IMG/VR virus record: IMGVR_UViG_3300030104_006170
Strand: one strand, 5' to 3'
Source of the DNA: a virus
Lineage: Duplodnaviria > Caudoviricetes
Length of the DNA: 64,000 nucleotides
In this document: positions 1 to 64,000 of the stretch, one piece after another
Layout of the letters: the number at the start of each line of letters is the position of its first letter
Numbering within the stretch: the first letter of the stretch is position 1
Notes under the pieces: generated by a model
The model's input: only the letters and a program-made list of their open reading frames with translations
What the model was told of the DNA's origin: nothing
Databases searched by the model: none
Translations under genes and position numbers: made by a program

Positions 1-1283
1 GCGGGTGCACCAAATGTAGCCGGCATAGTTCTTAATTTAGAAACATAATCATTAATTGTCACCCCTCTATTTTGAGCTGCAAAATTAAAAGATATATAAT
101 TTCTTATTTCATCTGGTGTCATTTGGTTTGCTCCCCCGATAGCAGCGGTAGTATTAGTCACAGCTAAACTACTTACGACAGTTTGGTTTATTTGTTGGCT
201 AGGACCACCGACCACAAAATCTATAGTACCCACCGTATTAACTGCACCAGCTCCAATATTTGCGGCTTTACCACCCCCAACTCTATATTGTATGAAAAGT
301 GTGGTATTTGCTTTAACTGAATTACCTAAAGCTATATTATTTAAAAATTTAGACATATTTAATTTAACACCTTTAGATGCAAAATTATCTAATAGGTCTT
401 GGGAGGTTTGGTTACCACTACCAAATGTTAAATGAAAAAATCCTTCCGGTGTAAATTCTGTTATAAATCTTTGTGGTACTGTTATATATTTACCGACTTT
501 AATTCCTGGCATATCAGCAGGTATAGATGGGTCTAAAACAAAAACTTCATTTTGTGCTAATGCTTCAACTTCATACCATTTATTAGAAGTAGTCGATAGG
601 AATTCACTATTTGCTGGTATAGTTTGGTATCCTAGTCCTGGTTTTTGTATTACGGATGTTACACCAATTACATTTTTTTCAGGTAAAAATATTTTATAGA
701 ACGGTTTGGAGTCCGCATCTGTAATTTCTTTTTTAAATACTTTAGTTATCCCATTAACAACGACCTCTCTCTTTACTATTGTGTAATTTTGGGTTATCCC
801 ATTTGCGTCTTTATTAGGTATTTTAGTTTGGTTGGGTACTCCTTCTGCATTGTATTGAGATGAAAAATCACAATCTTCAACCAACTCAAATACTTGACCC
901 GCACCTCTAAATTGTGAACCAGCTCTTAATCTACCCAAATATTTAAAATCTTCTTTATCACCTAATACTGGTACTATGATAGACAAATCTACAACCGTAA
1001 CAGAAGGTCTATTACCAGGTATTTTTAACCCATAAGTTTTTGCTATATTATATAAAGAACTTCTTTCTTGTGCGTATTGTAAAACTGTCTCTTGGAATGT
1101 CCTGTCTATCTGGAAGTTTAAATTGTCTGCTACCGCAGCATTAAGGTCTAAAAATACAGAATATATAGAAGCGTCATTCGCGTTTTTAATTAAATCTGGA
1201 TAGTAAGTATTAGTTAATCTTAATAACTCATTTCTTACTCCTAGAAAATCTCTTTCTGTATATGCTATTTTTTTCTCTGCCAT
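1..1283 (-). CDS. Baseplate wedge protein (T4 gp6 / baseplate J-like), truncated at window start
   Basis: Not in the ORF track. Manual translation from ATG at 1283: MAEKKIAYTERDFLGVRNELLRLTNTYYPDLIKNANDASIYSVFLDLNAAVADNLNFQIDRTFQETVLQYAQERSSLYNIAKTYGLKIPG, a typical gp6-like N-terminus; directly follows the gp25-like gene. Confidence 0.85.
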   Translation of the reverse strand, partial: MAEKKIAYTERDFLGVRNELLRLTNTYYPDLIKNANDASIYSVFLDLNAAVADNLNFQIDRTFQETVLQYAQERSSLYNIAKTYGLKIPGNRPSVTVVDLSIIVPVLGDKEDFKYLGRLRAGSQFRGAGQVFELVEDCDFSSQYNAEGVPNQTKIPNKDANGITQNYTIVKREVVVNGITKVFKKEITDADSKPFYKIFLPEKNVIGVTSVIQKPGLGYQTIPANSEFLSTTSNKWYEVEALAQNEVFVLDPSIPADMPGIKVGKYITVPQRFITEFTPEGFFHLTFGSGNQTSQDLLDNFASKGVKLNMSKFLNNIALGNSVKANTTLFIQYRVGGGKAANIGAGAVNTVGTIDFVVGGPSQQINQTVVSSLAVTNTTAAIGGANQMTPDEIRNYISFNFAAQNRGVTINDYVSKLRTMPATFGAP

Positions 1284-1284
1284 A

Positions 1285-1752
1285 CTATAAATCTATTATA
1301 ACAAAATCTTTAGTTTCAAACACACCATCTCCTGATGTGTAATCAATTCTAACTCTCATGGAGTAATTTCTTTGTGCTTCACCAACAAAACTCATATTAC
1401 CATCATCCATCGATAAATCTGTAGTTTGTTCATTTAATTTTTCTTCAGCTTTTAAATCTTCTAAAGTTTTTACCTCAACACTATTTATGGTTAATCCCGG
1501 TATATACTTATTGACCGCTTCCCTTATTTCTCTCTCAATAGATATTTTAGTGGTGGTATCCATTAATTCAAAAACATATTTATTTAAATTAGTACCAAAA
1601 TCAGGTAAAAAATACCTAGACCCTTTTGGGGTAAGTACTAAATGAATTAGGTTAGACCTCACTTCACTATCCGTATCTGTGTTTAGTCCTAAAAAAAATC
1701 CTTCTGGACTATCTACAAATGGAAATGTTATACCGTATCTTTGTGTTGGCAT
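1285..1752 (-). CDS. Baseplate wedge protein, gp25-like (GPW/gp25 family)
   Basis: LIHLVLTPKGSRYFLPDFGTNL...IREAVNKYIP matches the gp25 family pattern (L.T..GER...P.FG..L). Confidence 0.9.
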   Translation of the reverse strand: MPTQRYGITFPFVDSPEGFFLGLNTDTDSEVRSNLIHLVLTPKGSRYFLPDFGTNLNKYVFELMDTTTKISIEREIREAVNKYIPGLTINSVEVKTLEDLKAEEKLNEQTTDLSMDDGNMSFVGEAQRNYSMRVRIDYTSGDGVFETKDFVIIDL

Positions 1753-1803
1753 TTCTTTTTTATAATAAATACTTCAAAGATTGGTTTATTATAGTGTTGG
1801 TTG

Positions 1804-2010
1804 TTATGCTAATACTTTATTGTTTTGTTGATGGATTGGTTGGTATGGACAGTGTCTACAGTTGTTACCGCAACAATAGCCTCTTTTTTTGTGGTACTCT
1901 TCTGTCATCACCATTCTACCTTCTTCCCAGTAAAAATCTTTTGGTTGTAATTTAGGTTTTATAAATTCTCTATAATATAATTCTTCAATCCAGTCGTCTT
2001 TTATTTTCAT
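1804..2010 (-). CDS. Small Cys/His protein, DUF5522-like
   Basis: YYWEEGRMVMTE-like core followed by HKKRGYCCGNNCRHCPY (RG.CCG..CRHCPY signature). Confidence 0.7.
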   Translation of the reverse strand: MKIKDDWIEELYYREFIKPKLQPKDFYWEEGRMVMTEEYHKKRGYCCGNNCRHCPYQPIHQQNNKVLA

Positions 2011-2025
2011 TTTAATTTATATTAG

Positions 2026-2063
2026 ATAATAAATGGTGACTCAAAAGAATCACCATTTATTAT
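2026..2063. terminator. Intrinsic terminator hairpin downstream of the RNR gene
   Basis: 14-bp inverted repeat ATAATAAATGGTGA (2026-2039) / TCACCATTTATTAT (2050-2063). Confidence 0.7.
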
Positions 2064-2083
2064 AATTTATTTTAAATCTTAGT

Positions 2084-3988
2084 TTAACTTAATTCAACTT
2101 CTTTTTCTTTATCAAGAGATTTAACATCTACATCTATTTCACAACTTCCTCCCGCACATGCTAATTCACCAGTTAAATTTGTATTGTCATCTAATTCAAC
2201 TACCTTACTTAAATCAACATCTTTTAAAGATTTCATCATTTCATTATACTGTTCTTCAGTGATATCTTCGAATGGTGCTTGTGTATAGGTACCACCATTG
2301 TATGGTAATACTGATAGACCATTATATGATTTTCTATTTTCCCACATCCATTCTCCAGCTTTATCCCAGTCATTTTCTTTTAAACTAATTGTTGCTGACA
2401 CGTTATGTGAGTTTGAGCCGTTTCTATGTCCAGATTTTACCCACTCTGTAGCTACCTTTTTAACTCTTTCTAACAAATCAAAAGGTGACTCTGTTCTTAA
2501 AATAGAACCTTTCGGTGCTTTTTGTGGTATACTAATAACAGCTGTATCATGTGGTCTGAAGTATTCATCTTCAACTAATTCTGGGTGATTAATATTTAAA
2601 TAGGTATAAATTGCCTCATTTTTACCAACTCTAACTCTTCTAATATAATAATCATTATGCCATGCATGAATACCTGAAGATGTTCCTAATGTTAATGATG
2701 TTGTTCCTGCAGGTTTTACTGTCGTACATCTCGCTGAAGGATTTATGTCTATAAGTTTAGAAACTCTTGTATTTTCTCTTTTTACTAGACTAGCAGCTTT
2801 TTTCATGTCATATTTTAGTACTTTTCCAGAACCAATACCTGTCATTGACACACCTATAAGAGCGTCTTTTTCTGTTGTCTCTTGCCATATTTCTCTTAGA
2901 TAGTGGAAGGAAGTATATCCTGCTTGTAATGTACCTATAAATGCTGCTGCCTTAACTCTGTCATTTAAATCTTCTTGTGATTCAATATTTGAGACATTTA
3001 CTTCACATAAGTTACAGAATTGATTTGGTCTTAAAGCAATTTCACAACAAGGATTGGTTCCCCAATCTTTATCGTTGTTTAAATAAATTCCAGGTTCTCC
3101 CGCTCCAGATAATTCAACCCTTTTCCATAAATCCATAAAAAATTCTTTAGTAATTTTATGTCTCATTAAACATGCTGAATTATTTGCTCTACCTCTCTGT
3201 GGGTTTAGTTCCCACCAATTACCTGATTTACATCCAATCATAGCATCGTCATCAGCACTAAACAAACTAATAAGAGCTGCTCTACGTATTCCACCTGCCA
3301 ATACCGCGTCTGCAATATGACATACGATATCATGTACTTCAATAGTTGTAAGTTGTTCTCCATTTTCTTTTTGATTTAATAAACCTTCAATTTTCACTAA
3401 ACATTCTTTTAGTGGTTGAGGTCCTGGTGCTTTACCACCTGATGTTATTAATCTAGCTCCTTTTGGTCTAATATCAGAATAATCAAATTCTACTCTACTA
3501 CCACCACCATTCATATATGTTTTCATAAGAACTTTAATTGCGTCTGCCCATCCTTCAATACTATCACCAATTAAGAATCTTTTCTTTCTTTTTGGATATG
3601 GTTGTTGGATTACGGGTAATTTTTTTACATGGTGTTTTTGTACCGAATATCCAACACCTGTACCTCCTAGTAATAAAAACATTGTCTCACTAAAAGAGTC
3701 AATATGGTCAATAGGTACATAAGCACAGTTATAGATTCTATTAGGACTAATCTCAATAGGTTTACCACCAAATTGCATACTTCTCATTGAGGGTAAGACT
3801 TTTTTATCATAAACAAATTTGTATTTTTGTTCTATTTCTTCTTTTAAATGCGGATATTTCTTTATATGCATTTTTTTATTTCGGGTAACTAATTCATCCC
3901 ACGTTTCTCTTCTATTTAGTTCCGGAATATACTTAGCGTACTTCATGTAGACAGTAATATCCGACAGAATCTTATTTGATACTTCCAT
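2084..3988 (-). CDS. nrdJ: Class II (adenosylcobalamin-dependent) ribonucleotide reductase, monomeric RTPR type
   Basis: TNPCCEIAL...FCNLCEVN active-site motif, TVKPAGTTSL, C-terminal ACAGGSC redox cysteines; no ATP cone; no beta subunit nearby. Confidence 0.92.
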   Translation of the reverse strand: MEVSNKILSDITVYMKYAKYIPELNRRETWDELVTRNKKMHIKKYPHLKEEIEQKYKFVYDKKVLPSMRSMQFGGKPIEISPNRIYNCAYVPIDHIDSFSETMFLLLGGTGVGYSVQKHHVKKLPVIQQPYPKRKKRFLIGDSIEGWADAIKVLMKTYMNGGGSRVEFDYSDIRPKGARLITSGGKAPGPQPLKECLVKIEGLLNQKENGEQLTTIEVHDIVCHIADAVLAGGIRRAALISLFSADDDAMIGCKSGNWWELNPQRGRANNSACLMRHKITKEFFMDLWKRVELSGAGEPGIYLNNDKDWGTNPCCEIALRPNQFCNLCEVNVSNIESQEDLNDRVKAAAFIGTLQAGYTSFHYLREIWQETTEKDALIGVSMTGIGSGKVLKYDMKKAASLVKRENTRVSKLIDINPSARCTTVKPAGTTSLTLGTSSGIHAWHNDYYIRRVRVGKNEAIYTYLNINHPELVEDEYFRPHDTAVISIPQKAPKGSILRTESPFDLLERVKKVATEWVKSGHRNGSNSHNVSATISLKENDWDKAGEWMWENRKSYNGLSVLPYNGGTYTQAPFEDITEEQYNEMMKSLKDVDLSKVVELDDNTNLTGELACAGGSCEIDVDVKSLDKEKEVELS

Positions 3989-4001
3989 ATTTTACTTTTT
4001 A

Positions 4002-5381
4002 TTAATTATTTTTGTTTATTATTTGTTCTCTTCTTTGGAGAGCTCGAGCTACTCTTTCTCTATTTCTATTTGTTTTTTCTTCCTCAAAACCAAGGAATGT
4101 TTGTGTAGTTTCAGTGTCTATTTCTAAAGTTCCATTATCAAATTTACAATTTTCAAATATGACACCATCTCTTCCTAGTCTTGATTTTACAATAGCTATA
4201 GTTGCTAATCCCATTTCTTTTTGTTGTAAAGTCTTTGCGACTGAAATAATTACGTGTCCCACTTGTGCTTTCTTAATAGAACCTCCCATTTGGTCTGTGG
4301 TTACAACATCTGAAGAAATAGAACTTCTATTACCTTGTGTTGCTGTCCAACCTGCTATATTTAATTCGTGACACATGCCCTCAAATTTTCTCATAACAGA
4401 ACCTTCACCTTTCCATTCGTCATTAAATGAACGGTCTGGTAATATACAGTCAATGTAATCAATTAATACTATATCTATTTTAGTTCCTTCAGATATAATT
4501 TTTCTTACTTGATTTTTAATCTGTAACATTGTCATTTCATCCGAAGGTAATTTTTTTAATATTAATTTACCTCCAGTTTTTTTCATTTCATCTGCTTTAT
4601 CTAATACAGTTTCTTTATGATTACTTAACTCATCGTTAGGTATTCCTGTCCAACAGGTAAAATGTTTTCTTTGTATAATTTTAGGGTTATCTTCAAAAAA
4701 TATTTGTAATACATTATAACCCATATTAAATGCTGTGTTAGCAAATCTAGTTAACATAGTTGTCTTACCAACACCTGTGGGTGCTAAAACCACACCTATT
4801 TCCCCTTTAGCCAAACCACCATTTAATATATTATCTAGTCCGTCAACCCCTGTTGGTAGTGGATGTCTATAGTCATCCTCCAATAGTTTTTCTAATTCTG
4901 TAAAAATTTCAAAACTACCCATATCACCATCACCAATTTTAATAGCGTCACGTATATATTCTTCACACTTATCATAACTTTCAAAGTCACCTTTTTCCAT
5001 TATATTTTCAACTTTTCTGATAGCTTTTTTAAGTTCTTGTTGTTTACAGAACTTAATGGACTTTTCTTTGATAAATAAGTGGTCTTCAAATGAAACTTCT
5101 TTAATCTCTTTTAACATGTCAAAAATATTTTTTCTTGCCATTTCAGAAGAAATTTCTATCCTTGTTAGTTGGTCTAAAGCGTCAAATGAAGGTGCTGTTT
5201 GGTATTTCTCATAATACTCCTTAATTAATTGCATAATCAATCTGAAGTACTGGTTGTCAAAATATTTGGCGATAATCGCATCAATTATTGACTGGAAAAA
5301 AGTATTATCTGTTACTATTAGGTTAATTAATTTTAACTGAAAGTTATAACCTAAATAACCAAAATTTTTATTGTCTGTCAT
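4002..5381 (-). CDS. Replicative DNA helicase (DnaB / T4 gp41-like)
   Basis: Walker A APTGVGKT, LIDYID, WTATQGNR, KSRLG motifs. Confidence 0.92.
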   Translation of the reverse strand: MTDNKNFGYLGYNFQLKLINLIVTDNTFFQSIIDAIIAKYFDNQYFRLIMQLIKEYYEKYQTAPSFDALDQLTRIEISSEMARKNIFDMLKEIKEVSFEDHLFIKEKSIKFCKQQELKKAIRKVENIMEKGDFESYDKCEEYIRDAIKIGDGDMGSFEIFTELEKLLEDDYRHPLPTGVDGLDNILNGGLAKGEIGVVLAPTGVGKTTMLTRFANTAFNMGYNVLQIFFEDNPKIIQRKHFTCWTGIPNDELSNHKETVLDKADEMKKTGGKLILKKLPSDEMTMLQIKNQVRKIISEGTKIDIVLIDYIDCILPDRSFNDEWKGEGSVMRKFEGMCHELNIAGWTATQGNRSSISSDVVTTDQMGGSIKKAQVGHVIISVAKTLQQKEMGLATIAIVKSRLGRDGVIFENCKFDNGTLEIDTETTQTFLGFEEEKTNRNRERVARALQRREQIINKNN

Positions 5382-5410
5382 ATTTTTTTATTCTTTTAAT
5401 AAATACTAGA

Positions 5411-5860
5411 TTAGTTGACCATTAGGTCATAATCTTGGTAGTTGGTTGTAACTTTTCTTTGTGATAGTACTCCGGTCAATTCTCTTAATATATAAGATAT
5501 TTGTGGTCTTATATCTACCGTGTATCTAACTTTTGGGGGATAGATGTTGGCAGGTGTAATTGTGTCGTAAATTACCTTGTTTCCTTTTTTTATAGTTATC
5601 GTAAAATACTCATCTTCTGAACCTTCATCTAAAACATTTTCTCTGAAGTTACTTTCTAATAAATATAAAGTTTTAAGCTTTAAGTCATCCACAATATCAT
5701 TAACTACACCTTGTACAGCATAATGTAAGTCTATTGAGTTAGTTGCTCTATTGTTAAAGTTCCTAACTGAAAAGAATCTCTGACAAACTATATTATTACC
5801 TAATTTTAATACGAATTCACACTTTTGTGTATTTTCTCCTTTTTGTTTAATTTTACTCAT
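5411..5860 (-). CDS. Hypothetical protein
   Basis: 149-aa ORF translationally coupled (ATGA overlap) to the upstream exonuclease gene; no motif recognised. Confidence 0.75.
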   Translation of the reverse strand: MSKIKQKGENTQKCEFVLKLGNNIVCQRFFSVRNFNNRATNSIDLHYAVQGVVNDIVDDLKLKTLYLLESNFRENVLDEGSEDEYFTITIKKGNKVIYDTITPANIYPPKVRYTVDIRPQISYILRELTGVLSQRKVTTNYQDYDLMVN

Positions 5861-6858
5861 CTTTTTTTATTTTTATAAAAATCTTTTTCTATTCTTGTTA
5901 ATCTTAAAAATGGTCTCACAAAATCTACCCAAGAGTCATCTTTCTTTGGTAAAATATTAAGAATTCCATCTGACATCATCAAGTCCAAAGCATTTTTCCA
6001 GTGTCTTCCTTCTGGGTCTATAGCTTCTTTTGATAGGTCTTTTATTCCGTTTACGGCATCTTTAGTTAGAAATTGTTCCCCAACACCAATAATTTTATAA
6101 TTTGTTTCTAATATAGAACTATCTGGTTTTTTTTGTGTCACACCTTCTAATATATTTTTTTCTTTTTTATTTATTTTCTTTTTAGATTGTATTGTTTTTA
6201 ATATATCCTCTAGACTTACTTTTTCCTCTAAAATTTCTGGTTTTATTTTTACTAATGATTTTACCCCAACCATTTTTATCCCATATATATTATCAGAAGA
6301 ATCTCCACATATGGTTTTTACAACTCTAACATTAGATGATGGTATGTTAACACCATTTAAAGGCACTTTCTCACCATATTTAAATAATTTGTTTAAAGAA
6401 ATTATATGTACAGAAACATTTTCACCAATTAACTGTAATAAATCTCTATCTGAAGTTAATATAATAATGCTTTCTTTTTGGGTTTTTTTGATGTAGTGTG
6501 CTATACAATCATCGGCTTCACACCATTTGAAGGTTGCTTGTCGCACATAAAGTTCTTCTAGGTATTCTTGTACTCTTAACTTTTGTTTAGCGTATGATTG
6601 TAGGTCATCTTGTGGTTTGGGTTTTAACCTCCTATTTAGTTTATAATCTGGGTATAGTTCAAGTCTGGGCTTTGTATTATCTTCCCCATCCCAAAAAACG
6701 ACAATTTTAGTTAATAGATAGGTGTCTATTAGTTTTCTTAAGGTATTAAGAAAATGGTATAGACCACCTATATGGTCAGTACCATTATACATATTTTTTA
6801 TACCATGAAAACCTGTATTTAGTAAGGAATTTCCGTCAACTAATAATGTTCTTGTCAA
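5857..6858 (-). CDS. 5'-3' exonuclease / flap nuclease (T4 RNase H / PolA N-terminal-like)
   Basis: LLVDGNSLL, EADDCIA, TSDRDLLQL, GDSSDNIYGIKMVG (helix-hairpin) motifs. Confidence 0.92.
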   Translation of the reverse strand: MTRTLLVDGNSLLNTGFHGIKNMYNGTDHIGGLYHFLNTLRKLIDTYLLTKIVVFWDGEDNTKPRLELYPDYKLNRRLKPKPQDDLQSYAKQKLRVQEYLEELYVRQATFKWCEADDCIAHYIKKTQKESIIILTSDRDLLQLIGENVSVHIISLNKLFKYGEKVPLNGVNIPSSNVRVVKTICGDSSDNIYGIKMVGVKSLVKIKPEILEEKVSLEDILKTIQSKKKINKKEKNILEGVTQKKPDSSILETNYKIIGVGEQFLTKDAVNGIKDLSKEAIDPEGRHWKNALDLMMSDGILNILPKKDDSWVDFVRPFLRLTRIEKDFYKNKKR

Positions 6859-6888
6859 AACACATTCTTAAAGGGTTAAACAATTTTT

Positions 6889-7323
6889 TTACTTTACTAC
6901 TTCTAATAATTCAATTTCGAAACTCAAATCTTCACCAGCTAATGGGTGATTCATATCTAATTCTACAGTTTCCTCATTAATTTTTACTACTTGTCCTTGG
7001 ACAGGTCTACCGTTCTGGTCTTGTCCTTGGATAAATCCATTCAATTCATACTTTAGTGATTCTGGGAATTCACTTTTATTAACTGATATGATTGCCTCGT
7101 TAATATATTCACCGTAAGCTTCTTTAGCTTTAATATCTACTTTAGCGGTACCACCAACCTCTAAGTCTTTAACAGCATCATTAAAACCTTTTAGTAATTG
7201 ACCGTCATCAATTACAAACTCTAACCCTTCTCCTCTGTCTCTTGAGTTATCAAATTTAGAACCATCTTTTAGGGTACCTATATAGTGTACTTTTACTTTG
7301 TCTCCTGTTTTTATTTTAGTCAT
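6889..7323 (-). CDS. FKBP-type peptidyl-prolyl cis-trans isomerase (SlyD/SlpA-like with insert-in-flap domain)
   Basis: GDKVKVHYIGTLKDGSKFDNS...EAYG...DMNHPLAGEDLSFEIELLEV; lacks the His-rich tail. Confidence 0.92.
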   Translation of the reverse strand: MTKIKTGDKVKVHYIGTLKDGSKFDNSRDRGEGLEFVIDDGQLLKGFNDAVKDLEVGGTAKVDIKAKEAYGEYINEAIISVNKSEFPESLKYELNGFIQGQDQNGRPVQGQVVKINEETVELDMNHPLAGEDLSFEIELLEVVK

Positions 7324-8320
7324 TTTCTTTTTCTATTTTTAAATCGAAATCACCACCAACCCCTAATTGTTCAGACCAGAAGGTAGCATTTTCTTGTTTA
7401 TATTTTTCTATTGATTTCTTTTCTTCACTAGCTTCTCTTCCAGCAATGAATCCATGTGGTGTTATAAGGATTTTACCATCTTCATAACCCAAACCATTAA
7501 CATGATTTTTCATAATGGTTATTTTTGTTCTAGTAGCAAATTTTACTTTTCGTTTTTCTTTAACCGCGGTAATATTTGTTGTGCCACCATTTTTTTGGTT
7601 TCCAAATCTAAACACTAAAGTAGAATTTAACCACAAAGATTCTCCACCTTTTGCTTTAATTTTAGGTTGCCCAAATGGATTGTCTGGTAATTCCACCCAA
7701 GGTTGGTTGACGACAACTAATGTATTAGTGTATTTGGAATCTTGTCTTCTTGATTTACCGATTCTTTGGTTGAGTCCCATACCTATTTTATCCGCTAGAG
7801 TTGCTGCATTATGCATTTTTCCACCTTTACCTTCAAAAGTCATTTTACAAGGTACAGAACCAACAGAATCCCACAAAAATAATAAATCATATTCTAATTC
7901 ACCCTTATCTTGTGCGTCAAGTAGTGTATTAATATAATCTGTAATTTCTTCTATGTATTGGAAATCGTTATTAAAAAGGAAGAATCCGTCCCAATCTATT
8001 TCTCCTGTTGTTTTGTCCACAACTTCTTCACAATCAAAACCTAAAAGTTTTGCGTGTTCAAAACCCCATTTTTGTTCAGTAATAATTAAAACAGGTAGAA
8101 TTCCTTTTTTTTGTGCATCTACCGCTGCTTTTATTAAAGCAGTTGTTTTACCTGTATCCGAATGTCCTAAAAACATTTGTAAATGTCCCATCGCTGGTCC
8201 TGGTAAACCAGTAGCATCAAGGAAAGCTTTCCCTAAATCAAAAAATCTTTCTGGTTTAAAGTTAGCTTTCTTTGAGAATTTATTTTTCAAATCTGAAAAT
8301 GTTCTTTTTTTCAATGCCAT
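7316..8320 (-). CDS. RecA/UvsX-like recombinase
   Basis: Walker A GHSDTGKT, ITEQK, WDSVGS, VVVNQPW, KAKGGE motifs. Confidence 0.88.
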   Translation of the reverse strand: MALKKRTFSDLKNKFSKKANFKPERFFDLGKAFLDATGLPGPAMGHLQMFLGHSDTGKTTALIKAAVDAQKKGILPVLIITEQKWGFEHAKLLGFDCEEVVDKTTGEIDWDGFFLFNNDFQYIEEITDYINTLLDAQDKGELEYDLLFLWDSVGSVPCKMTFEGKGGKMHNAATLADKIGMGLNQRIGKSRRQDSKYTNTLVVVNQPWVELPDNPFGQPKIKAKGGESLWLNSTLVFRFGNQKNGGTTNITAVKEKRKVKFATRTKITIMKNHVNGLGYEDGKILITPHGFIAGREASEEKKSIEKYKQENATFWSEQLGVGGDFDLKIEKEND

Positions 8321-8329
8321 ATCCCCTAG

Positions 8330-9199
8330 TTAAAATGGTAAATCTTCATCTTGTGGGTCGTTTGCCTGTGGGTCTGTGGTACTACCTAATGTTGTTGTAT
8401 TAGTAGTATTTTTAGTAGCGTTTGGGTCGTCATAAACATATTTTTTAAGTTCAGAATCCCATACCGGGTCTAGTCCTTTAGAAATTGCTTCCAAGTACTC
8501 AACAGGTTTTTGTGAATACACATCTTTCCAAGTTCTTTCATCCCCTACCCACTCTTTAGATTGTGCTTCATCTGTAGATAATGGAGCTGGGTCTTCGTAC
8601 ATAACCGCAGAAACTGTAGTGTATTCCCCTCTACCTCCTGGTAAAGGTACTGATTGTAAAACTAATATAAGGTCTCTACCTTCTTTAGCGTCGGTAACAT
8701 CTCCCTTATTTCTCCAAATAGGGATGATTTTATCAATAGGCCCATCTCCTTTCCAGTTATGTTTAAATCTCCAAAACTTAACACCATCTTCTTCGTTATC
8801 TCTATCTACTACTTTAACAATGTAGAATTTTTGTGAACGATAAGAACGTGCTAATTCTTTAGATTGTGCGTCTCCTGCTAATCTTAAAGCCTCTTCAACT
8901 TCATTTAATGGACTTCTTTCACCAGATGGTCTTCCGTCTGAATTTTTTCCTGGGTCATAAAGTTTTTGCCATCTTCCTTGTACTTGTACATTATGGAAGA
9001 ATACTTCTTTAAATGGTGATGAACCGTCTGTTGTTGGTACGATTCTAATTCTTTTTTCTCCTTGTTTTGTTCCTTTTGGTAACATAATAGAAAGATATTG
9101 TTTCATTCTTTCTTCTGATGTCATTTGTGGTTTCGTGGAACCACCACTTTGTTTGTTTTTCTCGTATTGAGCTAAAACTGCATCTAAACTATTACTCAT
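8330..9199 (-). CDS. Single-stranded DNA-binding protein (T4 gp32-like)
   Basis: RIRIVP..GSSPFKEVFFH, YIVKVVDR.NEEDGVKFWRF, DVTDAKEGRDL, acidic C-terminal DEDLPF tail; next to the recombinase. Confidence 0.85.
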   Translation of the reverse strand: MSNSLDAVLAQYEKNKQSGGSTKPQMTSEERMKQYLSIMLPKGTKQGEKRIRIVPTTDGSSPFKEVFFHNVQVQGRWQKLYDPGKNSDGRPSGERSPLNEVEEALRLAGDAQSKELARSYRSQKFYIVKVVDRDNEEDGVKFWRFKHNWKGDGPIDKIIPIWRNKGDVTDAKEGRDLILVLQSVPLPGGRGEYTTVSAVMYEDPAPLSTDEAQSKEWVGDERTWKDVYSQKPVEYLEAISKGLDPVWDSELKKYVYDDPNATKNTTNTTTLGSTTDPQANDPQDEDLPF

Positions 9200-9240
9200 A
9201 AATTTTTTTTTTAAATATTATTAATTAATAAACATATGTA

Positions 9241-9272
9241 TAAATGTACACATATATTATTGTTATGTCAAA
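9241..9272 (-). promoter_or_regulatory. Bacteroidota-type housekeeping promoter for the SSB operon
   Basis: Minus strand reads TTTG (9272-9269), 20 nt, TACATTTA (9248-9241), resembling the -33/-7 consensus TTTG...TAnnTTTG. Confidence 0.6.
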
Positions 9273-9289
9273 TAAATATGGGGGAAAGT

Positions 9290-10045
9290 TTAGTCTTCGT
9301 CTTCCGCGTCTGGGTCTCCGAAACTTTTTTGGATATCAACAGCACTATAGTCTTCTACATCGTCTTTAGTTAAAACATATTGTTTTTTACCAGTTTTATC
9401 AAATACTTCTTCTTTGTCAGTAAAAAAATCACTTAGTGTCTTATTATAAGGACCACTATCATGTTTTCTTAAACCTAATTTTTCTTCTGGTGTTCTTGGT
9501 CTATATTCTTCTAATTTATCTTCTAGACTACTAATTTTAGTAGCGACCTCTTCCATTGAAGAGAGTTGGTTCTCTAGGTCTGAAAGTTTTGTCATTAAAT
9601 CATCTAGACTTTGTGTATTTTTAGATAATATATCTTTTTGGTCGGATAGTTCTGTATTTACCTCATCTTGTTTACTCACCAAATCAGTAACATCAAGTTC
9701 TGTAGTGTCTTCTTCAGTACCCATATCAGTATCTATATCAGTATCTAAATCCATTTCATCTTCAACAGCCACATCCTCTTCACCACCTTCATCTTCAACC
9801 GGTACTTCTTCAGTATCAACTTCTAATTCTTCATCTTCTAATTCTGGGGCTTCTTGTTCAGCCATTTCCATACCAAATTTTTTCGCTAATCTTTCGACAT
9901 GACTTCCCATACCAAGATTGCTAAGACCACCAATATTATCACCAATAGCACTAATTCTTTGTTCATTCAAATTATCACTATTGTGACTGATTTGATTAAA
10001 TCTTTTAAGTTCTTCTAGGATAGATTTTTCTACTTCTTTAGCCAT
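9290..10045 (-). CDS. Acidic coiled-coil protein, possible prohead core / internal head protein
   Basis: Very Glu/Asp-rich middle, coiled-coil segment, N-terminal ILEELKRFNQI motif shared with other ORFs here. Confidence 0.6.
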   Translation of the reverse strand: MAKEVEKSILEELKRFNQISHNSDNLNEQRISAIGDNIGGLSNLGMGSHVERLAKKFGMEMAEQEAPELEDEELEVDTEEVPVEDEGGEEDVAVEDEMDLDTDIDTDMGTEEDTTELDVTDLVSKQDEVNTELSDQKDILSKNTQSLDDLMTKLSDLENQLSSMEEVATKISSLEDKLEEYRPRTPEEKLGLRKHDSGPYNKTLSDFFTDKEEVFDKTGKKQYVLTKDDVEDYSAVDIQKSFGDPDAEDED

Positions 10046-10277
10046 TTAATAATTGTTTTACTTGTCCGGATGGAGATTCTACTTGTACTTTTCTATTAAC
10101 TCTAATACTATTTTCTACTCTTTCTATTAAACCATCTCTACTTCTAATAGTATAACAAATACCAGTATCTAAATCACAAACTTGTTGTCCTTCGGGTGTT
10201 TGTCCGTTTTCAACAATATTATCTGTTTTTTTACATAAAAAATTTCCTAATTTTTGTCTAAGTTGTTCTGTTATCAT
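10038..10277 (-). CDS. Hypothetical protein (likely start MITEQL at 10277 rather than 10325)
   Basis: ORF track 10038..10325; the TATTTAT motif at 10296-10302 lies inside the longer call, favouring the downstream ATG. Confidence 0.6.
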   Translation of the reverse strand: MITEQLRQKLGNFLCKKTDNIVENGQTPEGQQVCDLDTGICYTIRSRDGLIERVENSIRVNRKVQVESPSGQVKQLLNG

Positions 10278-10334
10278 AATATGTTTAGTATACCTATAAA
10301 TATACGTAAATTCATTAATAGTCAATATTATCTA

Positions 10335-13300
10335 TTATTGACGTGTTCTAGGTAAGAATTCAGCTGGATTTAAATAGTGTTCTACTATTTTACCTTCTTG
10401 TTTTACCCCTCTTTTTATTTCAAAATGTAGATGAGTGCTTTTAGATAATCCACTATTACCCATTATACCAATTACTTTGTTTCCTCCACCAGGACCAACT
10501 TCTCCTCTTTGTATTGAGTCGTCCACATTTACTGTTATACCTTCTCTTAAAAATGCATATCTAGTTAAATAATATGATGTTCCTTCTTCTGGTGGGTCAG
10601 TGTTTAAAATGGTTTTAATTTCAACATGATTTCCATATTTAGAACAACTTTCACTTTCTTGTAATGGCTTACAACCATCAACAACTTTAGTCACTATACC
10701 ATAAACTGAAGGATAAATTTCAATACCACCATTTTCATCATTCGCAAAATCTATATTATCCGAAGTAGGACAAATATCAACACCTAAATGTTGTTTTTCT
10801 GGGTCTTCGTTTGGTGTGACGATAAATGTACCAGCACTTAAAGTAACGTCATTCCACCTAACATTGTCAAGGTCTAATGGTGGGGTTTCGTAGGTTACCC
10901 CAGTCGCTATATAATTATTTTGATTTGGGTTTAGTTTTTTCTGACTTTCTGTCGCACTGAGTCCATCATAGTATAAATCTATAGGTATTTTTTCTAGTCT
11001 GTCCTCTGCCTTTTCATACAACTTAACATTAACTCTTTGTACTAAATCACTTATAGCTGGTAGAGTTGGTTTTGGAACTCTAACACCTTCAAAAGTTGTT
11101 TCTATACTATTTGGTCTAATTTCATGTTCAACATTAATAATTAAATAAGGTCCATTAAACATAGGTAAGTATCTTAGTTGGAAGTATTGTGTCGGTTGTA
11201 TCGTTACATTTCCAACACATGTTACTCTTGCGGTATAGGACCTACTAGCATATACATTAAATAAAGAGACTGATGCTGGTGATGTAGAATTTCCTCCACC
11301 TGAATCTGCCATACTTTGTAGTATCTTAAAACTCTCGGAGGTATTTTGAAATTGTGATTGGTCTAGTGTTATTGATTCAAAAATGTTTTGGTTAGGTATA
11401 CCAAAGTCTACATTGAATCCCATCACTTTATTTGATTGTTCTTTATTACCACACTCTTGTGTTATTAAAGGTGAGTTAGGTGAGTTATAATTAAAAGAGT
11501 CATTATTATACCCATTATTTGGTGTTTTTGCGTTTAGTTGTGATGAAGGTTTACCAACATACTGACATAGAAAAGCTGGTGCTGAGTCTATAAAATCTAC
11601 TGTTTTAAATGTCCCAAACATAGCATTTCCTTGAGCTTGTGTGTCTGTACCTTTTTTTTCTACATTAAAGAAATTTATATAAGAAGGTAACGGTATAAAA
11701 TTAAAATAGTTATTAGCTAATATAATACTTAAATAACTTGAGACACTTTGTGTTAGGGTTTTGGAATTGGTGTCCGTAAATGGTGAATCTAATTGTAGTA
11801 TGTCCCAAATATTAATTATGGCTTCATCTCCTATGTCCTGATTTGCTCTATCTAAAAATAAAAACTTTTCAAAAAGTGTCTGGTCGGTTAAATTAGTTCC
11901 AGAAACCCACCTATCGTTTATTGTTTTAAATTGATTATATAGTTCTAATTTTATTTCATCTGATTTAAGTTCTGGTCTATCATCAGTAACAACATCTATT
12001 GTAACATCATCAGTTTCTAAGTTTTGTTTTATACTTTTTTGTAATTCAGTTAATAGATTATTAATATAAATTGATTGGGTTTGTTGTGAACTAATTACGT
12101 CATTCATAAAAATATTTAAGAATGTACTAGCTGGAGTGGCCCCATTTAAACTAACGTAACTTGCATACAACTTAATAAAAGGAGCAAACAATTTAATATT
12201 ATTAGTGTTAAATTCCATCCCATCTGGGGTTATATTATTAATAGTTTGGAAAAAATTATACATGGGGTTTGACTGGTCAGCTGGGATTAACATAGCGAAT
12301 TGATTTGAGTTGTCTGGATAAAATTCACCCACTTCAAGTCTCATTGTTTGGTGTTCTATATTACCCGCTGGAAAAAATCCACCAGCTAATGGGATTGCTT
12401 GTCCATTACTGTAACTACCATATATTTCAGTTATGTTATTATAATCATCAGAATCATTATTATTGATGTCATGGATTTGATGGATTCTTTGTAGTAATGT
12501 TTCATTATTTATTACTAGGTCTAGGTTTGTTGTACTTCTGTGGATATATTCTACTTTCTTATTTAAAAACTGAAACATAGAATTATTAAATTTTAGAAGT
12601 TGTGCTTCGGCTAATATTTTACTGGTTGGGGTGACTGGACTGTTTGTTACCATATTAACCCAGGTGTTTTCAACAACAACTAATTCTTTAACTATACTCT
12701 TTAAAGAACCACCTAAATCTGTAGAACTTCCTGGTCTAGAAAAAACTAAAAATTTTTGTTCAAACTCATCCAATTGTTCTTTATTAAATACACCTCTAAG
12801 AACTTCAATTGTTTCATATATAGATTGTTCATTAAAACTCCAAGCTTCTTGTTCGTTTTTTGTATTATCAATCATTTTAAAATATTCTCCCGGTCCAGAC
12901 TGGTATGATGCTTGATGTTCAAAGTACCCATAATTGGATGCTCCCCATAAAATTCTAGTAGCTCCATTGTGTAAAGCTGGATTACCATAGGTTGGTACGT
13001 CGTATGTACTTGCATCAGTTTGGTTTAACCCACCGGATGAGGGGAATAGTATAGTATATCTATTTGCTTGAGGTGCGTTAGGTGTGTCTATTCCAAATGC
13101 TGGGTCTGTTATGTTAGATGAACTTAGGTAAACACTATAAAATTTTACATCAACACCATCAGATGATGTGTAATTAATATTACTATTAGGTTCTATAGTT
13201 AGTGCAGCGTTACCTCCTGGGTCTATCAAATTATTTAGTTGTTGTCCCACACCAATATTGGTATAACTATTATTATTACTAGCTATAAATTGTATAGCGT

Positions 13301-16300
13301 TAATTAATGCTGGATAAACACCTACTTGCATAATAGTATTAGAAACGTTACTTTCTTGACTTACGTAAGGGTATGGTCCTGATGTGGTCATACCACCATC
13401 ATTACTGGTTAAAAATGTGTAGTAGTTTGGTGCGTTTAAAGCTGTTTCATAAATACTACTTGGTCCGGTATAACCTAGAGGTGGTACAAAACCAACATTA
13501 CCCCAAATAGAATTTAGTGGGTCTACTTGTGTTTGTACTTCTGTTTTGTATCTCCACCAAACTGAACCTATTCTTAATATTAAAGAAATTGGTAAATTAT
13601 GGATAGCAGGCATTTGGTTAAACATTTGTGATATGTAGTTACCAAATTCATAGTTATCACCATCTTTATATAAAACTTTTTCTCTTAGTGTAGGTAGGGG
13701 TAATGAATTTAAAAATAGGTATGCCGCTTGTGTGTAAGGTTCTGCAATACCTACTTTATCAGCTTCTGTACCCGCAATCAAAGCATTTATAAAGTAAGGT
13801 GTGTTTAACATCGATGTTAATCTTACGGGTGGTGTTTGTGTATTTGTTCCCCCAGTAGGTGGGATTGTTGATACTGTTGGAAACCCGTGTACTTCCCCTT
13901 CAGTTATAAATTTATGTTCAGTAAAAGATTCATATGCTTGGTTTGCGGTAGTAAGGGTGTTTAAAGCATTAGAATTGTTTTTTCTTTCTATTAGTTTTTC
14001 TTGGTCTTCATCAATAAACTTAGACTTTGTATACTTTTCTCTTATTAAATAAAGGGTACTCCATGTGTCAGCCAATACATTTTTTTCATTTATATCATAC
14101 TGTACATTTTTATTTATGTCGAAAAAATCGTTACTACCTAATGTATCACCATTCGCAAAATTATTTCTAACCCAATTACCAAAAATACAAGGTGCTAAAT
14201 CATATAACCCATTACTTTTTCCTTGTTTTAAAGCTTCAGTGTTAGTTTCGAAATTTTGATTTTTAACTGTAAATCTAGATTTATTAAAATTTAAAGTATA
14301 GGTTGGTTTTATGTTATATGGGGTAATCACTCCGTACTTAGCATATATTTCAAATCTAAATGGGTCTGCCTCTTGTAGAATGTTTAGTATTTGGACGTAC
14401 CCGGAGTTTATACCGGTACCACCACCTAAGTCCATAAAAACTTGTTTTTGTGTACTATAATTTTTAATTCTCTGGTATAGATTTAATGCATCATACTTTG
14501 CTAATTCAACTATCGAGTCACCTATTAAACTATTTGTTGGTGTACCTACTTGTCCAGCATATCTAGATGATAGTCCACCATTTAAAACCACTCTTTGAGC
14601 TCTATCTAATAGTTCAAACCATATATCCAAATCTTCTAAACTAAAATATGGTGTTTCTAGTGGTGGCCAATCATACACGGTTATTGGTGTCCAGTCTTTA
14701 TCGACACTTTCATTAGCTACTGTTGGGTTAAATAAACTAAATTTATAATTAGTTGCTTTAGTATATTCTTCTACAAATTCTACTTCAGGCCATATCTTTG
14801 GATTATTAGCTAATGTTTGAGCTATTACGTCTGAAGAACCAGGATATGTTAAAACAGAATTAGTTGTAGTACAGTTACCACCTTTTTCTTGTTCTTCAAT
14901 TTTATAATATTGGGGCCACGGATATACTATTTGGTTGGTTGCGTTGGAGTCGTCTGATGAAACTGCTGCTGCTAATCTTTGTTCGTTTTGTCTTTGTGCA
15001 AAAGCATCTGTATGTACGTCATCAAGTAGTTTTAAAAAAGTATCTGCTCCCGCTAATATTATAGCAAAAACATTTCTTATTGTTGGTTTAAATCCTATCG
15101 CTTTTTGTAATCTACCATTAAGTTTTTTACTTAAGTCTTCAGCCATGGACTTTGCTTTGGTCTCAAACATTCTTTTAGTTGTAGTCCATATAAATAAAAA
15201 ACTATCTGTATCACCTTCAAACATAAACCAAGGTGCTTGTCCTGGTGGTAATTGAGTTGTTATCCCACCTATTTGTACGCTACCTTTAATTTGTGAGTTT
15301 TCAAAAATATCATACGTTGGGTCACTAAATCTAGTGGCGACAGAATATTTACCACCTTCTATGTTACTTCTTGCTTTAAAAGTTGGGTTTTGTTGTAATA
15401 ATTTAACGTATTTTTTTACTACTGCTTCTAAGGCATTTTTAGCTTCTTCTATTAACTTGTCTTGTTTTTCTTTTCTAGTTGCAGGGTCAGTTTCTGATGT
15501 AGCCGCAGACATTCCTTTTAAGGGATAGGCTTGTGTTATTATAGTTCTTCCTGTATTTGGTGTGGTTGGAGTTGGTTGTCCTGGTGTTGGTGGAAATGGT
15601 GGTTCGTTCACGGTGACATTTCTTCTACCATTAGGGGACGTATCTAAGTATTTTCCAACCCATCCTTTTTTACCAATTACAGCTTTTTTAAATTTTTCTA
15701 AAGTTTCTTCGTATTCTAATTTATGGGTTGTACTCTCTAAACTCGCTTGTCCGAAAACCTGTGCCATATCATTATCAATAGATTGTATTTTTTCTATTAA
15801 TTCAACTGTAGTATATTGGTTATTAAATATATTTTCATTAATTAGTCCTTTGGAATAATATTCTCTATATACCTCACCCAATATTTGTCTACCTTTGGTC
15901 ATCTGTATATTACCACTTTTTGGGTCTTGTCTAGTTGGGTATAGGTAAGGTGCAGTCACTGCTTCATGCATATTTATATCCCTTAACATCGCTATATGAT
16001 TACCTTTAAAATCACATGTTACCAAGTAATCACCAGATGCTGGGTCAAAACGAGATATAAATTTTTCTAATGTTAACTGATATTGTACCGCTTTCCCGTA
16101 GTAACCTTTAAGTGTTAGAAAAAATGTTGGGTATGGTAGATGAAAAAATGCGGTATAGGGTGTGTTGACTTTAGCTTGTTCAAATAAAGTTTTTCCCCTA
16201 ACATCGGTAAAGTTTATAGTTACCTGTGGTATATAAGATGCATTAATTTTAATACTTATAGAAGTTATACCAAAACCCTGAAAGTCGTTTTGGTTACTTA

Positions 16301-16661
16301 TACTGGTAGATGTTGTAACACCTTCTTTTGTTTTAGTTTTTATTTTTTGATTTACATCTGGATTAGTGAAAGCTTCTGTCCAGTCAGAGTCAAAAGAATC
16401 CTTACCTTTTGGTTTTAAAAAATTTAGTTCTCCATCTGCTATTTCTACACGAATTTCATCACCCGCTGCTGCTCCAACCAATAATTTACTCCTAGGAAAT
16501 ATCTTTGCTGTAAGATTAGCATACATCACAAAATCTTCTTGATTTACTAATCTATCTTTTATAATACCGTCGGACCCAACTATTTTATTAGGGTCAATCG
16601 ATACAACATTACCACCTATTTGTGTGGTTAATATATTACCTGAATTTAAACTATCTGCCAT
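10335..16661 (-). CDS. Giant baseplate hub protein (gp27/GpD-like ends) with C-terminal M23 peptidase
   Basis: N-terminal FGITSISIKINASYIPQVTINFTDVRG; hub-type C-terminal ARVTCVGNVTIQP.QYFQL...GPYLIINVEHEI; M23 zinc motifs HLGVD and HLHFEI near the C-terminus. Confidence 0.75.
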   Translation of the reverse strand: MADSLNSGNILTTQIGGNVVSIDPNKIVGSDGIIKDRLVNQEDFVMYANLTAKIFPRSKLLVGAAAGDEIRVEIADGELNFLKPKGKDSFDSDWTEAFTNPDVNQKIKTKTKEGVTTSTSISNQNDFQGFGITSISIKINASYIPQVTINFTDVRGKTLFEQAKVNTPYTAFFHLPYPTFFLTLKGYYGKAVQYQLTLEKFISRFDPASGDYLVTCDFKGNHIAMLRDINMHEAVTAPYLYPTRQDPKSGNIQMTKGRQILGEVYREYYSKGLINENIFNNQYTTVELIEKIQSIDNDMAQVFGQASLESTTHKLEYEETLEKFKKAVIGKKGWVGKYLDTSPNGRRNVTVNEPPFPPTPGQPTPTTPNTGRTIITQAYPLKGMSAATSETDPATRKEKQDKLIEEAKNALEAVVKKYVKLLQQNPTFKARSNIEGGKYSVATRFSDPTYDIFENSQIKGSVQIGGITTQLPPGQAPWFMFEGDTDSFLFIWTTTKRMFETKAKSMAEDLSKKLNGRLQKAIGFKPTIRNVFAIILAGADTFLKLLDDVHTDAFAQRQNEQRLAAAVSSDDSNATNQIVYPWPQYYKIEEQEKGGNCTTTNSVLTYPGSSDVIAQTLANNPKIWPEVEFVEEYTKATNYKFSLFNPTVANESVDKDWTPITVYDWPPLETPYFSLEDLDIWFELLDRAQRVVLNGGLSSRYAGQVGTPTNSLIGDSIVELAKYDALNLYQRIKNYSTQKQVFMDLGGGTGINSGYVQILNILQEADPFRFEIYAKYGVITPYNIKPTYTLNFNKSRFTVKNQNFETNTEALKQGKSNGLYDLAPCIFGNWVRNNFANGDTLGSNDFFDINKNVQYDINEKNVLADTWSTLYLIREKYTKSKFIDEDQEKLIERKNNSNALNTLTTANQAYESFTEHKFITEGEVHGFPTVSTIPPTGGTNTQTPPVRLTSMLNTPYFINALIAGTEADKVGIAEPYTQAAYLFLNSLPLPTLREKVLYKDGDNYEFGNYISQMFNQMPAIHNLPISLILRIGSVWWRYKTEVQTQVDPLNSIWGNVGFVPPLGYTGPSSIYETALNAPNYYTFLTSNDGGMTTSGPYPYVSQESNVSNTIMQVGVYPALINAIQFIASNNNSYTNIGVGQQLNNLIDPGGNAALTIEPNSNINYTSSDGVDVKFYSVYLSSSNITDPAFGIDTPNAPQANRYTILFPSSGGLNQTDASTYDVPTYGNPALHNGATRILWGASNYGYFEHQASYQSGPGEYFKMIDNTKNEQEAWSFNEQSIYETIEVLRGVFNKEQLDEFEQKFLVFSRPGSSTDLGGSLKSIVKELVVVENTWVNMVTNSPVTPTSKILAEAQLLKFNNSMFQFLNKKVEYIHRSTTNLDLVINNETLLQRIHQIHDINNNDSDDYNNITEIYGSYSNGQAIPLAGGFFPAGNIEHQTMRLEVGEFYPDNSNQFAMLIPADQSNPMYNFFQTINNITPDGMEFNTNNIKLFAPFIKLYASYVSLNGATPASTFLNIFMNDVISSQQTQSIYINNLLTELQKSIKQNLETDDVTIDVVTDDRPELKSDEIKLELYNQFKTINDRWVSGTNLTDQTLFEKFLFLDRANQDIGDEAIINIWDILQLDSPFTDTNSKTLTQSVSSYLSIILANNYFNFIPLPSYINFFNVEKKGTDTQAQGNAMFGTFKTVDFIDSAPAFLCQYVGKPSSQLNAKTPNNGYNNDSFNYNSPNSPLITQECGNKEQSNKVMGFNVDFGIPNQNIFESITLDQSQFQNTSESFKILQSMADSGGGNSTSPASVSLFNVYASRSYTARVTCVGNVTIQPTQYFQLRYLPMFNGPYLIINVEHEIRPNSIETTFEGVRVPKPTLPAISDLVQRVNVKLYEKAEDRLEKIPIDLYYDGLSATESQKKLNPNQNNYIATGVTYETPPLDLDNVRWNDVTLSAGTFIVTPNEDPEKQHLGVDICPTSDNIDFANDENGGIEIYPSVYGIVTKVVDGCKPLQESESCSKYGNHVEIKTILNTDPPEEGTSYYLTRYAFLREGITVNVDDSIQRGEVGPGGGNKVIGIMGNSGLSKSTHLHFEIKRGVKQEGKIVEHYLNPAEFLPRTRQ

Positions 16662-16968
16662 AATAGAGGAAGTGTTGGTCTAATTTAGATTTATAGTCCT
16701 CTAGTGATTGCATTAATGGGAATGGTACTGTTATAATGGTACCGTCAGGTATGTTCCACTCTTGCCCACCATATGTTGTATTTGCTTGCATGATAAGCCA
16801 CCCATAAAATGGTGAACCATAAAATTGGTCTGATAATTTGTCTAACCTAGTTTTTCCCACTTTGTAAACTATTTTTCTATCACTGGATTTTGGTGTAAGG
16901 GTTATACTCGGGACCATTACATAATCTCCATTAATAATAAATTCGTTATATCTATTGTAGTAACTCAT
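16651..16968 (-). CDS. LysM/tail-X type baseplate protein (gp53-like)
   Basis: RLDKLSDQFYGSPFYGWLIMQAN...IPDGTIITVP LysM-like pattern; baseplate gene context. Confidence 0.75.
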   Translation of the reverse strand: MSYYNRYNEFIINGDYVMVPSITLTPKSSDRKIVYKVGKTRLDKLSDQFYGSPFYGWLIMQANTTYGGQEWNIPDGTIITVPFPLMQSLEDYKSKLDQHFLYYGR

Positions 16969-16973
16969 ATCCC

Positions 16974-18074
16974 TTAACTAATATATAGTTGATTTAGTAA
17001 TTTATAGTTGAATTTACTGTCACTAATTCCCATGTTTTTATCTCTTAAATTAACTCTAACTATATTTTCTGCGGTTGCTCCCGTATTAATTTTATATCCC
17101 ACGTTAAAATCAGAATAATATCTATTTATAACACCCTTAAATGTTTCATAACCACCATCTAAATTACTTGTAAATCTAGAAATCATTAAACTTGTATCAT
17201 AATCTATCCATTCTTTTACCGCATTATTTAATTGTGGTTTAAATACTCGTATTGTAACTGGTGTGATACCAGTAATACCTAGTGGGTCAATATTGGTTAA
17301 ATCATCATACAGTGTACTTTTTCTATAACTAAGTAACTTTTGTAATTCTGGTCTATTATCAAATGTAAAAGAAATAGCTTCATTTGTGTATATTACTGGA
17401 CTAAAGAAAATATATTCACCACCACTAGGATAATTTTTAGTGAATGCAGAATTAACATGGTTAAGTATAAAAGTATTTAAATACCCATTAGTTGTGTTAT
17501 AGTTAATTGTTATTCTGTTTAAAGCAGTAGTAGCTGTTAATTCGAATGCGATTACTCTACCACCATTTGGGTTTAGGTATTGTCCGTCAAAATAACCAAC
17601 ATCTCCGTTGGGGTTTGTAATAAAGTTAAGTTTATCCGCTGTGGTAGTTAATTTATGTTGTGAATCTCTAAGATTATTAACTAAAGTCATAACTTCTGTT
17701 ACCGTATTATTTAGTTGGGTTTCTAATGTATTATATAAAACATTTTTTACATATTGTTTTTCGGGTTCTGTAGGATTGGCTAAATTTAATTTACTTTGTA
17801 TTGTAGTAGTTTCTGCACTTATATTAGTTTTAACTGTTTCATAATAAGTGGTTATTCTACTTATTATTTTATTAGGTATACCCATTAAATTACCGTTGGA
17901 GTTTGTCCCAAAAGTGCCTGTTTTATAGTTTCTTGAAAACATAGACTCCTCAACAAGACCCATACTATGATATAGAAAAACATCGTATAACCTATTTTTT
18001 ACATCCAAAGAATACGCACTACTTTCGTCAACGAAAGCATTTAAAAGATTTTTATAATTTATTGTATAATCCAT
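16974..18074 (-). CDS. Hypothetical virion (baseplate-region) protein
   Basis: 366-aa Asn/Thr-rich ORF inside the tail operon; assignment from context only. Confidence 0.6.
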   Translation of the reverse strand: MDYTINYKNLLNAFVDESSAYSLDVKNRLYDVFLYHSMGLVEESMFSRNYKTGTFGTNSNGNLMGIPNKIISRITTYYETVKTNISAETTTIQSKLNLANPTEPEKQYVKNVLYNTLETQLNNTVTEVMTLVNNLRDSQHKLTTTADKLNFITNPNGDVGYFDGQYLNPNGGRVIAFELTATTALNRITINYNTTNGYLNTFILNHVNSAFTKNYPSGGEYIFFSPVIYTNEAISFTFDNRPELQKLLSYRKSTLYDDLTNIDPLGITGITPVTIRVFKPQLNNAVKEWIDYDTSLMISRFTSNLDGGYETFKGVINRYYSDFNVGYKINTGATAENIVRVNLRDKNMGISDSKFNYKLLNQLYIS

Positions 18075-18084
18075 TTCTTATATT

Positions 18085-21000
18085 TTATGGTCCAGTACCC
18101 CAAAAGTTTTGCCAAGCATTTCCACTCTGGTCACCATCCGTACTAGTACCTTCAGTATTATTACCTTGTGCTTCTCCTTGTGCTGCTGCTGCCTGTTGAG
18201 CTTCTAGTTCAAGTATTATTTCTTGTTCATCTGCCAATGGTTTTTGTTCGTCAGTTGTGGTTTTTATACTTCTATTATTATACATCTCAGTGTTAGCAAA
18301 GAAGTTGTTTGATAACGCGTTTTGTAATTCTGATACAGGAGCTTCTAATCCTTGTCCCCCAATATATTTAAAGTTCATAGAAACATTTGCTATCATAGGT
18401 TGTACCCCAATACCTTCTGGATTTAAATCATATATCAAAGGGTCGTAACTAAAACTTACAGAATCAATAGCTATTTTTGTGTGGTAAAAATCACCTATTC
18501 TTAAAACACATATAGGTGGGGCACCAAAAGCTGTGTTATCAACGTCTCTTTCACTATCTAGACTACCGTCCGCATTGACTGTTGGTATGGTATTTCCCGG
18601 TCTAGTGCACTGAAGTAAAAAACTTAGTCGGTTATTTAGTCCTTCTGGAGTCATCGAGTGAAATGCTGGGTGAAAGTGTTTTAATTGTCGTTTTAATGAA
18701 TTGTATATAAATTCATCGTCTTGTTTTAATGCGTTAAAATAATTTTCTTCACCAAGTAGTTTTGCTAATATTTTTGCTGTATCTAATTTTTTTTCTTTTC
18801 CCGCACCTGATTGGTTATTAGCTGTGGCTTGAACTTCGCCAGGTGGATTTTCTCCTTGGTTCTGACTTTGTCCCCAAAAATCATCAAAAGAACCAGCCAT
18901 CCCTGTATTTTGTACGTTGTTTGGTATGCCGTTATTTGCATTTGCATTATTACTGGAACCACTGTCTAGGTCTATTACACCTTCATTTGCGGGGTCAGTA
19001 GCGTCTAGGTCTATTACACCTTCTTGTCCGTTAGGGTTGTCTGGTGTGTTAACACCACTTGTATTGTTATTCATTGTACCTTGTGGGTCAGCATTATACT
19101 CATCCGTAACATCATTTTGTATACTAATAATATCATCTACTGATAGGTTGGGGAATATGGAAGCTAATTCATATATATCATATTCTTTACATCCAGCAAA
19201 AAATGCTTCTAGAGCTTGGTCTGCCACATAGTCTGGCACTCCTTTTAGTGTGTTTTCTGTTATTGTGTTTAGTATCGATGGGTGGTCAACAACTATTTTC
19301 CAGTTTAATGTACCAATTCTTTCGGTGTAATTATACGTGTATATGGGTTCTGGTCTTCCTAGGAAGTTAACTGAATTCCATTGTGCCGAATTAGTATCAC
19401 CCACTTGTAAATCGTAAGGTGGGAACCACATTATTCTACCACCTTGTGGACCTCTTTCGGATTTAGGTAATTTTAATAATTCTGATGTACCTCTCCAAGC
19501 AAGGTTTTCTATAGAAAACATGTACTTACTTACATTTTTTTCTGTTTTTTCTGTATCCACATTAACACCAAAAATAGGTGCTATATTTAAATTAAATGTA
19601 TTAGTTAATACTGAACCCGCTTTACCTAGATGATTTCCTTTATGTCTTTGTAGGTTTTCCATTTTCCAATAAGGGTCATCTTTTGTCCAGGTTCTACAAA
19701 ATTCTCTAGCCACTAAACCACCACCAATACCGAATACACCTGAAGATTCGTCTACAAATCTAACACCAGAACCTTTAGAAATTTCTTTATAACCATCAGA
19801 AAATACTTTAGATGTTTGGTCAATTGCATGTCCTGCATGTTTTCTTCTAGCTCCACCCATAAGAGGTGCTGAGTCTATAAGTTTTTGTGTTTCATCTAAT
19901 ATACCTCCTTTTCTTTTTGGTTTTTGGAAAGACCTTGTAGCTAATAAGTCATAAGGTGCGTTTGTAGATGCGAATGACTGAGTACCCATCCAGGTCCAAC
20001 CACCAGCTAAACTTCCTCCATCATTATAGGTATAACCTTGTACCCCAAACATGTAGAAAGGCCATAAAGGTTGTCCATCTACTGTTTCTAATTGTTTAGC
20101 TAATGTAGATGGGCCGTAAACTAAAGCATTTATAGGTCTACCAAACTCATCACTTGGTACTGCACCCATAGGGGACTGAACCTTTGATGGTTCGTTATTT
20201 TTAGAACCTAAGTAATAGTATGGTGTTATATTAGTTACACCATCTCTTAATTGTACTCTAGAATAATCCGGTCTGTATTTGTTAAAATCTAAAGACGTAA
20301 ATAATGATTTTTGTTGTTCTGGACCCATATAACTTATGAATCTATCACTAGGTACTGGATTAGATACTGTGTTGGTTGGTATGTTATCACCACCACTTAA
20401 TATATTTACTATAGCATTAGCGGTAGCTTGTACATTACCGAAAACACCTGTAAAACTTATTCCGTTTTTAGCTAAAAAGTTGATGTCGGGTTTAAAGATA
20501 CCTTGAAAATAGTTACCTGGTATATTAGAGTAACCATAATATAAGTTTGTTATTCTGGATAAAAAGTCTGTACCGTCCAACTCTTTTTCTCCTGGGTTGG
20601 CACTTACGTTAAACATAAATGAACCTTTATCACTTAAATCTAAGTCATTCCATCCTTGGTTATAACCTAATTGTTCTCTTAAATTACCACTAGATTTTTG
20701 TAATAACTCACTATCATTTAAAATTTTACTATTTAAAGTATTAACAATACCATTAGTTATATTAACTGTTTCTAATATTTCAGCCGACGTATACTCTGAA
20801 GAAACAAATGATTTTGGTTGGAGTGTGTTGGGTGTTACATAGTCTAACCCTCTTCTTGGTAATACTTTTTTAACATTTATAGTTTGTACATCTGTAAATC
20901 CACCTTCTGGACCATAACTATTATCTAAGAATAGACTGGTTAAGTTTGGTGGTGCTAATTCTTCTACTGTTTTTTGGTCTACTACGGGACGTTCGTATAT

Positions 21001-21192
21001 ACTAGTATTTTGTTTTCCCGGAGGTTGGATGCCGAAGGGTGGTGAAACAGGATTACCGTCAGCAAGATACGAACTTTGTAGATTTTTACCTAATAAAAAA
21101 ACACGTAACTTTTCGGTAGACGCTACATTGGGTCTATAAGGACCCTGCATCCCAAAAGCTTTTACACCACCTGTATTTAGACCTACTGACAT
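18085..21192 (-). CDS. Large baseplate / tail-tube-initiator-like protein
   Basis: C-terminal PPICVLRIGDFY...IDSVSFSYD...QPMIANVSMNFKYIGG resembles the tube-initiator fold of contractile systems; lies between tape measure and LysM genes. Confidence 0.6.
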   Translation of the reverse strand: MSVGLNTGGVKAFGMQGPYRPNVASTEKLRVFLLGKNLQSSYLADGNPVSPPFGIQPPGKQNTSIYERPVVDQKTVEELAPPNLTSLFLDNSYGPEGGFTDVQTINVKKVLPRRGLDYVTPNTLQPKSFVSSEYTSAEILETVNITNGIVNTLNSKILNDSELLQKSSGNLREQLGYNQGWNDLDLSDKGSFMFNVSANPGEKELDGTDFLSRITNLYYGYSNIPGNYFQGIFKPDINFLAKNGISFTGVFGNVQATANAIVNILSGGDNIPTNTVSNPVPSDRFISYMGPEQQKSLFTSLDFNKYRPDYSRVQLRDGVTNITPYYYLGSKNNEPSKVQSPMGAVPSDEFGRPINALVYGPSTLAKQLETVDGQPLWPFYMFGVQGYTYNDGGSLAGGWTWMGTQSFASTNAPYDLLATRSFQKPKRKGGILDETQKLIDSAPLMGGARRKHAGHAIDQTSKVFSDGYKEISKGSGVRFVDESSGVFGIGGGLVAREFCRTWTKDDPYWKMENLQRHKGNHLGKAGSVLTNTFNLNIAPIFGVNVDTEKTEKNVSKYMFSIENLAWRGTSELLKLPKSERGPQGGRIMWFPPYDLQVGDTNSAQWNSVNFLGRPEPIYTYNYTERIGTLNWKIVVDHPSILNTITENTLKGVPDYVADQALEAFFAGCKEYDIYELASIFPNLSVDDIISIQNDVTDEYNADPQGTMNNNTSGVNTPDNPNGQEGVIDLDATDPANEGVIDLDSGSSNNANANNGIPNNVQNTGMAGSFDDFWGQSQNQGENPPGEVQATANNQSGAGKEKKLDTAKILAKLLGEENYFNALKQDDEFIYNSLKRQLKHFHPAFHSMTPEGLNNRLSFLLQCTRPGNTIPTVNADGSLDSERDVDNTAFGAPPICVLRIGDFYHTKIAIDSVSFSYDPLIYDLNPEGIGVQPMIANVSMNFKYIGGQGLEAPVSELQNALSNNFFANTEMYNNRSIKTTTDEQKPLADEQEIILELEAQQAAAAQGEAQGNNTEGTSTDGDQSGNAWQNFWGTGP
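18965..19023. repeat. 20-bp exact direct repeat encoding EGVIDLD twice
   Basis: TCTAGGTCTATTACACCTTC at 18965-18984 and 19004-19023. Confidence 0.9.
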
Positions 21193-21256
21193 ATATTATT
21201 CTTTTATAATAAATAGATTGTAACGTAATTTCGTTAGGGTAATTGGACAAATAAGA

Positions 21257-23206
21257 TTATGCCCCTAATGACATAGCGTCATTTAGTAGTTTACCAGTTT
21301 CTAAAGCTACACCTCTATCCATTTGTAATAGTCTTAGGAAGTCTTGTCCATTCATCCTAGCTTCACCATTATTAACATCAATATTACCCTCTAACTTTAA
21401 ACTAAGAGGTCTCATTGTTGTGGTGTTAGTTGTATTATTTGTATTTTCTACTATACTTTTATTTAAAGTTTCTGTTCTACTTGCTATAGACGCATCAAGG
21501 TCTTCTCCTAATTTTACATTTCCTGCTTGTGCTGCTACTAAAATATCCCCTTTATCAAAAGTTGTGATACCTTCTTTAGTTATTATTGCGTCCTGTGCTT
21601 GCATTTTTTTTAACTGTTCTAGAGCTTGTTTGGCTCCTTCTGAACCAGCCTTTTCAATGTCTTGTGCAACACTTTCAATATCACCCCTACTCAAAGCGTC
21701 TAATTGTTCTTGGGAAAGAGAAGGCATTTCATTTGCTATCTTTTGGGTTAGGGTTTCTGTTCTTATAGCTTTATCCGCACCAAAACCCATTTCTTCTTTA
21801 ACTAAAAGTCTAATACCCGCGTCCATCGCTGCAAGATATTGGTTTGCTTTTTCTGCAACTGTAAGTTGTTGTTTATAGACATCAGAATCTGACATACCTT
21901 CTTTTCTTAACAACTCCATTTGTTCTTCGGTAACATTAGAAACATCAACCATTTCTTCAATACCTGGAATTTTTACTTGTGCAACTCCTCCCTCACCAAT
22001 CTTTGCCATAGAAGCTAATAACTCTTTATCAGTTTCTGTCATATCACTAAAGTCACCTATTTGATTGAAAACTTCGGCTCTCCTAGCTGACCTCACAGCT
22101 GTATCTGCTAAATCCTGGTAACTCATACCCATTTGTTCTGCCATAGCTTTTAACTGTCGTCTTTGTTCAGGTGATATTGAAAACTTGTTTTTCTCTTTGT
22201 CGAAGTAAACGGCAGAGGCTGCTGTATCTGCAATTGCCTCTTGTAGACCTTCTAGGTCATTAGTAGCCATGTACATTAATTTAAATGGGTCTGCTAAATC
22301 TCCAACAGCTCCTCCAATTACACTCATTTGTGCAGCAAAATCAATTGCACCTTCTGGGTCGAAGAATTTGTCCGCAAGACTAGTAACGGTACTCATTTCA
22401 ATACCTAATGCTTGTCCTCTCGCTACCATTCTAGCGAGTCCTTCTACACCTCTTTCAAAACCATAGGTATTAATTAATTTTAATTCGTCCCCAATATTAG
22501 CTAGGAATTTTTCCATTACTACCCCAAATTGTCTACCTGTTTGTAGAATTTCAGACATAGCATTATTTGTTTCATCTACTTTACCCATAGCAGTATCTAA
22601 ACTAAAACCAATAGTATCAAAACCTTCAGCAAATTTTCCAGCATCAAAACCTTCTAAAGTTTTAGTTAATAGTGCAGCTCTTTCTGTAACTTCGGGGGGT
22701 ATAAAAAGATTTCTTGAGATTTCTTGGGTCATTCCTTTGAATGTCTCAAATAAATCGTGTACGGTCATACCGAATTTAGAAGCCGACATTCCAGCTTCAG
22801 TCAGACCATCTACTGTGTCCATTAATTGTTCGTTGGACATTCCCAGGGTTTTAGATATATCTACCCTAAGTGTGTCTTCTAAAGCTAACATGTTTAAAAT
22901 TGCATCCATATTACCTTCAACGTCCATAGTTCCTTTCCTTATAGATTTGATAGCATTAGCCATAGCTTCTAAATCTCCCGCAGTTGTTTCTGTTTTGGGC
23001 ATCCTATCTTGAGCTAATTTATCAAGTTTTTGAAATAGTGTTCCTTGGGGTGGTGGTGAAGTATTACCTTGTGGTTGTTGTTGAGGTCCTATTTGTGCTG
23101 TCCAACTAGCTCTATTATAACCCGCGTCTTCAGCCGCTTGTCTATCTGCACTGGAGAGTGAGTTCCAAGGTGTTTTACTAGCTAAATTATCTGCAACACT
23201 TGCCAT
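21257..23206 (-). CDS. Tape measure protein (putative)
   Basis: 649-aa Ala/Met/Glu-rich helical protein directly downstream of the tail chaperones and tube gene. Confidence 0.7.
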   Translation of the reverse strand: MASVADNLASKTPWNSLSSADRQAAEDAGYNRASWTAQIGPQQQPQGNTSPPPQGTLFQKLDKLAQDRMPKTETTAGDLEAMANAIKSIRKGTMDVEGNMDAILNMLALEDTLRVDISKTLGMSNEQLMDTVDGLTEAGMSASKFGMTVHDLFETFKGMTQEISRNLFIPPEVTERAALLTKTLEGFDAGKFAEGFDTIGFSLDTAMGKVDETNNAMSEILQTGRQFGVVMEKFLANIGDELKLINTYGFERGVEGLARMVARGQALGIEMSTVTSLADKFFDPEGAIDFAAQMSVIGGAVGDLADPFKLMYMATNDLEGLQEAIADTAASAVYFDKEKNKFSISPEQRRQLKAMAEQMGMSYQDLADTAVRSARRAEVFNQIGDFSDMTETDKELLASMAKIGEGGVAQVKIPGIEEMVDVSNVTEEQMELLRKEGMSDSDVYKQQLTVAEKANQYLAAMDAGIRLLVKEEMGFGADKAIRTETLTQKIANEMPSLSQEQLDALSRGDIESVAQDIEKAGSEGAKQALEQLKKMQAQDAIITKEGITTFDKGDILVAAQAGNVKLGEDLDASIASRTETLNKSIVENTNNTTNTTTMRPLSLKLEGNIDVNNGEARMNGQDFLRLLQMDRGVALETGKLLNDAMSLGA

Positions 23207-23234
23207 ATTATAATAATTGTTTTATTATAAATAT

Positions 23235-23444
23235 TTAGAATCTGTTTTTACTCTTGTTTTTAGCTTGTTCCATAGCTTCATTCTTTTTTTGAAATTCTTC
23301 TGTTAAGAAGTTAACGTAAAATCTACGTTCGAATGTAGGCATTTGTAAGAGGTCGGACCACGCGATGTGGAGGTGTTTCATTAGATAATAGAATTCTTGC
23401 AATAGGGCATTCCTATATGCCGTAGAAAGGACGAAAAAACTCAA
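23235..23444 (-). CDS. gp51-like tail/hub assembly chaperone segment, probably expressed by +1 frameshift from the upstream ORF
   Basis: EFYYLMKHLHIAWSDLLQMPTFERRFYV resembles T4 gp51; only a TTG start, overlapping the end of 23413..24171 at a T6-CGT run. Confidence 0.7.
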   Translation of the reverse strand: MSFFVLSTAYRNALLQEFYYLMKHLHIAWSDLLQMPTFERRFYVNFLTEEFQKKNEAMEQAKNKSKNRF

Positions 23445-24171
23445 CCCCGAATGTAATTCTCGCGTTTATCTCTTCATTCGATGGAGTTAACACAGGGATA
23501 GTTAAATCTAGTGAAGGCGAGTTTTCTCTAATTACTTTTCTGATGTTTTGAGAATCTCGAATTGGCATTGTTTGAATAAATTGTGCGATAGTCATTGGGT
23601 CTCTTACTCCGTCTATTTCTTTAATTAACATTTCTAATTGTTTGGTCATGTAATTATTTACCGCAGCGTTTTTATTTTGTTCTTCTATTTGTTTTAGTGT
23701 TCTTTCGTGGTGTGGTGTTAAAAAAGATAATTTTACTTTTTTCTTGGATACTTCTAAGTAATGGTCAAATTCATTATTTTTGTCTAGTTCAACACCTACT
23801 TCATTAGTTTTTAACACGGATAAATCTATTGTTGTTTCAAAGGACTCTTTTGTTTTTGGGTCCGTTAAAGTAACTGTATAGTCAGCACCAAAAGCTGTAT
23901 TCCTTAAAAATACAAGTACAGCTTCTTTATCACATTCTGGCATATCCATAATATCTATATCTTTATCTAAAATTTTTCTAGATATTAACATATTGATTAA
24001 TTCACCATTAGCTTGTAATGATGGTGTTGCCAATAAATTTTCGTCTGAAGCATTTAAGTAGGTTACCTTTACAGATTTCTTTTTATTTTTATAAAAAACA
24101 CCCTGAGAAGGTAAACTTACCATGTCATAAGGTAAGATTGTTTCTGGTTGTTGGCCTAATTGTTCTTGCAT
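23413..24171 (-). CDS. Tail/baseplate hub assembly chaperone (T4 gp26-like)
   Basis: VSLPSQGVFY, KVTYLNASDENLL, LVFLRNTAFGADY, C-terminal FGVEFFRP; located between tube and tape measure genes. Confidence 0.75.
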   Translation of the reverse strand: MQEQLGQQPETILPYDMVSLPSQGVFYKNKKKSVKVTYLNASDENLLATPSLQANGELINMLISRKILDKDIDIMDMPECDKEAVLVFLRNTAFGADYTVTLTDPKTKESFETTIDLSVLKTNEVGVELDKNNEFDHYLEVSKKKVKLSFLTPHHERTLKQIEEQNKNAAVNNYMTKQLEMLIKEIDGVRDPMTIAQFIQTMPIRDSQNIRKVIRENSPSLDLTIPVLTPSNEEINARITFGVEFFRPFYGI

Positions 24172-24290
24172 AGCTTATAATTTAATTAATATATTATAAT
24201 AGTAAATACATATATTTAAGTTTTATTAATTTAAATAGATTGCGCTATAAGCATCTTAAAATATATAATTAAAGTCAAGTAATTTGCAAT

Positions 24291-24317
24291 AAAAAAGCCC
24301 TAACTAAAGGGCTTTTA
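24291..24317. terminator. Intrinsic terminator after the tail tube gene
   Basis: AAAAGCCCT-AACTAA-AGGGCTTTT hairpin with an A tract on the left and a T tract on the right. Confidence 0.75.
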
Positions 24318-24337
24318 TAAAATCTATTTAATTTGGT

Positions 24338-24826
24338 TTAGTAAACTAAGATACATCTATCTGGTCTTAAAGTGGCTGAAATATTTGCAAGACCGTCATC
24401 ACTATAACTTAAATCATTAAAGTTAACATCCGTTAAGAATGTTCCTTGTAGAATCCATTTTTCCACTACCACACCTGTTGGGTCTAGTAGTTCTAGGTCG
24501 ATGTTTTTCTTATAACCTGCAGCGTAACCCATTCTACCAGTTACAGATTCTGCGTGTGTTCTAACCCACTCCATAAGAGCTTGTGCTGCTGATGGTCCGA
24601 TTGGGTCTCTAAATGTTACGTTTATTGTGTTCCATACAAATCTACCTGCTACATAAGTAGAGGTGTTTAAGAACGGTACTTCTACAGAGTTAATTGTAAC
24701 TTGTGGTCTAGAAGTACTCTCTACATACCATTCATTAATTCCCAAAGAAGAGTCAAATCTCATGATAAACCTATTCTTTTTCTTTGGTTCATAAGGTATA
24801 GGCATTTTCATTAATAAGTCAGCCAT
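24338..24826 (-). CDS. Tail tube protein (T4 gp19-like)
   Basis: YEPKKKNRFIM, YVAGRFVWNTINVTFRD, LMEWV, GYAAGYKK, LDPTGVVVEKWILQG.F...LSY motifs. Confidence 0.9.
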   Translation of the reverse strand: MADLLMKMPIPYEPKKKNRFIMRFDSSLGINEWYVESTSRPQVTINSVEVPFLNTSTYVAGRFVWNTINVTFRDPIGPSAAQALMEWVRTHAESVTGRMGYAAGYKKNIDLELLDPTGVVVEKWILQGTFLTDVNFNDLSYSDDGLANISATLRPDRCILVY

Positions 24827-24895
24827 ATCTTTTTAATTTTTTGTTTTTACTTTTTTATTATATACTATAAATATATCGGGAATGAAAAAAATGTC

Positions 24896-25750
24896 TTAAT
24901 TGACTTGTTTTAATACTATTTTGTTCATTCCACCCTCAGATGTGTCATAAACTATAAAATCTACATCTGGAAATTCTACTTGTAACACCTCTTTTATAAA
25001 AGGAATTATAGCGTTTATATTACCCAAATCATCATCACTAAACCCAACCGATAGTTTTTCATTACCCATACTTACCATTTGAGAGGCTTTAGATACTATA
25101 TTTGTTACGTAATCTCTAAGTGCTATTTTTTTATTTTCTTCTGGATTTGCTGCGGAGCCACCCTCTAACCCAAATTTATCTGTAAATGTTTTGGATGTTA
25201 CTGGATGATATTCGTGTGAATCCAAATAAGTTTTTAATATTATTTCTGGGTTTTGACCATCTAATTCTGGATAAGTTTGTTGAATATTATCAATCATTCT
25301 ACCTAATTCTTCCTCATTAAATGTGTGGGCTATAACTAAATCCATACCTTTTCTTAAAACTATGGGGTCGTGTCCTCTAGCTGTTATAATTGATATTGGG
25401 TTTGCATATATTAAGGCCTCTTTAAATTTATCGAATGAAGGTGCGAATGAACCCATACCTAAAGCCTTTTCTAAATCCATTAGGAAAGCGTCTTCATCTA
25501 TAAAATTATCAAAAGCTCCTTCATCTAACTTATAATCATCACTATCCCTAACCAAAGCAAATTCTTCTGTCCCCACATTAACACCTACCCAACCATCATC
25601 GGTCTTCCTTAACATTTTAATAGTAGTGGGCATTTTAAGAATGTTATCATCCCAGTCAAAACTATATGCTCTAATACCATTAGACTGTTCCTCGATTAGT
25701 CCACCAATCCTTTTTAGTTGTTCTTTAGTTATTATTATCTGTTGTGACAT
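24896..25750 (-). CDS. HAD-superfamily phosphatase-like protein (likely start MSQQ at 25750)
   Basis: Motif I FDWDD, motif II ITARG, candidate motif III Lys (NPEENKK), motif IV GFSDDD; N-terminal IIITKEQLKRI motif. Confidence 0.65.
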   Translation of the reverse strand: MSQQIIITKEQLKRIGGLIEEQSNGIRAYSFDWDDNILKMPTTIKMLRKTDDGWVGVNVGTEEFALVRDSDDYKLDEGAFDNFIDEDAFLMDLEKALGMGSFAPSFDKFKEALIYANPISIITARGHDPIVLRKGMDLVIAHTFNEEELGRMIDNIQQTYPELDGQNPEIILKTYLDSHEYHPVTSKTFTDKFGLEGGSAANPEENKKIALRDYVTNIVSKASQMVSMGNEKLSVGFSDDDLGNINAIIPFIKEVLQVEFPDVDFIVYDTSEGGMNKIVLKQVN

Positions 25751-25770
25751 ATAATATAAATACAAATTAA

Positions 25771-25802
25771 TTTGGTTTAATCGACTTTTTTTATTATCTT
25801 TG
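25771..25802 (+). promoter_or_regulatory. Bacteroidota-type promoter for the lipoprotein cassette
   Basis: TTTG (25771-25774), 20 nt, TATCTTTG (25795-25802): exact -33/-7 consensus; ATG follows after 4 nt. Confidence 0.8.
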
Positions 25803-25806
25803 TAGT

Positions 25807-26385
25807 ATGAAAAATCTAATAAAAATATTATCTTTATTTCTACTATTAAGTTCTTGTATTAAAGAACCAATATACCCACCATGTACTACTACATACCCAA
25901 CAACACAGAATAATGGTGATTATGTAGAAAAAAATTTCCTAGATGGGTGTTGGGTTTTAAAAAGTGGTACAATGTATGTACAAAATTTAGATACTGAAGA
26001 AAATACCGAAATATTTTTATTTGATGGTGGATTAAATAGTAGTTTACGTTATGATGGAATATCTTTATTTTCTTTTGAAAATATTACTAGACATCAGACG
26101 ACTTGGTGTTTTAACTTTCCGGAAAATATTCCTGGTAATGGTAGTTTCACCATAGATGGAGATTCTATATATCCTTATGGTTTAAATGTAACAAATAACA
26201 ATATAACTGTTACTGAGGATGTTTCTGGTAATTACCAATTACTAGGTGGGTCGTCTAGACCAATTCACTATGAAGTAGTAAGTATGGAGAATAAAGTCAT
26301 TAATATTTATGTACAAGAAACTTATGAGAATATTTATGGATATAACTACTACTATTTTTCAAAACTAAGATTTAAAAAACTGTAA
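25807..26385 (+). CDS. Lipoprotein, beta-rich (possibly lipocalin-like)
   Basis: Signal peptide MKNLIKILSLFLLLSS followed by Cys17 (lipobox LSSC). Confidence 0.75.
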   Translation: MKNLIKILSLFLLLSSCIKEPIYPPCTTTYPTTQNNGDYVEKNFLDGCWVLKSGTMYVQNLDTEENTEIFLFDGGLNSSLRYDGISLFSFENITRHQTTWCFNFPENIPGNGSFTIDGDSIYPYGLNVTNNNITVTEDVSGNYQLLGGSSRPIHYEVVSMENKVINIYVQETYENIYGYNYYYFSKLRFKKL

Positions 26386-26443
26386 CTTATAGTTAAAAAA
26401 ATCGTATATATTAATAGAAGTTTAACCCTTTAAAATAAAAATT

Positions 26444-26680
26444 ATGTTAGAATATATTATACCTTATCTAATTGTGTCACAAATACTAATGTTTGTATTT
26501 TTGTTAATCAACGAAAAAGACATTTATAGTGGTTATCTATCGTTTGAGTCTAAACGAGGTGATAAACCTACAAACAAATGGTATGTGTTCTACATTATCA
26601 CACACATACTTAAAGCCCCTATATTGGCTCCGATGATATTAATTTTAATATTATTAAATGGTGGTAAGTTAGTTGAATAA
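26444..26680 (+). CDS. Small membrane protein with two hydrophobic segments
   Basis: 78-aa ORF with N- and C-terminal hydrophobic stretches, A-rich leader, ends just before a terminator. Confidence 0.65.
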   Translation: MLEYIIPYLIVSQILMFVFLLINEKDIYSGYLSFESKRGDKPTNKWYVFYIITHILKAPILAPMILILILLNGGKLVE

Positions 26681-26683
26681 AAT

Positions 26684-26706
26684 AAAAGGTCCTTTCGGAC
26701 CTTTTT
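26684..26706. terminator. Bidirectional intrinsic terminator between convergent genes
   Basis: AAAAGGTCC-TTTC-GGACCTTTT. Confidence 0.85.
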
Positions 26707-26708
26707 TA

Positions 26709-27107
26709 TTATTTTCTTCTAGACCTTTTTACTTTTCTAGATTCTGCCATTCTTCTTTTTGGTTTTCTAGATTCCATAAAGTCAGTACCTTTTTCATCAC
26801 GGTCTTCACGGTCTTCATCATACCCCATATCCTTTTTTAGATAACTTAAATGGTCCTCAATAGCCTTAACGTGGTCTTCCATAGACATTTCTTCTTTTTT
26901 ATCATGTCCTTCATCCTCTCCATAGTTATAAGTTTCTTCACCTTCACTGTCTTCTTCTAGATTTTCAGTTTCAAACATTTCTTTATATTTTGCGGTTGGT
27001 GTTCCCATTATACCGAAATTTTGTCCGTTTCCAGCTCCGAGGTTTTCTTTAACTAATTTTTCTATTAAGTTAACTAATTCTGCCTCTTTTAATTTAATCT
27101 TTTTCAT
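26709..27107 (-). CDS. Acidic probable internal head protein
   Basis: N-terminal MKKIKLKEAELVNLIEKLVKE motif, acidic body, basic tail. Confidence 0.6.
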   Translation of the reverse strand: MKKIKLKEAELVNLIEKLVKENLGAGNGQNFGIMGTPTAKYKEMFETENLEEDSEGEETYNYGEDEGHDKKEEMSMEDHVKAIEDHLSYLKKDMGYDEDREDRDEKGTDFMESRKPKRRMAESRKVKRSRRK

Positions 27108-27111
27108 ATTT

Positions 27112-27870
27112 TTAGATTTTTGATATAGGTTTTATTATTTGTTTCATCTTTTTTATATCCTCTTGGATTAATTTTTGTTTTTCTTTTTCAGATTCATTTT
27201 TCATAGATTTCTTAATAGCTTTATCTCTAGCCATTAAATAATCATCAGAGTCTATGTCTCCATCACCATCATGGTCTTTTTTCTTACCTTCATCCATTTC
27301 GTGGTGTCCCTCTTCCATATCATCCATTTCATATACATCACCATCTTGTCCATCATAACCTTCATCTAATTCTGGGTAAGGAAGTGGGTCTTTTAGTGAC
27401 TCAGGGTCTGCCATTGCTCTTTGGTCTCTACCAGATGCAATTGCGTCAGCCGTAATAGTCATAAAATTACCTAATTTAGTAATAGAGTTAGCTAATCTTT
27501 TTCTAGTATCACTATCTTTAATCATGTCATAAGCTTTCTTAACACCATTAATGATATTCTCAATACCATTAGCAGCAGCTACACCACGATTATATCCACC
27601 ACTATCAAACCCTTCTCCTAATAAATCATAAGAATAATCTTCAACACTTAAATCTAAATTTTCGTTTTTGATGGATTCTCTAATTAACTGGTGACATTCT
27701 TTAATAATTTGATTAATAGAATTTTGTTTTGATTCTTCTAACCTCATTAACAACCTATCTAATTGTTCTTCACTCAAAATAACATCCTGTCTTTTACCTT
27801 CCGTAAAAACTTTTTTATTAGTTTTAGGTTGTTTTAGACTTTCGTTTAATGTTTTTTTACTAAATTTCAT
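27112..27870 (-). CDS. Probable internal head protein
   Basis: VILSEEQLDRLL and LIQEDIKKMKQII motifs; DHDGDGDIDSDD EF-hand-like acidic loop. Confidence 0.6.
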   Translation of the reverse strand: MKFSKKTLNESLKQPKTNKKVFTEGKRQDVILSEEQLDRLLMRLEESKQNSINQIIKECHQLIRESIKNENLDLSVEDYSYDLLGEGFDSGGYNRGVAAANGIENIINGVKKAYDMIKDSDTRKRLANSITKLGNFMTITADAIASGRDQRAMADPESLKDPLPYPELDEGYDGQDGDVYEMDDMEEGHHEMDEGKKKDHDGDGDIDSDDYLMARDKAIKKSMKNESEKEKQKLIQEDIKKMKQIIKPISKI

Positions 27871-27891
27871 ATCTCTGTTTTGTTATAAATA

Positions 27892-30800
27892 TTATATATC
27901 TTCAAAAGACGCCCCTGTAGGAGTTATTAAGAACTCAACAAATATATATTCTAACGCTCTGGTAGGTTTAATATAAATCTTACCATTCATTTCATTTCTA
28001 TCTATTTCTTCAGGGTCATTAGAAAGTACTACTCTAAAGTCTGTTAAACCTCTATCTCTTCTTATAGAGTCTAGAATTGGGTTAACTAGGTCTAAGAATT
28101 GTTGTCTCACTATGTCATCATTCTGTTCAAATATTAATCTCACTGAAACAGCCGAAATTAATTTTCTAGTTTGTAATAGTAATCTTCTAACATTAATTCT
28201 ATCTAAAGCAGATTCTCTAATCTGTAAAGTTTTATTACCCCAGATAATTGGACCTACATCACTGAATGTCGCGATAGGGTTAAGTCTACCTACATATAAT
28301 GTATCTCTTTCATCTAAAGTCAGTTTCTTTCTCGCTTTAACCGCGTCAACTAAACCTCTTGTATATCCTGCCGAAGCGAACCATGGGAATGAAATATTAT
28401 CTGTTAATGCGATATTTCTCATTACCTCTGCTGTTGGTGGGATGTAAATTTGTTTATTGTTGGCTGTGTCTCTTACTTGTATCCAAGGATAATAAGTAGC
28501 TGTGTAGTTAGAATCGATTAATGAATCTTCTAAATTATCTACAGCTTCTTCTGGAGTAACTTGGTTTGTTGTGTCTGTTGTGTCAGCTACAAACATATTA
28601 TAGTCTGGTGTTGTTACAACATATAAAGAGTCAGCTCTTTGTGTTTCTACCATATCTATAGCTTCATTTACTAAACCTAAGTTATCTACATAATCTAGAC
28701 CTGGTGTGGTAAACACATTAATATCTACCGATTCTGGGTTATTAAATGTTTCTATACCTCTTAAGAATGCAAAATAATCTGTATTTGCCTCTACAGAACT
28801 TAGTTTCTTAAATGTTCCCAGTCCTGTACCTAATGGGAAATCACTACTAGTACATGCTCCAGCTAAGAATCCACTTAAGCCCATTCTGTAGTCATCACTA
28901 TTAGACCTAGTTTTTCTGTAAATATCCCAACCATCGAAACCACCATGTGGTGCGACAGTAAACTTACGACTTCTAAGTTTTTTATATGGTTCAGTACTTA
29001 AAGTTGGTTCAGTGTTAAACTGACCTGCTCCACAATCAAATACTGGTAAACCATTTAATGTTGTTCCTGTCCAGTCAGTGTAAGCTCCACTACCACCAAT
29101 TACTACAGTAGCTCCAGAATCCATGTGGAATCCTTTTGTTATTACATTCCAATCACCACCGTCCGCTGCTGTACATAATGTAGTCGGTACTTGTTTTCCT
29201 TTGTAGTTAAAGAAATCTGGGTCGTAAGCTGCTCCAGAACTGTTAGATACCCCTAGATAAACTTTACTTACCTTATCACCACCACTAACTGTTTGGTTAT
29301 TTACTGTACCACTACCGAAAGGTGGGTCAAAAATTGTTTCACCTGGTTTGTAGTATTTTGTTTTATAAACTAATTTAGGGTTTGTAGGACATGTTCCATA
29401 AGCTCTAAATCTATACCCCTCAAATCCTGCTGGTACTGAATTAGCAAATGTTCCATCTAATAAACCTTCACCTAAATACAACATAGTGTACTTAGACTTT
29501 AATTCAAACTCACCCGTAGATGTACCTATTTTTCTACCAATAAAAGAGACTTTTGTTGGGTCTAAACTACATCTTGTATACTTTTCAAGTACATTTGGAT
29601 TGGCATCTGTATCATAGAAATCTCTTACTAGAATATCGAACTCACCTCTCTCAAACGACATATTAATCAATGAAATTTTAATTTCTTTGTTTGCTGCTGT
29701 ACCATCCGATATAGAAACAAATTTAAATAATCTATATACATCAGTACCTTGTAACTCAGAAACAATCCATGGTGTTTCAGGTGTTGTCCATTGGTGCATG
29801 TACCAAGCTATAGTATTTGTGTTTGTTGTATTTCTCGCGGAAGGTAAGTATTGTAAACAACACTGTAACCCTCTTACTTTTCCTTTTTTCCAAGCATCTG
29901 TTAACAAAGCTGGATAAGTTTCCTCTACGAATAAAGGAACCTCTTCTTTTTTCTTATCAAAAGGACTTCTACCAAATACTCTAGAAACGTAGTCTTGTGA
30001 GGTATTACTCATAGAAGTTTTAAATGTATAAGATGTACCATTGACAGTTCCAGCACTTATACCAAACGAAGCGAATGGATTTTCCATAACTTTATAGTAA
30101 TCTCCACTACACTGCATGTTAACAGTATTTGCACTAATAGAATATACTGGACCACCCGAGGCTTTATCACTTAATCCTCTAGACCTTAAAGTTAATACTA
30201 CCATACCATCATATTCTGTTTCAGCTGATAAATTTGTATAACTAACGTAGTCCATATATACTGTACCAGAATATACTACTGTACCAGCTGTTGTTGTTCC
30301 TGTTGCTGCTGTATAAGTTGTTGCTGTTGTTGCCGGTGTACCACTAACATATATCTGGTATGAAACACCACTATATGTAGAACCTGTACAACAAGTAGTA
30401 CTATTGTCATTATCAAATAAAGCGTAGTACCAAGCATCATTTTTGTATGATTCCCAATCACTACATTCACTACCCAAGACGTTAGTCACTGTTACTGCTG
30501 ATGAATTAGCTGATAATGAAGTGAAAGTTGCTGCTGTAGCTGTATTAGTTGTTGCACTTGGTATACAACCATATTGATAAACTATTGGACATGGCCAAGC
30601 AGTTGCTCCGGTTACAGTAGAAGATGACATTGACGTACCTGTAAAACATAAAGTATTGGCTGCTGTTTTAACTGATAAACTCGCAGAGAAGAAATCAAGG
30701 AATGATTGTTTTAACGTTGGTAGTGTAGTTCCGTTCGTTAATGTTACTGTTTCACCTAAATCGGTATCAGTATCAGATTTTCTAAAGTGATTTAATACCA

Positions 30801-31320
30801 CACCTGGAATTTGTGTAAAGAAGTCACTGTTCATAGCAGAGTTGATGAATGCAGTTTCACCCACAGTAGTGTTAGTACCGGTTAGTGGGACTACGAAAGT
30901 CATAGAAGCTGATGTTGTAGAAGAAGCTACACTACTCCCAGAAACACCACTAGCTCTAAAACTTTTAGGGTCTAATTCCCCTAAAGTTAATACACTAAAT
31001 GATGGTCCCGCATCATAACCACTAAGACCTAATACTCTAGTCACAAATAATTGATTTGATTGACTTAAGTAAGACTTAGCTATATATCCTAACTCATATT
31101 TAGGAATCTGTGAATCCACGTATGTTGTTGGTGACGTACCACCAAACCTTGTTGTAAAGTCATCATACGATTGTATAAAAATAGGTTCAAAAGCTGGTCC
31201 CTTTAAAGTTTCACCAACCACACCTAATGTCGTAACACCTACACTTTGTGCTACAAATGTTAAATCTTTCTCAGAAGTATATACCCCTGGAGAAACAAAT
31301 ACCTTATTACCGTCTGCCAT
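27892..31320 (-). CDS. Tail sheath protein (T4 gp18-like) with large S/T/C-rich inserts; likely start MADGN at 31320
   Basis: VFVSPGVYTSEKDLT, YTATYYPW, PWFASAGYTRG, LNPIATF, IWGNKTLQ, LDRINVRRLL, IYIKPTRALEYI motifs. Confidence 0.93.
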   Translation of the reverse strand: MADGNKVFVSPGVYTSEKDLTFVAQSVGVTTLGVVGETLKGPAFEPIFIQSYDDFTTRFGGTSPTTYVDSQIPKYELGYIAKSYLSQSNQLFVTRVLGLSGYDAGPSFSVLTLGELDPKSFRASGVSGSSVASSTTSASMTFVVPLTGTNTTVGETAFINSAMNSDFFTQIPGVVLNHFRKSDTDTDLGETVTLTNGTTLPTLKQSFLDFFSASLSVKTAANTLCFTGTSMSSSTVTGATAWPCPIVYQYGCIPSATTNTATAATFTSLSANSSAVTVTNVLGSECSDWESYKNDAWYYALFDNDNSTTCCTGSTYSGVSYQIYVSGTPATTATTYTAATGTTTAGTVVYSGTVYMDYVSYTNLSAETEYDGMVVLTLRSRGLSDKASGGPVYSISANTVNMQCSGDYYKVMENPFASFGISAGTVNGTSYTFKTSMSNTSQDYVSRVFGRSPFDKKKEEVPLFVEETYPALLTDAWKKGKVRGLQCCLQYLPSARNTTNTNTIAWYMHQWTTPETPWIVSELQGTDVYRLFKFVSISDGTAANKEIKISLINMSFERGEFDILVRDFYDTDANPNVLEKYTRCSLDPTKVSFIGRKIGTSTGEFELKSKYTMLYLGEGLLDGTFANSVPAGFEGYRFRAYGTCPTNPKLVYKTKYYKPGETIFDPPFGSGTVNNQTVSGGDKVSKVYLGVSNSSGAAYDPDFFNYKGKQVPTTLCTAADGGDWNVITKGFHMDSGATVVIGGSGAYTDWTGTTLNGLPVFDCGAGQFNTEPTLSTEPYKKLRSRKFTVAPHGGFDGWDIYRKTRSNSDDYRMGLSGFLAGACTSSDFPLGTGLGTFKKLSSVEANTDYFAFLRGIETFNNPESVDINVFTTPGLDYVDNLGLVNEAIDMVETQRADSLYVVTTPDYNMFVADTTDTTNQVTPEEAVDNLEDSLIDSNYTATYYPWIQVRDTANNKQIYIPPTAEVMRNIALTDNISFPWFASAGYTRGLVDAVKARKKLTLDERDTLYVGRLNPIATFSDVGPIIWGNKTLQIRESALDRINVRRLLLQTRKLISAVSVRLIFEQNDDIVRQQFLDLVNPILDSIRRDRGLTDFRVVLSNDPEEIDRNEMNGKIYIKPTRALEYIFVEFLITPTGASFEDI

Positions 31321-31423
31321 GTTTTTATAATTTTTAAAATATTTTATTTTCTTTATTATAAATACAAGGGGTATTATCAAAAGTTACGTAGTAAATCACT
31401 ATATTTCCCCCTTAGTAGGTAAA

Positions 31424-31451
31424 TTTTCATACTTTTTTCATACTATATAGT
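31424..31451. promoter_or_regulatory. Direct repeat plus palindrome upstream of the RHH gene (candidate operator)
   Basis: TTTTCATACT at 31424-31433 and 31435-31444 (11-bp period); palindrome ACTATATAGT at 31442-31451. Confidence 0.45.
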
Positions 31452-31476
31452 AGTTATAGCAAAAATATCCTCTATA

Positions 31477-31644
31477 ATGGCCAATAAAGACAAAAAACCA
31501 AAAATAAAAAATTTAAAGATAAGTGAAGAGGTTCATTTTACCCTAAAAGAGTACTGTAAGAAAAACGGACTTAAGATGTTTGCTTTTGTCGAACAATTGA
31601 TAAGGATAAATTGTAAATCTAAAAGAGATATTTACGGGGAATAA
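31477..31644 (+). CDS. Ribbon-helix-helix (Arc/CopG-like) DNA-binding protein, 55 aa
   Basis: Below the ORF-track cutoff. Manual translation MANKDKKPKIKNLKISEEVHFTLKEYCKKNGLKMFAFVEQLIRINCKSKRDIYGE shows a beta strand (KNLKIS) followed by two helices joined at a G turn. Confidence 0.75.
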   Translation: MANKDKKPKIKNLKISEEVHFTLKEYCKKNGLKMFAFVEQLIRINCKSKRDIYGE

Positions 31645-32721
31645 TTAGTATATTAATTTCTCTTGTAGTGTTAAGGTAGCGGGTGCATTACTATTATCCT
31701 TATCAACCCAAATTGTCAACTTATCACCAGGATTTATCATTAACACCTCATTAATGTTATGCTGTACATCATTTATATAAAATTCGTAAGCAATAACATT
31801 CTTAATTCTTAAAGCTGAAATATTAACTTTATAGTCGTAGTTAAGTACTAACTCATCATTACCAGCGTCAAAAGTTAACTTAGTATTTATTTTATCTGGA
31901 TTTTTTGGAGTTCCTTTTGGTTCTTTTTGTCTTTCTTTGGAGTCAAACCCAAACATTACCAACTCACGACTAATAGCCGGTTTAACCTCAAACTCTTCCT
32001 CGTCTAATAAAAATCCTTGGAGTTGAAACTGGTAGTTTTGTTGGTAATATCTTCTTTCTTCTGTATCTATTTTACTCTCGTCACCTATAGAATTCATTAC
32101 TATAGGAATATAATGTCCTTTTACAAATGTATAAGCCTGTCTAGACGTAAACTTTTGTAGTACAACCCTATTAAAATTATTTAACTCTCTCATCCTATTA
32201 CAAATAATTTTAACATCATAAGTTATGTCAACAGGAACTGGTTGAGGTATTGTATATATGTCGTATCCTTTTCTATTTCCATCCCATGTTGGTACCTTTG
32301 CATAATGAAATTGTTTTCTATCTGGTATTGTATATTGTAGTGCTGGGTTGGTTCCGTACTGTACTTCTGGATTTCTAACAACCACAATAAAAGGAAGTTC
32401 TACGTTTTTGTCTTTTGTAGAAAATTTCCATGTTTGTGCCAACTCCCCCCATCTTTGTAACGTAAGAATTCTATCTATAACATTAATTTTTTTACCACTA
32501 CTTACAGTTTTTAGTTGTTCTTCTACAAAATCTAACATACCTCTATCCATATCTGCATGTAAAACAGATTTTGGTAGGTAAGTCCCATCTTCAGTTATTA
32601 GATTTGCTAGTTCTTTTCTTCTATTAGGTGTGGTTATACCATTGTACCCAGTAGGATAGTGTCCCTGGATTGGTCCCGGAGATATATTCAAACTCTTTTT
32701 TACTTTTTTTGGTAATGCCAT
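31645..32721 (-). CDS. Tail terminator / sheath stabiliser (T4 gp15-like)
   Basis: QPVPVDITYDVKIIC...ELNNFNRVVLQKF pattern; neck gene context. Confidence 0.65.
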   Translation of the reverse strand: MALPKKVKKSLNISPGPIQGHYPTGYNGITTPNRRKELANLITEDGTYLPKSVLHADMDRGMLDFVEEQLKTVSSGKKINVIDRILTLQRWGELAQTWKFSTKDKNVELPFIVVVRNPEVQYGTNPALQYTIPDRKQFHYAKVPTWDGNRKGYDIYTIPQPVPVDITYDVKIICNRMRELNNFNRVVLQKFTSRQAYTFVKGHYIPIVMNSIGDESKIDTEERRYYQQNYQFQLQGFLLDEEEFEVKPAISRELVMFGFDSKERQKEPKGTPKNPDKINTKLTFDAGNDELVLNYDYKVNISALRIKNVIAYEFYINDVQHNINEVLMINPGDKLTIWVDKDNSNAPATLTLQEKLIY

Positions 32722-33236
32722 TATACTCCTTTAAATTCATTAGGACTCACATAAGAACATGTAACAGTTCTATAAAAAGCCTTATACCCACCTATAGTGT
32801 GTTTATTATCAGATGTTACTCTACCATCATTTGTTACCGTATAATATCTCATTTTATTTTCAGTTTCAGGATAACCTATATAGTCACCATAATTAATATC
32901 TATATTTAGTTCATTTAAATGTTTTATATAAACACCTAGTGTCATATTTCCAGGCTCTAAATCCTTAACTAAACCATTAGCATAACTATCAAGTTTTGGT
33001 TCATCTATTTTAACATAAGCATTAAACTCTACCGGTGCTTTATATCTAATTTCTTCTGGACCAGATTCACCATAAACATCGTCTACATCTGAAAGTCTAG
33101 CATCCACCCTAAATAAAACCAAAGTAAAATGCATGTCACCGTGTAACCACTCCATACCTACGTTCTGTTCTAACTGAAAATCTTCAGAACTAAAAAATCT
33201 GGATATCCTTGTAATAGGTATTTTTTTATTTGCCAT
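32721..33236 (-). CDS. Neck / head-closure protein (T4 gp14-like)
   Basis: VLFRVD...DDVYGE...KAPVEFNAYV pattern; TAATG coupling to the gp15-like gene. Confidence 0.65.
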   Translation of the reverse strand: MANKKIPITRISRFFSSEDFQLEQNVGMEWLHGDMHFTLVLFRVDARLSDVDDVYGESGPEEIRYKAPVEFNAYVKIDEPKLDSYANGLVKDLEPGNMTLGVYIKHLNELNIDINYGDYIGYPETENKMRYYTVTNDGRVTSDNKHTIGGYKAFYRTVTCSYVSPNEFKGV

Positions 33237-33264
33237 ATAATATGTCCTTTTATTATAAATACAA

Positions 33265-33296
33265 TTTGTCTTTCTTTTCTCTTTTTATTATATTTT
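33265..33296 (+). promoter_or_regulatory. Bacteroidota-type promoter for the SNF2 helicase
   Basis: TTTG (33265-33268), 20 nt, TATATTTT (33289-33296); ATG follows after 4 nt. Confidence 0.6.
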
Positions 33297-33300
33297 TAAT

Positions 33301-35034
33301 ATGGAAAATTTCCCACCAGAAATTAAAGCTAAGAATTTATTAGCTGATTATAGTGGGGCCAATAACTATATTATAGGCCTCAGAAATAATATGCTTAATA
33401 GTAAAACATTTACATTAACACGTTCACAAGCGGACTACATTAATAAAAATTATAGTGAAAAACCTAAGGTTGTGAGGTTATGGATGGAGATAGATGATTA
33501 TTTAGCTAAAGAATACATGTCAACCAAATTTTTACAATCTCCACCCAAATCTATTTGGATTGAGAAGTTACTTAGTGAGACAGAAAAAGCTTACCATGTT
33601 TGGGGTAAGGTGATTGATTCGGATATACTTAATTCTTTTTGGGTTCCTAAAAATCAAATTATTCCTAGAGCTAATCCTGATGTTAAGGTTGATTTTGGTG
33701 AGTTTTCCCATCGTCCACCATTTGAACACCAAAAAATAGCTATAACTAAATTAGTGTCAAATAAAAAATATATCCTAGCAGACGATATGGGTTTAGGTAA
33801 AACTAGTTCTGCTATTATGGCTAGTATAAGTTGTAAAGCAAAAAAAATATTAATTATTTGTCCTGCATCTTTAAAGGTTAATTGGAAGAGAGAAATAGAA
33901 AACTACACTGACGAAACGGTGGGTATAGTAGAAGGTAAGAAATGGGTAGATGGTAAATACATAATTATTAATTACGATATACTTAAAAACTTCCACTCCC
34001 TACCCAAAGACAAAGATAAGAAAAAACAAATTTTAGATTCTAGGTTTGACTTGGTTATCATAGACGAAGCACACTATGTGTCTAATGGAAAAGCTCAAAG
34101 AACTAAATTGGTCAACAACTTAACTTCTAGAATAGATAGATTGTGGTTATTATCTGGTACCCCTATGACATCGAGACCTATGAATTACTATAACCTGTTA
34201 AAGTTGGTTGGGTCAAGAGTTGCAAATAATTGGATTAATTATGTTAGGAGGTATTGTGACGGTAAACAAATTTTTAGGGGGTATAGGAAAATATGGTTGA
34301 CTTTTGGTGCTACTAATTTAGAGGAGTTACGTGATAAAACTAACGATAAAGTTTTACGTAGATTAAAAGAAGATGTGTTAGATTTACCCGATAAGATTAT
34401 AACCCCTATTCATATGGAACTAAAATCTAAAACATATGAAGACGAAATGGGTGATTATCTTGACTGGAGGAGACAAAATAGGAATAAGGGACTATCCATA
34501 CAACTTTCAAAGTTGATGAAGGTTAGACAAATCATAGCTTTAGAAAAAGTTAAGGAGACAATCCAACTAATAGAACAGTGTTTACAACAAGATAAAAAAG
34601 TTATTGTATTTACTAATTTTACAGAACCTTTAATGACTTTACATGAAAAATATAAAAAAGAATCTGTAATTCTTAATGGTACAATGAAAAAAGAAGATAG
34701 ACAAGAAAGTGTAGATAGATTTCAGAATGACGAAAAAGTAAAGGTTTTTATAGGTAATGTAAAAGCAGCAGGAGTAGGAATCACACTAACAGCTGCTGAA
34801 GTAGTAATATTTAATGACTTATCTTTTGTACCCTCAGATATGTCTCAATGTGAAGACCGTGCATTTAGAATAGGACAAGATAAAAAAGTATCTTGTATGT
34901 ACCCTATTTATGACAATACTATAGAAAGAACTATCTATGAATTAGTAAATAAAAAGAAATCAGTTATAGACACTGTTATGGGTGATAACATTAATGAAGA
35001 AGATATTTTAGGTGAAATTTTAAGTGGTTTGTAA
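33301..35034 (+). CDS. SNF2/SWI2-family (HARP/SMARCAL1-like) helicase
   Basis: LADDMGLGKT, ICPASLKVNW, IIDEAH, LSGTP, LRRLKEDV, GVGITLTAA, SQCEDRAFRIGQ. Confidence 0.92.
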   Translation: MENFPPEIKAKNLLADYSGANNYIIGLRNNMLNSKTFTLTRSQADYINKNYSEKPKVVRLWMEIDDYLAKEYMSTKFLQSPPKSIWIEKLLSETEKAYHVWGKVIDSDILNSFWVPKNQIIPRANPDVKVDFGEFSHRPPFEHQKIAITKLVSNKKYILADDMGLGKTSSAIMASISCKAKKILIICPASLKVNWKREIENYTDETVGIVEGKKWVDGKYIIINYDILKNFHSLPKDKDKKKQILDSRFDLVIIDEAHYVSNGKAQRTKLVNNLTSRIDRLWLLSGTPMTSRPMNYYNLLKLVGSRVANNWINYVRRYCDGKQIFRGYRKIWLTFGATNLEELRDKTNDKVLRRLKEDVLDLPDKIITPIHMELKSKTYEDEMGDYLDWRRQNRNKGLSIQLSKLMKVRQIIALEKVKETIQLIEQCLQQDKKVIVFTNFTEPLMTLHEKYKKESVILNGTMKKEDRQESVDRFQNDEKVKVFIGNVKAAGVGITLTAAEVVIFNDLSFVPSDMSQCEDRAFRIGQDKKVSCMYPIYDNTIERTIYELVNKKKSVIDTVMGDNINEEDILGEILSGL

Positions 35035-35073
35035 AAACCAACTTTTCCTTATATTTATATAGAAACAATTGTT

Positions 35074-35484
35074 ATGGATAAAAAAGAATTCACGAAAAAA
35101 CAACTTAAAAAACAGTTAACAACTTTAACTGAATCTAAAGCTGACATTAAATCAGAATTAAAAAAAGCTTATAAGGCTTTAAAAAGTCTTAAGTCTTTGT
35201 TAGTGGGTCATAAAGCGGGAGATGCTACACTTAGTTTTAGTGATTTAAAAAAGATTAAGACAGCTGCAAGACATATTGAAGACATCTATGAAGATATGGT
35301 GGATACGGAGATGAATGAAAAAGAAAAAGAAAAAGAGTCTGAAGTGGAAAAGAAAAATGAACAATCTGAAGGTCATGGAAAAATGTATAATGCTTTACAA
35401 GGTGTAAGAGAAGGTAAGGTTGTTAAGATTAACCAAGGTACACTTAAAAGAATTGTAGAAAGAGTAATTAAAGAACAAAAGTAA
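35074..35484 (+). CDS. Probable internal head protein
   Basis: C-terminal KVVKINQGTLKRIVERVIKEQ motif; TATTTAT 15 nt upstream. Confidence 0.55.
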   Translation: MDKKEFTKKQLKKQLTTLTESKADIKSELKKAYKALKSLKSLLVGHKAGDATLSFSDLKKIKTAARHIEDIYEDMVDTEMNEKEKEKESEVEKKNEQSEGHGKMYNALQGVREGKVVKINQGTLKRIVERVIKEQK

Positions 35485-35505
35485 TTATTTAAACACATAT
35501 TTTAT

Positions 35506-35530
35506 AAAAGGTCCTTACGGGACCTTTTTT
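35506..35530 (+). terminator. Intrinsic terminator
   Basis: AAAAGGTCC-TTACG-GGACCTTTTTT, same stem as the hairpin at 26684. Confidence 0.85.
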
Positions 35531-35569
35531 AATGCCAACTTCTAAGTATTTATATAGAAAGGATATATT

Positions 35570-36706
35570 ATGCCAGCAACAATTGAACCAGCAAAAAGAG
35601 AAAAATTATTTAACCAGGTAAGACATATGTTAGGTGCACCTATTAGAGGTGTTGAACTTGAGGATGAAATGTTAGATACTGCTATTGAATTGGCAATACT
35701 TGATTATGGTCAGTACGTCCAAGATTGGTTAATAGAAAATCAGTGGTCGTCTTTATACGGTCAAGACCTTGATGTTATTTCTTTGACTAGTGCTTTTTTA
35801 ACAAGGGATTTAAATTTTGAAACGTCGTTTACGTACGCTTATTCTAAAATCGTTGGATTACAAGCTGGTGGACCTTACCAACTAAAACAAGATTATTTTA
35901 ATCTTAGTGCAAATACCCAAATTTATGAAATACCAGCTGGTAGAGAAATAAACGAAATTCTGTGGTATAGTAGAGCTGAATTAAACGAATCTTTTATTGA
36001 CCCATTTTTAGGTGCTTTTGGTGGTTTTGGTGGAGGTATGGGTCTAGGTGGGCCAGGAGGTTTTGCTCAAATGGGAATTCAAGGTTCATATTTTTTAATG
36101 CCAGCTTTTGATATTTTACTTAGAATGCAAGATAGAAATCTTAAAAATAGATTAATAGGTGGTGATATGACATACAGAATAACTGCGGGTGCTGGTGGTA
36201 TACATGGACCTAAATATGTTCACTTATATAATGTACCTGGAGGTAGATTTGATTTTGGTAATGTAGAATTCAACGAGCATCGTGTGTATTATTGGTACTA
36301 TGATTCTGGTCCTGAAAATAGGGATGAGTGTTTAGCGGCCAATAAAGATATTGTGTTATTACCTAGTGATGTAACTTTAGACGAAATGACTTTTACTGAA
36401 CTTAATGCACCAGCTCAAGCATGGGTAAGAAGATACTTTTTTGCAAAAGCAAAAGAAATGTTAGGTAGAGTAAGAGGTAAATTTAGTGGTAATCTTAAAA
36501 CACCTGACTCAGAATTAACTATGGAATATTCTGACTTACTTAGTGAAGCAAAAGATGAAATGGCTAAGTTAGTAGAAGAATTAATGACAAGATTAGAAAG
36601 ACTTCGTAACGATAAAATGTTAGAAAGAAAGGCTATGGAAGCTGAAAATTTAAATAAATCACTAGGGTATCGACCAATGAATCCTGGTTCTATATTTGTA
36701 ATATAA
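35570..36706 (+). CDS. Neck / head-tail adaptor protein (T4 gp13-like)
   Basis: MLGAP...VELEDEMLDTAIELAI, WVRRYFFAKAKEMLGRVRGKF, C-terminal helix; neck gene context. Confidence 0.7.
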   Translation: MPATIEPAKREKLFNQVRHMLGAPIRGVELEDEMLDTAIELAILDYGQYVQDWLIENQWSSLYGQDLDVISLTSAFLTRDLNFETSFTYAYSKIVGLQAGGPYQLKQDYFNLSANTQIYEIPAGREINEILWYSRAELNESFIDPFLGAFGGFGGGMGLGGPGGFAQMGIQGSYFLMPAFDILLRMQDRNLKNRLIGGDMTYRITAGAGGIHGPKYVHLYNVPGGRFDFGNVEFNEHRVYYWYYDSGPENRDECLAANKDIVLLPSDVTLDEMTFTELNAPAQAWVRRYFFAKAKEMLGRVRGKFSGNLKTPDSELTMEYSDLLSEAKDEMAKLVEELMTRLERLRNDKMLERKAMEAENLNKSLGYRPMNPGSIFVI

Positions 36707-36707
36707 C

Positions 36708-37769
36708 ATGGGATTTTATACTAAAGTAGATTATAGCAGACAACTAAAACAAAGTGGGGACACAGTTGGTGTCTTTTCTGGTTCGTCTACTTTTGAACAA
36801 ACGGTGGATATTGGTTCAGCTTGTACAGTAGGTGCAGGTCTAACAGGTTGTGGTGATTTTATGGCCTATAAATGTAAAGACTGGACCGAACTTTGTGGTG
36901 CTTGTAATTATACCGCTTCTACCACAGGATATACATTTATGGTTGCACCCTATTCTGCAACTTCGGGTTCGTCCATGGTAACCGTCACACCATTTTCAGC
37001 TATAACTGGATATACACCAGTAGTAGCCATAGGAAAATTACCAACACCACCATTAAGTGGTACTAACAGTAGTTTGTCAACAAATCCAGGTATAAGTGCG
37101 AGTACACTACAAATAGGTAATTTAGGTCTATTATTAGATACCGTTACTAGTGGAAATGTGGATTTACAAATAGACGAATCTGGAAATGTCGTTAGAGGTT
37201 CTTCTTCTTCTAGAAGATACAAAACATCATTAAGAGCTATAGGAACTGAAAGGTATAAAAAATTATTAGATTTAAATACATATTTTTTTAAATATATAGA
37301 AACTGGTGCTGATGGTTTTGGTTTAATAGCTGAAGAACTGGATGCTTTAGGATTTAGAGAATTGGTTATATACGATGGTAAAGGTAGACCGGACAACATT
37401 CAATACAAGCTATTATCGGTTGCTCTTTTAAACCTATTACAAGGATTGTATAAAGACGGTATGAACTTATACATAGACCCAACAGTAGAAACCGATACCA
37501 CAACAAAAGTAATTAATAAAGATTATATTAGTAATGGAGAAGATTTATTAGTTGTTACTGAAAGTTGTAAAATAACTTTAAACTCTAAAAAAGATAAAAA
37601 ATTAAAAATAAAATCTTTGTCTTCTGTTGAGGTGATTCCAGATAATGGTTTAATAGATATGAAATGGGAGTCACTACATTTAGATGGTGATAGTTGTGTT
37701 GAATTTTCTTATGTTGAAGACTTATCCTCTTGGGTGATAGTTAGTTCTGATGGTCTAAAGAATTCCTAA
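36708..37769 (+). CDS. Fibre-like protein with an internal peptidase S74 (intramolecular chaperone) domain
   Basis: SSRRYK...GFGLIAEEL...IQYKLLSVALLNLLQGL is the S74 pattern; S/T/G/C-rich N-terminus. Confidence 0.7.
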   Translation: MGFYTKVDYSRQLKQSGDTVGVFSGSSTFEQTVDIGSACTVGAGLTGCGDFMAYKCKDWTELCGACNYTASTTGYTFMVAPYSATSGSSMVTVTPFSAITGYTPVVAIGKLPTPPLSGTNSSLSTNPGISASTLQIGNLGLLLDTVTSGNVDLQIDESGNVVRGSSSSRRYKTSLRAIGTERYKKLLDLNTYFFKYIETGADGFGLIAEELDALGFRELVIYDGKGRPDNIQYKLLSVALLNLLQGLYKDGMNLYIDPTVETDTTTKVINKDYISNGEDLLVVTESCKITLNSKKDKKLKIKSLSSVEVIPDNGLIDMKWESLHLDGDSCVEFSYVEDLSSWVIVSSDGLKNS

Positions 37770-40490
37770 TTCTTCCATAAAATAGTTTTCACTCAGATTC
37801 ATTTTTGTCCAATAATCTTTTTCCTCTGGTGATAATGTTAATATTTCCTCTAATGAGTCTTGGTCACTTTCTTTCCTAGGTACTCCATTAATTAACGTAC
37901 ATTGAGTTTTAGTGTAGTATTCTCTATCTTCTGGTTTCTTTTTTAATAAACTGTCTCTCACTTCTTTTTTAAAACAAACTAATAATGGTTCTACACGTTT
38001 ATTAAAAGTGTTTATATATCTAGGTACATTGTATTCACCTTTCATACCATTTTCTAAATCATTTTCGGAAATTAGATAGGAATTTAAAACAATTTCTTCT
38101 GTCCCATCCTTTTTCTTTTTTCTTTGTACATCACCATGTGACATAGCTTTACCATTATTCACATAGTAAATCGTATCCCCTAAAGATACTTGTAAATTAT
38201 TAGCTATAACCAACTCCATATGTGCTTGTCTAGCCATTAAATTTCCGGCTTTTGTTCTTTGTGTACATCTTTTTTTATAGGATTCTATAGTTTGTTTTAC
38301 TCTAGACTTGTTAGCTATTTTTGCGAGTAAAATATCTCTATCGTAGATTTTTTGTAAGTACTCATAATAATATTCTACAAAATCACCACCTCTACCTTCT
38401 AATAACATTCTAAGTCCTTTATCTATAAACTCTTCTAGATATCCTTGTATTTTTTTAGACTTAATAGAATTACCAGTTAATTTAACTTTTCCACTAGACA
38501 TTAATAACGCATAATTTTTTCTAGCTACATTAATACAAGAAGGCCATTGACCATCTGTATCTAACCCCATCTCACCTCTCATAAATAAATCGTTATATTC
38601 AGCAACATCAGCCTCACTACCCTTATATTCCTTACCTTTTTTAACTAATTCGTTATTACCTAAACCAACATAAGACCTATCCTCCACATCTAAAGGACAA
38701 GAAAAGTTAACACCATCCGTATCCATAACCAATGGGTCATAACCTTTATCCATAAAAAATCTAACCATCTGTCTTAGATATTGTCTAGCTGTACAGGTTA
38801 CTTTTTCACCCATATTCATATCACCCCAAGGAAAAACTTGTGGTGCTGACAAAGAACCAAACATAGAGTTTATAAAAATTTTAATAGGTAATTGTTTTCT
38901 ACCATAAGACTCAGATTTCTTTTTATCTTTACTGTAATATTCAGAGGCTAAGTTTTTATACATAATTCTAGTATCTCTAAAATACTTTAACATACCTTTC
39001 ATAGCATCTGTAATATCACATTCTGGAAACACGTTGTGAACCAATTGTATTGATGGGTAAAGTGAACTAAAGTCTAACTTTAGTACATTAGTGGAGTAAC
39101 CTGTTTTTACAAGTCTAGAAAGTCCACCTACAAAAGGCCTTTTAGAGTCTTTTGATGGTACCGCTAATCCTTTGTGATAAGACCACGCCAACATTAACAT
39201 TTTCCATAAAGTAGCTGTACCCATTGTTGACACTCTTTCATATGATGTTGGTACCATACTTGCTAGTAAAAATGATGCTTGATTAAATTGTCCGTCTACT
39301 TCCATAGTTTCCCATAAATCATCCATTAGGTACTGTTCTACTATTTCTGCACCACCAACCTTTTTATATACTTTTGGGAATTTCTTGTCTATATCAAATA
39401 GTCCTTCCCCACCAACAGGTTTATATTTTCCATTTTCAACATTTAAATAAAACTCCTTATTCTCTCTATACGTAGAAGCGATTTTATCCCCAGGAACATA
39501 AACTCGATTAGGTTTTTCTGATTTAGAAAATTGTGTTATATATTTTAATCCCCAACTTTTTATTTCAGAATTAATTGTTTGTGCTCTCCTAACAGCATGT
39601 GCAATATCCAAAGAATTATAACCCCAAATTTTTATTTGTTTATAATCCTCAATTTCTGCACCTAATTTTAAAACACCATCATTAATTTTATATCCTTCAT
39701 TAGGATTTAGCGTTTTAAATTGTGTGGTATCCATCTGAAGTATTTCTGCTCTTTTAAATAACCAGTTCCAGTCGAAGTTAGATGAGTTGTACCCACCTAT
39801 GATTGTTGGTCTTAAGTTATTTATAGTTTCAAAAAATTCATATATAGCCTCAACTTCTTCAGTCTCACTTTCACCAATTTCTATAACCTTTTCAAACCCC
39901 CTATTATCTTTCATACCAATCATAAAAATTCTACCGTCTTCTGGATTTAATGCTGTAGTCTCCAAGTCAAAAACAAATCTATGTATGTCGTCATATTCTT
40001 CAAAACCCTTAAACAATCTTTTTTCTTTTTGTACCAAGTATTGTTCTATTGGTGGTAGAATCATAATTGCATCCCTGTTGTCACTATCCCAAGGATTTAT
40101 ACCACCTTGTCTAAAAAAACTTACTAAATCTCTATATGTTTTTGTTGTTTTAATTAAATAAGTTAAACCATTATTTAATCTTTCATCGTCACCACTATGT
40201 AATTTTTCTATTAAAATACCGTGTTTAGATATAGCCTCTTTTTGAGCCTGTTTACTACCGTTATAAAAATTCTTTTTACTCAAATCACCAACCCAACAAA
40301 AAGGGATAAATGTATCAGTTTCAATTATTTTACCTTTTTTTGGGTCTTCCTTTATTTTATATATTTTACTACTTCTCCACCCATATTCCAAGGCTACAAT
40401 ATACTTTTCTGGGTCATTACCAAGTAAAAACGCTTCTATCTCCTCCGGAGTAGCTTTTTCTGTCATATTTTCTTTATTTAATTCTTGCAT
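37755..40490 (-). CDS. DNA polymerase family B with 3'-5' exonuclease
   Basis: Exo FDLETT, YNSSNFD, YLMDD; polymerase DFSSLYPS, KIFINSMFG, MDTDG. Confidence 0.95.
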   Translation of the reverse strand: MQELNKENMTEKATPEEIEAFLLGNDPEKYIVALEYGWRSSKIYKIKEDPKKGKIIETDTFIPFCWVGDLSKKNFYNGSKQAQKEAISKHGILIEKLHSGDDERLNNGLTYLIKTTKTYRDLVSFFRQGGINPWDSDNRDAIMILPPIEQYLVQKEKRLFKGFEEYDDIHRFVFDLETTALNPEDGRIFMIGMKDNRGFEKVIEIGESETEEVEAIYEFFETINNLRPTIIGGYNSSNFDWNWLFKRAEILQMDTTQFKTLNPNEGYKINDGVLKLGAEIEDYKQIKIWGYNSLDIAHAVRRAQTINSEIKSWGLKYITQFSKSEKPNRVYVPGDKIASTYRENKEFYLNVENGKYKPVGGEGLFDIDKKFPKVYKKVGGAEIVEQYLMDDLWETMEVDGQFNQASFLLASMVPTSYERVSTMGTATLWKMLMLAWSYHKGLAVPSKDSKRPFVGGLSRLVKTGYSTNVLKLDFSSLYPSIQLVHNVFPECDITDAMKGMLKYFRDTRIMYKNLASEYYSKDKKKSESYGRKQLPIKIFINSMFGSLSAPQVFPWGDMNMGEKVTCTARQYLRQMVRFFMDKGYDPLVMDTDGVNFSCPLDVEDRSYVGLGNNELVKKGKEYKGSEADVAEYNDLFMRGEMGLDTDGQWPSCINVARKNYALLMSSGKVKLTGNSIKSKKIQGYLEEFIDKGLRMLLEGRGGDFVEYYYEYLQKIYDRDILLAKIANKSRVKQTIESYKKRCTQRTKAGNLMARQAHMELVIANNLQVSLGDTIYYVNNGKAMSHGDVQRKKKKDGTEEIVLNSYLISENDLENGMKGEYNVPRYINTFNKRVEPLLVCFKKEVRDSLLKKKPEDREYYTKTQCTLINGVPRKESDQDSLEEILTLSPEEKDYWTKMNLSENYFMEELGIL

Positions 40491-40501
40491 GTGATTACAT
40501 A

Positions 40502-40533
40502 CAAAGATAGGTAAAGAAATTTAAGTAATCAAT
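40502..40533 (-). promoter_or_regulatory. Bacteroidota-type promoter for the DNA polymerase
   Basis: Minus strand ATTG (40533-40530), 20 nt, TATCTTTG (40509-40502). Confidence 0.7.
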
Positions 40534-40536
40534 AAA

Positions 40537-40932
40537 TTAACAAGGTGGTGTACAAGGTTGTCCCACAAAAGAATCCGTTATGTTAATAAATAAATCTTCA
40601 CGGATAGGAACAATTAATTCTGAACAATTTTGTTCATGAAAATATATGATAAATTGCCCTTCAAATCTACCCACTTTATTAACATCTCTAGATTTCCATT
40701 TATAATAAATGTAGTATTCTGTGGGTGCATTAACCGATGTGGGTGTTTTTGCGACGATATTTGCCGCAGCATTTAATATTTTAGGAATTCCAGTCTTAAC
40801 ATCTTTCATAGAAAAATATATACTAGAATTAGCTAGTTTATCGTGAAAACTATTAAAGTCGTTTCTACCATCTTGTACGACTTGCATCTTTAGTATTGGT
40901 TCTAATGAGTTTTTTCTAATAAAAAATTCCAT
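40537..40932 (-). CDS. BppU N-terminal-like (Ig-like) baseplate/fibre protein
   Basis: FFIRKNSLEPILKM...IYFSMKD...YKWKSRDVNKVGRFEGQFII...LIVP pattern. Confidence 0.6.
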   Translation of the reverse strand: MEFFIRKNSLEPILKMQVVQDGRNDFNSFHDKLANSSIYFSMKDVKTGIPKILNAAANIVAKTPTSVNAPTEYYIYYKWKSRDVNKVGRFEGQFIIYFHEQNCSELIVPIREDLFINITDSFVGQPCTPPC

Positions 40933-40973
40933 TTATCTTATTTTATTATAAATATCATACAAATTACTTATTA

Positions 40974-43634
40974 TTAACTACAAATACATGGGTTACCATT
41001 AGACATAAAAATATTGACTCCTGGAAGTGCGTTTATTTGACTAAGAGTCATAGAACTAGTTATTGGTGCTCCTGCGTTTACAAAATAATCTATAACATCC
41101 GACCATGTAGACGTTCCTGGTAGAACCTGAGACATCGTACCAGTATATTTTACCCACACCCCAACCAGGTACCACATAAAATGAGTTCCACCACTCATTA
41201 AACCAGTACAAAAAGGCCTTCCTTCTGGAGCGTACCAACTTGATGTATAGCATGCAGCTGATATAGGTGCTCCATCTAAAAGGTAATCGTTGTAAAACTC
41301 CCAAAAAACATCCTCAAAAGGAGTGTTCTGATTCATTGGGTCGTCCGAGAAGTAAGTTAGTGGGTGAATAATCCAATCCCAAGTAACTGGGTCTATGTCA
41401 TACAAACCTATAAATGTTTTTCCTGCACAATCTCCTGGTGTATTATTTGTTATTATACATGCTTCTTCTGTTGTAAAGGTTGATGGGTTTATGGTTACAT
41501 TACTATCTGCCGATGGTAAACTACAGTCTACACATCCATTATTACAATGTTCACATTCTTCACAATCTATAAGATTATATCGGTCTTTATTAATGGTAAA
41601 ATTATGGTATATCTCATCCGGAGTTAACGGTTTAATATAATACATCATTTGTGATATACCCCCAACAAATGACCCCGCAAAATTATCACTTAATAATCGC
41701 CTATCTGGTGTTAAATTTAAATCTATAAAAGTAGTACTATTATCTATGGTACATTGGTCACCAGTTAATGGTAAGTTTCTTTGTATTAGACTTTCCCTTA
41801 GTCCAAAAGTTCCACCACCCCAAGACATATTATAAGCAACACCAACCTGGGTTTGTCTATTGGTATTTAATTGTCTAGGTATTATTTCTTCATAATTTTC
41901 AACTTTATGAACTCTTCTTCCATTAACATAAAAAGTTAGGGTACCCAATCTATATTCTCTTTCTCCAAACCAACTTTGTACTTGTGCACCATGACAATCA
42001 AAATTAAAATAAGCATCTTCTATAAATCTTGGGTACTGGTCTTTACATGGTTTATCTTCTGGTATTGGTGGTGTTGGGTGACAACCGTAAGGACTAGAAC
42101 TCCCTTTATGTGTTCCATACCTTTGAAATTTATCAGTCCTAACTTTAACTAAGTCATTAATTCCACCATTATTAAATATTTCGCAATCTTCCAGGTATAA
42201 ATTTCTTTCAAAAACAACATCTACTTGTATCCACGTATCCTTACAATTACCATTTGCAATTATAAAATTACATATTGGTTCTGAATAACTTTCTTCTATC
42301 ACATAATCACAATTAAAAGTACTACCAGTATTACAAGTTTCACCTGTGGTTACACACTCTCCAGTATATCTAATCGTTCTATACCCCAATCTCATATCAT
42401 CAGTTAATCTAACACCAAAGGCGTTACTATAGACATCATATTTAGGGTTTGGTGACTTGTTTTGGTTGGTTAGTTTTACCTCTTTTTCTTCTGTATTACA
42501 ACATCCTGTAATTCCTGTTAGTGTGGTACATGCGGATAAATAATCAAGTTGTGTGTCCGCAGATAAACCATTCCTATGTTGGTATTTGTCCTCAGCTCTT
42601 ATTCCTTTATAGAAAAAGAACCCACCATTATTTGTGTCCATAACAGACATACCAAATCGTCCAGCTAAACTATAATTTAACAAATACATTGGCATGTCAT
42701 TACTACTTAATGGACTACACACTGTAGTTGCACTACCAAAATTGTATGTTGTAGCTGTACTCTTAAATTGATATAGGTTCCATCCACTTGCATTATAACA
42801 ATTACCATCACTACCACATATAATTTCTTGGTCCCCAACAGGAGTACCACAACAAGGAGAAGTAAAACCGTTACATACACTGTCAGTAATTGTTGTTAAT
42901 TTTAAATAAGTTTCAAAAGACCATCCTTTATTTGGTCTTGTTGGGAGTACTTCATATGGGTAACCATATAATTTATAAAATCCTTGGTAGAACCCACCTC
43001 TTAATTCTTGATAGTACCCTGATGAATCTGTCGCGTTCAGTATTGAGGTGTCTGTGTACCATTGAGTTCCTGCCATTTGGGTACCGAAGGCTTTAACCTG
43101 ATTCATTTTAAATCTTTTATCAAACGATAGAGTAGTGTTGAGTGATGCAGCATTATTGTCACAGTATAAAGTTAGATGTGTTGTATAAGGGTCCATCTCT
43201 GATAAATTAAGTAAACCATTATCTAGTCCTGTCCATATAATATCTGCTACTTCATAATAACCAGTACCACTATAAAGACCTGATGGGACCCCACTATAAG
43301 GACAATCACAACAAGATTTTGCTTTAGACCAGTGGTTTTTACTTAGAATACTAAAAGGTCTATAATTTGTGTCAGTATAATAAGTTGATACTGTACCCAT
43401 AGGGTATTGGTACATACATGCTGTACTTGGTTGTGTACCACAGTTAGGGTCTGATAAATCAATCCATACAGGAAGTGTGTCACCATTATTATGTCCTACG
43501 ATAGAGTTTGACCAAACTACCTCTGTATTAAAATCTTTTTCATCGGACGCTAAAAATAAATCATAATACTCACTATAATTAAGTTTACTGTCCAATCTGT
43601 TGAAGTAAAAGTTATTTAAATTTTGTGTTCCCAT
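40974..43634 (-). CDS. Cys-rich virion protein with LamG/ConA-like elements
   Basis: TLTFYVNGR and FVGGISQMMYYIKPLTPDEIYHNF are LamG-like; about 36 Cys counted in 886 aa. Confidence 0.6.
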   Translation of the reverse strand: MGTQNLNNFYFNRLDSKLNYSEYYDLFLASDEKDFNTEVVWSNSIVGHNNGDTLPVWIDLSDPNCGTQPSTACMYQYPMGTVSTYYTDTNYRPFSILSKNHWSKAKSCCDCPYSGVPSGLYSGTGYYEVADIIWTGLDNGLLNLSEMDPYTTHLTLYCDNNAASLNTTLSFDKRFKMNQVKAFGTQMAGTQWYTDTSILNATDSSGYYQELRGGFYQGFYKLYGYPYEVLPTRPNKGWSFETYLKLTTITDSVCNGFTSPCCGTPVGDQEIICGSDGNCYNASGWNLYQFKSTATTYNFGSATTVCSPLSSNDMPMYLLNYSLAGRFGMSVMDTNNGGFFFYKGIRAEDKYQHRNGLSADTQLDYLSACTTLTGITGCCNTEEKEVKLTNQNKSPNPKYDVYSNAFGVRLTDDMRLGYRTIRYTGECVTTGETCNTGSTFNCDYVIEESYSEPICNFIIANGNCKDTWIQVDVVFERNLYLEDCEIFNNGGINDLVKVRTDKFQRYGTHKGSSSPYGCHPTPPIPEDKPCKDQYPRFIEDAYFNFDCHGAQVQSWFGEREYRLGTLTFYVNGRRVHKVENYEEIIPRQLNTNRQTQVGVAYNMSWGGGTFGLRESLIQRNLPLTGDQCTIDNSTTFIDLNLTPDRRLLSDNFAGSFVGGISQMMYYIKPLTPDEIYHNFTINKDRYNLIDCEECEHCNNGCVDCSLPSADSNVTINPSTFTTEEACIITNNTPGDCAGKTFIGLYDIDPVTWDWIIHPLTYFSDDPMNQNTPFEDVFWEFYNDYLLDGAPISAACYTSSWYAPEGRPFCTGLMSGGTHFMWYLVGVWVKYTGTMSQVLPGTSTWSDVIDYFVNAGAPITSSMTLSQINALPGVNIFMSNGNPCICS

Positions 43635-43685
43635 GTATTAATAAATACTATTTGATTGGTTTAGATATTTATATATAAAAGTAAA

Positions 43686-44519
43686 ATGAAAAGAACCGAA
43701 GCAATTAATCATGTTATTGATGAACTTAAGGTCTTAAGAAAGGATTTAAATGAAGGAAAAAGTATTTCTCCTTTAAAATTTTTAACTCTTTCTGAAATTT
43801 TTAAGTTTAATATAGAACCTAAATCCGATAGGTTTACAGCTAAGTGTTTAGATGAAGCCGCAAAGACCAATAAAGATGAAGAACATTTAAAATTAATACA
43901 AGATATTTTAGATGATGAATTAGATAACGAAGATACATCGGAGAAAGAAGTTACCGAACTAGTAGATTTTGATGGGTCAATGGTTAGTAGTAAAATACCA
44001 CCTGGAACAGACACTAACAAGACTATAGGAGCAAGAAAAACTACTGATGACGCTGTAAAAGGAACCAGTCAAGCAGGTGTGTGGACTGGTGGTGGTCATT
44101 ATTTTAAAAGATATTATGGTGAGTCTGTTGAGGAGTTAGGTGAACATGATATGAGTGAAGTTTTAGGTTATGAAGATACAGAATTTAAAAATGCTGAAGA
44201 GACTATAGAATATTTTAAAAAAGAACATGATATGGAGGAGGATGAAGCTAAAGAAAGAGCTGAAGCTATGGGTAAAACTAAATCCTTGGATAAAAAAGGA
44301 CAGCAAAGATTAACTGAAAAAGAAAAAATTAAAAAATTAGCAGAAGATAAAGCTAAAAATATGATTGAGGTTATATTATCTACTAGGGAGGACGATAAGG
44401 ATTTGTCCGATGGTAAAAATTCTATGTTGGATGTAAAAATAAAACAATTACTTAGACTTGCATCTGCTGAAGGTGTTTCTATCGAGGAATTACTAAATAA
44501 GATAAGTAGTAATGAATAA
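43686..44519 (+). CDS. Acidic hypothetical protein, probable head-associated
   Basis: 277-aa charged ORF with many L/V-x-E sites; TATTTAT 13 nt upstream. Confidence 0.6.
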   Translation: MKRTEAINHVIDELKVLRKDLNEGKSISPLKFLTLSEIFKFNIEPKSDRFTAKCLDEAAKTNKDEEHLKLIQDILDDELDNEDTSEKEVTELVDFDGSMVSSKIPPGTDTNKTIGARKTTDDAVKGTSQAGVWTGGGHYFKRYYGESVEELGEHDMSEVLGYEDTEFKNAEETIEYFKKEHDMEEDEAKERAEAMGKTKSLDKKGQQRLTEKEKIKKLAEDKAKNMIEVILSTREDDKDLSDGKNSMLDVKIKQLLRLASAEGVSIEELLNKISSNE

Positions 44520-44967
44520 TGATTTAAAAAATGATGTTTATGTAATACCTGATTCTTTAATAGATTTATTAAAGGTTGGTTTATCTAAATTACAAGCTGG
44601 AGATAAGGGGTATACTCGTTGTAGTAATATGGTGAGTGACGGTAAACTAACCTACCCTCAAGCCAAAAAATTTAAACATGAATTAGAAAACGATTTAGAA
44701 GGTGATGAATATTCATTGGTTGGTGGTGATGATATGTTAGATTTTATAAATAATTCTCTAGAGGGAAGAAGAGATAGTGTTTATCAGTCTAAAAAAATTA
44801 GACAAAATGCGGGTGAAGAAAACGTTTTTAAAAAAACCCATACCAAAGATAAGTCTAAAAACCCAACAAAAGTAAGAAAAATTAAAGTAGCAAAAAATAG
44901 TGACGATATACTTAATAATAGAGCTGTTTACGAAGAGATAAACAGAATAAAACAACTTTTAAAATAA
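44512..44967 (+). CDS. Hypothetical protein, probable head-associated
   Basis: C-terminal YEEINRIKQLLK motif. Confidence 0.6.
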   Translation: MNNDLKNDVYVIPDSLIDLLKVGLSKLQAGDKGYTRCSNMVSDGKLTYPQAKKFKHELENDLEGDEYSLVGGDDMLDFINNSLEGRRDSVYQSKKIRQNAGEENVFKKTHTKDKSKNPTKVRKIKVAKNSDDILNNRAVYEEINRIKQLLK

Positions 44968-44973
44968 AAAATT

Positions 44974-45315
44974 ATGCCAGATTATAATCAAAAAAAACCA
45001 GGTGAACAATTAACACAACAATCAGCTAAATTTAGAGAACAAATGATTGTTAAAAATACCTATCAAGTAGGGGATGAAACTGGGTATAGTGCAAACCACC
45101 CAAACGCCTTATCTAATGGTGACGATAAAGGTAAGGGTAGTGCAATATATCTTGATGTTTTCGGTGAAGACATCGGAACACGTACTGATATTATGGGGAA
45201 TGGTGAAGCAAACACCGGTAGAATCAATAATTTAAAAACCAACCTATATAGTAAACAAAACGAATATAGTGCAGGTAATTTAGATTCAGGTAATGGTTAC
45301 GCACCACAACAATAA
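44974..45315 (+). CDS. Hypothetical Gly/Asn-rich protein
   Basis: 113-aa ORF in the same operon; internal repeat-like KNTY...YSA / KTNLYSKQNEYSA. Confidence 0.65.
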   Translation: MPDYNQKKPGEQLTQQSAKFREQMIVKNTYQVGDETGYSANHPNALSNGDDKGKGSAIYLDVFGEDIGTRTDIMGNGEANTGRINNLKTNLYSKQNEYSAGNLDSGNGYAPQQ

Positions 45316-45319
45316 TTAA

Positions 45320-45721
45320 ATGAAATTAATAGGTTCTTTAATAGAGTTATTAACTGAGAATGTTTCTAATAGTGTTATAAAAGACGCTATCACCAACAAA
45401 CATACTTGTGAGCTTAGGTATTTAGATGACGAAAAATTACCTGATGGTGGTAATGTGCGAGTAATCCAACCAGTAGCTTACGGATACTCTAAAAAAAATA
45501 ACCCTGTTATAAGAGCATACCAAACATCGGGTCCCTCACTTAAAGTTAATGAAAAAGGAATTCCTTTGCCTGACTGGAGGTTGTTTAGGGTCGATAGGAT
45601 AAAAAGTATGAAACCTAAGAAAGGTGATGATAGTTTATTCTTGACTTTTGGTGAACCTCCACTATATAATCCTGTAGGGGATAACTCTATGACAAGAGTA
45701 ATGTACAATTCAAAATTTTAA
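45320..45721 (+). CDS. Stand-alone WYL-like domain protein
   Basis: ELRY...RVIQPVAYG...VIRAYQ...WRLFRVDRI is the WYL pattern. Confidence 0.7.
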   Translation: MKLIGSLIELLTENVSNSVIKDAITNKHTCELRYLDDEKLPDGGNVRVIQPVAYGYSKKNNPVIRAYQTSGPSLKVNEKGIPLPDWRLFRVDRIKSMKPKKGDDSLFLTFGEPPLYNPVGDNSMTRVMYNSKF

Positions 45722-45725
45722 AATT

Positions 45726-46358
45726 ATGCCAGACATGACAACTTTACAACAATCTTTAATAAACGCTAGAAAAGTGATGACTAAAGTAGATGATGGTGAT
45801 TTTCCAAAAGGAAACACTAACCGTGCTATGTCTATGGGTAATATAACTGATTCTAATGGATTATTAAGTGAATCGACACCTAGTACTATACCCACACCTA
45901 ATTTACCCAACATAGACATCAATAGTGCAAAAAAAGACCTAACACCAAAAGCACGTATGACAGAATCACAAATAAAAAATTCTAAATTACCTGAAGCTAT
46001 AAAAAAAGCTATGATTGAAAATCCTATACCTGATGTTCCTTTTAATGGTGGTGGTGTTGGTTTAAGTGAAGAGTTTTTAAGTGGTGTTAAAAATGAAATG
46101 AATAAACAAGGTATGGGAACAACCTCAACACAAAAACCACAAAGACACAACAAACCAACTAGTAACACAAAAAAACTATCTTCTAAAAACTTAAAAAGTA
46201 TCATAAAAGAATCTGTAAGAGAAATTCTAGATGAGGTTGTTGATACCAAAATCAATGAAAGTATTGGCCTTAGAAGTGATATGAATGAAAATTTCCAATT
46301 CCGTGTTGGTGATAAAGTTTTTTACGGTAAGATAACTTCTACAAAGACTGTAAAATAA
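45726..46358 (+). CDS. Hypothetical protein, probable head-associated
   Basis: LKSIIKESVREILDE motif; C-terminal FQFRVGDKVFYGKI. Confidence 0.6.
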   Translation: MPDMTTLQQSLINARKVMTKVDDGDFPKGNTNRAMSMGNITDSNGLLSESTPSTIPTPNLPNIDINSAKKDLTPKARMTESQIKNSKLPEAIKKAMIENPIPDVPFNGGGVGLSEEFLSGVKNEMNKQGMGTTSTQKPQRHNKPTSNTKKLSSKNLKSIIKESVREILDEVVDTKINESIGLRSDMNENFQFRVGDKVFYGKITSTKTVK

Positions 46359-46371
46359 ACCCCTAAACCCC

Positions 46372-46403
46372 TTTGACAAATTCGTTTTTTCCTGTTATAA
46401 TTA
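46372..46403 (+). promoter_or_regulatory. Strong promoter for the glycosylation locus
   Basis: TTTG (46372-46375), 20 nt, TATAATTA (46396-46403); also reads as a perfect TTGACA-17-TATAAT; ATG at 46408. Confidence 0.75.
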
Positions 46404-46407
46404 AAAC

Positions 46408-47646
46408 ATGGAAAAAAAGAAATATAAAATTTGTGTACTACCCTCTGATAGAACAGGGGTATCAAAGTTTAGGTCTGTCGACCCACATACATACTTACAA
46501 GACATGTACCCGGAAGAGTTTTGGGTAGATATAGTTTATGACCCACCTTACTATGATGATGATTTTTGGAAAGGTTATGATTTAATTCATTACCATAGAA
46601 GTATAGGCCCAGATTATGAAGCTTCTGCTGCATTAGCTAAAAGATTAACACAGTGGGGTATACCTCATGTGTGTGATATAGATGACTACTGGTTACCTAC
46701 TGTGGACCATCCGGCTCATATGATTGTAAAAAATAATAAAATAGATGAAAAAATAAGAACAAATCTTACTTTAGCGAGATATGTTACAACTACAACTACA
46801 GTATTTGCTGACGAAATCAAAAAACTAAATAAAAATGTTTTTATATATCCAAATGCTATAGACCACGAAGAAAAACAATATATCCCAAAACCAACAAAAA
46901 GTAATAAAGTTAGAGTTGGTTGGTTGGGTGGCTCCTCTCACATAAAAGATTTGGAAATTTTAAGTGGTGTTGCTGGTAGACTATATAATGATAGAAAAGA
47001 CAAGTTTCAAGTAGTTTTATGTGGTTATGATTTAAGAGGTACTATGACTGTTTTTGATGAAAAAACTGGACAACAGACTCAAAGACCTATCCAACCTATG
47101 GAGTCTGTGTGGTACAAATACGAACAAATTATGACTGATAATTATAGAATTTTAGGTGACGAATCTTACAGAGAAGAACTTTTATCTTTTAAGAAAAAAC
47201 AAATTACCGGTGATGAAAATTCTAACTATAGAAGAGTCTGGACTAAACCAATCACAACTTACGCTTCTAATTATAACAATTTTGATGTGAGTTTGGCACC
47301 ACTTAAAGAACATATTTTTAATAAGGTAAAATCACAACTAAAAGTTATAGAAGCTGGATTCCATAAAAAAGCTTTAGTATTACAGGATTATGGTCCATAC
47401 ACTATTGATTGTGTAAACGCTGTTAAGTTTGGTGGTGGTTTTGATGATAAGGGCAATGCTATGATGATACCAAAAAGTAAAAATCATAAATTGTGGTACC
47501 AGCACATTAAAAAACTAATAGACAACCCTTCTCTAGTGGAGGATTTGGGTGAAAGATTGTATGAGACTGTATACCCTAGGTATACATTAAAAACTGTAAC
47601 CACCCAAAGAGCAGAATGGTATAGAGAAATAATAAATAAATCTTAG
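46408..47646 (+). CDS. Glycosyltransferase, GT-B fold (GT4-like)
   Basis: CDIDDYW, PNAID, VGWLGGSSH..DL, DVSLAPL...FNKVKSQLKVIEAG. Confidence 0.85.
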   Translation: MEKKKYKICVLPSDRTGVSKFRSVDPHTYLQDMYPEEFWVDIVYDPPYYDDDFWKGYDLIHYHRSIGPDYEASAALAKRLTQWGIPHVCDIDDYWLPTVDHPAHMIVKNNKIDEKIRTNLTLARYVTTTTTVFADEIKKLNKNVFIYPNAIDHEEKQYIPKPTKSNKVRVGWLGGSSHIKDLEILSGVAGRLYNDRKDKFQVVLCGYDLRGTMTVFDEKTGQQTQRPIQPMESVWYKYEQIMTDNYRILGDESYREELLSFKKKQITGDENSNYRRVWTKPITTYASNYNNFDVSLAPLKEHIFNKVKSQLKVIEAGFHKKALVLQDYGPYTIDCVNAVKFGGGFDDKGNAMMIPKSKNHKLWYQHIKKLIDNPSLVEDLGERLYETVYPRYTLKTVTTQRAEWYREIINKS

Positions 47647-47647
47647 T

Positions 47648-47755
47648 ATGGGTATATTAACATTAATAGTAGGTTTTGGGGTTGGTCTTGTAAGTGGACT
47701 ATACCTTTCTAGTCAAATAGAAAAAAACATAAATAAAAGAATAAATAAAAAATAA
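47648..47755 (+). CDS. 35-aa single-pass membrane peptide
   Basis: Below the ORF-track cutoff; MGILTLIVGFGVGLVSGLYLSSQIEKNINKRINKK fills the gap between two genes. Confidence 0.55.
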   Translation: MGILTLIVGFGVGLVSGLYLSSQIEKNINKRINKK

Positions 47756-47760
47756 AAATT

Positions 47761-47991
47761 ATGTATTATCAAGCAATAGTAGCATTTGAAACCGGAGTTT
47801 TAGATAACGAGGGGAACGCAAAAGTAAAAAAATTTAAGTACGTAGTAGAGGCAGAGTCACTATACGAAGTTAATAAAAGGTTGGCAACTTATTTGTCTGA
47901 AGACACTAGAGATTCTGAAGTTGTGTCTATAGTTAAGGCTCCTTTTGAGGATATTTTACACCCGGAACTAACACCACAATATTACAAATAA
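47761..47991 (+). CDS. DUF4494-like small protein
   Basis: YQAIVAFET...KVKKFKYVVEAES..EV pattern resembling a Bacteroidota family. Confidence 0.55.
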   Translation: MYYQAIVAFETGVLDNEGNAKVKKFKYVVEAESLYEVNKRLATYLSEDTRDSEVVSIVKAPFEDILHPELTPQYYK

Positions 47992-47992
47992 A

Positions 47993-48601
47993 ATGAAAGA
48001 TAAATTAGGTAGTACATGGGACAGAATTAAAAGTGTTGTTAGTAACGAAGAAAATTCTATAAGTGATGAAAAAATGTTATCTCATTTAGGTGTAGATTCT
48101 AAAATGTTAAAGGATTTGGAAGACGAAACTGTTAAGTCTGCTATGGAGGGTGTGAAACCCGTAATCAAATATCAGAACAATTCTACAAACTTAGATTTAT
48201 CTTACAAATATATAGACGATAGTGGTATGGATTTAAGAGCTAATCTAAAAGAACCTATGACACTTAAATCTTTAGAAAGAGGATTAGTACCTACAGGAAT
48301 TCATTTTGAGTTACCCGAAAGTTTAGAAATCCAAGTTAGACCTAGAAGTGGTCTAGCTATTAAAAGTGGGATAACCGTACTAAACACACCAGGTACTGTA
48401 GATAGAGGTTATAACGGAGAAATAAAAATTATTTTAATGAACTTAAGTAAAGATGATTTTGTTATTAATCATGGTGATAGAATAGCACAGGCGGTAGTTT
48501 CTCCAGTAATTTCAGGTAGGTGGGCTAGACTAGTAAAAGTAAATAACTTAACAAAAACCCAAAGGGGTGATGGTGGATTTGGGTCAACAGGTATAGAATA
48601 A
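47993..48601 (+). CDS. dut: Trimeric dUTPase with N-terminal extension
   Basis: DSGMDL, QVRPRSGLA, PGTVDRGYNGEI, DRIAQAV, RGDGGFGSTG. Confidence 0.95.
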   Translation: MKDKLGSTWDRIKSVVSNEENSISDEKMLSHLGVDSKMLKDLEDETVKSAMEGVKPVIKYQNNSTNLDLSYKYIDDSGMDLRANLKEPMTLKSLERGLVPTGIHFELPESLEIQVRPRSGLAIKSGITVLNTPGTVDRGYNGEIKIILMNLSKDDFVINHGDRIAQAVVSPVISGRWARLVKVNNLTKTQRGDGGFGSTGIE

Positions 48602-48602
48602 A

Positions 48603-49700
48603 ATGAGTTTATCGATAGTATTTAGTACAAAAAAAATAAATGAAGATTTTGTTAAATTAATAAAGTCTACTTGTGGGGTACATAATGTTGAGGTTTTGCC
48701 TTACGAAAATCCTGGAAAATACTCACTTAATGAGGTCTATAACATGGGTTTAAAAAAAGCTACTAACGATAAAGTCGTATTTTGTCATGATGATATAAAA
48801 TTTGATACGAAAAATTGGGGTAGAAAAATGTTAAAGAACTTTTCTAAACATCCTGATTTTGGAATTATAGGCGTAGCAGGCACTAGATACCTTTCAACTA
48901 CCGGTAGATGGTGGGACGACTTTTCAAAAATGCATGGTGCTGTATACCACGAAAAAGATGGCAATAGGTGGTTAACAAGATATTCTAAAGATATAGGACT
49001 TAATTTAATGCCTGTAGTCTTAGTGGATGGGTTGTTTTTTGGGGTTTCTAAAAGTAAGTTAGTTAAACATTTTGACGAAAGTATAAAAGGATTTCACTTC
49101 TACGATGTAGAATTTTGTTTTTCTAATTTTTTAGAGAACGTTAAAATAGGTGTTTGTACTAATGTTAGAATAACTCATTTATCTATTGGTCAAACTAATG
49201 ATGAATGGGAAAAAAACAGAGAGGTTTTTGCTGAAAAATATAAAGATAAGTTACCTGTTAAAATGAATAGACCTTTTTACGATAATGAAAAATTTGATAT
49301 TTTAATTAGTACCGTATCTTTAAATGAAGAAATAATGGACCTATCAATAAACATTAAGAAACTAGGGCATAATTTATCTTTATTATGTGAACACTCTAGT
49401 TCACATAAGAAATTTTTAAATAGAAAAGGTATCGATATTCATCCTATTAATACACCCCCTGGTTTTAAAATGGGTGATGGGGAGTGGGCTTTGAGTGGGC
49501 CTAAAGGTCCTATCCAATCCGAAAAAGGTAAATTATATAAAATGAAAGAGATTAAATTTGATGTTATACATACCACGGACAATCAAATTATGGAGTACAT
49601 GAAAAATTTCTTTCCTAACACACCACAATTCAATAGTGATGATGATGAGGGGTTAAAGGGTGATTTAATAAAAAAATATAAAAAAGTTTTAGAATGGTAA
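48603..49700 (+). CDS. Glycosyltransferase, GT-A (family 2-like) with extra C-terminal domain
   Basis: YNMGLKKA...VFCHDDI, VDGLFF, GFHFYDVEFC, THLSIG. Confidence 0.8.
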   Translation: MSLSIVFSTKKINEDFVKLIKSTCGVHNVEVLPYENPGKYSLNEVYNMGLKKATNDKVVFCHDDIKFDTKNWGRKMLKNFSKHPDFGIIGVAGTRYLSTTGRWWDDFSKMHGAVYHEKDGNRWLTRYSKDIGLNLMPVVLVDGLFFGVSKSKLVKHFDESIKGFHFYDVEFCFSNFLENVKIGVCTNVRITHLSIGQTNDEWEKNREVFAEKYKDKLPVKMNRPFYDNEKFDILISTVSLNEEIMDLSINIKKLGHNLSLLCEHSSSHKKFLNRKGIDIHPINTPPGFKMGDGEWALSGPKGPIQSEKGKLYKMKEIKFDVIHTTDNQIMEYMKNFFPNTPQFNSDDDEGLKGDLIKKYKKVLEW

Positions 49701-50479
49701 AAATAGTTTCTGGTTGGAGTAATCGTGGTGGTTCTACTTTCGCATTTATAAATCTTACAAATGCATTAAATAAAGCTGGTTATGATACTACATTTTATGG
49801 TCCTCATGAATGGCATTTAGATAAATGTAAATCTGGTAGGATGAATGAAATAAACATGAGTAAAAATGATAATATGATTTTTCATTTTATACCTTTAAAT
49901 GGTAGACCTGATGTTAGAAAAGTTTTGTTATCTTGTCACGAAAAGAATATTTTTGAAGTTGGTGATATCCCTCAGTATTGGGATGAGGTTGTTTTTTTAA
50001 ATAAAAAACAAAGAGAATACCATAATAGATACAAAGGTAGATATAACATAATACCTAATCTTAAAGAAGTTTTAGAAAATAAACCTAAGTCAGCAACAGC
50101 AAAAGGTGTAGCAGGAATTATTGGTTCTATAGACGAAAATAAACAAACTCATATTTCAATACAAAAAGCTGTAAAAGACGGATTTAAGAAAATTATGTTA
50201 TTTGGTAATGTGACCGACCCTAACTATTATAATAATTTTGTAAAACCACTTATCGATGAAAAGGTGATAGAAAGAGGTTTTATTAGTGATAAACAAAAAA
50301 TATATGATGAAGTAGAAGCTGTGTACCTATCATCAAATAGTGAAGTAGCTTCATTAGTAAAAGATGAGTGTGAAACTACTGGCACAAAATTTTATGGTAG
50401 TAAAGCTACTGAACATGATGTAATAAACCTATCTAATGATGAAATCATAAAAGAATGGGTTAAAGTTTTAGATTTATGA
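49694..50479 (+). CDS. Compact glycosyltransferase, GT-B (GT4-like)
   Basis: GWSNRGGST, HEKN, IIGSIDENKQTH, SEVASLVKDECE. Confidence 0.7.
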   Translation: MVKIVSGWSNRGGSTFAFINLTNALNKAGYDTTFYGPHEWHLDKCKSGRMNEINMSKNDNMIFHFIPLNGRPDVRKVLLSCHEKNIFEVGDIPQYWDEVVFLNKKQREYHNRYKGRYNIIPNLKEVLENKPKSATAKGVAGIIGSIDENKQTHISIQKAVKDGFKKIMLFGNVTDPNYYNNFVKPLIDEKVIERGFISDKQKIYDEVEAVYLSSNSEVASLVKDECETTGTKFYGSKATEHDVINLSNDEIIKEWVKVLDL

Positions 50480-51162
50480 TTATAGGTAATGGACTTATCG
50501 CTAAATCATTTTTAAAAAAACACGATAAAGATGATATTGTTATTTTTGCGTCAGGAGTATCAAACTCAAAAGAAGATAATCCAAAAAATTTTAAAAGAGA
50601 AAAAGACTTATTACTAAAAACCCTAGAAACCCACCAAGAAATAAAATTTATATATTTTAGTACTGTCCTTATTGGTTATAAACATAATCCATACTATTCA
50701 CATAAAAAAGAAATGGAGAATTTAATAAGATTACACGCTAAAGATTATATCATATTTAGAGTTCCACAATTAATAGGTAGTTGTGGAAATAATAATAATC
50801 TTATAAACTATCTAGTGGGTAAGATAAAGTCAGGTGAGTCTTTTAAAGTTTATGGTAACCTTAAAAGAGCTGTGGTAGATATAGAAGATTTAGTTAATTT
50901 TGTTATGTATTGTGAAAACAAAATTAGTTGTAAAACTGTTTATGTGGGGGGTATAGAACCTATTTCTGTTGTTGACTTATCAAAAATAATTCAATATTTT
51001 TTTAATGTTAATGATGGTAATTTAAAGATGGAAATTAAAGATACTAATGAAGATAATAGATGGACTTCATTGACAAGTCCCATTTTTAAAGATTATTTAT
51101 CTGATTTTAGTATTGAGTCTAGGGGTTACACACAAAAAATAATAGAAAAATATATAAAATAA
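50476..51162 (+). CDS. NAD-dependent epimerase/dehydratase (short SDR-like)
   Basis: IIGNGLIAK, FASGVSNS, YFST, YYSHKKEME (YxxxK), FRVPQLIG. Confidence 0.75.
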   Translation: MIIGNGLIAKSFLKKHDKDDIVIFASGVSNSKEDNPKNFKREKDLLLKTLETHQEIKFIYFSTVLIGYKHNPYYSHKKEMENLIRLHAKDYIIFRVPQLIGSCGNNNNLINYLVGKIKSGESFKVYGNLKRAVVDIEDLVNFVMYCENKISCKTVYVGGIEPISVVDLSKIIQYFFNVNDGNLKMEIKDTNEDNRWTSLTSPIFKDYLSDFSIESRGYTQKIIEKYIK

Positions 51163-51168
51163 TAAATT

Positions 51169-51891
51169 ATGATAGTACTAACTGGTTTTTATAACGCTGA
51201 ACAATATATAGAGCGTTGTCTTGCTACTATTCAGTCTCAAGACTATAAAGATTTTACATGTTATATAACACATGACCATTCTACAGATAATTCAGTAAAT
51301 TTAGTAAAAGAATTTATTAAAGATGACAAAAGATTTGTTCTAGTTGAGGAGAGTGATAAAAAATTATATCAAGCTGGAAACTTTGATACTGTTATTCGTA
51401 ATAACCCTAATATAAAAGACAGTGATGTCCTAGTAGAGGTAGATGGTGATGACTATCTTCCTGATAGAGGGGTTTTGAGTAGAATTAATAAACTTTACGA
51501 GGATGAAAATGTCTGGATTGCTAACGGTAGTTTTAGATATTCTAGTGGACAACCAGGATTTTCCCAAAAACAAACAGGTTTTGATAACTTGAGACAGGTT
51601 AGGTTTACAGCTTCTCATATTAGAACTTGGCGTGCATTTTTATGGAGAAATATAAAAGAAGAAGACTTACGTGATGAAAATGGTGATTACTGGCAGTGGA
51701 GTGGTGATTTGTGTTTTATGTACCCAATGTTAGAAATGTCAGGAGAAGAACATTATAGATTTATGAATGAGGTAAATTACGTATATAACGAAACCAACCC
51801 AATAAATGAACACAAAATAGATATGACGATGGTTAATAACCACGCATCAAGAATAAGAAGTAAAAAACCATATAAAAAATTAAAAATATGA
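51169..51891 (+). CDS. Glycosyltransferase family 2
   Basis: YNAEQYIERCL, DHSTDNS, VEVDGDDYL. Confidence 0.9.
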   Translation: MIVLTGFYNAEQYIERCLATIQSQDYKDFTCYITHDHSTDNSVNLVKEFIKDDKRFVLVEESDKKLYQAGNFDTVIRNNPNIKDSDVLVEVDGDDYLPDRGVLSRINKLYEDENVWIANGSFRYSSGQPGFSQKQTGFDNLRQVRFTASHIRTWRAFLWRNIKEEDLRDENGDYWQWSGDLCFMYPMLEMSGEEHYRFMNEVNYVYNETNPINEHKIDMTMVNNHASRIRSKKPYKKLKI

Positions 51892-53189
51892 AAAAAATAG
51901 ATAGTATATTACCAACACTGTTAAATTATTTACAGGAAAATAAACCAAAATACTTATACAACCAATCCTTTGTGCCTGGTGAAAGTCAAGTACTATATTC
52001 AGGACCTTACTGGGATGAGGAAGAAATTATGGCAGCCATTAAAACTTTTATAGAAGGTAAGTGGGTAGTTGCTGGAGAAAATGTAAATAAATTTGAACGT
52101 GCTTTTGGTAGAGTTTTTGGTGCAAAATTTGTACAAATGGTAAATTCTGGTAGTTCAGCTAATTTAGTTCTAATATCGGCTCTAAAAAAATATTTTGGTT
52201 GGGAGGATGGTGACGAAGTCATAGTTTCTCCCGTTGGATTCCCAACAACTATATCTGTTTTGGTGCAGAATGGTTTAAAACCAGTTTTTATAGATATAGA
52301 GTATGAAACACTTAACTTTGACATTACAAAAATAGAAGAAAAGATAACCCCTAAAACTAAAGCTATTTTTGTTTCTCCTGTCCTGGGTAATGTTCCTGAC
52401 ATGGACTTTTTAACTGAATTATGTAAAAAACACGACATAAGATTAATTGGTGATAGTTGTGATAGTATTGGGTCTAAATGGGATGGTAAACACTTAAGTG
52501 AATATTACGAAGCGTGGACATCTTCTTTTTATCCTGCACACCACATATCAACAGGAGAAGGTGGAGCTGTATGTACTAACATAGCACCATTAAAAAGATT
52601 ATTTACTAGTTTTGCTTGGTGGGGTAGAGATTGTTATTGTGTTGGTTCTGCTAATTTATTATCGTGTGGTACTTGTGGTAAAAGATTCGATAAATGGTTA
52701 GATTCTTATGACGGAATAATTGACCACAAATATGTTTTTACTAATATGGGTTATAACCTAAAACCTATGGATTTACAAGGTTCTATTGGACTTATTCAGT
52801 TAAAGAAATTTGAGGAGATTGACAACAATAGAAAAAGAAGTAAAAATACCATAGAATCTATATTTTTAAAATATGTTGATGGGATTAAGGGTGTATCTAT
52901 GTTACCTAAAGCTGACACTTGTTGGTTTGGTACTCCTTTTATTTGTGATAATAAACAATTAAAAGATAAACTAGTTGCTTTTCTAGAAGAGAATAAAATA
53001 CAAACTAGAAATTACTTTGCTGGAAACATACTAATGCACCCAGGTTATAAACATTTAGATGATTTAAATAAGTACCCAAACGCTAATACAGTTTTAGACA
53101 AAGTATTTTTTGTGGGGGCAGCACCACATTACACAGAAGAAGTTTTTGATTATATAGAAAGTATATTTGTTAATAAATGGGAAAATTAA
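51888..53189 (+). CDS. rfbH: PMP/[2Fe-2S] NDP-4-keto-6-deoxyhexose 3-dehydrase (E1, DdhC/RfbH type)
   Basis: VNSGSSANL, SFYPAHHISTGEGG (His in place of the PLP Lys), GRDCYC...CGTC cluster motif, MGYNLK, TRNYFAGN. Confidence 0.88.
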   Translation: MKKIDSILPTLLNYLQENKPKYLYNQSFVPGESQVLYSGPYWDEEEIMAAIKTFIEGKWVVAGENVNKFERAFGRVFGAKFVQMVNSGSSANLVLISALKKYFGWEDGDEVIVSPVGFPTTISVLVQNGLKPVFIDIEYETLNFDITKIEEKITPKTKAIFVSPVLGNVPDMDFLTELCKKHDIRLIGDSCDSIGSKWDGKHLSEYYEAWTSSFYPAHHISTGEGGAVCTNIAPLKRLFTSFAWWGRDCYCVGSANLLSCGTCGKRFDKWLDSYDGIIDHKYVFTNMGYNLKPMDLQGSIGLIQLKKFEEIDNNRKRSKNTIESIFLKYVDGIKGVSMLPKADTCWFGTPFICDNKQLKDKLVAFLEENKIQTRNYFAGNILMHPGYKHLDDLNKYPNANTVLDKVFFVGAAPHYTEEVFDYIESIFVNKWEN

Positions 53190-54583
53190 AAGTTTTAGTA
53201 TTAGGTGATGGTTTACTAGGTTCGGAAATTGTTAAACAAACCGAATGGGACTATATTTCTAGAAAGAAAGATGGTTTTGATATTACTGATATGGAAACTT
53301 ATCATTTACTAACAAATGTAGAATTTGGTGCTATACAACATTGTAAATATGATATTATTCTTAATTGTATTGCAAATACAGACACTTACAGTACTGATAA
53401 AGATTTACACTGGAAAGTTAATTACGAAGGTTTATCTAATCTAATTAAATTTTGTAATGACTGGAAAGTAAAATTAGTTCACATATCCACAGACTATGTT
53501 TATTCTGGTTCTGATACAGAGGCTACAGAAAATACCGTACCTGTTCACTGTAACAACTGGTATGGTTACACTAAGTTGTTAGGTGATGGTTTGGTTCAAC
53601 TAAACTCAAATAATTACCTTTTATGTAGGTGTACTCACAAACCTAAACCATTTCCTTATGATGGTGCTTGGATTGACCAGGTTGGTAATTTTGACTATGT
53701 CTCTAACATCTCAAAACTTATCATAGATATGATAACCAATAATTTAAGTGGTTTATATAATGTGGGTACTGAAACTAAAACAATATATGAACTGGCTTCC
53801 GAAACAAGAAAAGTTAAAAAAATATATGCACCACAACAAGTACCTAAAAATCTTTCTATGAATTTAGATAAATTACATAAAGGTTTAAATAAACCATTTT
53901 TTTCCATAGCTATACCAACTTATGGATACAATGGAAGAGGGGTTGAGTTTTTAGATTTTAGTTTAGAAATTATAAGTAAACAAACTTTTAAAGACTTTGA
54001 AGTTGTGTTATCAGACCATAGTGAAGATGATACTATAAAAGAGGTTTACGATAAGTGGGCTGACAAGTTAAATATCAAATATTTTAGGAATTCTAAAGGT
54101 AGGGGTATCATATCTCCTAATATAAATAACGCTATGAAGTTATGTAACGGTAAATGGATTAAAGTTTTATTCCAAGACGATTTCCTATATAACGAAAACT
54201 CTTTAGAACTACAACACGAATTACTAAACGCTCAACCAAACATAAGTTGGGTTATGACTAAATTCTATCATAGTAATGACGGTAAGTCGTTTTATAGACT
54301 ATACAACCCAAGATGGAATAATATGATATGGACTGGAAATAATACCATGGGATGTCCTACTGGTATGACCATTAAAAATAAAAATCTAATATTTTTTGAC
54401 GAAGGTTTAAATTGGTTGATGGACGTAGATTATTACAAACGTATGTTTGATTTACATGGTGAACCAACTATATTAGATGAAATAACAGTAGTTAATAGGA
54501 CTTGGGGTAATAGACTTACTGATACCATACCTCAGTCTTTAAAAGATAAAGAATTTGAAATGTTAAAACTTAAATATGCTTAA
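53177..54583 (+). CDS. Fusion of RmlD-like NDP-4-keto sugar reductase and GT2 glycosyltransferase
   Basis: N-half GDGLLG, NCIANTD, HISTDYV, YGYTK; C-half FSIAIPTY, SDHSED, KVLFQDD, LMDVDYY. Confidence 0.85.
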   Translation: MGKLKVLVLGDGLLGSEIVKQTEWDYISRKKDGFDITDMETYHLLTNVEFGAIQHCKYDIILNCIANTDTYSTDKDLHWKVNYEGLSNLIKFCNDWKVKLVHISTDYVYSGSDTEATENTVPVHCNNWYGYTKLLGDGLVQLNSNNYLLCRCTHKPKPFPYDGAWIDQVGNFDYVSNISKLIIDMITNNLSGLYNVGTETKTIYELASETRKVKKIYAPQQVPKNLSMNLDKLHKGLNKPFFSIAIPTYGYNGRGVEFLDFSLEIISKQTFKDFEVVLSDHSEDDTIKEVYDKWADKLNIKYFRNSKGRGIISPNINNAMKLCNGKWIKVLFQDDFLYNENSLELQHELLNAQPNISWVMTKFYHSNDGKSFYRLYNPRWNNMIWTGNNTMGCPTGMTIKNKNLIFFDEGLNWLMDVDYYKRMFDLHGEPTILDEITVVNRTWGNRLTDTIPQSLKDKEFEMLKLKYA

Positions 54584-55241
54584 TTTAAAAAATGTAACAC
54601 TTATAGCCCTAAGTTCAATAAAACTAGAAAAAACCATTAAAGCTTTAGAGTATAGTTGTCGTGGAATTAGTTTTGGTGAGGTTAAATTAGTTTCTGACAC
54701 AAGACCTGATAATTTACCTGATTTTATCACTCATGAATTTTGTCCTAAAATGTCCAATATAGATGAATGGAATTACGCTGCGATATATGAGTTACCTAAA
54801 CATGTGTCTACGGAATTTGCTATGTTAATACATGATGATGGATTTGTTGTTAACCCAGAATCTTGGCGTGATGAGTTTTTTGAGTATGATTATATAGGTG
54901 CTCCTTACCCACTACCACAAGATAATTTTTCGTATAGAGACATAAATGGTAATCTGATAAGAGTTGGTAATAGTGTTTCTTTAAGAAGTAAAAAATTACT
55001 AGACTTACCTATAGAATTAGATTTGGAATGGAAAGCTTTTCATGGATATTATAATGAAGACGGTTATATTTGTGTAAACTATCGACATAAGTATCTTGAA
55101 CATGGTATGAAATTTGCTGATATAGACGTTGCCAAATATTTTTCACACGAAAATATGATGCCTGAGATTCAAGGAATAAAACCTTTTGCTTTCCATAGAC
55201 ACTATGGAACAAACTCTATTTACCCAAACTATGGAAAATAA
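54576..55241 (+). CDS. DUF5672-like putative GT-A glycosyltransferase
   Basis: IHDDGFVVNPESW..EFFEYDYIGAP, GNSVSLRSKKLL, EDGYIC, FAFH. Confidence 0.7.
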   Translation: MLNLKNVTLIALSSIKLEKTIKALEYSCRGISFGEVKLVSDTRPDNLPDFITHEFCPKMSNIDEWNYAAIYELPKHVSTEFAMLIHDDGFVVNPESWRDEFFEYDYIGAPYPLPQDNFSYRDINGNLIRVGNSVSLRSKKLLDLPIELDLEWKAFHGYYNEDGYICVNYRHKYLEHGMKFADIDVAKYFSHENMMPEIQGIKPFAFHRHYGTNSIYPNYGK

Positions 55242-55965
55242 AAAAATACATACTAATTTTGTAGTCGCTAGTGATTACAATTGGTTACCTGAAAATCTAG
55301 AGGATTCCTGGGTACACCAATACACAGATAACTATTTAATCTATGATAAATTTCATAGATTTGAAGAATCCGATAAAGTTAAACATCAACTAAATGTGGG
55401 TCAAAATATTTATGATATGTTTGATTTCATTGTTAGAAATTATGATAACTTACCTGAATGTACTTTATTTTGTAGAGCATGTTTATTATGGCCAAAAGAT
55501 ACTGGTACACCTAGATTAGACGATAATGGGAATAGGTTGTCTAATGGTAATTGTGGGTTAGATAAATTCCATGAGTTGATGAATAACAATACATTTACAG
55601 AATTGCATGATTTTGGTCCTGAAGCACACAAAGGTCCTGGAAGTAAGATGGCTGAAGATGGTGGGTTTTTAGAAATTAATAACAGTTGGTATTTCCACCA
55701 TGTACCATCTAGACACTTTAACAATACCAATGCTTTTCTACAGGACGTATTTGTAAATCCAGAATTACCAGAATATATAAGATTTTCACCTGGTGGAAAC
55801 TATATAATACCTAAACACACTATATTAAAGTATAGTAAAAACTTTTATGAACAAATAAGAAAAATACTTAACTGGGATGTTGTTGTTGGTGAAGCACATC
55901 TTATTGAGCGTTGTATATATACTTTTTTTACTTGTGACTATGAGGTAAACGAAAAATATAAATAA
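55231..55965 (+). CDS. DUF3431-like protein, probably glycan-related (likely start MENKK at 55231)
   Basis: NVGQNIYDMFDFIVRNYDNLPECTLF, FSPGGNYII, EAHLIER. Confidence 0.6.
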   Translation: MENKKIHTNFVVASDYNWLPENLEDSWVHQYTDNYLIYDKFHRFEESDKVKHQLNVGQNIYDMFDFIVRNYDNLPECTLFCRACLLWPKDTGTPRLDDNGNRLSNGNCGLDKFHELMNNNTFTELHDFGPEAHKGPGSKMAEDGGFLEINNSWYFHHVPSRHFNNTNAFLQDVFVNPELPEYIRFSPGGNYIIPKHTILKYSKNFYEQIRKILNWDVVVGEAHLIERCIYTFFTCDYEVNEKYK

Positions 55966-56876
55966 TGTCAACAATCAGAGCTTTCATGTTTCACGATGTT
56001 AGGGATTTATCACAAACTGAGTACCCTAGCAGATATAATCTAAGGTCTTTTATAGATAAAAAGGAATTTAACCACCAACTAAACTTTATAAATAAAAATT
56101 ATAAAATAATAAGTAGTTTGGAGGTGCCTAATTTAAATTTAGATGATGGTAATATAAATTATGCTGTTTTAACTTTTGATGATGGGTTGGTCGACCATTT
56201 TTATGTTCACCAACAATTAAAAAAACTGAATATTAGTGGTACTTTTCTAATACCTACGGCTCCTGTTGTTGAACAAAAAATGATTCACAGTCACACAATA
56301 CAATTTATTTTAGCTGCGAGAGATGAAAAATTATTAACCAAAGAAATTTTATTAAACTTTGAGAACTCTTCTGACTTATGGATTAAGTATTCCCACACCA
56401 ACTGGGTAGACAATTGGTGGACTAAAGAGATGATATTTGTTACTAACTTTTTAAGACGGTACAAATCTCCGACTTTTAATAATTACCAGTATACGGAACA
56501 TCTTTTCCAAAAATACGTTTCTAAAGATATCCATTCTTTCGCTTCTAACTTTTATCTTAACCCAAACCAAATAGAAGAAATGAGTTACAATAATATGGTT
56601 ATAGGTGGACATGGTAATTCCTCAGACAATCTTTTACTGGTAGAAGATATCGAGGCTGATATAAATAGGTCACATTGGTTTGTTGAGCATTTTTCCGATG
56701 ATTTTGTTTTTTCTTACCCTAATGGTGGTTTTAATCAAGAAATAAAAAATACTTTAAAAAAGTATAAATGTAAGTTATCTTATACCGTAGTACCCCAAAC
56801 CCTAACTTCATTAGATAATATAGACGTTTTAGAGTTTCCTCGTTACGATTCTCCACAAAGAATACCATTAAAATGA
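55965..56876 (+). CDS. Polysaccharide deacetylase (CE4/NodB-like)
   Basis: LTFDDG, GTFLIP, IGGHG, FSYPNG, FPRYD. Confidence 0.85.
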   Translation: MSTIRAFMFHDVRDLSQTEYPSRYNLRSFIDKKEFNHQLNFINKNYKIISSLEVPNLNLDDGNINYAVLTFDDGLVDHFYVHQQLKKLNISGTFLIPTAPVVEQKMIHSHTIQFILAARDEKLLTKEILLNFENSSDLWIKYSHTNWVDNWWTKEMIFVTNFLRRYKSPTFNNYQYTEHLFQKYVSKDIHSFASNFYLNPNQIEEMSYNNMVIGGHGNSSDNLLLVEDIEADINRSHWFVEHFSDDFVFSYPNGGFNQEIKNTLKKYKCKLSYTVVPQTLTSLDNIDVLEFPRYDSPQRIPLK

Positions 56877-57511
56877 AAATAGTTTATTATGGATATCGTG
56901 AATGGTCTTTTAAAATATTTAATAAACTTAAAGTAACAGACAAATATTTAGTCACACATAAAGATTATAGTATTATAGACACAATTAAACCAGACTTGGT
57001 TTTTTTTGTTGGGTGGAGCGATATTATACCCCAAGAAATAATAGAAAATAATTTATGTGTTTGTTTACACCCATCACCCCTACCCAAATATAGAGGGGGT
57101 AGTCCTATACAAAACCAATTATTAAAAAATGAAAAAAATAGTATGGTTAGTTTATTTGTTATGGATAAGGGTATTGACACTGGGGACATCCTATTTCAAT
57201 CACCCATTAGTCTACTTGGTGAGTTAGATGATATTTTTAATGAAATAGTAAGAGAAGGAATCAAAGGTATTGACTTTATAGTGGACAATTTCCAAGAAAT
57301 TCCTACTTTTAGAAAAAAGCAAGATTTAGATTCTGGTACTTTTTTTAATAGATTGAAACCGACTGATAGTGAGTTAAAGGTTGAGGATTTTATTGAGTAC
57401 GGTCCAGAGTATTTTCATAACAAAATTAGAGGGTTATCTTCACCTTACCCTAACGCTTATATAAAGTGTAAAAATGGTGAAAAACTATACATATTAAAAA
57501 CAAGATATTAA
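56873..57511 (+). CDS. N10-formyl-THF-dependent formyltransferase (Fmt-like, probably acting on a sugar)
   Basis: FVGWS.II, LHPSPLPKYRGGSPIQNQ, IDTGDI, YPNAY. Confidence 0.88.
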   Translation: MKIVYYGYREWSFKIFNKLKVTDKYLVTHKDYSIIDTIKPDLVFFVGWSDIIPQEIIENNLCVCLHPSPLPKYRGGSPIQNQLLKNEKNSMVSLFVMDKGIDTGDILFQSPISLLGELDDIFNEIVREGIKGIDFIVDNFQEIPTFRKKQDLDSGTFFNRLKPTDSELKVEDFIEYGPEYFHNKIRGLSSPYPNAYIKCKNGEKLYILKTRY

Positions 57512-58437
57512 TGAGAAATGAAAAAATATTCATAACAGGTGGAGCGGGGTTTTTAGGTAGGAATCTCGTTAAAAGATTATATAAAGATAATGAAATAACA
57601 GTATATTCTAGAGACGAAGCTAAACATTATTACATGAAAAAAGATTATCCTTCTGTTAAGTTTGTTGTTGGGGATATAAGAAATAGAGATTTATTAATTA
57701 GAAAATCTAAAGGTCATACTGTTGGTATTTTTGCTGCGTCTTTAAAACAAATTGAGGCGTGTAATGACAATTACGAAGAGGCCGCTAAAACAATTGTAGA
57801 CGGAGCCTTTAACTCAAGACTAGCAGCTGAACAAAATAATTTTAAGTCTGCTTGTTTTATTTCCACAGATAAGAGTAGAGCTGCCACAACATTATATGGT
57901 GCAATGAAATATGTCGCTGGTGAAGGTTTTGTGGTGGGTGAGTCTAATTGTAAGTTAACTACAGCTATATATGGAAATGTTACAAACTCTACTGGTTCTA
58001 TAATACCATTAATTTGGAATTTCATTAATAAAAATGCAATATTGTCATTATACGGCACTGAAATGACCAGATTTTTACTAGATGTAGATGATGCTGTAGA
58101 TTTAATTATGAAGTCACCATCTTACGCTGGGTGTAATTTAATTCCTATAGCAAAATCATTTAAGGTTAAAGACTTATTTGATATTTATTCGGAAGAATTT
58201 GGTTTACAATATAAAGTTACAGAACCTCGTACTGGTGAAAAAATACATGAAATAATGGCATCCAATGAAGAGGTTAGGAGAATGGAATTAATAAAAAATG
58301 ATGGAATCTATTTATTACACCCACAAAAAGACATACACCAAATATCGTTTAAACATGGAGAATATTCCTCCAGAGACCACTGTCTTACTAAAAATGAATT
58401 ATATAATTATTTAAAATCTAAAAATTTTTACAAATAA
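57511..58437 (+). CDS. UDP-GlcNAc 4,6-dehydratase (PseB/FnlA/CapD family)
   Basis: ITGGAGFLG, YSRDEAKH, GDIRN, AASLKQIEAC, ISTDK, YGNVTNSTGSIIP, GEKIHE. Confidence 0.88.
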   Translation: MRNEKIFITGGAGFLGRNLVKRLYKDNEITVYSRDEAKHYYMKKDYPSVKFVVGDIRNRDLLIRKSKGHTVGIFAASLKQIEACNDNYEEAAKTIVDGAFNSRLAAEQNNFKSACFISTDKSRAATTLYGAMKYVAGEGFVVGESNCKLTTAIYGNVTNSTGSIIPLIWNFINKNAILSLYGTEMTRFLLDVDDAVDLIMKSPSYAGCNLIPIAKSFKVKDLFDIYSEEFGLQYKVTEPRTGEKIHEIMASNEEVRRMELIKNDGIYLLHPQKDIHQISFKHGEYSSRDHCLTKNELYNYLKSKNFYK

Positions 58438-59147
58438 TGAAAGTTTTAGTTTTAGGTCATAAAGGTATGTTGGGTCATATGGTATCAAAATACCTACGTG
58501 ATAATAAGGTAGAGGTTGTCACTAGTGATGTGAGATGGCCAGAATCCCCTTTTAAACGAGATATTAAATTAGATTATGTTATTAACTGCATTGGTGCTAT
58601 ACCCCAAAGAACCAAAACTTTTGATATAAATTGGCACCTTCCGATATGGTTAGACTTTAATTCTCCTTGTAGAGTTATTCATCCTGGTACTGATTGTGAA
58701 ATGGATGACGATGATTATGGTAAATCTAAAAAAACCGCTGCCGACTTTCTAAACTCAATTGGGACCCAAACTAAAATACTAAAGACTTCTATTATTGGTC
58801 CAGAACTAAACAGTAACTCTAGTTTATTGGAGTGGTTTTTATCACAAAATGAAGATGTTTTTGGTTATACTAAAGCTATGTGGAATGGGAATACCACACT
58901 AGAGTGGGCAAAACAATGTCTTGCCCTTATGACTGTTTGGGACGATTATCCAACGGAAACAATATTAGAAGGTCAATGTGTGAGTAAGTATGTATTGTTG
59001 GAGACTATTAATGGTGTTTTTGGGAAAGGGTTAACTATAAATCCTAAGGAGGATGGTAAGGATAAATGTCTTACAGGTAGAATTAAAACTGACAATATCA
59101 AAGAACAATTAGAAGAACTAAAAAAATATTATTATGATAACAACTAA
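58437..59147 (+). CDS. RmlD-like NDP-4-keto-6-deoxy sugar reductase
   Basis: LGHKGMLG, INCIG, YGKSK, TSIIGPE, WNGNTTLEWAK, SKYVLL. Confidence 0.85.
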   Translation: MKVLVLGHKGMLGHMVSKYLRDNKVEVVTSDVRWPESPFKRDIKLDYVINCIGAIPQRTKTFDINWHLPIWLDFNSPCRVIHPGTDCEMDDDDYGKSKKTAADFLNSIGTQTKILKTSIIGPELNSNSSLLEWFLSQNEDVFGYTKAMWNGNTTLEWAKQCLALMTVWDDYPTETILEGQCVSKYVLLETINGVFGKGLTINPKEDGKDKCLTGRIKTDNIKEQLEELKKYYYDNN

Positions 59148-60045
59148 TTTAACGGGTAATTTAGGAAATCACATGTGGCAATATGCTGTTTGTAGAACTA
59201 TAGCAGAAGAACTAGGGTATGAATGGGGTATTAACCCAACGCCTAGTCACGATTATTTTAACGGTGCAAATCAAATGGATTTTATGGATGTAGATTTTGG
59301 TATGGTGGTAAGTGGTATTGTTAACGAATATCATGAGCCTTGGAAAACCTACCACCATGTAGACGCTGTAAACATAACAATGTTAAACTCTAGTTTATAT
59401 GAAATAGATGATAATACCATTTTAATAGGAGATAATGGAGCGAAAGGTGGTATATATCAATCTGAAGAATATATTAAAGATAGGAAGGATGATATTTTAA
59501 AGTGGTTTAAGATAAAAGACAATAAAAAGAAAGAATACAATACTAAATTAAATGAACTAGGAGTTACCTTAGATGAAAATACTTGTATTATTAATTTTAG
59601 AGGTGGTGAATATAGAGGTATACCTAATGTTTTATTACGTAGAGAGTATTGGCGAGATTGTGTGAATTACATGTTAACTTTAAATCCAAATATGAATTTT
59701 GTGGTAGTTACTGATGACCCACCAACAGCCTCACAATTTATGCCTTTTCAAATGAAATGTATTCACATAGACGTAGGTTTTGATTATTATTGTGTTAACC
59801 AAGCTAAATGGTTAATCATATCCAACTCAACGTTTGGGTGGTGGGCTGCATGGTTAAATGAAACTTGTAACAAAATTATAGCTCCCAAATATTGGGCAAG
59901 ACATAATGTTAGTGATGGTTATTGGGCAACAGGTGACGCTTACACCTCATGTTTTAATTATATGGATAGAGAAGGTTCTGTATCTGATTTTGAAACTTGT
60001 AAATCTGAAGCATTAAATTATTATAAATTAAAAAATATTATTTAA
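59134..60045 (+). CDS. Glycosyltransferase family 11 (alpha-1,2-fucosyltransferase-like), divergent donor motif
   Basis: GNLGNHMWQYA, YQSEEY, NFRGGEY, ISNSTFGWWAAWL. Confidence 0.82.
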   Translation: MITTNLTGNLGNHMWQYAVCRTIAEELGYEWGINPTPSHDYFNGANQMDFMDVDFGMVVSGIVNEYHEPWKTYHHVDAVNITMLNSSLYEIDDNTILIGDNGAKGGIYQSEEYIKDRKDDILKWFKIKDNKKKEYNTKLNELGVTLDENTCIINFRGGEYRGIPNVLLRREYWRDCVNYMLTLNPNMNFVVVTDDPPTASQFMPFQMKCIHIDVGFDYYCVNQAKWLIISNSTFGWWAAWLNETCNKIIAPKYWARHNVSDGYWATGDAYTSCFNYMDREGSVSDFETCKSEALNYYKLKNII

Positions 60046-60909
60046 ATGGGAAAAATATATGATTGTTTTAATTTCTTTAATGAGTTAGACATTTTAGAAC
60101 TAAGATTAAATATTCTCTACGAACATGTAGATTATTTTGTAATTGTAGAATCTACAGTTACTCACTCTGGCCAACCTAAACCTTTTTACCTAGAAGAAAA
60201 TAAGGAACGTTTTTCTAAGTTTTGGGACAAGATTATTAGTTTTAAAGTATCTGACACACCTGAAGATTTTGTTAACCTTACTAACACAGGATTTTTCGAC
60301 GCTGAATTAGATAAGGTACACTACTATATCCGTACACAAACTAATAGGTTTGATAGGCGTACACAAGTAGATTATGGTAGAGATTTTTTTCAAAAAGAAT
60401 CGGTTAGAAGAGCTCTAGTAAATTGTAATGAAGATGATATAATTATTATATCAGATGCTGACGAAATACCAAACCCAGAAATACTTAAAGATTTAAAGTC
60501 TCTTTCTTTAGATAATACAATATATTCCCTCTCCCAACCAATGTATTCTTATTACTTAAATATGTTAAGTGATTCGGACTGGCACGGTTCAAAAATGGGT
60601 CTATATAAAAACGTAAAAGAATTATCTTTTAACGAAATTAGGGGTGATTCAAACCTAACAACTAAATTGACTAATGGTGGATGGCATTTTAGTTTTATGG
60701 GTGGTGAAGAAATGGTGAAAACAAAAATAACATCTTATTCGGCTAGGGATTTAGTCAATGACCAAGTCCTATCAAGTATTAAGAGTAATATAGAAAATGA
60801 CCAAGATGTTTTTTTTAGAGGTAAATTAACAAAAGTAAAATTAGACGAAAGTTTTCCAGAATACGTATTAAATAATATACCATATTATAGTAAAATGATT
60901 AAAGAGTAA
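60046..60909 (+). CDS. Glycosyltransferase family 17 (beta-1,4-GlcNAc transferase, MGAT3-like)
   Basis: YDCFNFFNELDILELRL, VDYFVIVES..THSG.PKP, SDADEIP, GGWHFSF. Confidence 0.87.
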   Translation: MGKIYDCFNFFNELDILELRLNILYEHVDYFVIVESTVTHSGQPKPFYLEENKERFSKFWDKIISFKVSDTPEDFVNLTNTGFFDAELDKVHYYIRTQTNRFDRRTQVDYGRDFFQKESVRRALVNCNEDDIIIISDADEIPNPEILKDLKSLSLDNTIYSLSQPMYSYYLNMLSDSDWHGSKMGLYKNVKELSFNEIRGDSNLTTKLTNGGWHFSFMGGEEMVKTKITSYSARDLVNDQVLSSIKSNIENDQDVFFRGKLTKVKLDESFPEYVLNNIPYYSKMIKE

Positions 60910-60913
60910 CTCT

Positions 60914-61690
60914 ATGATTATTAGTAAAATAATGGGTGGGCTAGGTAATCAAATGTTTCAGTATGCTTACGCAAGAAATTTATCTAATTTAAATAACACT
61001 AACTTTTATCTAGATACCTCGTTTTATAATAATCAAATTGGTGTGACCCCTAGAGTGTTTAGTTTAAATTCTTTCCCTAAAGCTTCTATAAATATAGAAA
61101 TTCCACAAGTAGAAAGTATCCAAGTCATTAATGACAACTTTAAATATGATTCCACCAAATTAATTAAGGGTACCTGTCTATTACAAGGTTATTGGCAAAG
61201 CGAAAAATACTTTAATGACTCTAAAAATTTAGTACTAGAGGACTTTTCTCCTGATGAAACCAATAGAAAAAAGTTACTTAAAAAATACCCTAAAGTAGGG
61301 GGTAATACAATATCTTTACATATTAGAAGAACAGATTATTTAACATCTAATGGTTATCATCCAGTACAAACTATTGATTATTACAATAAAGCTATAGATA
61401 TTTTAGGTACATATGAAAATATTTTTATATTTTCAGATGATATAGACTGGTGTAAAAATAATTTAAATTTCAAAAATATGGTTTTTGTTGAGGGTAATAA
61501 AGATATAGAAGATTTATGGTTAATGTCTTTATGTAGAAATAACATTATAGTTAATTCTTCTTTTAGTTGGTGGGGTGCTTATTTAAATAAGAATGTCGAT
61601 AAAATAGTTATTGCTCCATCTAAGTGGTTTGGTGATGGTGTTACCTTAAATACTGAGGACATACTACCAAAAAAATGGATTAAACTTTAA
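60914..61690 (+). CDS. Glycosyltransferase family 11 (alpha-1,2-fucosyltransferase)
   Basis: GGLGNQMFQYA, GYWQSEKYF, HIRRTDY, FSDDIDWC, NSSFSWWGAYL. Confidence 0.92.
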   Translation: MIISKIMGGLGNQMFQYAYARNLSNLNNTNFYLDTSFYNNQIGVTPRVFSLNSFPKASINIEIPQVESIQVINDNFKYDSTKLIKGTCLLQGYWQSEKYFNDSKNLVLEDFSPDETNRKKLLKKYPKVGGNTISLHIRRTDYLTSNGYHPVQTIDYYNKAIDILGTYENIFIFSDDIDWCKNNLNFKNMVFVEGNKDIEDLWLMSLCRNNIIVNSSFSWWGAYLNKNVDKIVIAPSKWFGDGVTLNTEDILPKKWIKL

Positions 61691-61694
61691 TAAT

Positions 61695-62678
61695 ATGGGT
61701 ACGAATAAAACAGCTTTAATAACAGGGATAAATGGTCAAGATGGTTCATATCTTGCTGAACTACTTTTAAAAAAAGGTTACAATGTTTGGGGTATATTAA
61801 AAAGAAATTCTGTTTCTGAGAACCAGACAGCTAGAATACCGGAAAACATATACCAAAAACTTAATTTAGTTTATGGTGATTTATTAGACATCCCATCTTT
61901 AATTAATGTATTACAGAAATCTAAACCAGATGAGGTATATAATTTGGCGGCACAATCACATGTGAGAATAAGTTTTGACCAACCAATTTACACAACCCAG
62001 GTCACAGGATTAGGTACTCTAAATTTATTAGAAGCTATAAGATTAACCAACCCCAACATTAAAATATATCAGGCTAGTTCTTCTGAAATGTTTGGCAATA
62101 ATATAGATAGTGATGGATACCAAAGAGAAACCACACCAATGGAACCGGTATCACCATATGGGTGTGCAAAAGTTTTTTCTTACAATATTTGTAAAAACTA
62201 TAGAAACTCATATAATATGTTTATTTCAAATGGGATTCTATTTAACCATGAATCACCAAGGAGAGGTACAAACTTTGTAACTAATAAAGTCGTTAAAGAA
62301 GCTGTAAAAATAAAATTAGGGTTATCTAATGAACTTAAATTAGGTAATATGAACGCCAGTAGAGATTGGGGACACGCTAAAGATTATGTAAAAGCGATGT
62401 GGTTAATGTTACAAGAAGACTCCCCGGCTGACTACGTATGTTCTACAGGGATTTCACATACGGTTAAAGATTTGGTAGAATATGTATTTGGTTCATTAGA
62501 ATTGGATTGGGAAAAATATGTGAGACAGGATAAAAAGTATTTACGACCTGAAGAATTAGAACATTTAAAAGGCGACTGTTCAAAAATAAAATCAGAGTTG
62601 GGTTGGTCACCTAACTATAATTTCGAATCTATGTTAGATGAGATGATTGAATATTGGTTAGAGTATTATGAAAAATGA
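61695..62678 (+). CDS. gmd: GDP-mannose 4,6-dehydratase
   Basis: GINGQDGSYLAE, NLAAQSHV, YQASSSEMFG, SPYGCAK, NHESPRRG.NFVT. Confidence 0.96.
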   Translation: MGTNKTALITGINGQDGSYLAELLLKKGYNVWGILKRNSVSENQTARIPENIYQKLNLVYGDLLDIPSLINVLQKSKPDEVYNLAAQSHVRISFDQPIYTTQVTGLGTLNLLEAIRLTNPNIKIYQASSSEMFGNNIDSDGYQRETTPMEPVSPYGCAKVFSYNICKNYRNSYNMFISNGILFNHESPRRGTNFVTNKVVKEAVKIKLGLSNELKLGNMNASRDWGHAKDYVKAMWLMLQEDSPADYVCSTGISHTVKDLVEYVFGSLELDWEKYVRQDKKYLRPEELEHLKGDCSKIKSELGWSPNYNFESMLDEMIEYWLEYYEK

Positions 62679-63618
62679 TATGGAAATAATGGATGTTGGT
62701 GAGGTACATGTGAAAAGACCTAATTTATTAGTTACTGGTGGTCATGGTTTGGTCGGTAGCCAAATTAGTTCTGGTATAAAAATAGGTAGTATTGTAGATT
62801 TAAGAAATTCACAGATTTGTGATGCTTTTTTTAATGACACAAAACCCATAAACGTTGTTCATTGTGCAGCTAAAGTAGGTGGTTTAGGTGGTAATATGAA
62901 TCTAAAGGGTGAGTTTTTTTACGACAATATCATGATAAATACAAATGTGATAGAATCCTGTAGAAAATATGGGGTAAAAAAATTAGTTTGTTTTTTATCA
63001 ACTTGTGTTTTTCCAGATAATGTAGAATACCCATTAACAGAAAAAAAGATACATCTAGGTGAACCCCATAACTCTAATTATCCGTATGCATATGCTAAAA
63101 GAATGGCAGATATACAAATTAGAGCATATAGAGAGCAATACGATTTAAATTATGTATCTGTAATACCAACTAATATATATGGACCAAACGATAACTTTAA
63201 CTTAGAAAATGGACATGTAATACCTTCATTAATCCACAAATGTTATTTAGCCAAAAAAAATAATACCCCTTTTAAAATATGGGGAAGTGGTAAACCACTT
63301 AGAGAATTTATATACTCAGAAGATGTTGCTAAGCTAACTGAATGGGTTTTAGAGAATTATAATGAAGAAGAACCAATTATATTATCTACGTCTGAAGAAA
63401 TATCTATTAGAGATGTTGTTAAATTAATAATTAAACATATGGACTTTAAAGGTGATGTCATATGGGAAGATGAGAAACCTGATGGACAATTTAGGAAACC
63501 TAGTGATAATAGTAAATTAATGTCTTATTTACCAGATTTTAAATTCACTAGTTTAGATGAAGGATTAAAAAAAACAGTTGATTGGTTTGTATCAAACTAT
63601 AAATTATGTAGAAAATAA
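62668..63618 (+). CDS. fcl: GDP-L-fucose synthase (Fcl/WcaG-like epimerase-reductase)
   Basis: TGGHGLVG, AAKVGG, FLSTCVFP, YAYAKR, PTNIYGPNDNF..ENGHVIP, WGSGKPLREF. Confidence 0.94.
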   Translation: MKNDMEIMDVGEVHVKRPNLLVTGGHGLVGSQISSGIKIGSIVDLRNSQICDAFFNDTKPINVVHCAAKVGGLGGNMNLKGEFFYDNIMINTNVIESCRKYGVKKLVCFLSTCVFPDNVEYPLTEKKIHLGEPHNSNYPYAYAKRMADIQIRAYREQYDLNYVSVIPTNIYGPNDNFNLENGHVIPSLIHKCYLAKKNNTPFKIWGSGKPLREFIYSEDVAKLTEWVLENYNEEEPIILSTSEEISIRDVVKLIIKHMDFKGDVIWEDEKPDGQFRKPSDNSKLMSYLPDFKFTSLDEGLKKTVDWFVSNYKLCRK

Positions 63619-63628
63619 ATAATTAAAA

Positions 63629-64000
63629 ATGGGAAGAAGAAGTAAAAAATTAAGTAGAGAGGAACAAATGGAGGTAGAAGAATGGATTTACCAAAATAAT
63701 ACCGAAGAAAAAAGACTTTCGGACACTATGACGATTAGTGTTAAGTGTAAAACAGAAAACCAAAAATCTCTGGTTAACGCTATAAAAGAAAAAGAGGTCA
63801 TAATTTGTTCTGGACCAGCTGGTACAGGTAAAACTTATTTAGCGTGTGCTGAAGCACTAAAACTAATCAAACGTTACGCTAAATATAAAAAAATTGTAAT
63901 TGTAAAATCTGTAACCACATTAAAGAATGAGGAAATTGGGTTTCTTAAAGGTGGTTTAAGAGAAAAAATGGAACCTTTTATGTTTTCATTTGTACATAAT
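63629..64000 (+). CDS. phoH: PhoH-family ATPase, truncated at window end
   Basis: Not in the ORF track. Manual translation: KCKTENQKSLVNAIKEKEVIICSGPAGTGKTYLACAEAL...EEIGFLKGGLREKMEPF. Confidence 0.9.
   Translation, partial: MGRRSKKLSREEQMEVEEWIYQNNTEEKRLSDTMTISVKCKTENQKSLVNAIKEKEVIICSGPAGTGKTYLACAEALKLIKRYAKYKKIVIVKSVTTLKNEEIGFLKGGLREKMEPFMFSFVHN

Follow-up and report, generated by a model that had tools for sequence, protein, structure and literature searches.

A +1 ribosomal frameshift at a UUU_Y site probably produces the long form of the tail assembly chaperone in the phage whose DNA is described here. The stretch of 64,000 nucleotides that was analysed, hereafter the window, contains what appears to be the tail-assembly-chaperone locus of an uncultured, marine giant myovirus related to T4, and this locus would be decoded in two ways. 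The majority of ribosomes would read a gp26-like open reading frame (ORF1) as far as its TAG stop codon and release a 252-aa protein, TAC-N. A minority would change frame shortly before that stop and continue into a gp51-like frame (ORF2), adding the C-terminal part that distinguishes the long form, TAC-NC.

Letters and frames at the junction

The two reading frames lie on the minus strand, and ORF1 ends within ORF2 (table 1). The minus-strand letters given for this junction in the initial annotation, running from GTT GAG through TTT TTT CGT CCT to GGC ATA TAG, are present at 23445–23413. It had also been proposed that the downstream frame, which is the +1 frame, has no ATG before its conserved part, and that the locus gives two products of 252 aa and about 311 aa. 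The first ATG is indeed codon 22, inside the conserved part, and both lengths match those predicted for ORF1 and for the fusion. At the junction, the +1 frame opens 50 nt upstream of where ORF1 stops; a TGA, within GT TGA G, closes the −1 frame. A −1 reading was rejected for the junction of the window, since that frame stops at this TGA just upstream and is only 17 codons long.

Table 1. Features of the chaperone locus and its neighbours, in positions of the whole window.
Feature	Position	Strand	Basis or remark
TAC-N ORF (ORF1, gp26-like, 252 aa)	23413..24171	−	ORF list, PF12322, phrog_150; standard-decoding product
ORF2 (gp51-like, 69 codons, +1 frame)	23444–23235	−	ORF list; 32 nt overlap with ORF1
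Candidate shift site TTT_TTT_CGT	23431..23439	−	sequence and conservation in relatives
P-site TTT at candidate site	23436–23434	−	
+1 codon TTC at candidate site	23435–23433	−	
New-frame codon GTC at candidate site	23432–23430	−	
TAC-C extension (gp51-like C-terminal part)	23235..23432	−	65 codons + stop, +1 frame
0-frame stop TAG of TAC-N	23413..23415	−	18 nt past P-site codon
Tail tube gene (gp19-like)	24338..24826	−	phrog_4542 at 8e-31; weak Pfam gp19 match
649-aa ORF, tape-measure position	21257..23206	−	assigned by position only
1035-aa ORF after tape-measure-position ORF	18085–21192	−	

The octamer TTTTTTCG alone carries no meaning, as its four copies in the window (32% G+C) are at chance level against 3.3 expected; its frame, its position and its conservation do exceed chance. 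Among the 18,780 codons counted in the window, in-frame TTT_CGN occurs at the junction only. Codon use over the same set, per 1000, is 2.4 for CGT, 0 for CGC, 0.1 for CGG and 27.8 for AGA. There are no tRNA genes in the window.

Identity of the two frames and their neighbours

The gp26-like and gp51-like identities that were first assigned to the two frames are borne out by profile searches. ORF1 matches PF12322 (T4_baseplate) with 35.8 bits (8.7e-9), the Pfam gathering cut-off being 24.5 bits, and it matches phrog_150 at 1.8e-10. ORF2 matches positions 70–120 of phrog_634 (E 1e-4), which carries the name of T4 gp51, 'baseplate hub assembly catalyst'; ORF2 and T4 gp51 do not align in a direct BLASTP comparison, and the relation is visible only through profiles. 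Pfam puts T4 gp26 (208 aa) and gp51 (249 aa) in one family, and both match PF12322 end to end, with 215.6 and 177.5 bits. The two T4 proteins are detectable paralogues by BLASTP (2e-6), and gp51 is the longer by about 48 C-terminal residues.

The fusion was modelled by a +1 shift through the four-base word TTTC, and residues 1–293 were used. It matches phrog_150 in a single stretch, from position 12 to position 278 of 282 (49.4 bits), while ORF1 alone (41.7 bits) ends at position 233. The T4 proteins end at comparable points of this 282-position profile, gp26 at 235 and gp51 at 280. In a multiple alignment, T4 gp26, which ends ...KEFFELL, halts after ...KEFF where ORF1 has ...VEFF, and the gp51 tail ...KMIPAERGF... 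pairs with ...QMPTFERRF... of the ORF2 part. Because the profile end points and the alignment coincide, ORF1 is taken as the equivalent of gp26, and ORF1 plus ORF2 as the equivalent of gp51. T4 gp51, a gp26 paralogue with an added C-terminal extension, and the modelled 311-aa fusion are colinear.

In T4 and 1380 Straboviridae-type records, gp51 has an unbroken gene to itself, and its transcription diverges from that of gene 26. T4 and the phage of the window have this protein family in common but differ in its layout: T4 uses two genes, whereas the window's phage has one gene that needs a frame change. According to citing papers (PMC10885494; see also PMC12846349), tail assembly chaperones of T4-like phages were identified by Vladimirov, Gautam and Davidson in 2022 (Virology 566:9), and some T4-like phages, as outlined in PMC10885494, have a short gene plus a long 'fusion' gene in place of frameshifting. 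The equation of gp26/gp51 with lambda G/GT made in the initial annotation therefore stands but is not new: going by the account in PMC10885494, both the chaperone identity and the equivalence of the T4 gp26/gp51 pair are already published (Vladimirov et al. 2022).

Another observation on the T4 proteins concerns gp28. T4 gp26 (L083:3803–4429) has a weak match (E 9e-4) to phrog_1140, 'baseplate hub distal subunit', which is the gp28 family. T4 gene 28 (L083:6349–6882) is followed directly by the tape-measure gene, gene 29, and shares 56 nt with gene 27. The match suggests that gp28 and the chaperone family may be remotely related.

The gene pair was said to lie between the tube and tape-measure genes, and this is the arrangement found, with the tube gene (phrog_4542) upstream and the 649-aa ORF downstream. 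Neither the 649-aa nor the 1035-aa ORF has a significant Pfam or PHROG family match, and the same is true of the 289-aa ORF that immediately precedes the tube gene (24896–25765, minus strand). The gene syntenic to the 649-aa ORF is annotated as tape measure in the phages immuto, SP-15 and HSE3. The order of tube gene, gp26-like gene, gp51-like frame in +1 and ORF in tape-measure position recurs in cultured Flavobacterium, Bacillus and Microcystis phages. The gp26-like gene is present as a single copy in each of five related genome records, one of them complete, so a second gene of the T4 kind is not available in these phages as a source of the long form. Identity of the tube protein is 72–96% in the closer relatives sampled and 39–48% in distant ones. 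This protein is far better conserved than its neighbours, the values of 72–96% being found in contigs with the chaperone at 41–69%.

The predicted structure of ORF1 (AlphaFold, pLDDT 85.7) was compared with known structures. Foldseek found nothing in the PDB at E <= 0.001, and a profile search of PDB sequences returned a chance match only. The top matches by VIA-align have Z-scores in the noise range; they include 3klu (B. subtilis YqbN, which we take to be a prophage protein) with Z 5.5 and the HK97 tail assembly chaperone 2ob9 with Z 5.3 over 92 aligned residues. Complex prediction for the tube protein with the ORF2 peptide scored 0.00, which gives no answer either way.

Conservation of the site and alternative routes to the long form

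Homologues of ORF1 number 3024 in metagenomes, and the best of them (about 110) are 244–254 aa long; blastn of the locus against GenBank phages gave no match. Three sets of loci were compared: 80 IMG/VR loci around relatives of ORF1 (41–96% protein identity), 101 loci around relatives of the distant homologues in Microcystis phage Mel-JY01 and huge-phage LR756508, and five cultured phages. Searched with an HMM of the ORF2 part, 175 loci have this part in the +1 frame and a single locus has it in −1. Those 175 loci, together with L185 and the cultured phages, make up 181 loci of the +1 type, with 123 unique contexts.

The junction motif, whose conservation in related phages had been named as a check on the initial annotation, is kept as (T/C)TT_Y in all 181 +1-type loci. 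A single locus has CTT as its 0-frame junction codon and the other 180 have TTT; a C or T follows without exception. The 0-frame codon that follows is TGG in 93 loci, CGT in 34, CGG in 29, CGC in 20, TAC in two, and CTA, TTC and CAC in one each, and the first codon of the new frame is GGC, GTC or GCC in 175 of the 181. The consensus over the 123 unique contexts is TTT TTT YGN CCT, and TTT TTT CGN CCT is invariant in the 80 loci around relatives of ORF1. The distance from the slip codon to the 0-frame stop is 12–39 nt across all loci.

Synonymous codons at the site are also constrained. In the window clade, where pairs with identical residues were compared, synonymous-codon identity is 1.00 at the TTT codons of F245 and F246 against a baseline of 0.57. 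It is 0.39–0.69 over the three codons before the shift site, 0.34 at the Arg codon and 0.97–1.00 at the next two. Much of the nucleotide invariance after the T-run could be explained by dual coding alone.

The break between the frames sits in a homopolymer, and deletion of one T would join them, as might be expected of an assembly or homopolymer sequencing error, or of a pseudogenising indel, in one continuous ORF. The same frame relation and ORF1 length, however, recur in >180 loci and >100 protein clusters, drawn both from independent metagenomes and from isolates whose genomes were obtained on various sequencing platforms. Since >100 protein clusters from independent assemblies hold ORF1 at 244–254 aa, the chance of such an error can be treated as negligible.

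The length of the T-run bears on how the frame is changed. The run is 6–8 nt long in 163 of the 181 loci, longer than +1 slippage strictly needs, and an identical fusion protein would result if RNA polymerase slipped on the homopolymer and deleted one U in some transcripts, or if the ribosome slipped by −2. Runs of 6–7 T, seen in ninety percent of loci, allow for some contribution by either route. A −2 shift is reportedly the accepted route for the phage Mu chaperone (Xu et al. 2004), which provides a precedent. In the other 18 loci, however, the run has only 3–4 T, too few for polymerase slippage or −2 re-pairing, and still these loci keep the +1 layout and (T/C)TT_Y. The short-run junctions read TTC TTT TGG in 14 loci, TTT CTA in LR756508, TTC TTT CGT in HSE3 and GXN1, and CTT TGG in immuto. 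Known slippage sites, moreover, usually have 7–9 or more identical bases. The −2 slip, left open in the initial annotation, is disfavoured by the relatives with TTC TTT CGT, TTC TTT TGG or TTT CTA, which cannot re-pair at −2. Because 18 loci have such short runs, transcriptional slippage or a −2 slip is unlikely as a general mechanism, and we hold either to be an unlikely source of the long form.

The cultured phages show the same spread of junctions. These are TTT CTT TGG in immuto, TTT TTT TGG in RM378, TTT TTT CAC in SP-15, and TTC TTT CGT in both Bacillus phage HSE3 and Streptococcus phage GXN1. None of the five cultured phages carries a frameshift annotation.

The state of the database entries is an observation of its own. 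GenBank records NC_055915, NC_004735, NC_031245, MF418016 and PP395634 (L186–L189, L001) have here a protein labelled 'baseplate hub subunit' or hypothetical and, after it, a short ORF that is likewise called hypothetical. In these records of Flavobacterium, Rhodothermus, Bacillus and Microcystis phages, the conserved +1 coding region is partly unannotated and carries no mark of ribosomal slippage.

Recoding would be unnecessary if the gp51-like frame were translated separately and acted as a small protein of its own. Initiation could then be at the TTG (23444) or at an internal ATG, or could be re-initiation coupled to ORF1. This TTG lies in ORF2 two codons ahead of the T-run, some near-cognate start is found upstream in the +1 frame in 133 of the 181 loci (including the window), and small separate ORFs have been called here by GenBank annotators. 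Yet the GGGG beside the window's TTG is without a spacer and so provides no ribosome-binding site, and ATG, GTG and TTG are all absent upstream in the +1 frame in 48 of the 181 loci. A +1-frame stop lies two codons ahead of the T-run in 33 of the 181, and it is precisely at the T-run that conservation of the +1 peptide (FFGLS.xYR) sets in. The first downstream ATG is at codon 3 to 67, or is absent, and its position is not conserved; initiation at downstream ATGs would cost 10–33 of about 65 conserved residues.

Natural variants of the arrangement speak to the same question. In two IMG/VR loci, L095:2227–2550 (from a complete 188-kb genome) and L101:2215–2511, the C-terminal part is free-standing in the −1 frame, with its own ATG right after the stop of the gp26-like gene. 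These loci read as a natural split version of the chaperone pair, and because they have a stand-alone C-part, fusion is not strictly needed in every lineage. In a 595-kb uncultured phage (LR756511.1, locus L084, about 459.7–460.0 kb) the C-part follows a canonical T_TTT_TTC heptamer (GGT TTT TTC) in the −1 frame, and the junction also has a TAATG stop-start overlap; here the C-part could be made by −1 frameshifting or by re-initiation. Such cases favour separate translation in principle. The free-standing versions, however, have about 16 extra N-terminal residues and lack TTT_Y at the junction, where L095 has TTC TTG TAT and L101 has TTC CTT TGG, and T4 gp51 shows that the C-terminal domain works when fused. 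Separate translation of the window's gp51-like frame therefore seems to us quite unlikely.

A probable +1 shift at UUU_Y and its known counterparts

A +1 shift at UUU_Y is the best reading of the locus because the site is kept, starts are absent in some loci, some T-runs are short, CGT is rare and the product is colinear with gp51. In the proposed mechanism, the peptidyl-tRNA-Phe of a minority of ribosomes would stall with the second UUU in the P site and the rare codon CGU waiting in the A site. The tRNA would re-pair on UUC, one base forward, and GUC would be read next. Translation of 65 further codons would then give the 311-aa TAC-NC, with the junction ...VEFF-VLSTAYR..., and the tryptic peptide predicted to cross the fusion junction of the window is ITFGVEFFVLSTAYR. 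TAC-NC would be the single-gene equivalent of T4 gp51, and TAC-N would correspond to T4 gp26. If the two forms act as lambda G and GT do, the tape-measure protein would be coated by both, and recruitment of the tube protein would fall to the extension. The analysis shows what the genes are, their synteny, how the frames relate, that the site is conserved, that starts are lacking and that the product is colinear with gp51; from these we infer the shift event and its efficiency, and by analogy the binding roles. In the larger clade the A-site codon is TGG, for which slow decoding is not obvious.

Two candidate stimulators of the shift were set aside. RNAalifold found 0 conserved pairs over 15 junctions, and the window's own junction folds no better than shuffled versions (z −0.25), so a 3′ stimulatory RNA structure is not proposed. 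A Shine-Dalgarno-like element lies upstream of the site in 43 of 44 contexts of the window clade and in 21 of 79 others; conservation of the F-G-V-E peptide accounts for it, and no stimulatory role is claimed.

Frameshifts by +1 have precedents in bacteria. The E. coli gene prfB, which encodes RF2, uses a CUU_UGA +1 frameshift, and CTT_TGG in Flavobacterium phage immuto would give the same re-pairing from CUU to UUU. Relatives in the window clade often have GGAG or GGGG a few bases upstream, a further likeness to prfB. In prfB, however, the A site holds a stop codon, whereas here it holds a sense codon, and beyond the window clade the Shine-Dalgarno-like element is not kept. To our knowledge, programmed +1 frameshifts at sense codons are rare in bacteria and phages, the cases being prfB, YopN-TyeA and a few phage and ICE genes.

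[quoted passage not shown] Sites of this Yersinia type resemble the one described here in having UUU in the P site followed by a pyrimidine, in needing no stop codon, in showing no evident RNA structure and in giving a functional fusion by low-level shifting, as we propose for the chaperone. The bacterial cases are single genes in few species, whereas here the site is found in hundreds of phage lineages with fixed neighbours (YGN CCT). The initial annotation had called UUU_CGU an established +1 motif, and it is documented as such: the shift site of influenza A PA-X is UCC_UUU_CGU (PMC5009743). PA-X has the identical shift dicodon, likewise places a rare CGU in the A site and lacks a stimulatory structure, but differs from the window in its eukaryotic ribosome, its UCC E-site codon and its unrelated protein function.

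The frameshift of the lambda tail assembly chaperone G/GT (Levin et al. 1993; Xu et al. 2004; reviewed in PMC5009743) gives two products with a common N-terminal part, the major one short and the minor one extended at its C terminus, as is proposed here. The lambda shift is by −1 on a tandem slippery heptamer, in contrast to +1 on UUU_Y, and the lambda chaperone is about 140 aa long, in contrast to the 252 aa of the window's chaperone, which belongs to the gp26/gp51 family. The direction of the shift is not fixed among tail assembly chaperones, as Mu (−2) and the archaeal myovirus HSTV-2 (probably +1; PMC5009743) demonstrate, although the protein families and shift sites in these phages differ from those of the window.

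As far as checked, the conservation of a +1 UUU_Y site across a very large phage clade is absent from any annotation. The locus of the window and about 180 relatives form a deep natural series of TTT_Y with CGN, TGG, CAC, TAC or CTA in the A site, and the series includes built-in controls: the −1 heptamer variant, the free-standing variants and the two-gene variant of T4. Its intermediate architecture ties T4 gp26/gp51 to the logic of lambda G/GT. The finding also corrects the annotation of many phage genomes, in which a 'gap' of 20–110 nt and a short hypothetical ORF have been called in place of the long chaperone. The practical value is moderate, tail chaperone biology being known and the gp26/gp51 equivalence published. 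A broader reading, to which we give an even chance, is that +1 frameshifting at UUU_YGN_CCU, rather than polymerase slippage or separate initiation, is the ancestral and still dominant route to chaperones of the gp26/gp51 type across a very large clade of myoviruses, with T4 genes 26 and 51 derived. Myoviruses of marine, freshwater and soil origin would all belong to this clade, among them the cultured phages that infect Flavobacterium, Bacillus, Streptococcus, Rhodothermus and Microcystis, which would currently be mis-annotated. If true, no other natural set of bacterial +1 frameshift sites at sense codons would come near this one in size, and the divergent genes 26 and 51 of T4 would be the unfolded version of a single recoded gene.

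Follow-up and report, generated by a model that had tools for sequence, protein, structure and literature searches.

A 64,000-nucleotide stretch of viral DNA (here called the window) carries an island of sugar genes that, judged from the encoded proteins, would build a complex glycan, with the virus particle and the host envelope as the candidate acceptors. It is a phage island without membrane genes, in which a conserved core is kept while the middle is exchanged among relatives, in the fashion of a serotype locus.

An operon-like array of predicted soluble enzymes

ORF calling at positions 46408-63618 gave 22 back-to-back genes, all on the + strand, with junctions that overlap or measure less than 12 nt, except for the interval 47646-47993, which holds two small ORFs. 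The array runs for another ~3.5 kb beyond the window (genes for PhoH, an HAD-like protein, a 100-aa ORF, a GT1-like protein of 355 aa, and a GT-A-like protein of 265 aa) and ends near 67109 in window numbering, the continuation being read in G001/L002. An earlier sequence-only reading had described a 17-kb locus; the gene array is real, but the whole island covers ~20.7 kb, with ~26 genes and 12 glycosyltransferase (GT) domains, 10 of them inside the window.

A consensus sigma-70-type promoter (46373..46401, + strand; TTGACA, 17 nt, extended TG, TATAAT) ends 6 nt 5' of the first gene. It matches the consensus at 12/12 positions, and the 64 kb contain no other perfect match, in line with the earlier claim of one strand and one strong promoter. 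Across four relatives, the -35 box is unchanged in all and the -10 box is retained in three; in relatives, the identical consensus also reappears directly 5' of further island genes. Neighboring virion genes are preceded by a candidate late motif, which was found at none of the gene starts of the island. The promoter is early-type (sigma-70-like), and the array is operon-like.

The Kyte-Doolittle maximum (19-residue window) stays below 1.2 for every island protein except the GT encoded at 48603, which has one borderline segment at 1.76. This supports the prediction, also made by the earlier reading, that the enzymes are soluble and lack a membrane span. We then searched for lipid-carrier machinery in G001 (~127 kb, from a genome of roughly 300 kb) and in four relatives, including one of 270 kb that is 88% complete. 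Bac_transf, the WecA/MraY family, Wzx, Wzy_C, ABC2_membrane, and PMT_2 were all without a match there, while the positive controls matched; these five yielded no priming transferase, flippase, polymerase, ABC permease, or GT-C, and none of the 671 ORFs of related loci (0/671) has more than three hydrophobic segments. The reported lack of a flippase, Wzy, and an undecaprenyl-phosphate transferase thus holds. The step from there to a soluble acceptor does not follow, because soluble GTs are likewise enough to extend host lipid A-core (as in LOS) or an undecaprenyl carrier primed by the host.

Glycosyltransferases of the island

The first gene (46408..47646) encodes a strongly conserved 412-aa protein, assigned by fold as a GT-B, GT4-like GT of the retaining type. 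A Pfam search gave no match; the AF2 model (pLDDT 85.5) had MshA, GlgM, BshA, PimA, PglA, and SdgB as its best Foldseek matches (E of ~5e-12). More than 7600 protein clusters are homologous to it, the top 120 sharing 57-91% identity. Farther downstream lie a GT-A enzyme of the Glyco_tranf_2_5 family (48603..49700; Pfam, 1.5e-26) and a 261-aa protein (49694..50479) with a putative GT-B-type (GT1/GT4-like) domain, whose homologues are joined in a single fusion in the related loci L009, L010, L026, and L030. The 261-aa protein (45-94% identity in relatives) had no match in Pfam and PDB sequence searches; its language-model look-alikes in the Atlas are viral clusters, some with Glycos_transf_1, and are a lead only.

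A GT2 enzyme of 240 aa (51169..51891; Pfam Glycos_transf_2, 4e-15) is 60-93% identical across relatives. A second GT2 domain forms the C-terminal part of a fusion protein (53177..54583; Glycos_transf_2, 1.3e-12, residues 243-394) behind an RmlD-like 4-reductase (RmlD_sub_bind, 1.8e-20, residues 5-152). The two parts are separate genes in L012, L019, L026, and L030, and in the fusion the GT2 domain is the probable transferase partner of the reductase. The DUF5672 protein that comes next (54576..55241; Pfam, 2.3e-10), a putative GT-A-like transferase, is kept in nearly all relatives. It is followed by a DUF3431 protein (55231..55965; Pfam, 3.8e-7), also a putative GT, whose start was moved to an ATG that yields 244 aa, matching the 244-aa homologue in L007 (92% identity); a paralogue in L026 scores 5.7e-11. 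Every GT class of the sequence-only reading was recovered, but its count of ~9 domains had omitted this protein.

Toward the 3' end, a scaffold gene (59134..60045) encodes a GT of the fucosyltransferase superfamily with a weak GT11 signature (Pfam, 1.4e-5); its AF2 model (pLDDT 71) best matched FUT8 and NodZ in Foldseek, then FUT1 and POFUT1/2. The adjacent scaffold gene encodes a conserved GT17-family enzyme (60046..60909; Glyco_transf_17, 2.5e-26) with homologues in 18 viral loci (47-99% identity), and Synechococcus myophages also have GT17 and GT11 pairs. The GT11 enzyme of the alpha-1,2-fucosyltransferase family (60914..61690; Pfam, 6.6e-27) evolves fast, with just 57% identity in the nearest relative despite a backbone that is 90-99% identical. 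As for the GT-A-like 265-aa protein outside the window, its family profile matches GT2 structures at 1e-4.

Sugar-donor, tailoring, and other genes

By sequence, the island codes for enzymes that would lead to at least three activated sugars. GDP-L-fucose is the predicted product of two variable-cassette enzymes, a GDP-mannose 4,6-dehydratase (Gmd, 61695..62678; Pfam GDP_Man_Dehyd, 4.6e-120; NCBIfam gmd, 397 bits for a cutoff of 415) and a GDP-L-fucose synthase-like SDR (Fcl, 62668..63618; NCBIfam Fcl as best match, 238 bits for a cutoff of 500). Gmd is 72-74% identical to Aureispira/Saprospiraceae genes, and Fcl is 64-69% identical to the gmd-adjacent gene of the same bacteria.

A 3,6-dideoxyhexose would be formed by an E1-type, PMP-dependent NDP-4-keto-6-deoxyhexose 3-dehydrase (51888..53189) together with the RmlD-like and short SDR reductases, one of the latter being a 228-aa candidate nucleotide-sugar reductase/epimerase (50476..51162; Pfam Epimerase, 5.4e-6, partial). 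The dehydrase matches Yersinia E1 (PDB 3bcx, 4.7e-80) and ColD (PDB, 5e-45) and in the alignment keeps His rather than Lys in the active site, along with the Cys-rich Fe-S motif; the RfbH model gave 365 bits, under its cutoff of 423. An E3-type reductase and a nucleotidyltransferase or 4,6-dehydratase for the E1 substrate were not seen in the island, and we propose that the host supplies the 4-keto-6-deoxy precursor for E1 and the E3-type reductase.

The third predicted sugar, of the 6-deoxy-HexNAc type, would come from a PseB/FnlA-like UDP-HexNAc 4,6-dehydratase (57511..58437; Pfam Polysacc_synt_2, 2.7e-39; NCBIfam PseB, 164 bits, and FnlA, 109 bits, each under cutoff) and a 236-aa short SDR (58437..59147; Pfam Epimerase, 6.4e-4, N-terminal only). 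This candidate partner reductase is found together with the PseB-like gene in L016, L017, L019, and L028. Two further cassette enzymes, a NodB-type polysaccharide deacetylase (55965..56876; Pfam Polysacc_deac_1, 1e-6), limited to the window and L007/L014 (73% identity), and a formyltransferase (56873..57511; Pfam Formyl_trans_N, 2.8e-15; PDB matches to Fmt-like 1zgh at 1e-24 and to ArnA and sugar N-formyltransferases at ~1e-7), could swap N-acetyl for N-formyl groups. All the donor-pathway and tailoring classes named earlier are backed by Pfam, NCBIfam, PDB, and fold results.

The locus also contains a dUTPase that had gone unlisted (47993..48601; Pfam, 7.5e-26; NCBIfam dUTP diphosphatase, 168 bits, over cutoff). 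It has an N-terminal extension of ~65 aa and belongs to the conserved scaffold, with a role in nucleotide metabolism rather than glycan chemistry. Upstream of it are a small hydrophobic ORF of 35 codons, uncertain as a gene (47648..47755), and a 76-aa protein (47761..47991) whose position is kept in close relatives, with ORFs of 76-90 aa at this site in L007, L008, and L011. The 5' part of a PhoH-like ATPase gene (63629..64000; Pfam PhoH) closes the window as the island goes on.

A fixed scaffold with exchanged cassettes

At least 15 related viral contigs from various metagenomes match the window in flanks and gene order. Their shared scaffold consists, in its 5' part, of the 412-aa GT-B, the dUTPase, GT2_5 with the 261-aa GT-B, GT2, the DegT-family enzyme, RmlD with GT2, and DUF5672, and in its 3' part of the GT11-like and GT17 enzymes, PhoH, HAD, and the GT1-like and GT-A-like proteins. 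Relatives exchange Galf, heptose-type, C-methyl, and amino-sugar cassettes, with the families Glf, RmlC, FkbM, C-methyltransferase, and SIS/kinase/nucleotidyltransferase/transketolase. Even in the nearest relative, with a backbone 92-99% identical, Gmd/Fcl are replaced. Conservation extends much further for the first GT and the scaffold than for the cassettes, and this exchange around a fixed core resembles bacterial serotype loci.

The island belongs to an abundant, uncultured lineage of marine jumbo myophages with T4-type virion genes, and near-identical DNA is present in metagenomes from 13 studies. The 64-74% identity of Gmd and Fcl to bacterial genes might suggest that a piece of a host O-antigen or capsule locus was wrongly joined to phage sequence, but such an artefact has a negligible probability. 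G+C content (0.28-0.32) and strand skew match the remainder of the window, a second, independent IMG/VR record is 99% identical, the promoter is conserved and phage-type, and the identical flanks and order in the contigs from different metagenomes rule out a chimeric assembly. The locus is that of a phage, as first described.

Candidate acceptors of the glycan

We tentatively favor the phage's own virion proteins as the acceptor, on the strength of the hypervariable or Ser/Thr-enriched insertions in the gp23-like capsid protein and the tail sheath. A conserved core oligosaccharide would be assembled in the cytoplasm and capped by strain-specific sugars, and these insertions would be the candidate sites. 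The capsid gene lies 7.7 kb past the island; residues 101-300 of its product are 68% identical to those of G006, versus 94-97% at residues 1-100 and 301-614, and the values fall to 19-36% in more distant relatives, versus 74-91% at residues 1-100 and 401-614. The sheath gene (27892..31320, - strand) encodes a large N-terminal/internal insertion with 28-37% Ser plus Thr at residues ~100-400, ahead of the Pfam sheath domains (residues 866-1150). A mucin-like or C-terminal Ser/Thr tail is absent, the highest content per 40-aa window being 47%, in the sheath. Both insertions, together with the wide conservation of the first GT and of the scaffold, are circumstantial support for a phage-encoded acceptor. 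Against it stand the absence of such a tail, the early-type promoter without the late motif of the neighboring virion genes, and GT families and rare sugars typical of O-antigen/LOS pathways, which are likewise based on soluble GTs.

Since soluble GTs suffice there too, remodeling of the host envelope is nearly as likely. The phage GTs would work at the inner membrane face on a lipid acceptor supplied by the host (lipid A-core as in LOS, an undecaprenyl-PP-sugar primed by the host, or the lipid-linked glycan of general O-glycosylation in Bacteroidota), with export by host MsbA/Lpt, Wzx, ligase, or oligosaccharyltransferase, and would alter the cell surface early in infection, for example for superinfection block or grazer evasion. 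The missing membrane genes are no counterargument, given that soluble or peripheral GTs are all that LOS and O-unit assembly takes, and the promoter type fits. The GT2, GT4, and GT11 families and the 3,6-dideoxyhexose, N-formyl, 6-deoxy-HexNAc, Galf, and heptose sugars are O-antigen/LOS hallmarks, the cassettes turn over as in serotype loci, the adjacent Gmd-Fcl pair is closest to Saprospiraceae genes, and cyanophage clusters have been published as host cell wall modification (PMC9602691). However, phages that are 40-60% diverged and presumably infect different hosts keep the 12-GT scaffold, which points to a single conserved acceptor. Host outer glycans lack such conservation, with lipid A-core and Und-PP-GlcNAc as potential exceptions. 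A core transferase of the GT9 or GT30 type was not recognized, the cost to a lytic phage would be very high, and the giant-virus analogues that share this gene logic decorate virions.

Another cytoplasmic product, such as a free or secreted oligo- or polysaccharide, a glycosylated small molecule, or nonvirion host or phage proteins, seems unlikely. It would suit the small-molecule GTs among the nearest folds of the GT4-type enzyme (MshA, BshA, GlgM, SenB), the company of early metabolic genes (dUTPase, PhoH, HAD-like), and an acceptor that is so far only a candidate, but no exporter turned up in the loci and genomes searched, and twelve GTs, at least three rare-sugar pathways, and serotype-like exchange point to an exposed, recognized glycan rather than a metabolite. 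Far less probable still is DNA hypermodification, in which the GTs would add sugars to hydroxymethylated pyrimidines, following the precedent of T4 and of the 5hmC-glycan clusters described by Pyle et al. The dUTPase and the HAD/NT5C-like gene in the island could serve it, the relative G004 has a MilA-like CMP 5-hydroxymethylase elsewhere in its genome, and phage GTs that act on DNA, which descend from LPS-type enzymes, can attach glycans as large as trisaccharides, heptose among their sugars (10.1101/2023.12.21.572611). Yet twelve GTs with fucose and dideoxy/N-formyl pathways go far beyond any known DNA glycan. The visible 127 kb contain no thymidylate synthase-family hydroxymethylase, G001 and the four relatives contain no C5 methyltransferase, and the ThyA-family protein of G002 resembles ordinary full-length ThyA (310 bits); a Tet_JBP search was without matches, its positive control being likewise silent. 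This alternative of the earlier reading thus gained no support from the search for base-modifying enzymes in the visible DNA.

Comparison with known systems

Comparable islands are already known from cyanophages. Cyanomyoviruses have similar gene sets, for example the 13 genes of S-SCSM1 (PMC9602691), and a published lineage resembling the present one has four core GT orthogroups (PMC12619734), so the claim that the locus goes beyond phage examples was overstated. In mycobacteriophages, the virion GT genes lie in the structural operon; with its early-type promoter and no late motif, the present island is not wired in that way. Giant viruses offer precedents for the proposed decoration of virions: their own genomes encode Gmd/GMER and multidomain soluble GTs, and their glycans combine a conserved core with sugars that differ by clade (PMC7826918, PMC10117803, PMC9614988). 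In chloroviruses and mimiviruses, virus-encoded soluble enzymes glycosylate the particles, and we propose that the phage enzymes would act likewise.

Results

Gene content and extent of the island

Gene classes were assigned by family, structure, and fold searches. The + strand region 46408-63618 holds 22 genes, whose ORF calls overlap or lie a few bases apart; the sole larger gap in the array (47646-47993) contains two small ORFs. Its G+C content and strand skew are those of the remaining window. The first gene (46408) encodes a GT4-like GT-B glycosyltransferase (GT) for which no Pfam family scored over threshold. Its AF2 model (pLDDT 85.5) adopts a two-Rossmann GT-B fold nearest to GT4 enzymes, and Foldseek retrieved MshA, BshA, PimA, and PglA at E values of 1e-10 to 5e-12. 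Downstream and on the same strand, we found a dUTPase (47993), a Glyco_tranf_2_5 GT (48603), and a 261-aa protein (49694) that is GT-B-like by a language-model lead only, with no match in cultured phages or among PDB sequences. These are followed by a short SDR (50476), a GT2 (51169), an E1-type 3-dehydrase (51888), an RmlD-like reductase fused to a GT2 (53177), a DUF5672 protein (54576), a DUF3431 putative GT (55231), a NodB-type deacetylase (55965), a formyltransferase (56873), a PseB/FnlA-like dehydratase (57511), and another short SDR (58437). A fucosyltransferase-superfamily GT (59134), a GT17 (60046), a GT11 (60914), Gmd (61695), and an Fcl-like SDR (62668) complete the region. The predicted fold of the 59134 product was closest to FUT8 and NodZ, with POFUT1/2 ranked lower and modest TM scores (0.45 to 0.5), so that the fold comparison did not discriminate when we considered the protein as a protein O-fucosyltransferase look-alike.

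The gene classes listed in the sequence-only reading were thus right, but that list omitted the dUTPase and the DUF3431 protein (a tenth putative GT), and it ended the locus too early, at 63618. An independent IMG/VR record (G001), 99% identical along the whole stretch, runs beyond the window end, and there the array goes on 3' of Fcl with PhoH, a HAD/NT5C-like protein, a 100-aa ORF, a GT1-like protein of 355 aa, and a 265-aa protein whose family profile matches GT2 structures at ∼1e-4. The full island therefore measures ∼20.7 kb and carries 12 GT domains. Hydropathy revealed no membrane-spanning segment in any island protein.

An early-type promoter between late genes

Only one perfect TTGACA-17-TATAAT sequence occurs in the 64-kb window, at 46373-46401, 6 nt 5' of the first island gene. 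When we compared the island promoter in four relatives, the -35 box was invariant, the -10 box was kept in three, and the flanking spacer varied. In relatives, further island genes are immediately preceded by the same consensus; besides the copy in the window, perfect E. coli-type sigma-70 sequences were located in related loci at 5785 (L009), 8077 (L010), 13776 (L011), and 1423 and 20151 (both L019). The occurrence of this consensus was unexpected, since signs of gene transfer suggest a Bacteroidota host and the promoters of that group normally differ from it.

A candidate late motif, TATTTAT (coding strand), precedes five small upstream genes (43686) and the post-island genes but no gene start within the island; the reverse-sense motif served as a positional marker only. 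The exact T4 late box, TATAAATA, was not enriched in the window. Because TATTTAT flanks the island and is absent at its gene starts, the island is probably transcribed as a unit of the early type, flanked by late genes. The five small genes just 5' of it (43686-46358, +) encode proteins of 277, 151, 113, 133, and 210 aa, are kept only in the closest relatives, and gave no family match except a borderline WYL. At the other end, a conserved 234-aa protein (G001 locus L002, 3864-4568) directly follows the last GT, ahead of the first late-motif gene. It appeared sigma-like by eye, but searches of Pfam, PHROGs, and PDB sequences for a sigma factor were empty.

Donor-sugar enzymes and likely chemistry

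The E1-like protein (51888) aligns end to end with Yersinia E1 (4.7e-80). An active-site histidine is what tells dehydrases from aminotransferases, and alignment to the 3bcx wild type and the 3bb8 H220K mutant placed a histidine where aminotransferases have lysine. Furthermore, a CxC...C..C block aligns with the cysteine motif of the [2Fe-2S] cluster in Yersinia E1. The protein scored 365 bits against the RfbH equivalog, below the cut-off of 423. We saw no E3 reductase, cytidylyltransferase, or 4,6-dehydratase for the E1 substrate in the island. Gmd reached 397 bits (cut-off, 415) and the Fcl-like protein 238 bits (cut-off, 500), Fcl being its best-matching family; the two genes adjoin each other, as in Saprospiraceae genomes.

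From these assignments, we infer the likely chemistry of three sugar pathways. Gmd and Fcl would make GDP-fucose, to be consumed by the GT11-type enzymes; in relatives devoid of Gmd/Fcl, GDP-fucose would have to come from the host. E1 may perform the 3-deoxygenation of a host NDP-4-keto-6-deoxyhexose, with a host reductase replacing E3, after which the RmlD-like domain would reduce the product and the GT2 fused to it would carry out the transfer. Since relatives insert RmlC at that point, dTDP-linked L-series sugars are suggested for the E1/RmlD step. Finally, the PseB/FnlA-like enzyme could dehydrate a UDP-HexNAc for reduction by the adjoining SDR, and the deacetylase and formyltransferase could convert N-acetyl into N-formyl groups. 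The partnerless E1-type dehydrase, the reductase-GT fusion, and the DUF5672 and DUF3431 transferases offer new material for glycoenzymology.

A fixed scaffold with exchangeable cassettes

The island belongs to a phage genome: the window also encodes ribonucleotide reductase, DnaB, PolB, a helicase, a gp32-like SSB, a 5'-3' exonuclease, gp25, a T4-type baseplate protein, a gp19-like tube protein, and a 1162-aa sheath. The replication genes are accompanied by one for an FKBP-type peptidyl-prolyl isomerase (6889-7323, -; Pfam 6e-21), and a 2108-aa protein with an M23 peptidase domain at its end (10335-16661, -) is likely to be either a cell-wall hydrolase associated with the virion or a tape-measure-like protein.

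Two viral-contig searches yielded 23 further loci that share this arrangement and come from at least 15 distinct contigs. A chimeric assembly, which had been raised against the locus, is excluded by this recurrence and by the 99% identical independent record. The layout is that of a fixed scaffold of 9 to 10 genes with exchangeable sugar cassettes. The fixed part starts with the first GT, dUTPase, and the GT2_5 and 261-aa GT-B-like proteins (a single fused protein in several relatives), continues with GT2, a DegT-family enzyme, RmlD and GT2 (fused or split), and DUF5672, and ends with the GT11-like, GT17, PhoH, HAD, GT1-like, and GT-A-like genes. Cassettes between scaffold genes encode UDP-galactopyranose mutase, RmlC, FkbM and other methyltransferases, an SDR-sugar C-methyltransferase fusion, a B12-radical-SAM enzyme, or a heptose-type set (SIS isomerase, kinase/nucleotidyltransferase, and split transketolase). 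At the E1 position, more distant relatives have a DegT enzyme that is 29 to 31% identical. In the nearest relative, the flanks are 92 to 99% identical, whereas the GT11 at 60914 is only 57% and the deacetylase and formyltransferase 73 to 76% identical, and a different four-gene set takes the place of Gmd/Fcl. Such flank conservation with cassette turnover is, to judge from these sequences, the population structure of a serotype locus.

Abundance, relatives, and candidate host

The lineage is abundant. Homologues of the first GT make up more than 7600 protein clusters; the top 120 are 57 to 91% identical, have the same length, and lie on contigs of up to 294 kb. Near-identical DNA was found in marine, sponge, seawater, and riverine metagenomes from 13 studies. 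A nucleotide search of the cultured-phage collection gave nothing near, with only Gmd-level similarity to cyanophages and megaphages. Because the DNA polymerase is at best 24% identical to that of any cultured phage, no cultured relative informs function. Phapecoctavirus phages of E. coli carry four adjoining annotated glycosyltransferases (45046-48190 in Escherichia phage Mt1B1_P17), one of which is a 25% identical homologue of the first island GT; we found no literature on the function of this cluster.

Moraphages are aquatic jumbo phages of Bacteroidota (Perez-Hernandez et al. 2025, PMC12619734), with genomes of up to 307 kb, a predicted Bacteroidota host, and four GT orthogroups in their core. 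Setting the published core-gene list alone against the genes of this genome, we found that it fits: dUTPase, PhoH, gp19 tube, gp25, sheath, gp23-type capsid, PolB, gp32-like SSB, a 5'-3' exonuclease-type Pol I VOG, and peptidase (PMC12619734). That study lists GTs and possible roles, without the island, donor pathways, or cassette structure. The closest sequences to the adjacent Gmd/Fcl pair come from Aureispira and other Saprospiraceae (72 to 74% and 64 to 69%), which fits the predicted Bacteroidota host of moraphages.

Absence of lipid-carrier machinery

The sequence-only reading had seen no flippase, Wzy, or undecaprenyl-phosphate transferase, and this held when we extended the search for membrane glycan-assembly genes to G001 and to four relatives, one of 270 kb and 88% complete. 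Bac_transf (PF02397), WecA/MraY (PF00953), the Wzx-type flippase PF13440, Wzy_C (PF04932), ABC2_membrane (PF01061), and PMT_2 were all absent from these five records, with positive controls. Moreover, none of 671 ORFs from the 127 kb of this phage and 24 related loci had more than three hydrophobic segments.

Candidate virion acceptors

The gp23-type capsid gene lies 7.7 kb past the island on the opposite strand (G001, 30.5 to 32.3 kb; ∼74.8 to 76.7 kb in window numbering). Capsid residues 101 to 300 are 68% identical to those of the related phage G006, versus 94 to 97% for residues 1 to 100 and 301 to 614; in more distant relatives, identity is 19 to 36% in 101 to 300 versus 74 to 91% in residues 1 to 100 and 401 to 614. 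Across seven capsids of 598 to 635 aa (L117 to L120 and L125 to L127), we observed an internal hypervariable insertion of ∼200 to 300 aa, which diverges 5 to 10 times faster than do the regions forming the shell and differs by large indels from one relative to another. The conserved C terminus is not S/T-rich (11% S+T), and an enrichment of 18 to 20% is internal. The tail sheath (27892-31320, -; 1142 to 1162 aa) is nearly twice as long as T4 gp18. Sheath domains are recognizable only at residues 866 to 1150; the N-terminal ∼800 aa are enriched in Ser/Thr and Cys, the insert containing 28 to 37% Ser/Thr. No mucin-like tract above 47% S/T per 40 aa was present among 102 ORFs over 127 kb. By their sequence features, the capsid and sheath inserts are candidate acceptors.

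Discussion

What the glycan is attached to

Virion proteins are the acceptor we favor, tentatively and at somewhat less than an even chance. The scaffold, and the first GT above all, is conserved far beyond the cassettes, which argues for a phage-encoded acceptor, as do the hypervariability of the virion surface at capsid residues 101 to 300 and the Ser/Thr content of the sheath insert. By analogy, the gene logic, which is that of the virion-decorating chlorovirus and mimivirus systems, would also favor it (PMC7826918, PMC10117803, PMC9614988). The early-type promoter, the lack of an S/T-rich tail, and the O-antigen-like enzymes and sugars speak against it. This last resemblance suits a host-envelope acceptor, either an LOS-type lipid A-core or a host-primed undecaprenyl carrier, which we regard as almost equally probable. 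The missing carrier genes had earlier been taken to indicate a soluble acceptor. They do not decide the matter, because extension of lipid A-core or of an undecaprenyl carrier needs only soluble GTs and host exporters; GTs that are all soluble or peripheral, as here, are compatible with LOS-type synthesis and not specific for it. Some other cytoplasmic product is unlikely to be the target.

DNA glycosylation, proposed earlier as an alternative, seems very improbable, since its prerequisite is missing: neither the island nor the visible 127 kb encodes a dNMP hydroxymethylase, nor the C5-methyltransferase that the alternative route with TET/5mYOX would need. A Tet_JBP search was empty, its positive control being silent as well. 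In its support, the genome of the distant relative G004 has, away from the island, a gene for a MilA-like CMP hydroxymethylase. This 329-aa thymidylate-synthase-family protein (L033, 1474-2463; ∼149.5 kb) is closest to MilA CMP 5-hydroxymethylase (5jnh, 9e-43), so that synthesis of hydroxymethyl-cytosine is possible in some relatives. No MilA-like homologue occurs in the 127 kb visible for this phage.

Returning to virion proteins as the acceptor, it is conceivable, though short of probable, that in this globally abundant lineage of marine jumbo phages a cytoplasmic factory free of lipid carriers coats the particle, on the capsid insertion, the sheath insert, or fibers, with a heteroglycan of conserved core and serotype-like outer sugars exchanged horizontally. 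Bacterial viruses would then have their own equivalent of the glycosylation seen in chloroviruses and mimiviruses, and marine phage particles would bear "glycotypes" under diversifying selection; variable sugar coats would influence how particles adsorb, are grazed, aggregate, and are sorted by lectins, as well as carbon export. If the glycan is instead on the host, a lytic phage would repaint the host surface inside one infection cycle. Either outcome would settle the question of phage "LPS genes," open since P-SSM2, and the scaffold with its exchangeable cassettes makes a clear, testable system.

Comparison with known systems

To our knowledge, mycobacteriophages provide the only experimentally shown phage virion glycosylation. 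O-glycosylation of Che8, Corndog, and Myrna virions is described by Freeman et al. 2023, as cited in PMC12619734. There as here, phage-encoded soluble GTs are proposed to decorate capsid and tail proteins. In mycobacteriophages, however, one to four GTs belong to the late operon of structural genes and modify S/T-rich tails at the C terminus, whereas this island has 12 GT domains and donor pathways behind an early-type, sigma-70-type promoter, with the capsid gene 7.7 kb away on the opposite strand, and we saw no C-terminal S/T tail.

O-antigen and LOS loci (3,6-dideoxyhexose rfb of Yersinia/Salmonella; LOS of Campylobacter/Neisseria) share with the island an E1-type dehydrase, GT2, GT4, and GT11 enzymes, rare-sugar cassettes, and a hypervariable center between conserved flanks; LOS loci also dispense with Wzx, Wzy, and a priming enzyme. 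Unlike them, the island resides in a phage genome with dUTPase and PhoH interleaved, and unlike O-antigen loci, it lacks CDP-glucose synthase and 4,6-dehydratase, E3, a priming transferase, a flippase, and a ligase. The priming enzyme, flippase, polymerase, and permease of Wzx/Wzy- or ABC-transporter-dependent loci were likewise not found.

P-SSM2 reportedly carried the first known phage-encoded glycan cluster. We know of no demonstration of the acceptor for any cyanomyovirus set, nor of a determined target for any phage glycan cluster outside mycobacteriophages. The 13-gene "LPS/cell-wall" set of cyanophage S-SCSM1 was interpreted as host-surface modification (PMC9602691). Like this phage, cyanomyoviruses are marine T4-type myophages in which a single region groups Gmd and Fcl with fucosyltransferases and a number of soluble GTs; their GT17 homologues are 29 to 38% identical (protein) and their Gmd ∼70% (DNA), and S-B05, S-B43, and RN05-S have GT17+GT11 pairs as here. 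They differ in lineage and probably in host, and the larger size (12 GT domains), the lineage-wide fixed scaffold, and the E1-type dideoxy pathway are this island's own.

The capsid N-glycan machinery of chlorovirus PBCV-1 comprises A064R, A111/114R, A075L, and viral GMD/GMER (PMC7826918, PMC11571054, PMC5408694). In both systems the virus encodes Gmd and enzymes of the Fcl type along with numerous soluble GTs of the cytoplasm, multidomain fusions included; both combine a conserved core with outer sugars that vary by strain (predicted here), both have methyltransferases (here in relatives), and neither depends on a virus-encoded lipid-carrier pathway. In the chlorovirus, a eukaryotic virus, the genes are scattered and the major capsid protein is the proven carrier of the glycan, whereas here there is one operon, with the capsid and sheath inserts as candidate acceptors. 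The fibril-glycan clusters of Megavirinae are clade-specific sets of 6, 9, or 12 genes (PMC10117803, PMC9614988). They too group genes for rare bacterial-type sugars (6-deoxy-HexNAc via FnlA-like enzymes, amino sugars) with GTs, and their content depends on the clade, like the cassettes here; they are smaller and target the fibril layer of amoeba viruses, in contrast to one early-type operon in a tailed phage. As in these large DNA viruses, we found Gmd, Fcl, E1, and PseB-like enzymes with 12 GT domains, RmlD-GT2 and GT2_5-GT-B fusions, and, at the gene level only, a conserved core with clade-specific additions over at least 15 contigs. Large glycan clusters were already known in marine myophages (P-SSM2; S-SCSM1, PMC9602691); new here are the lack of carrier machinery in a near-complete relative, the E1-type pathway, the 12 GT domains, the early-type promoter, and a documented lineage-wide scaffold with serotype-like cassettes.
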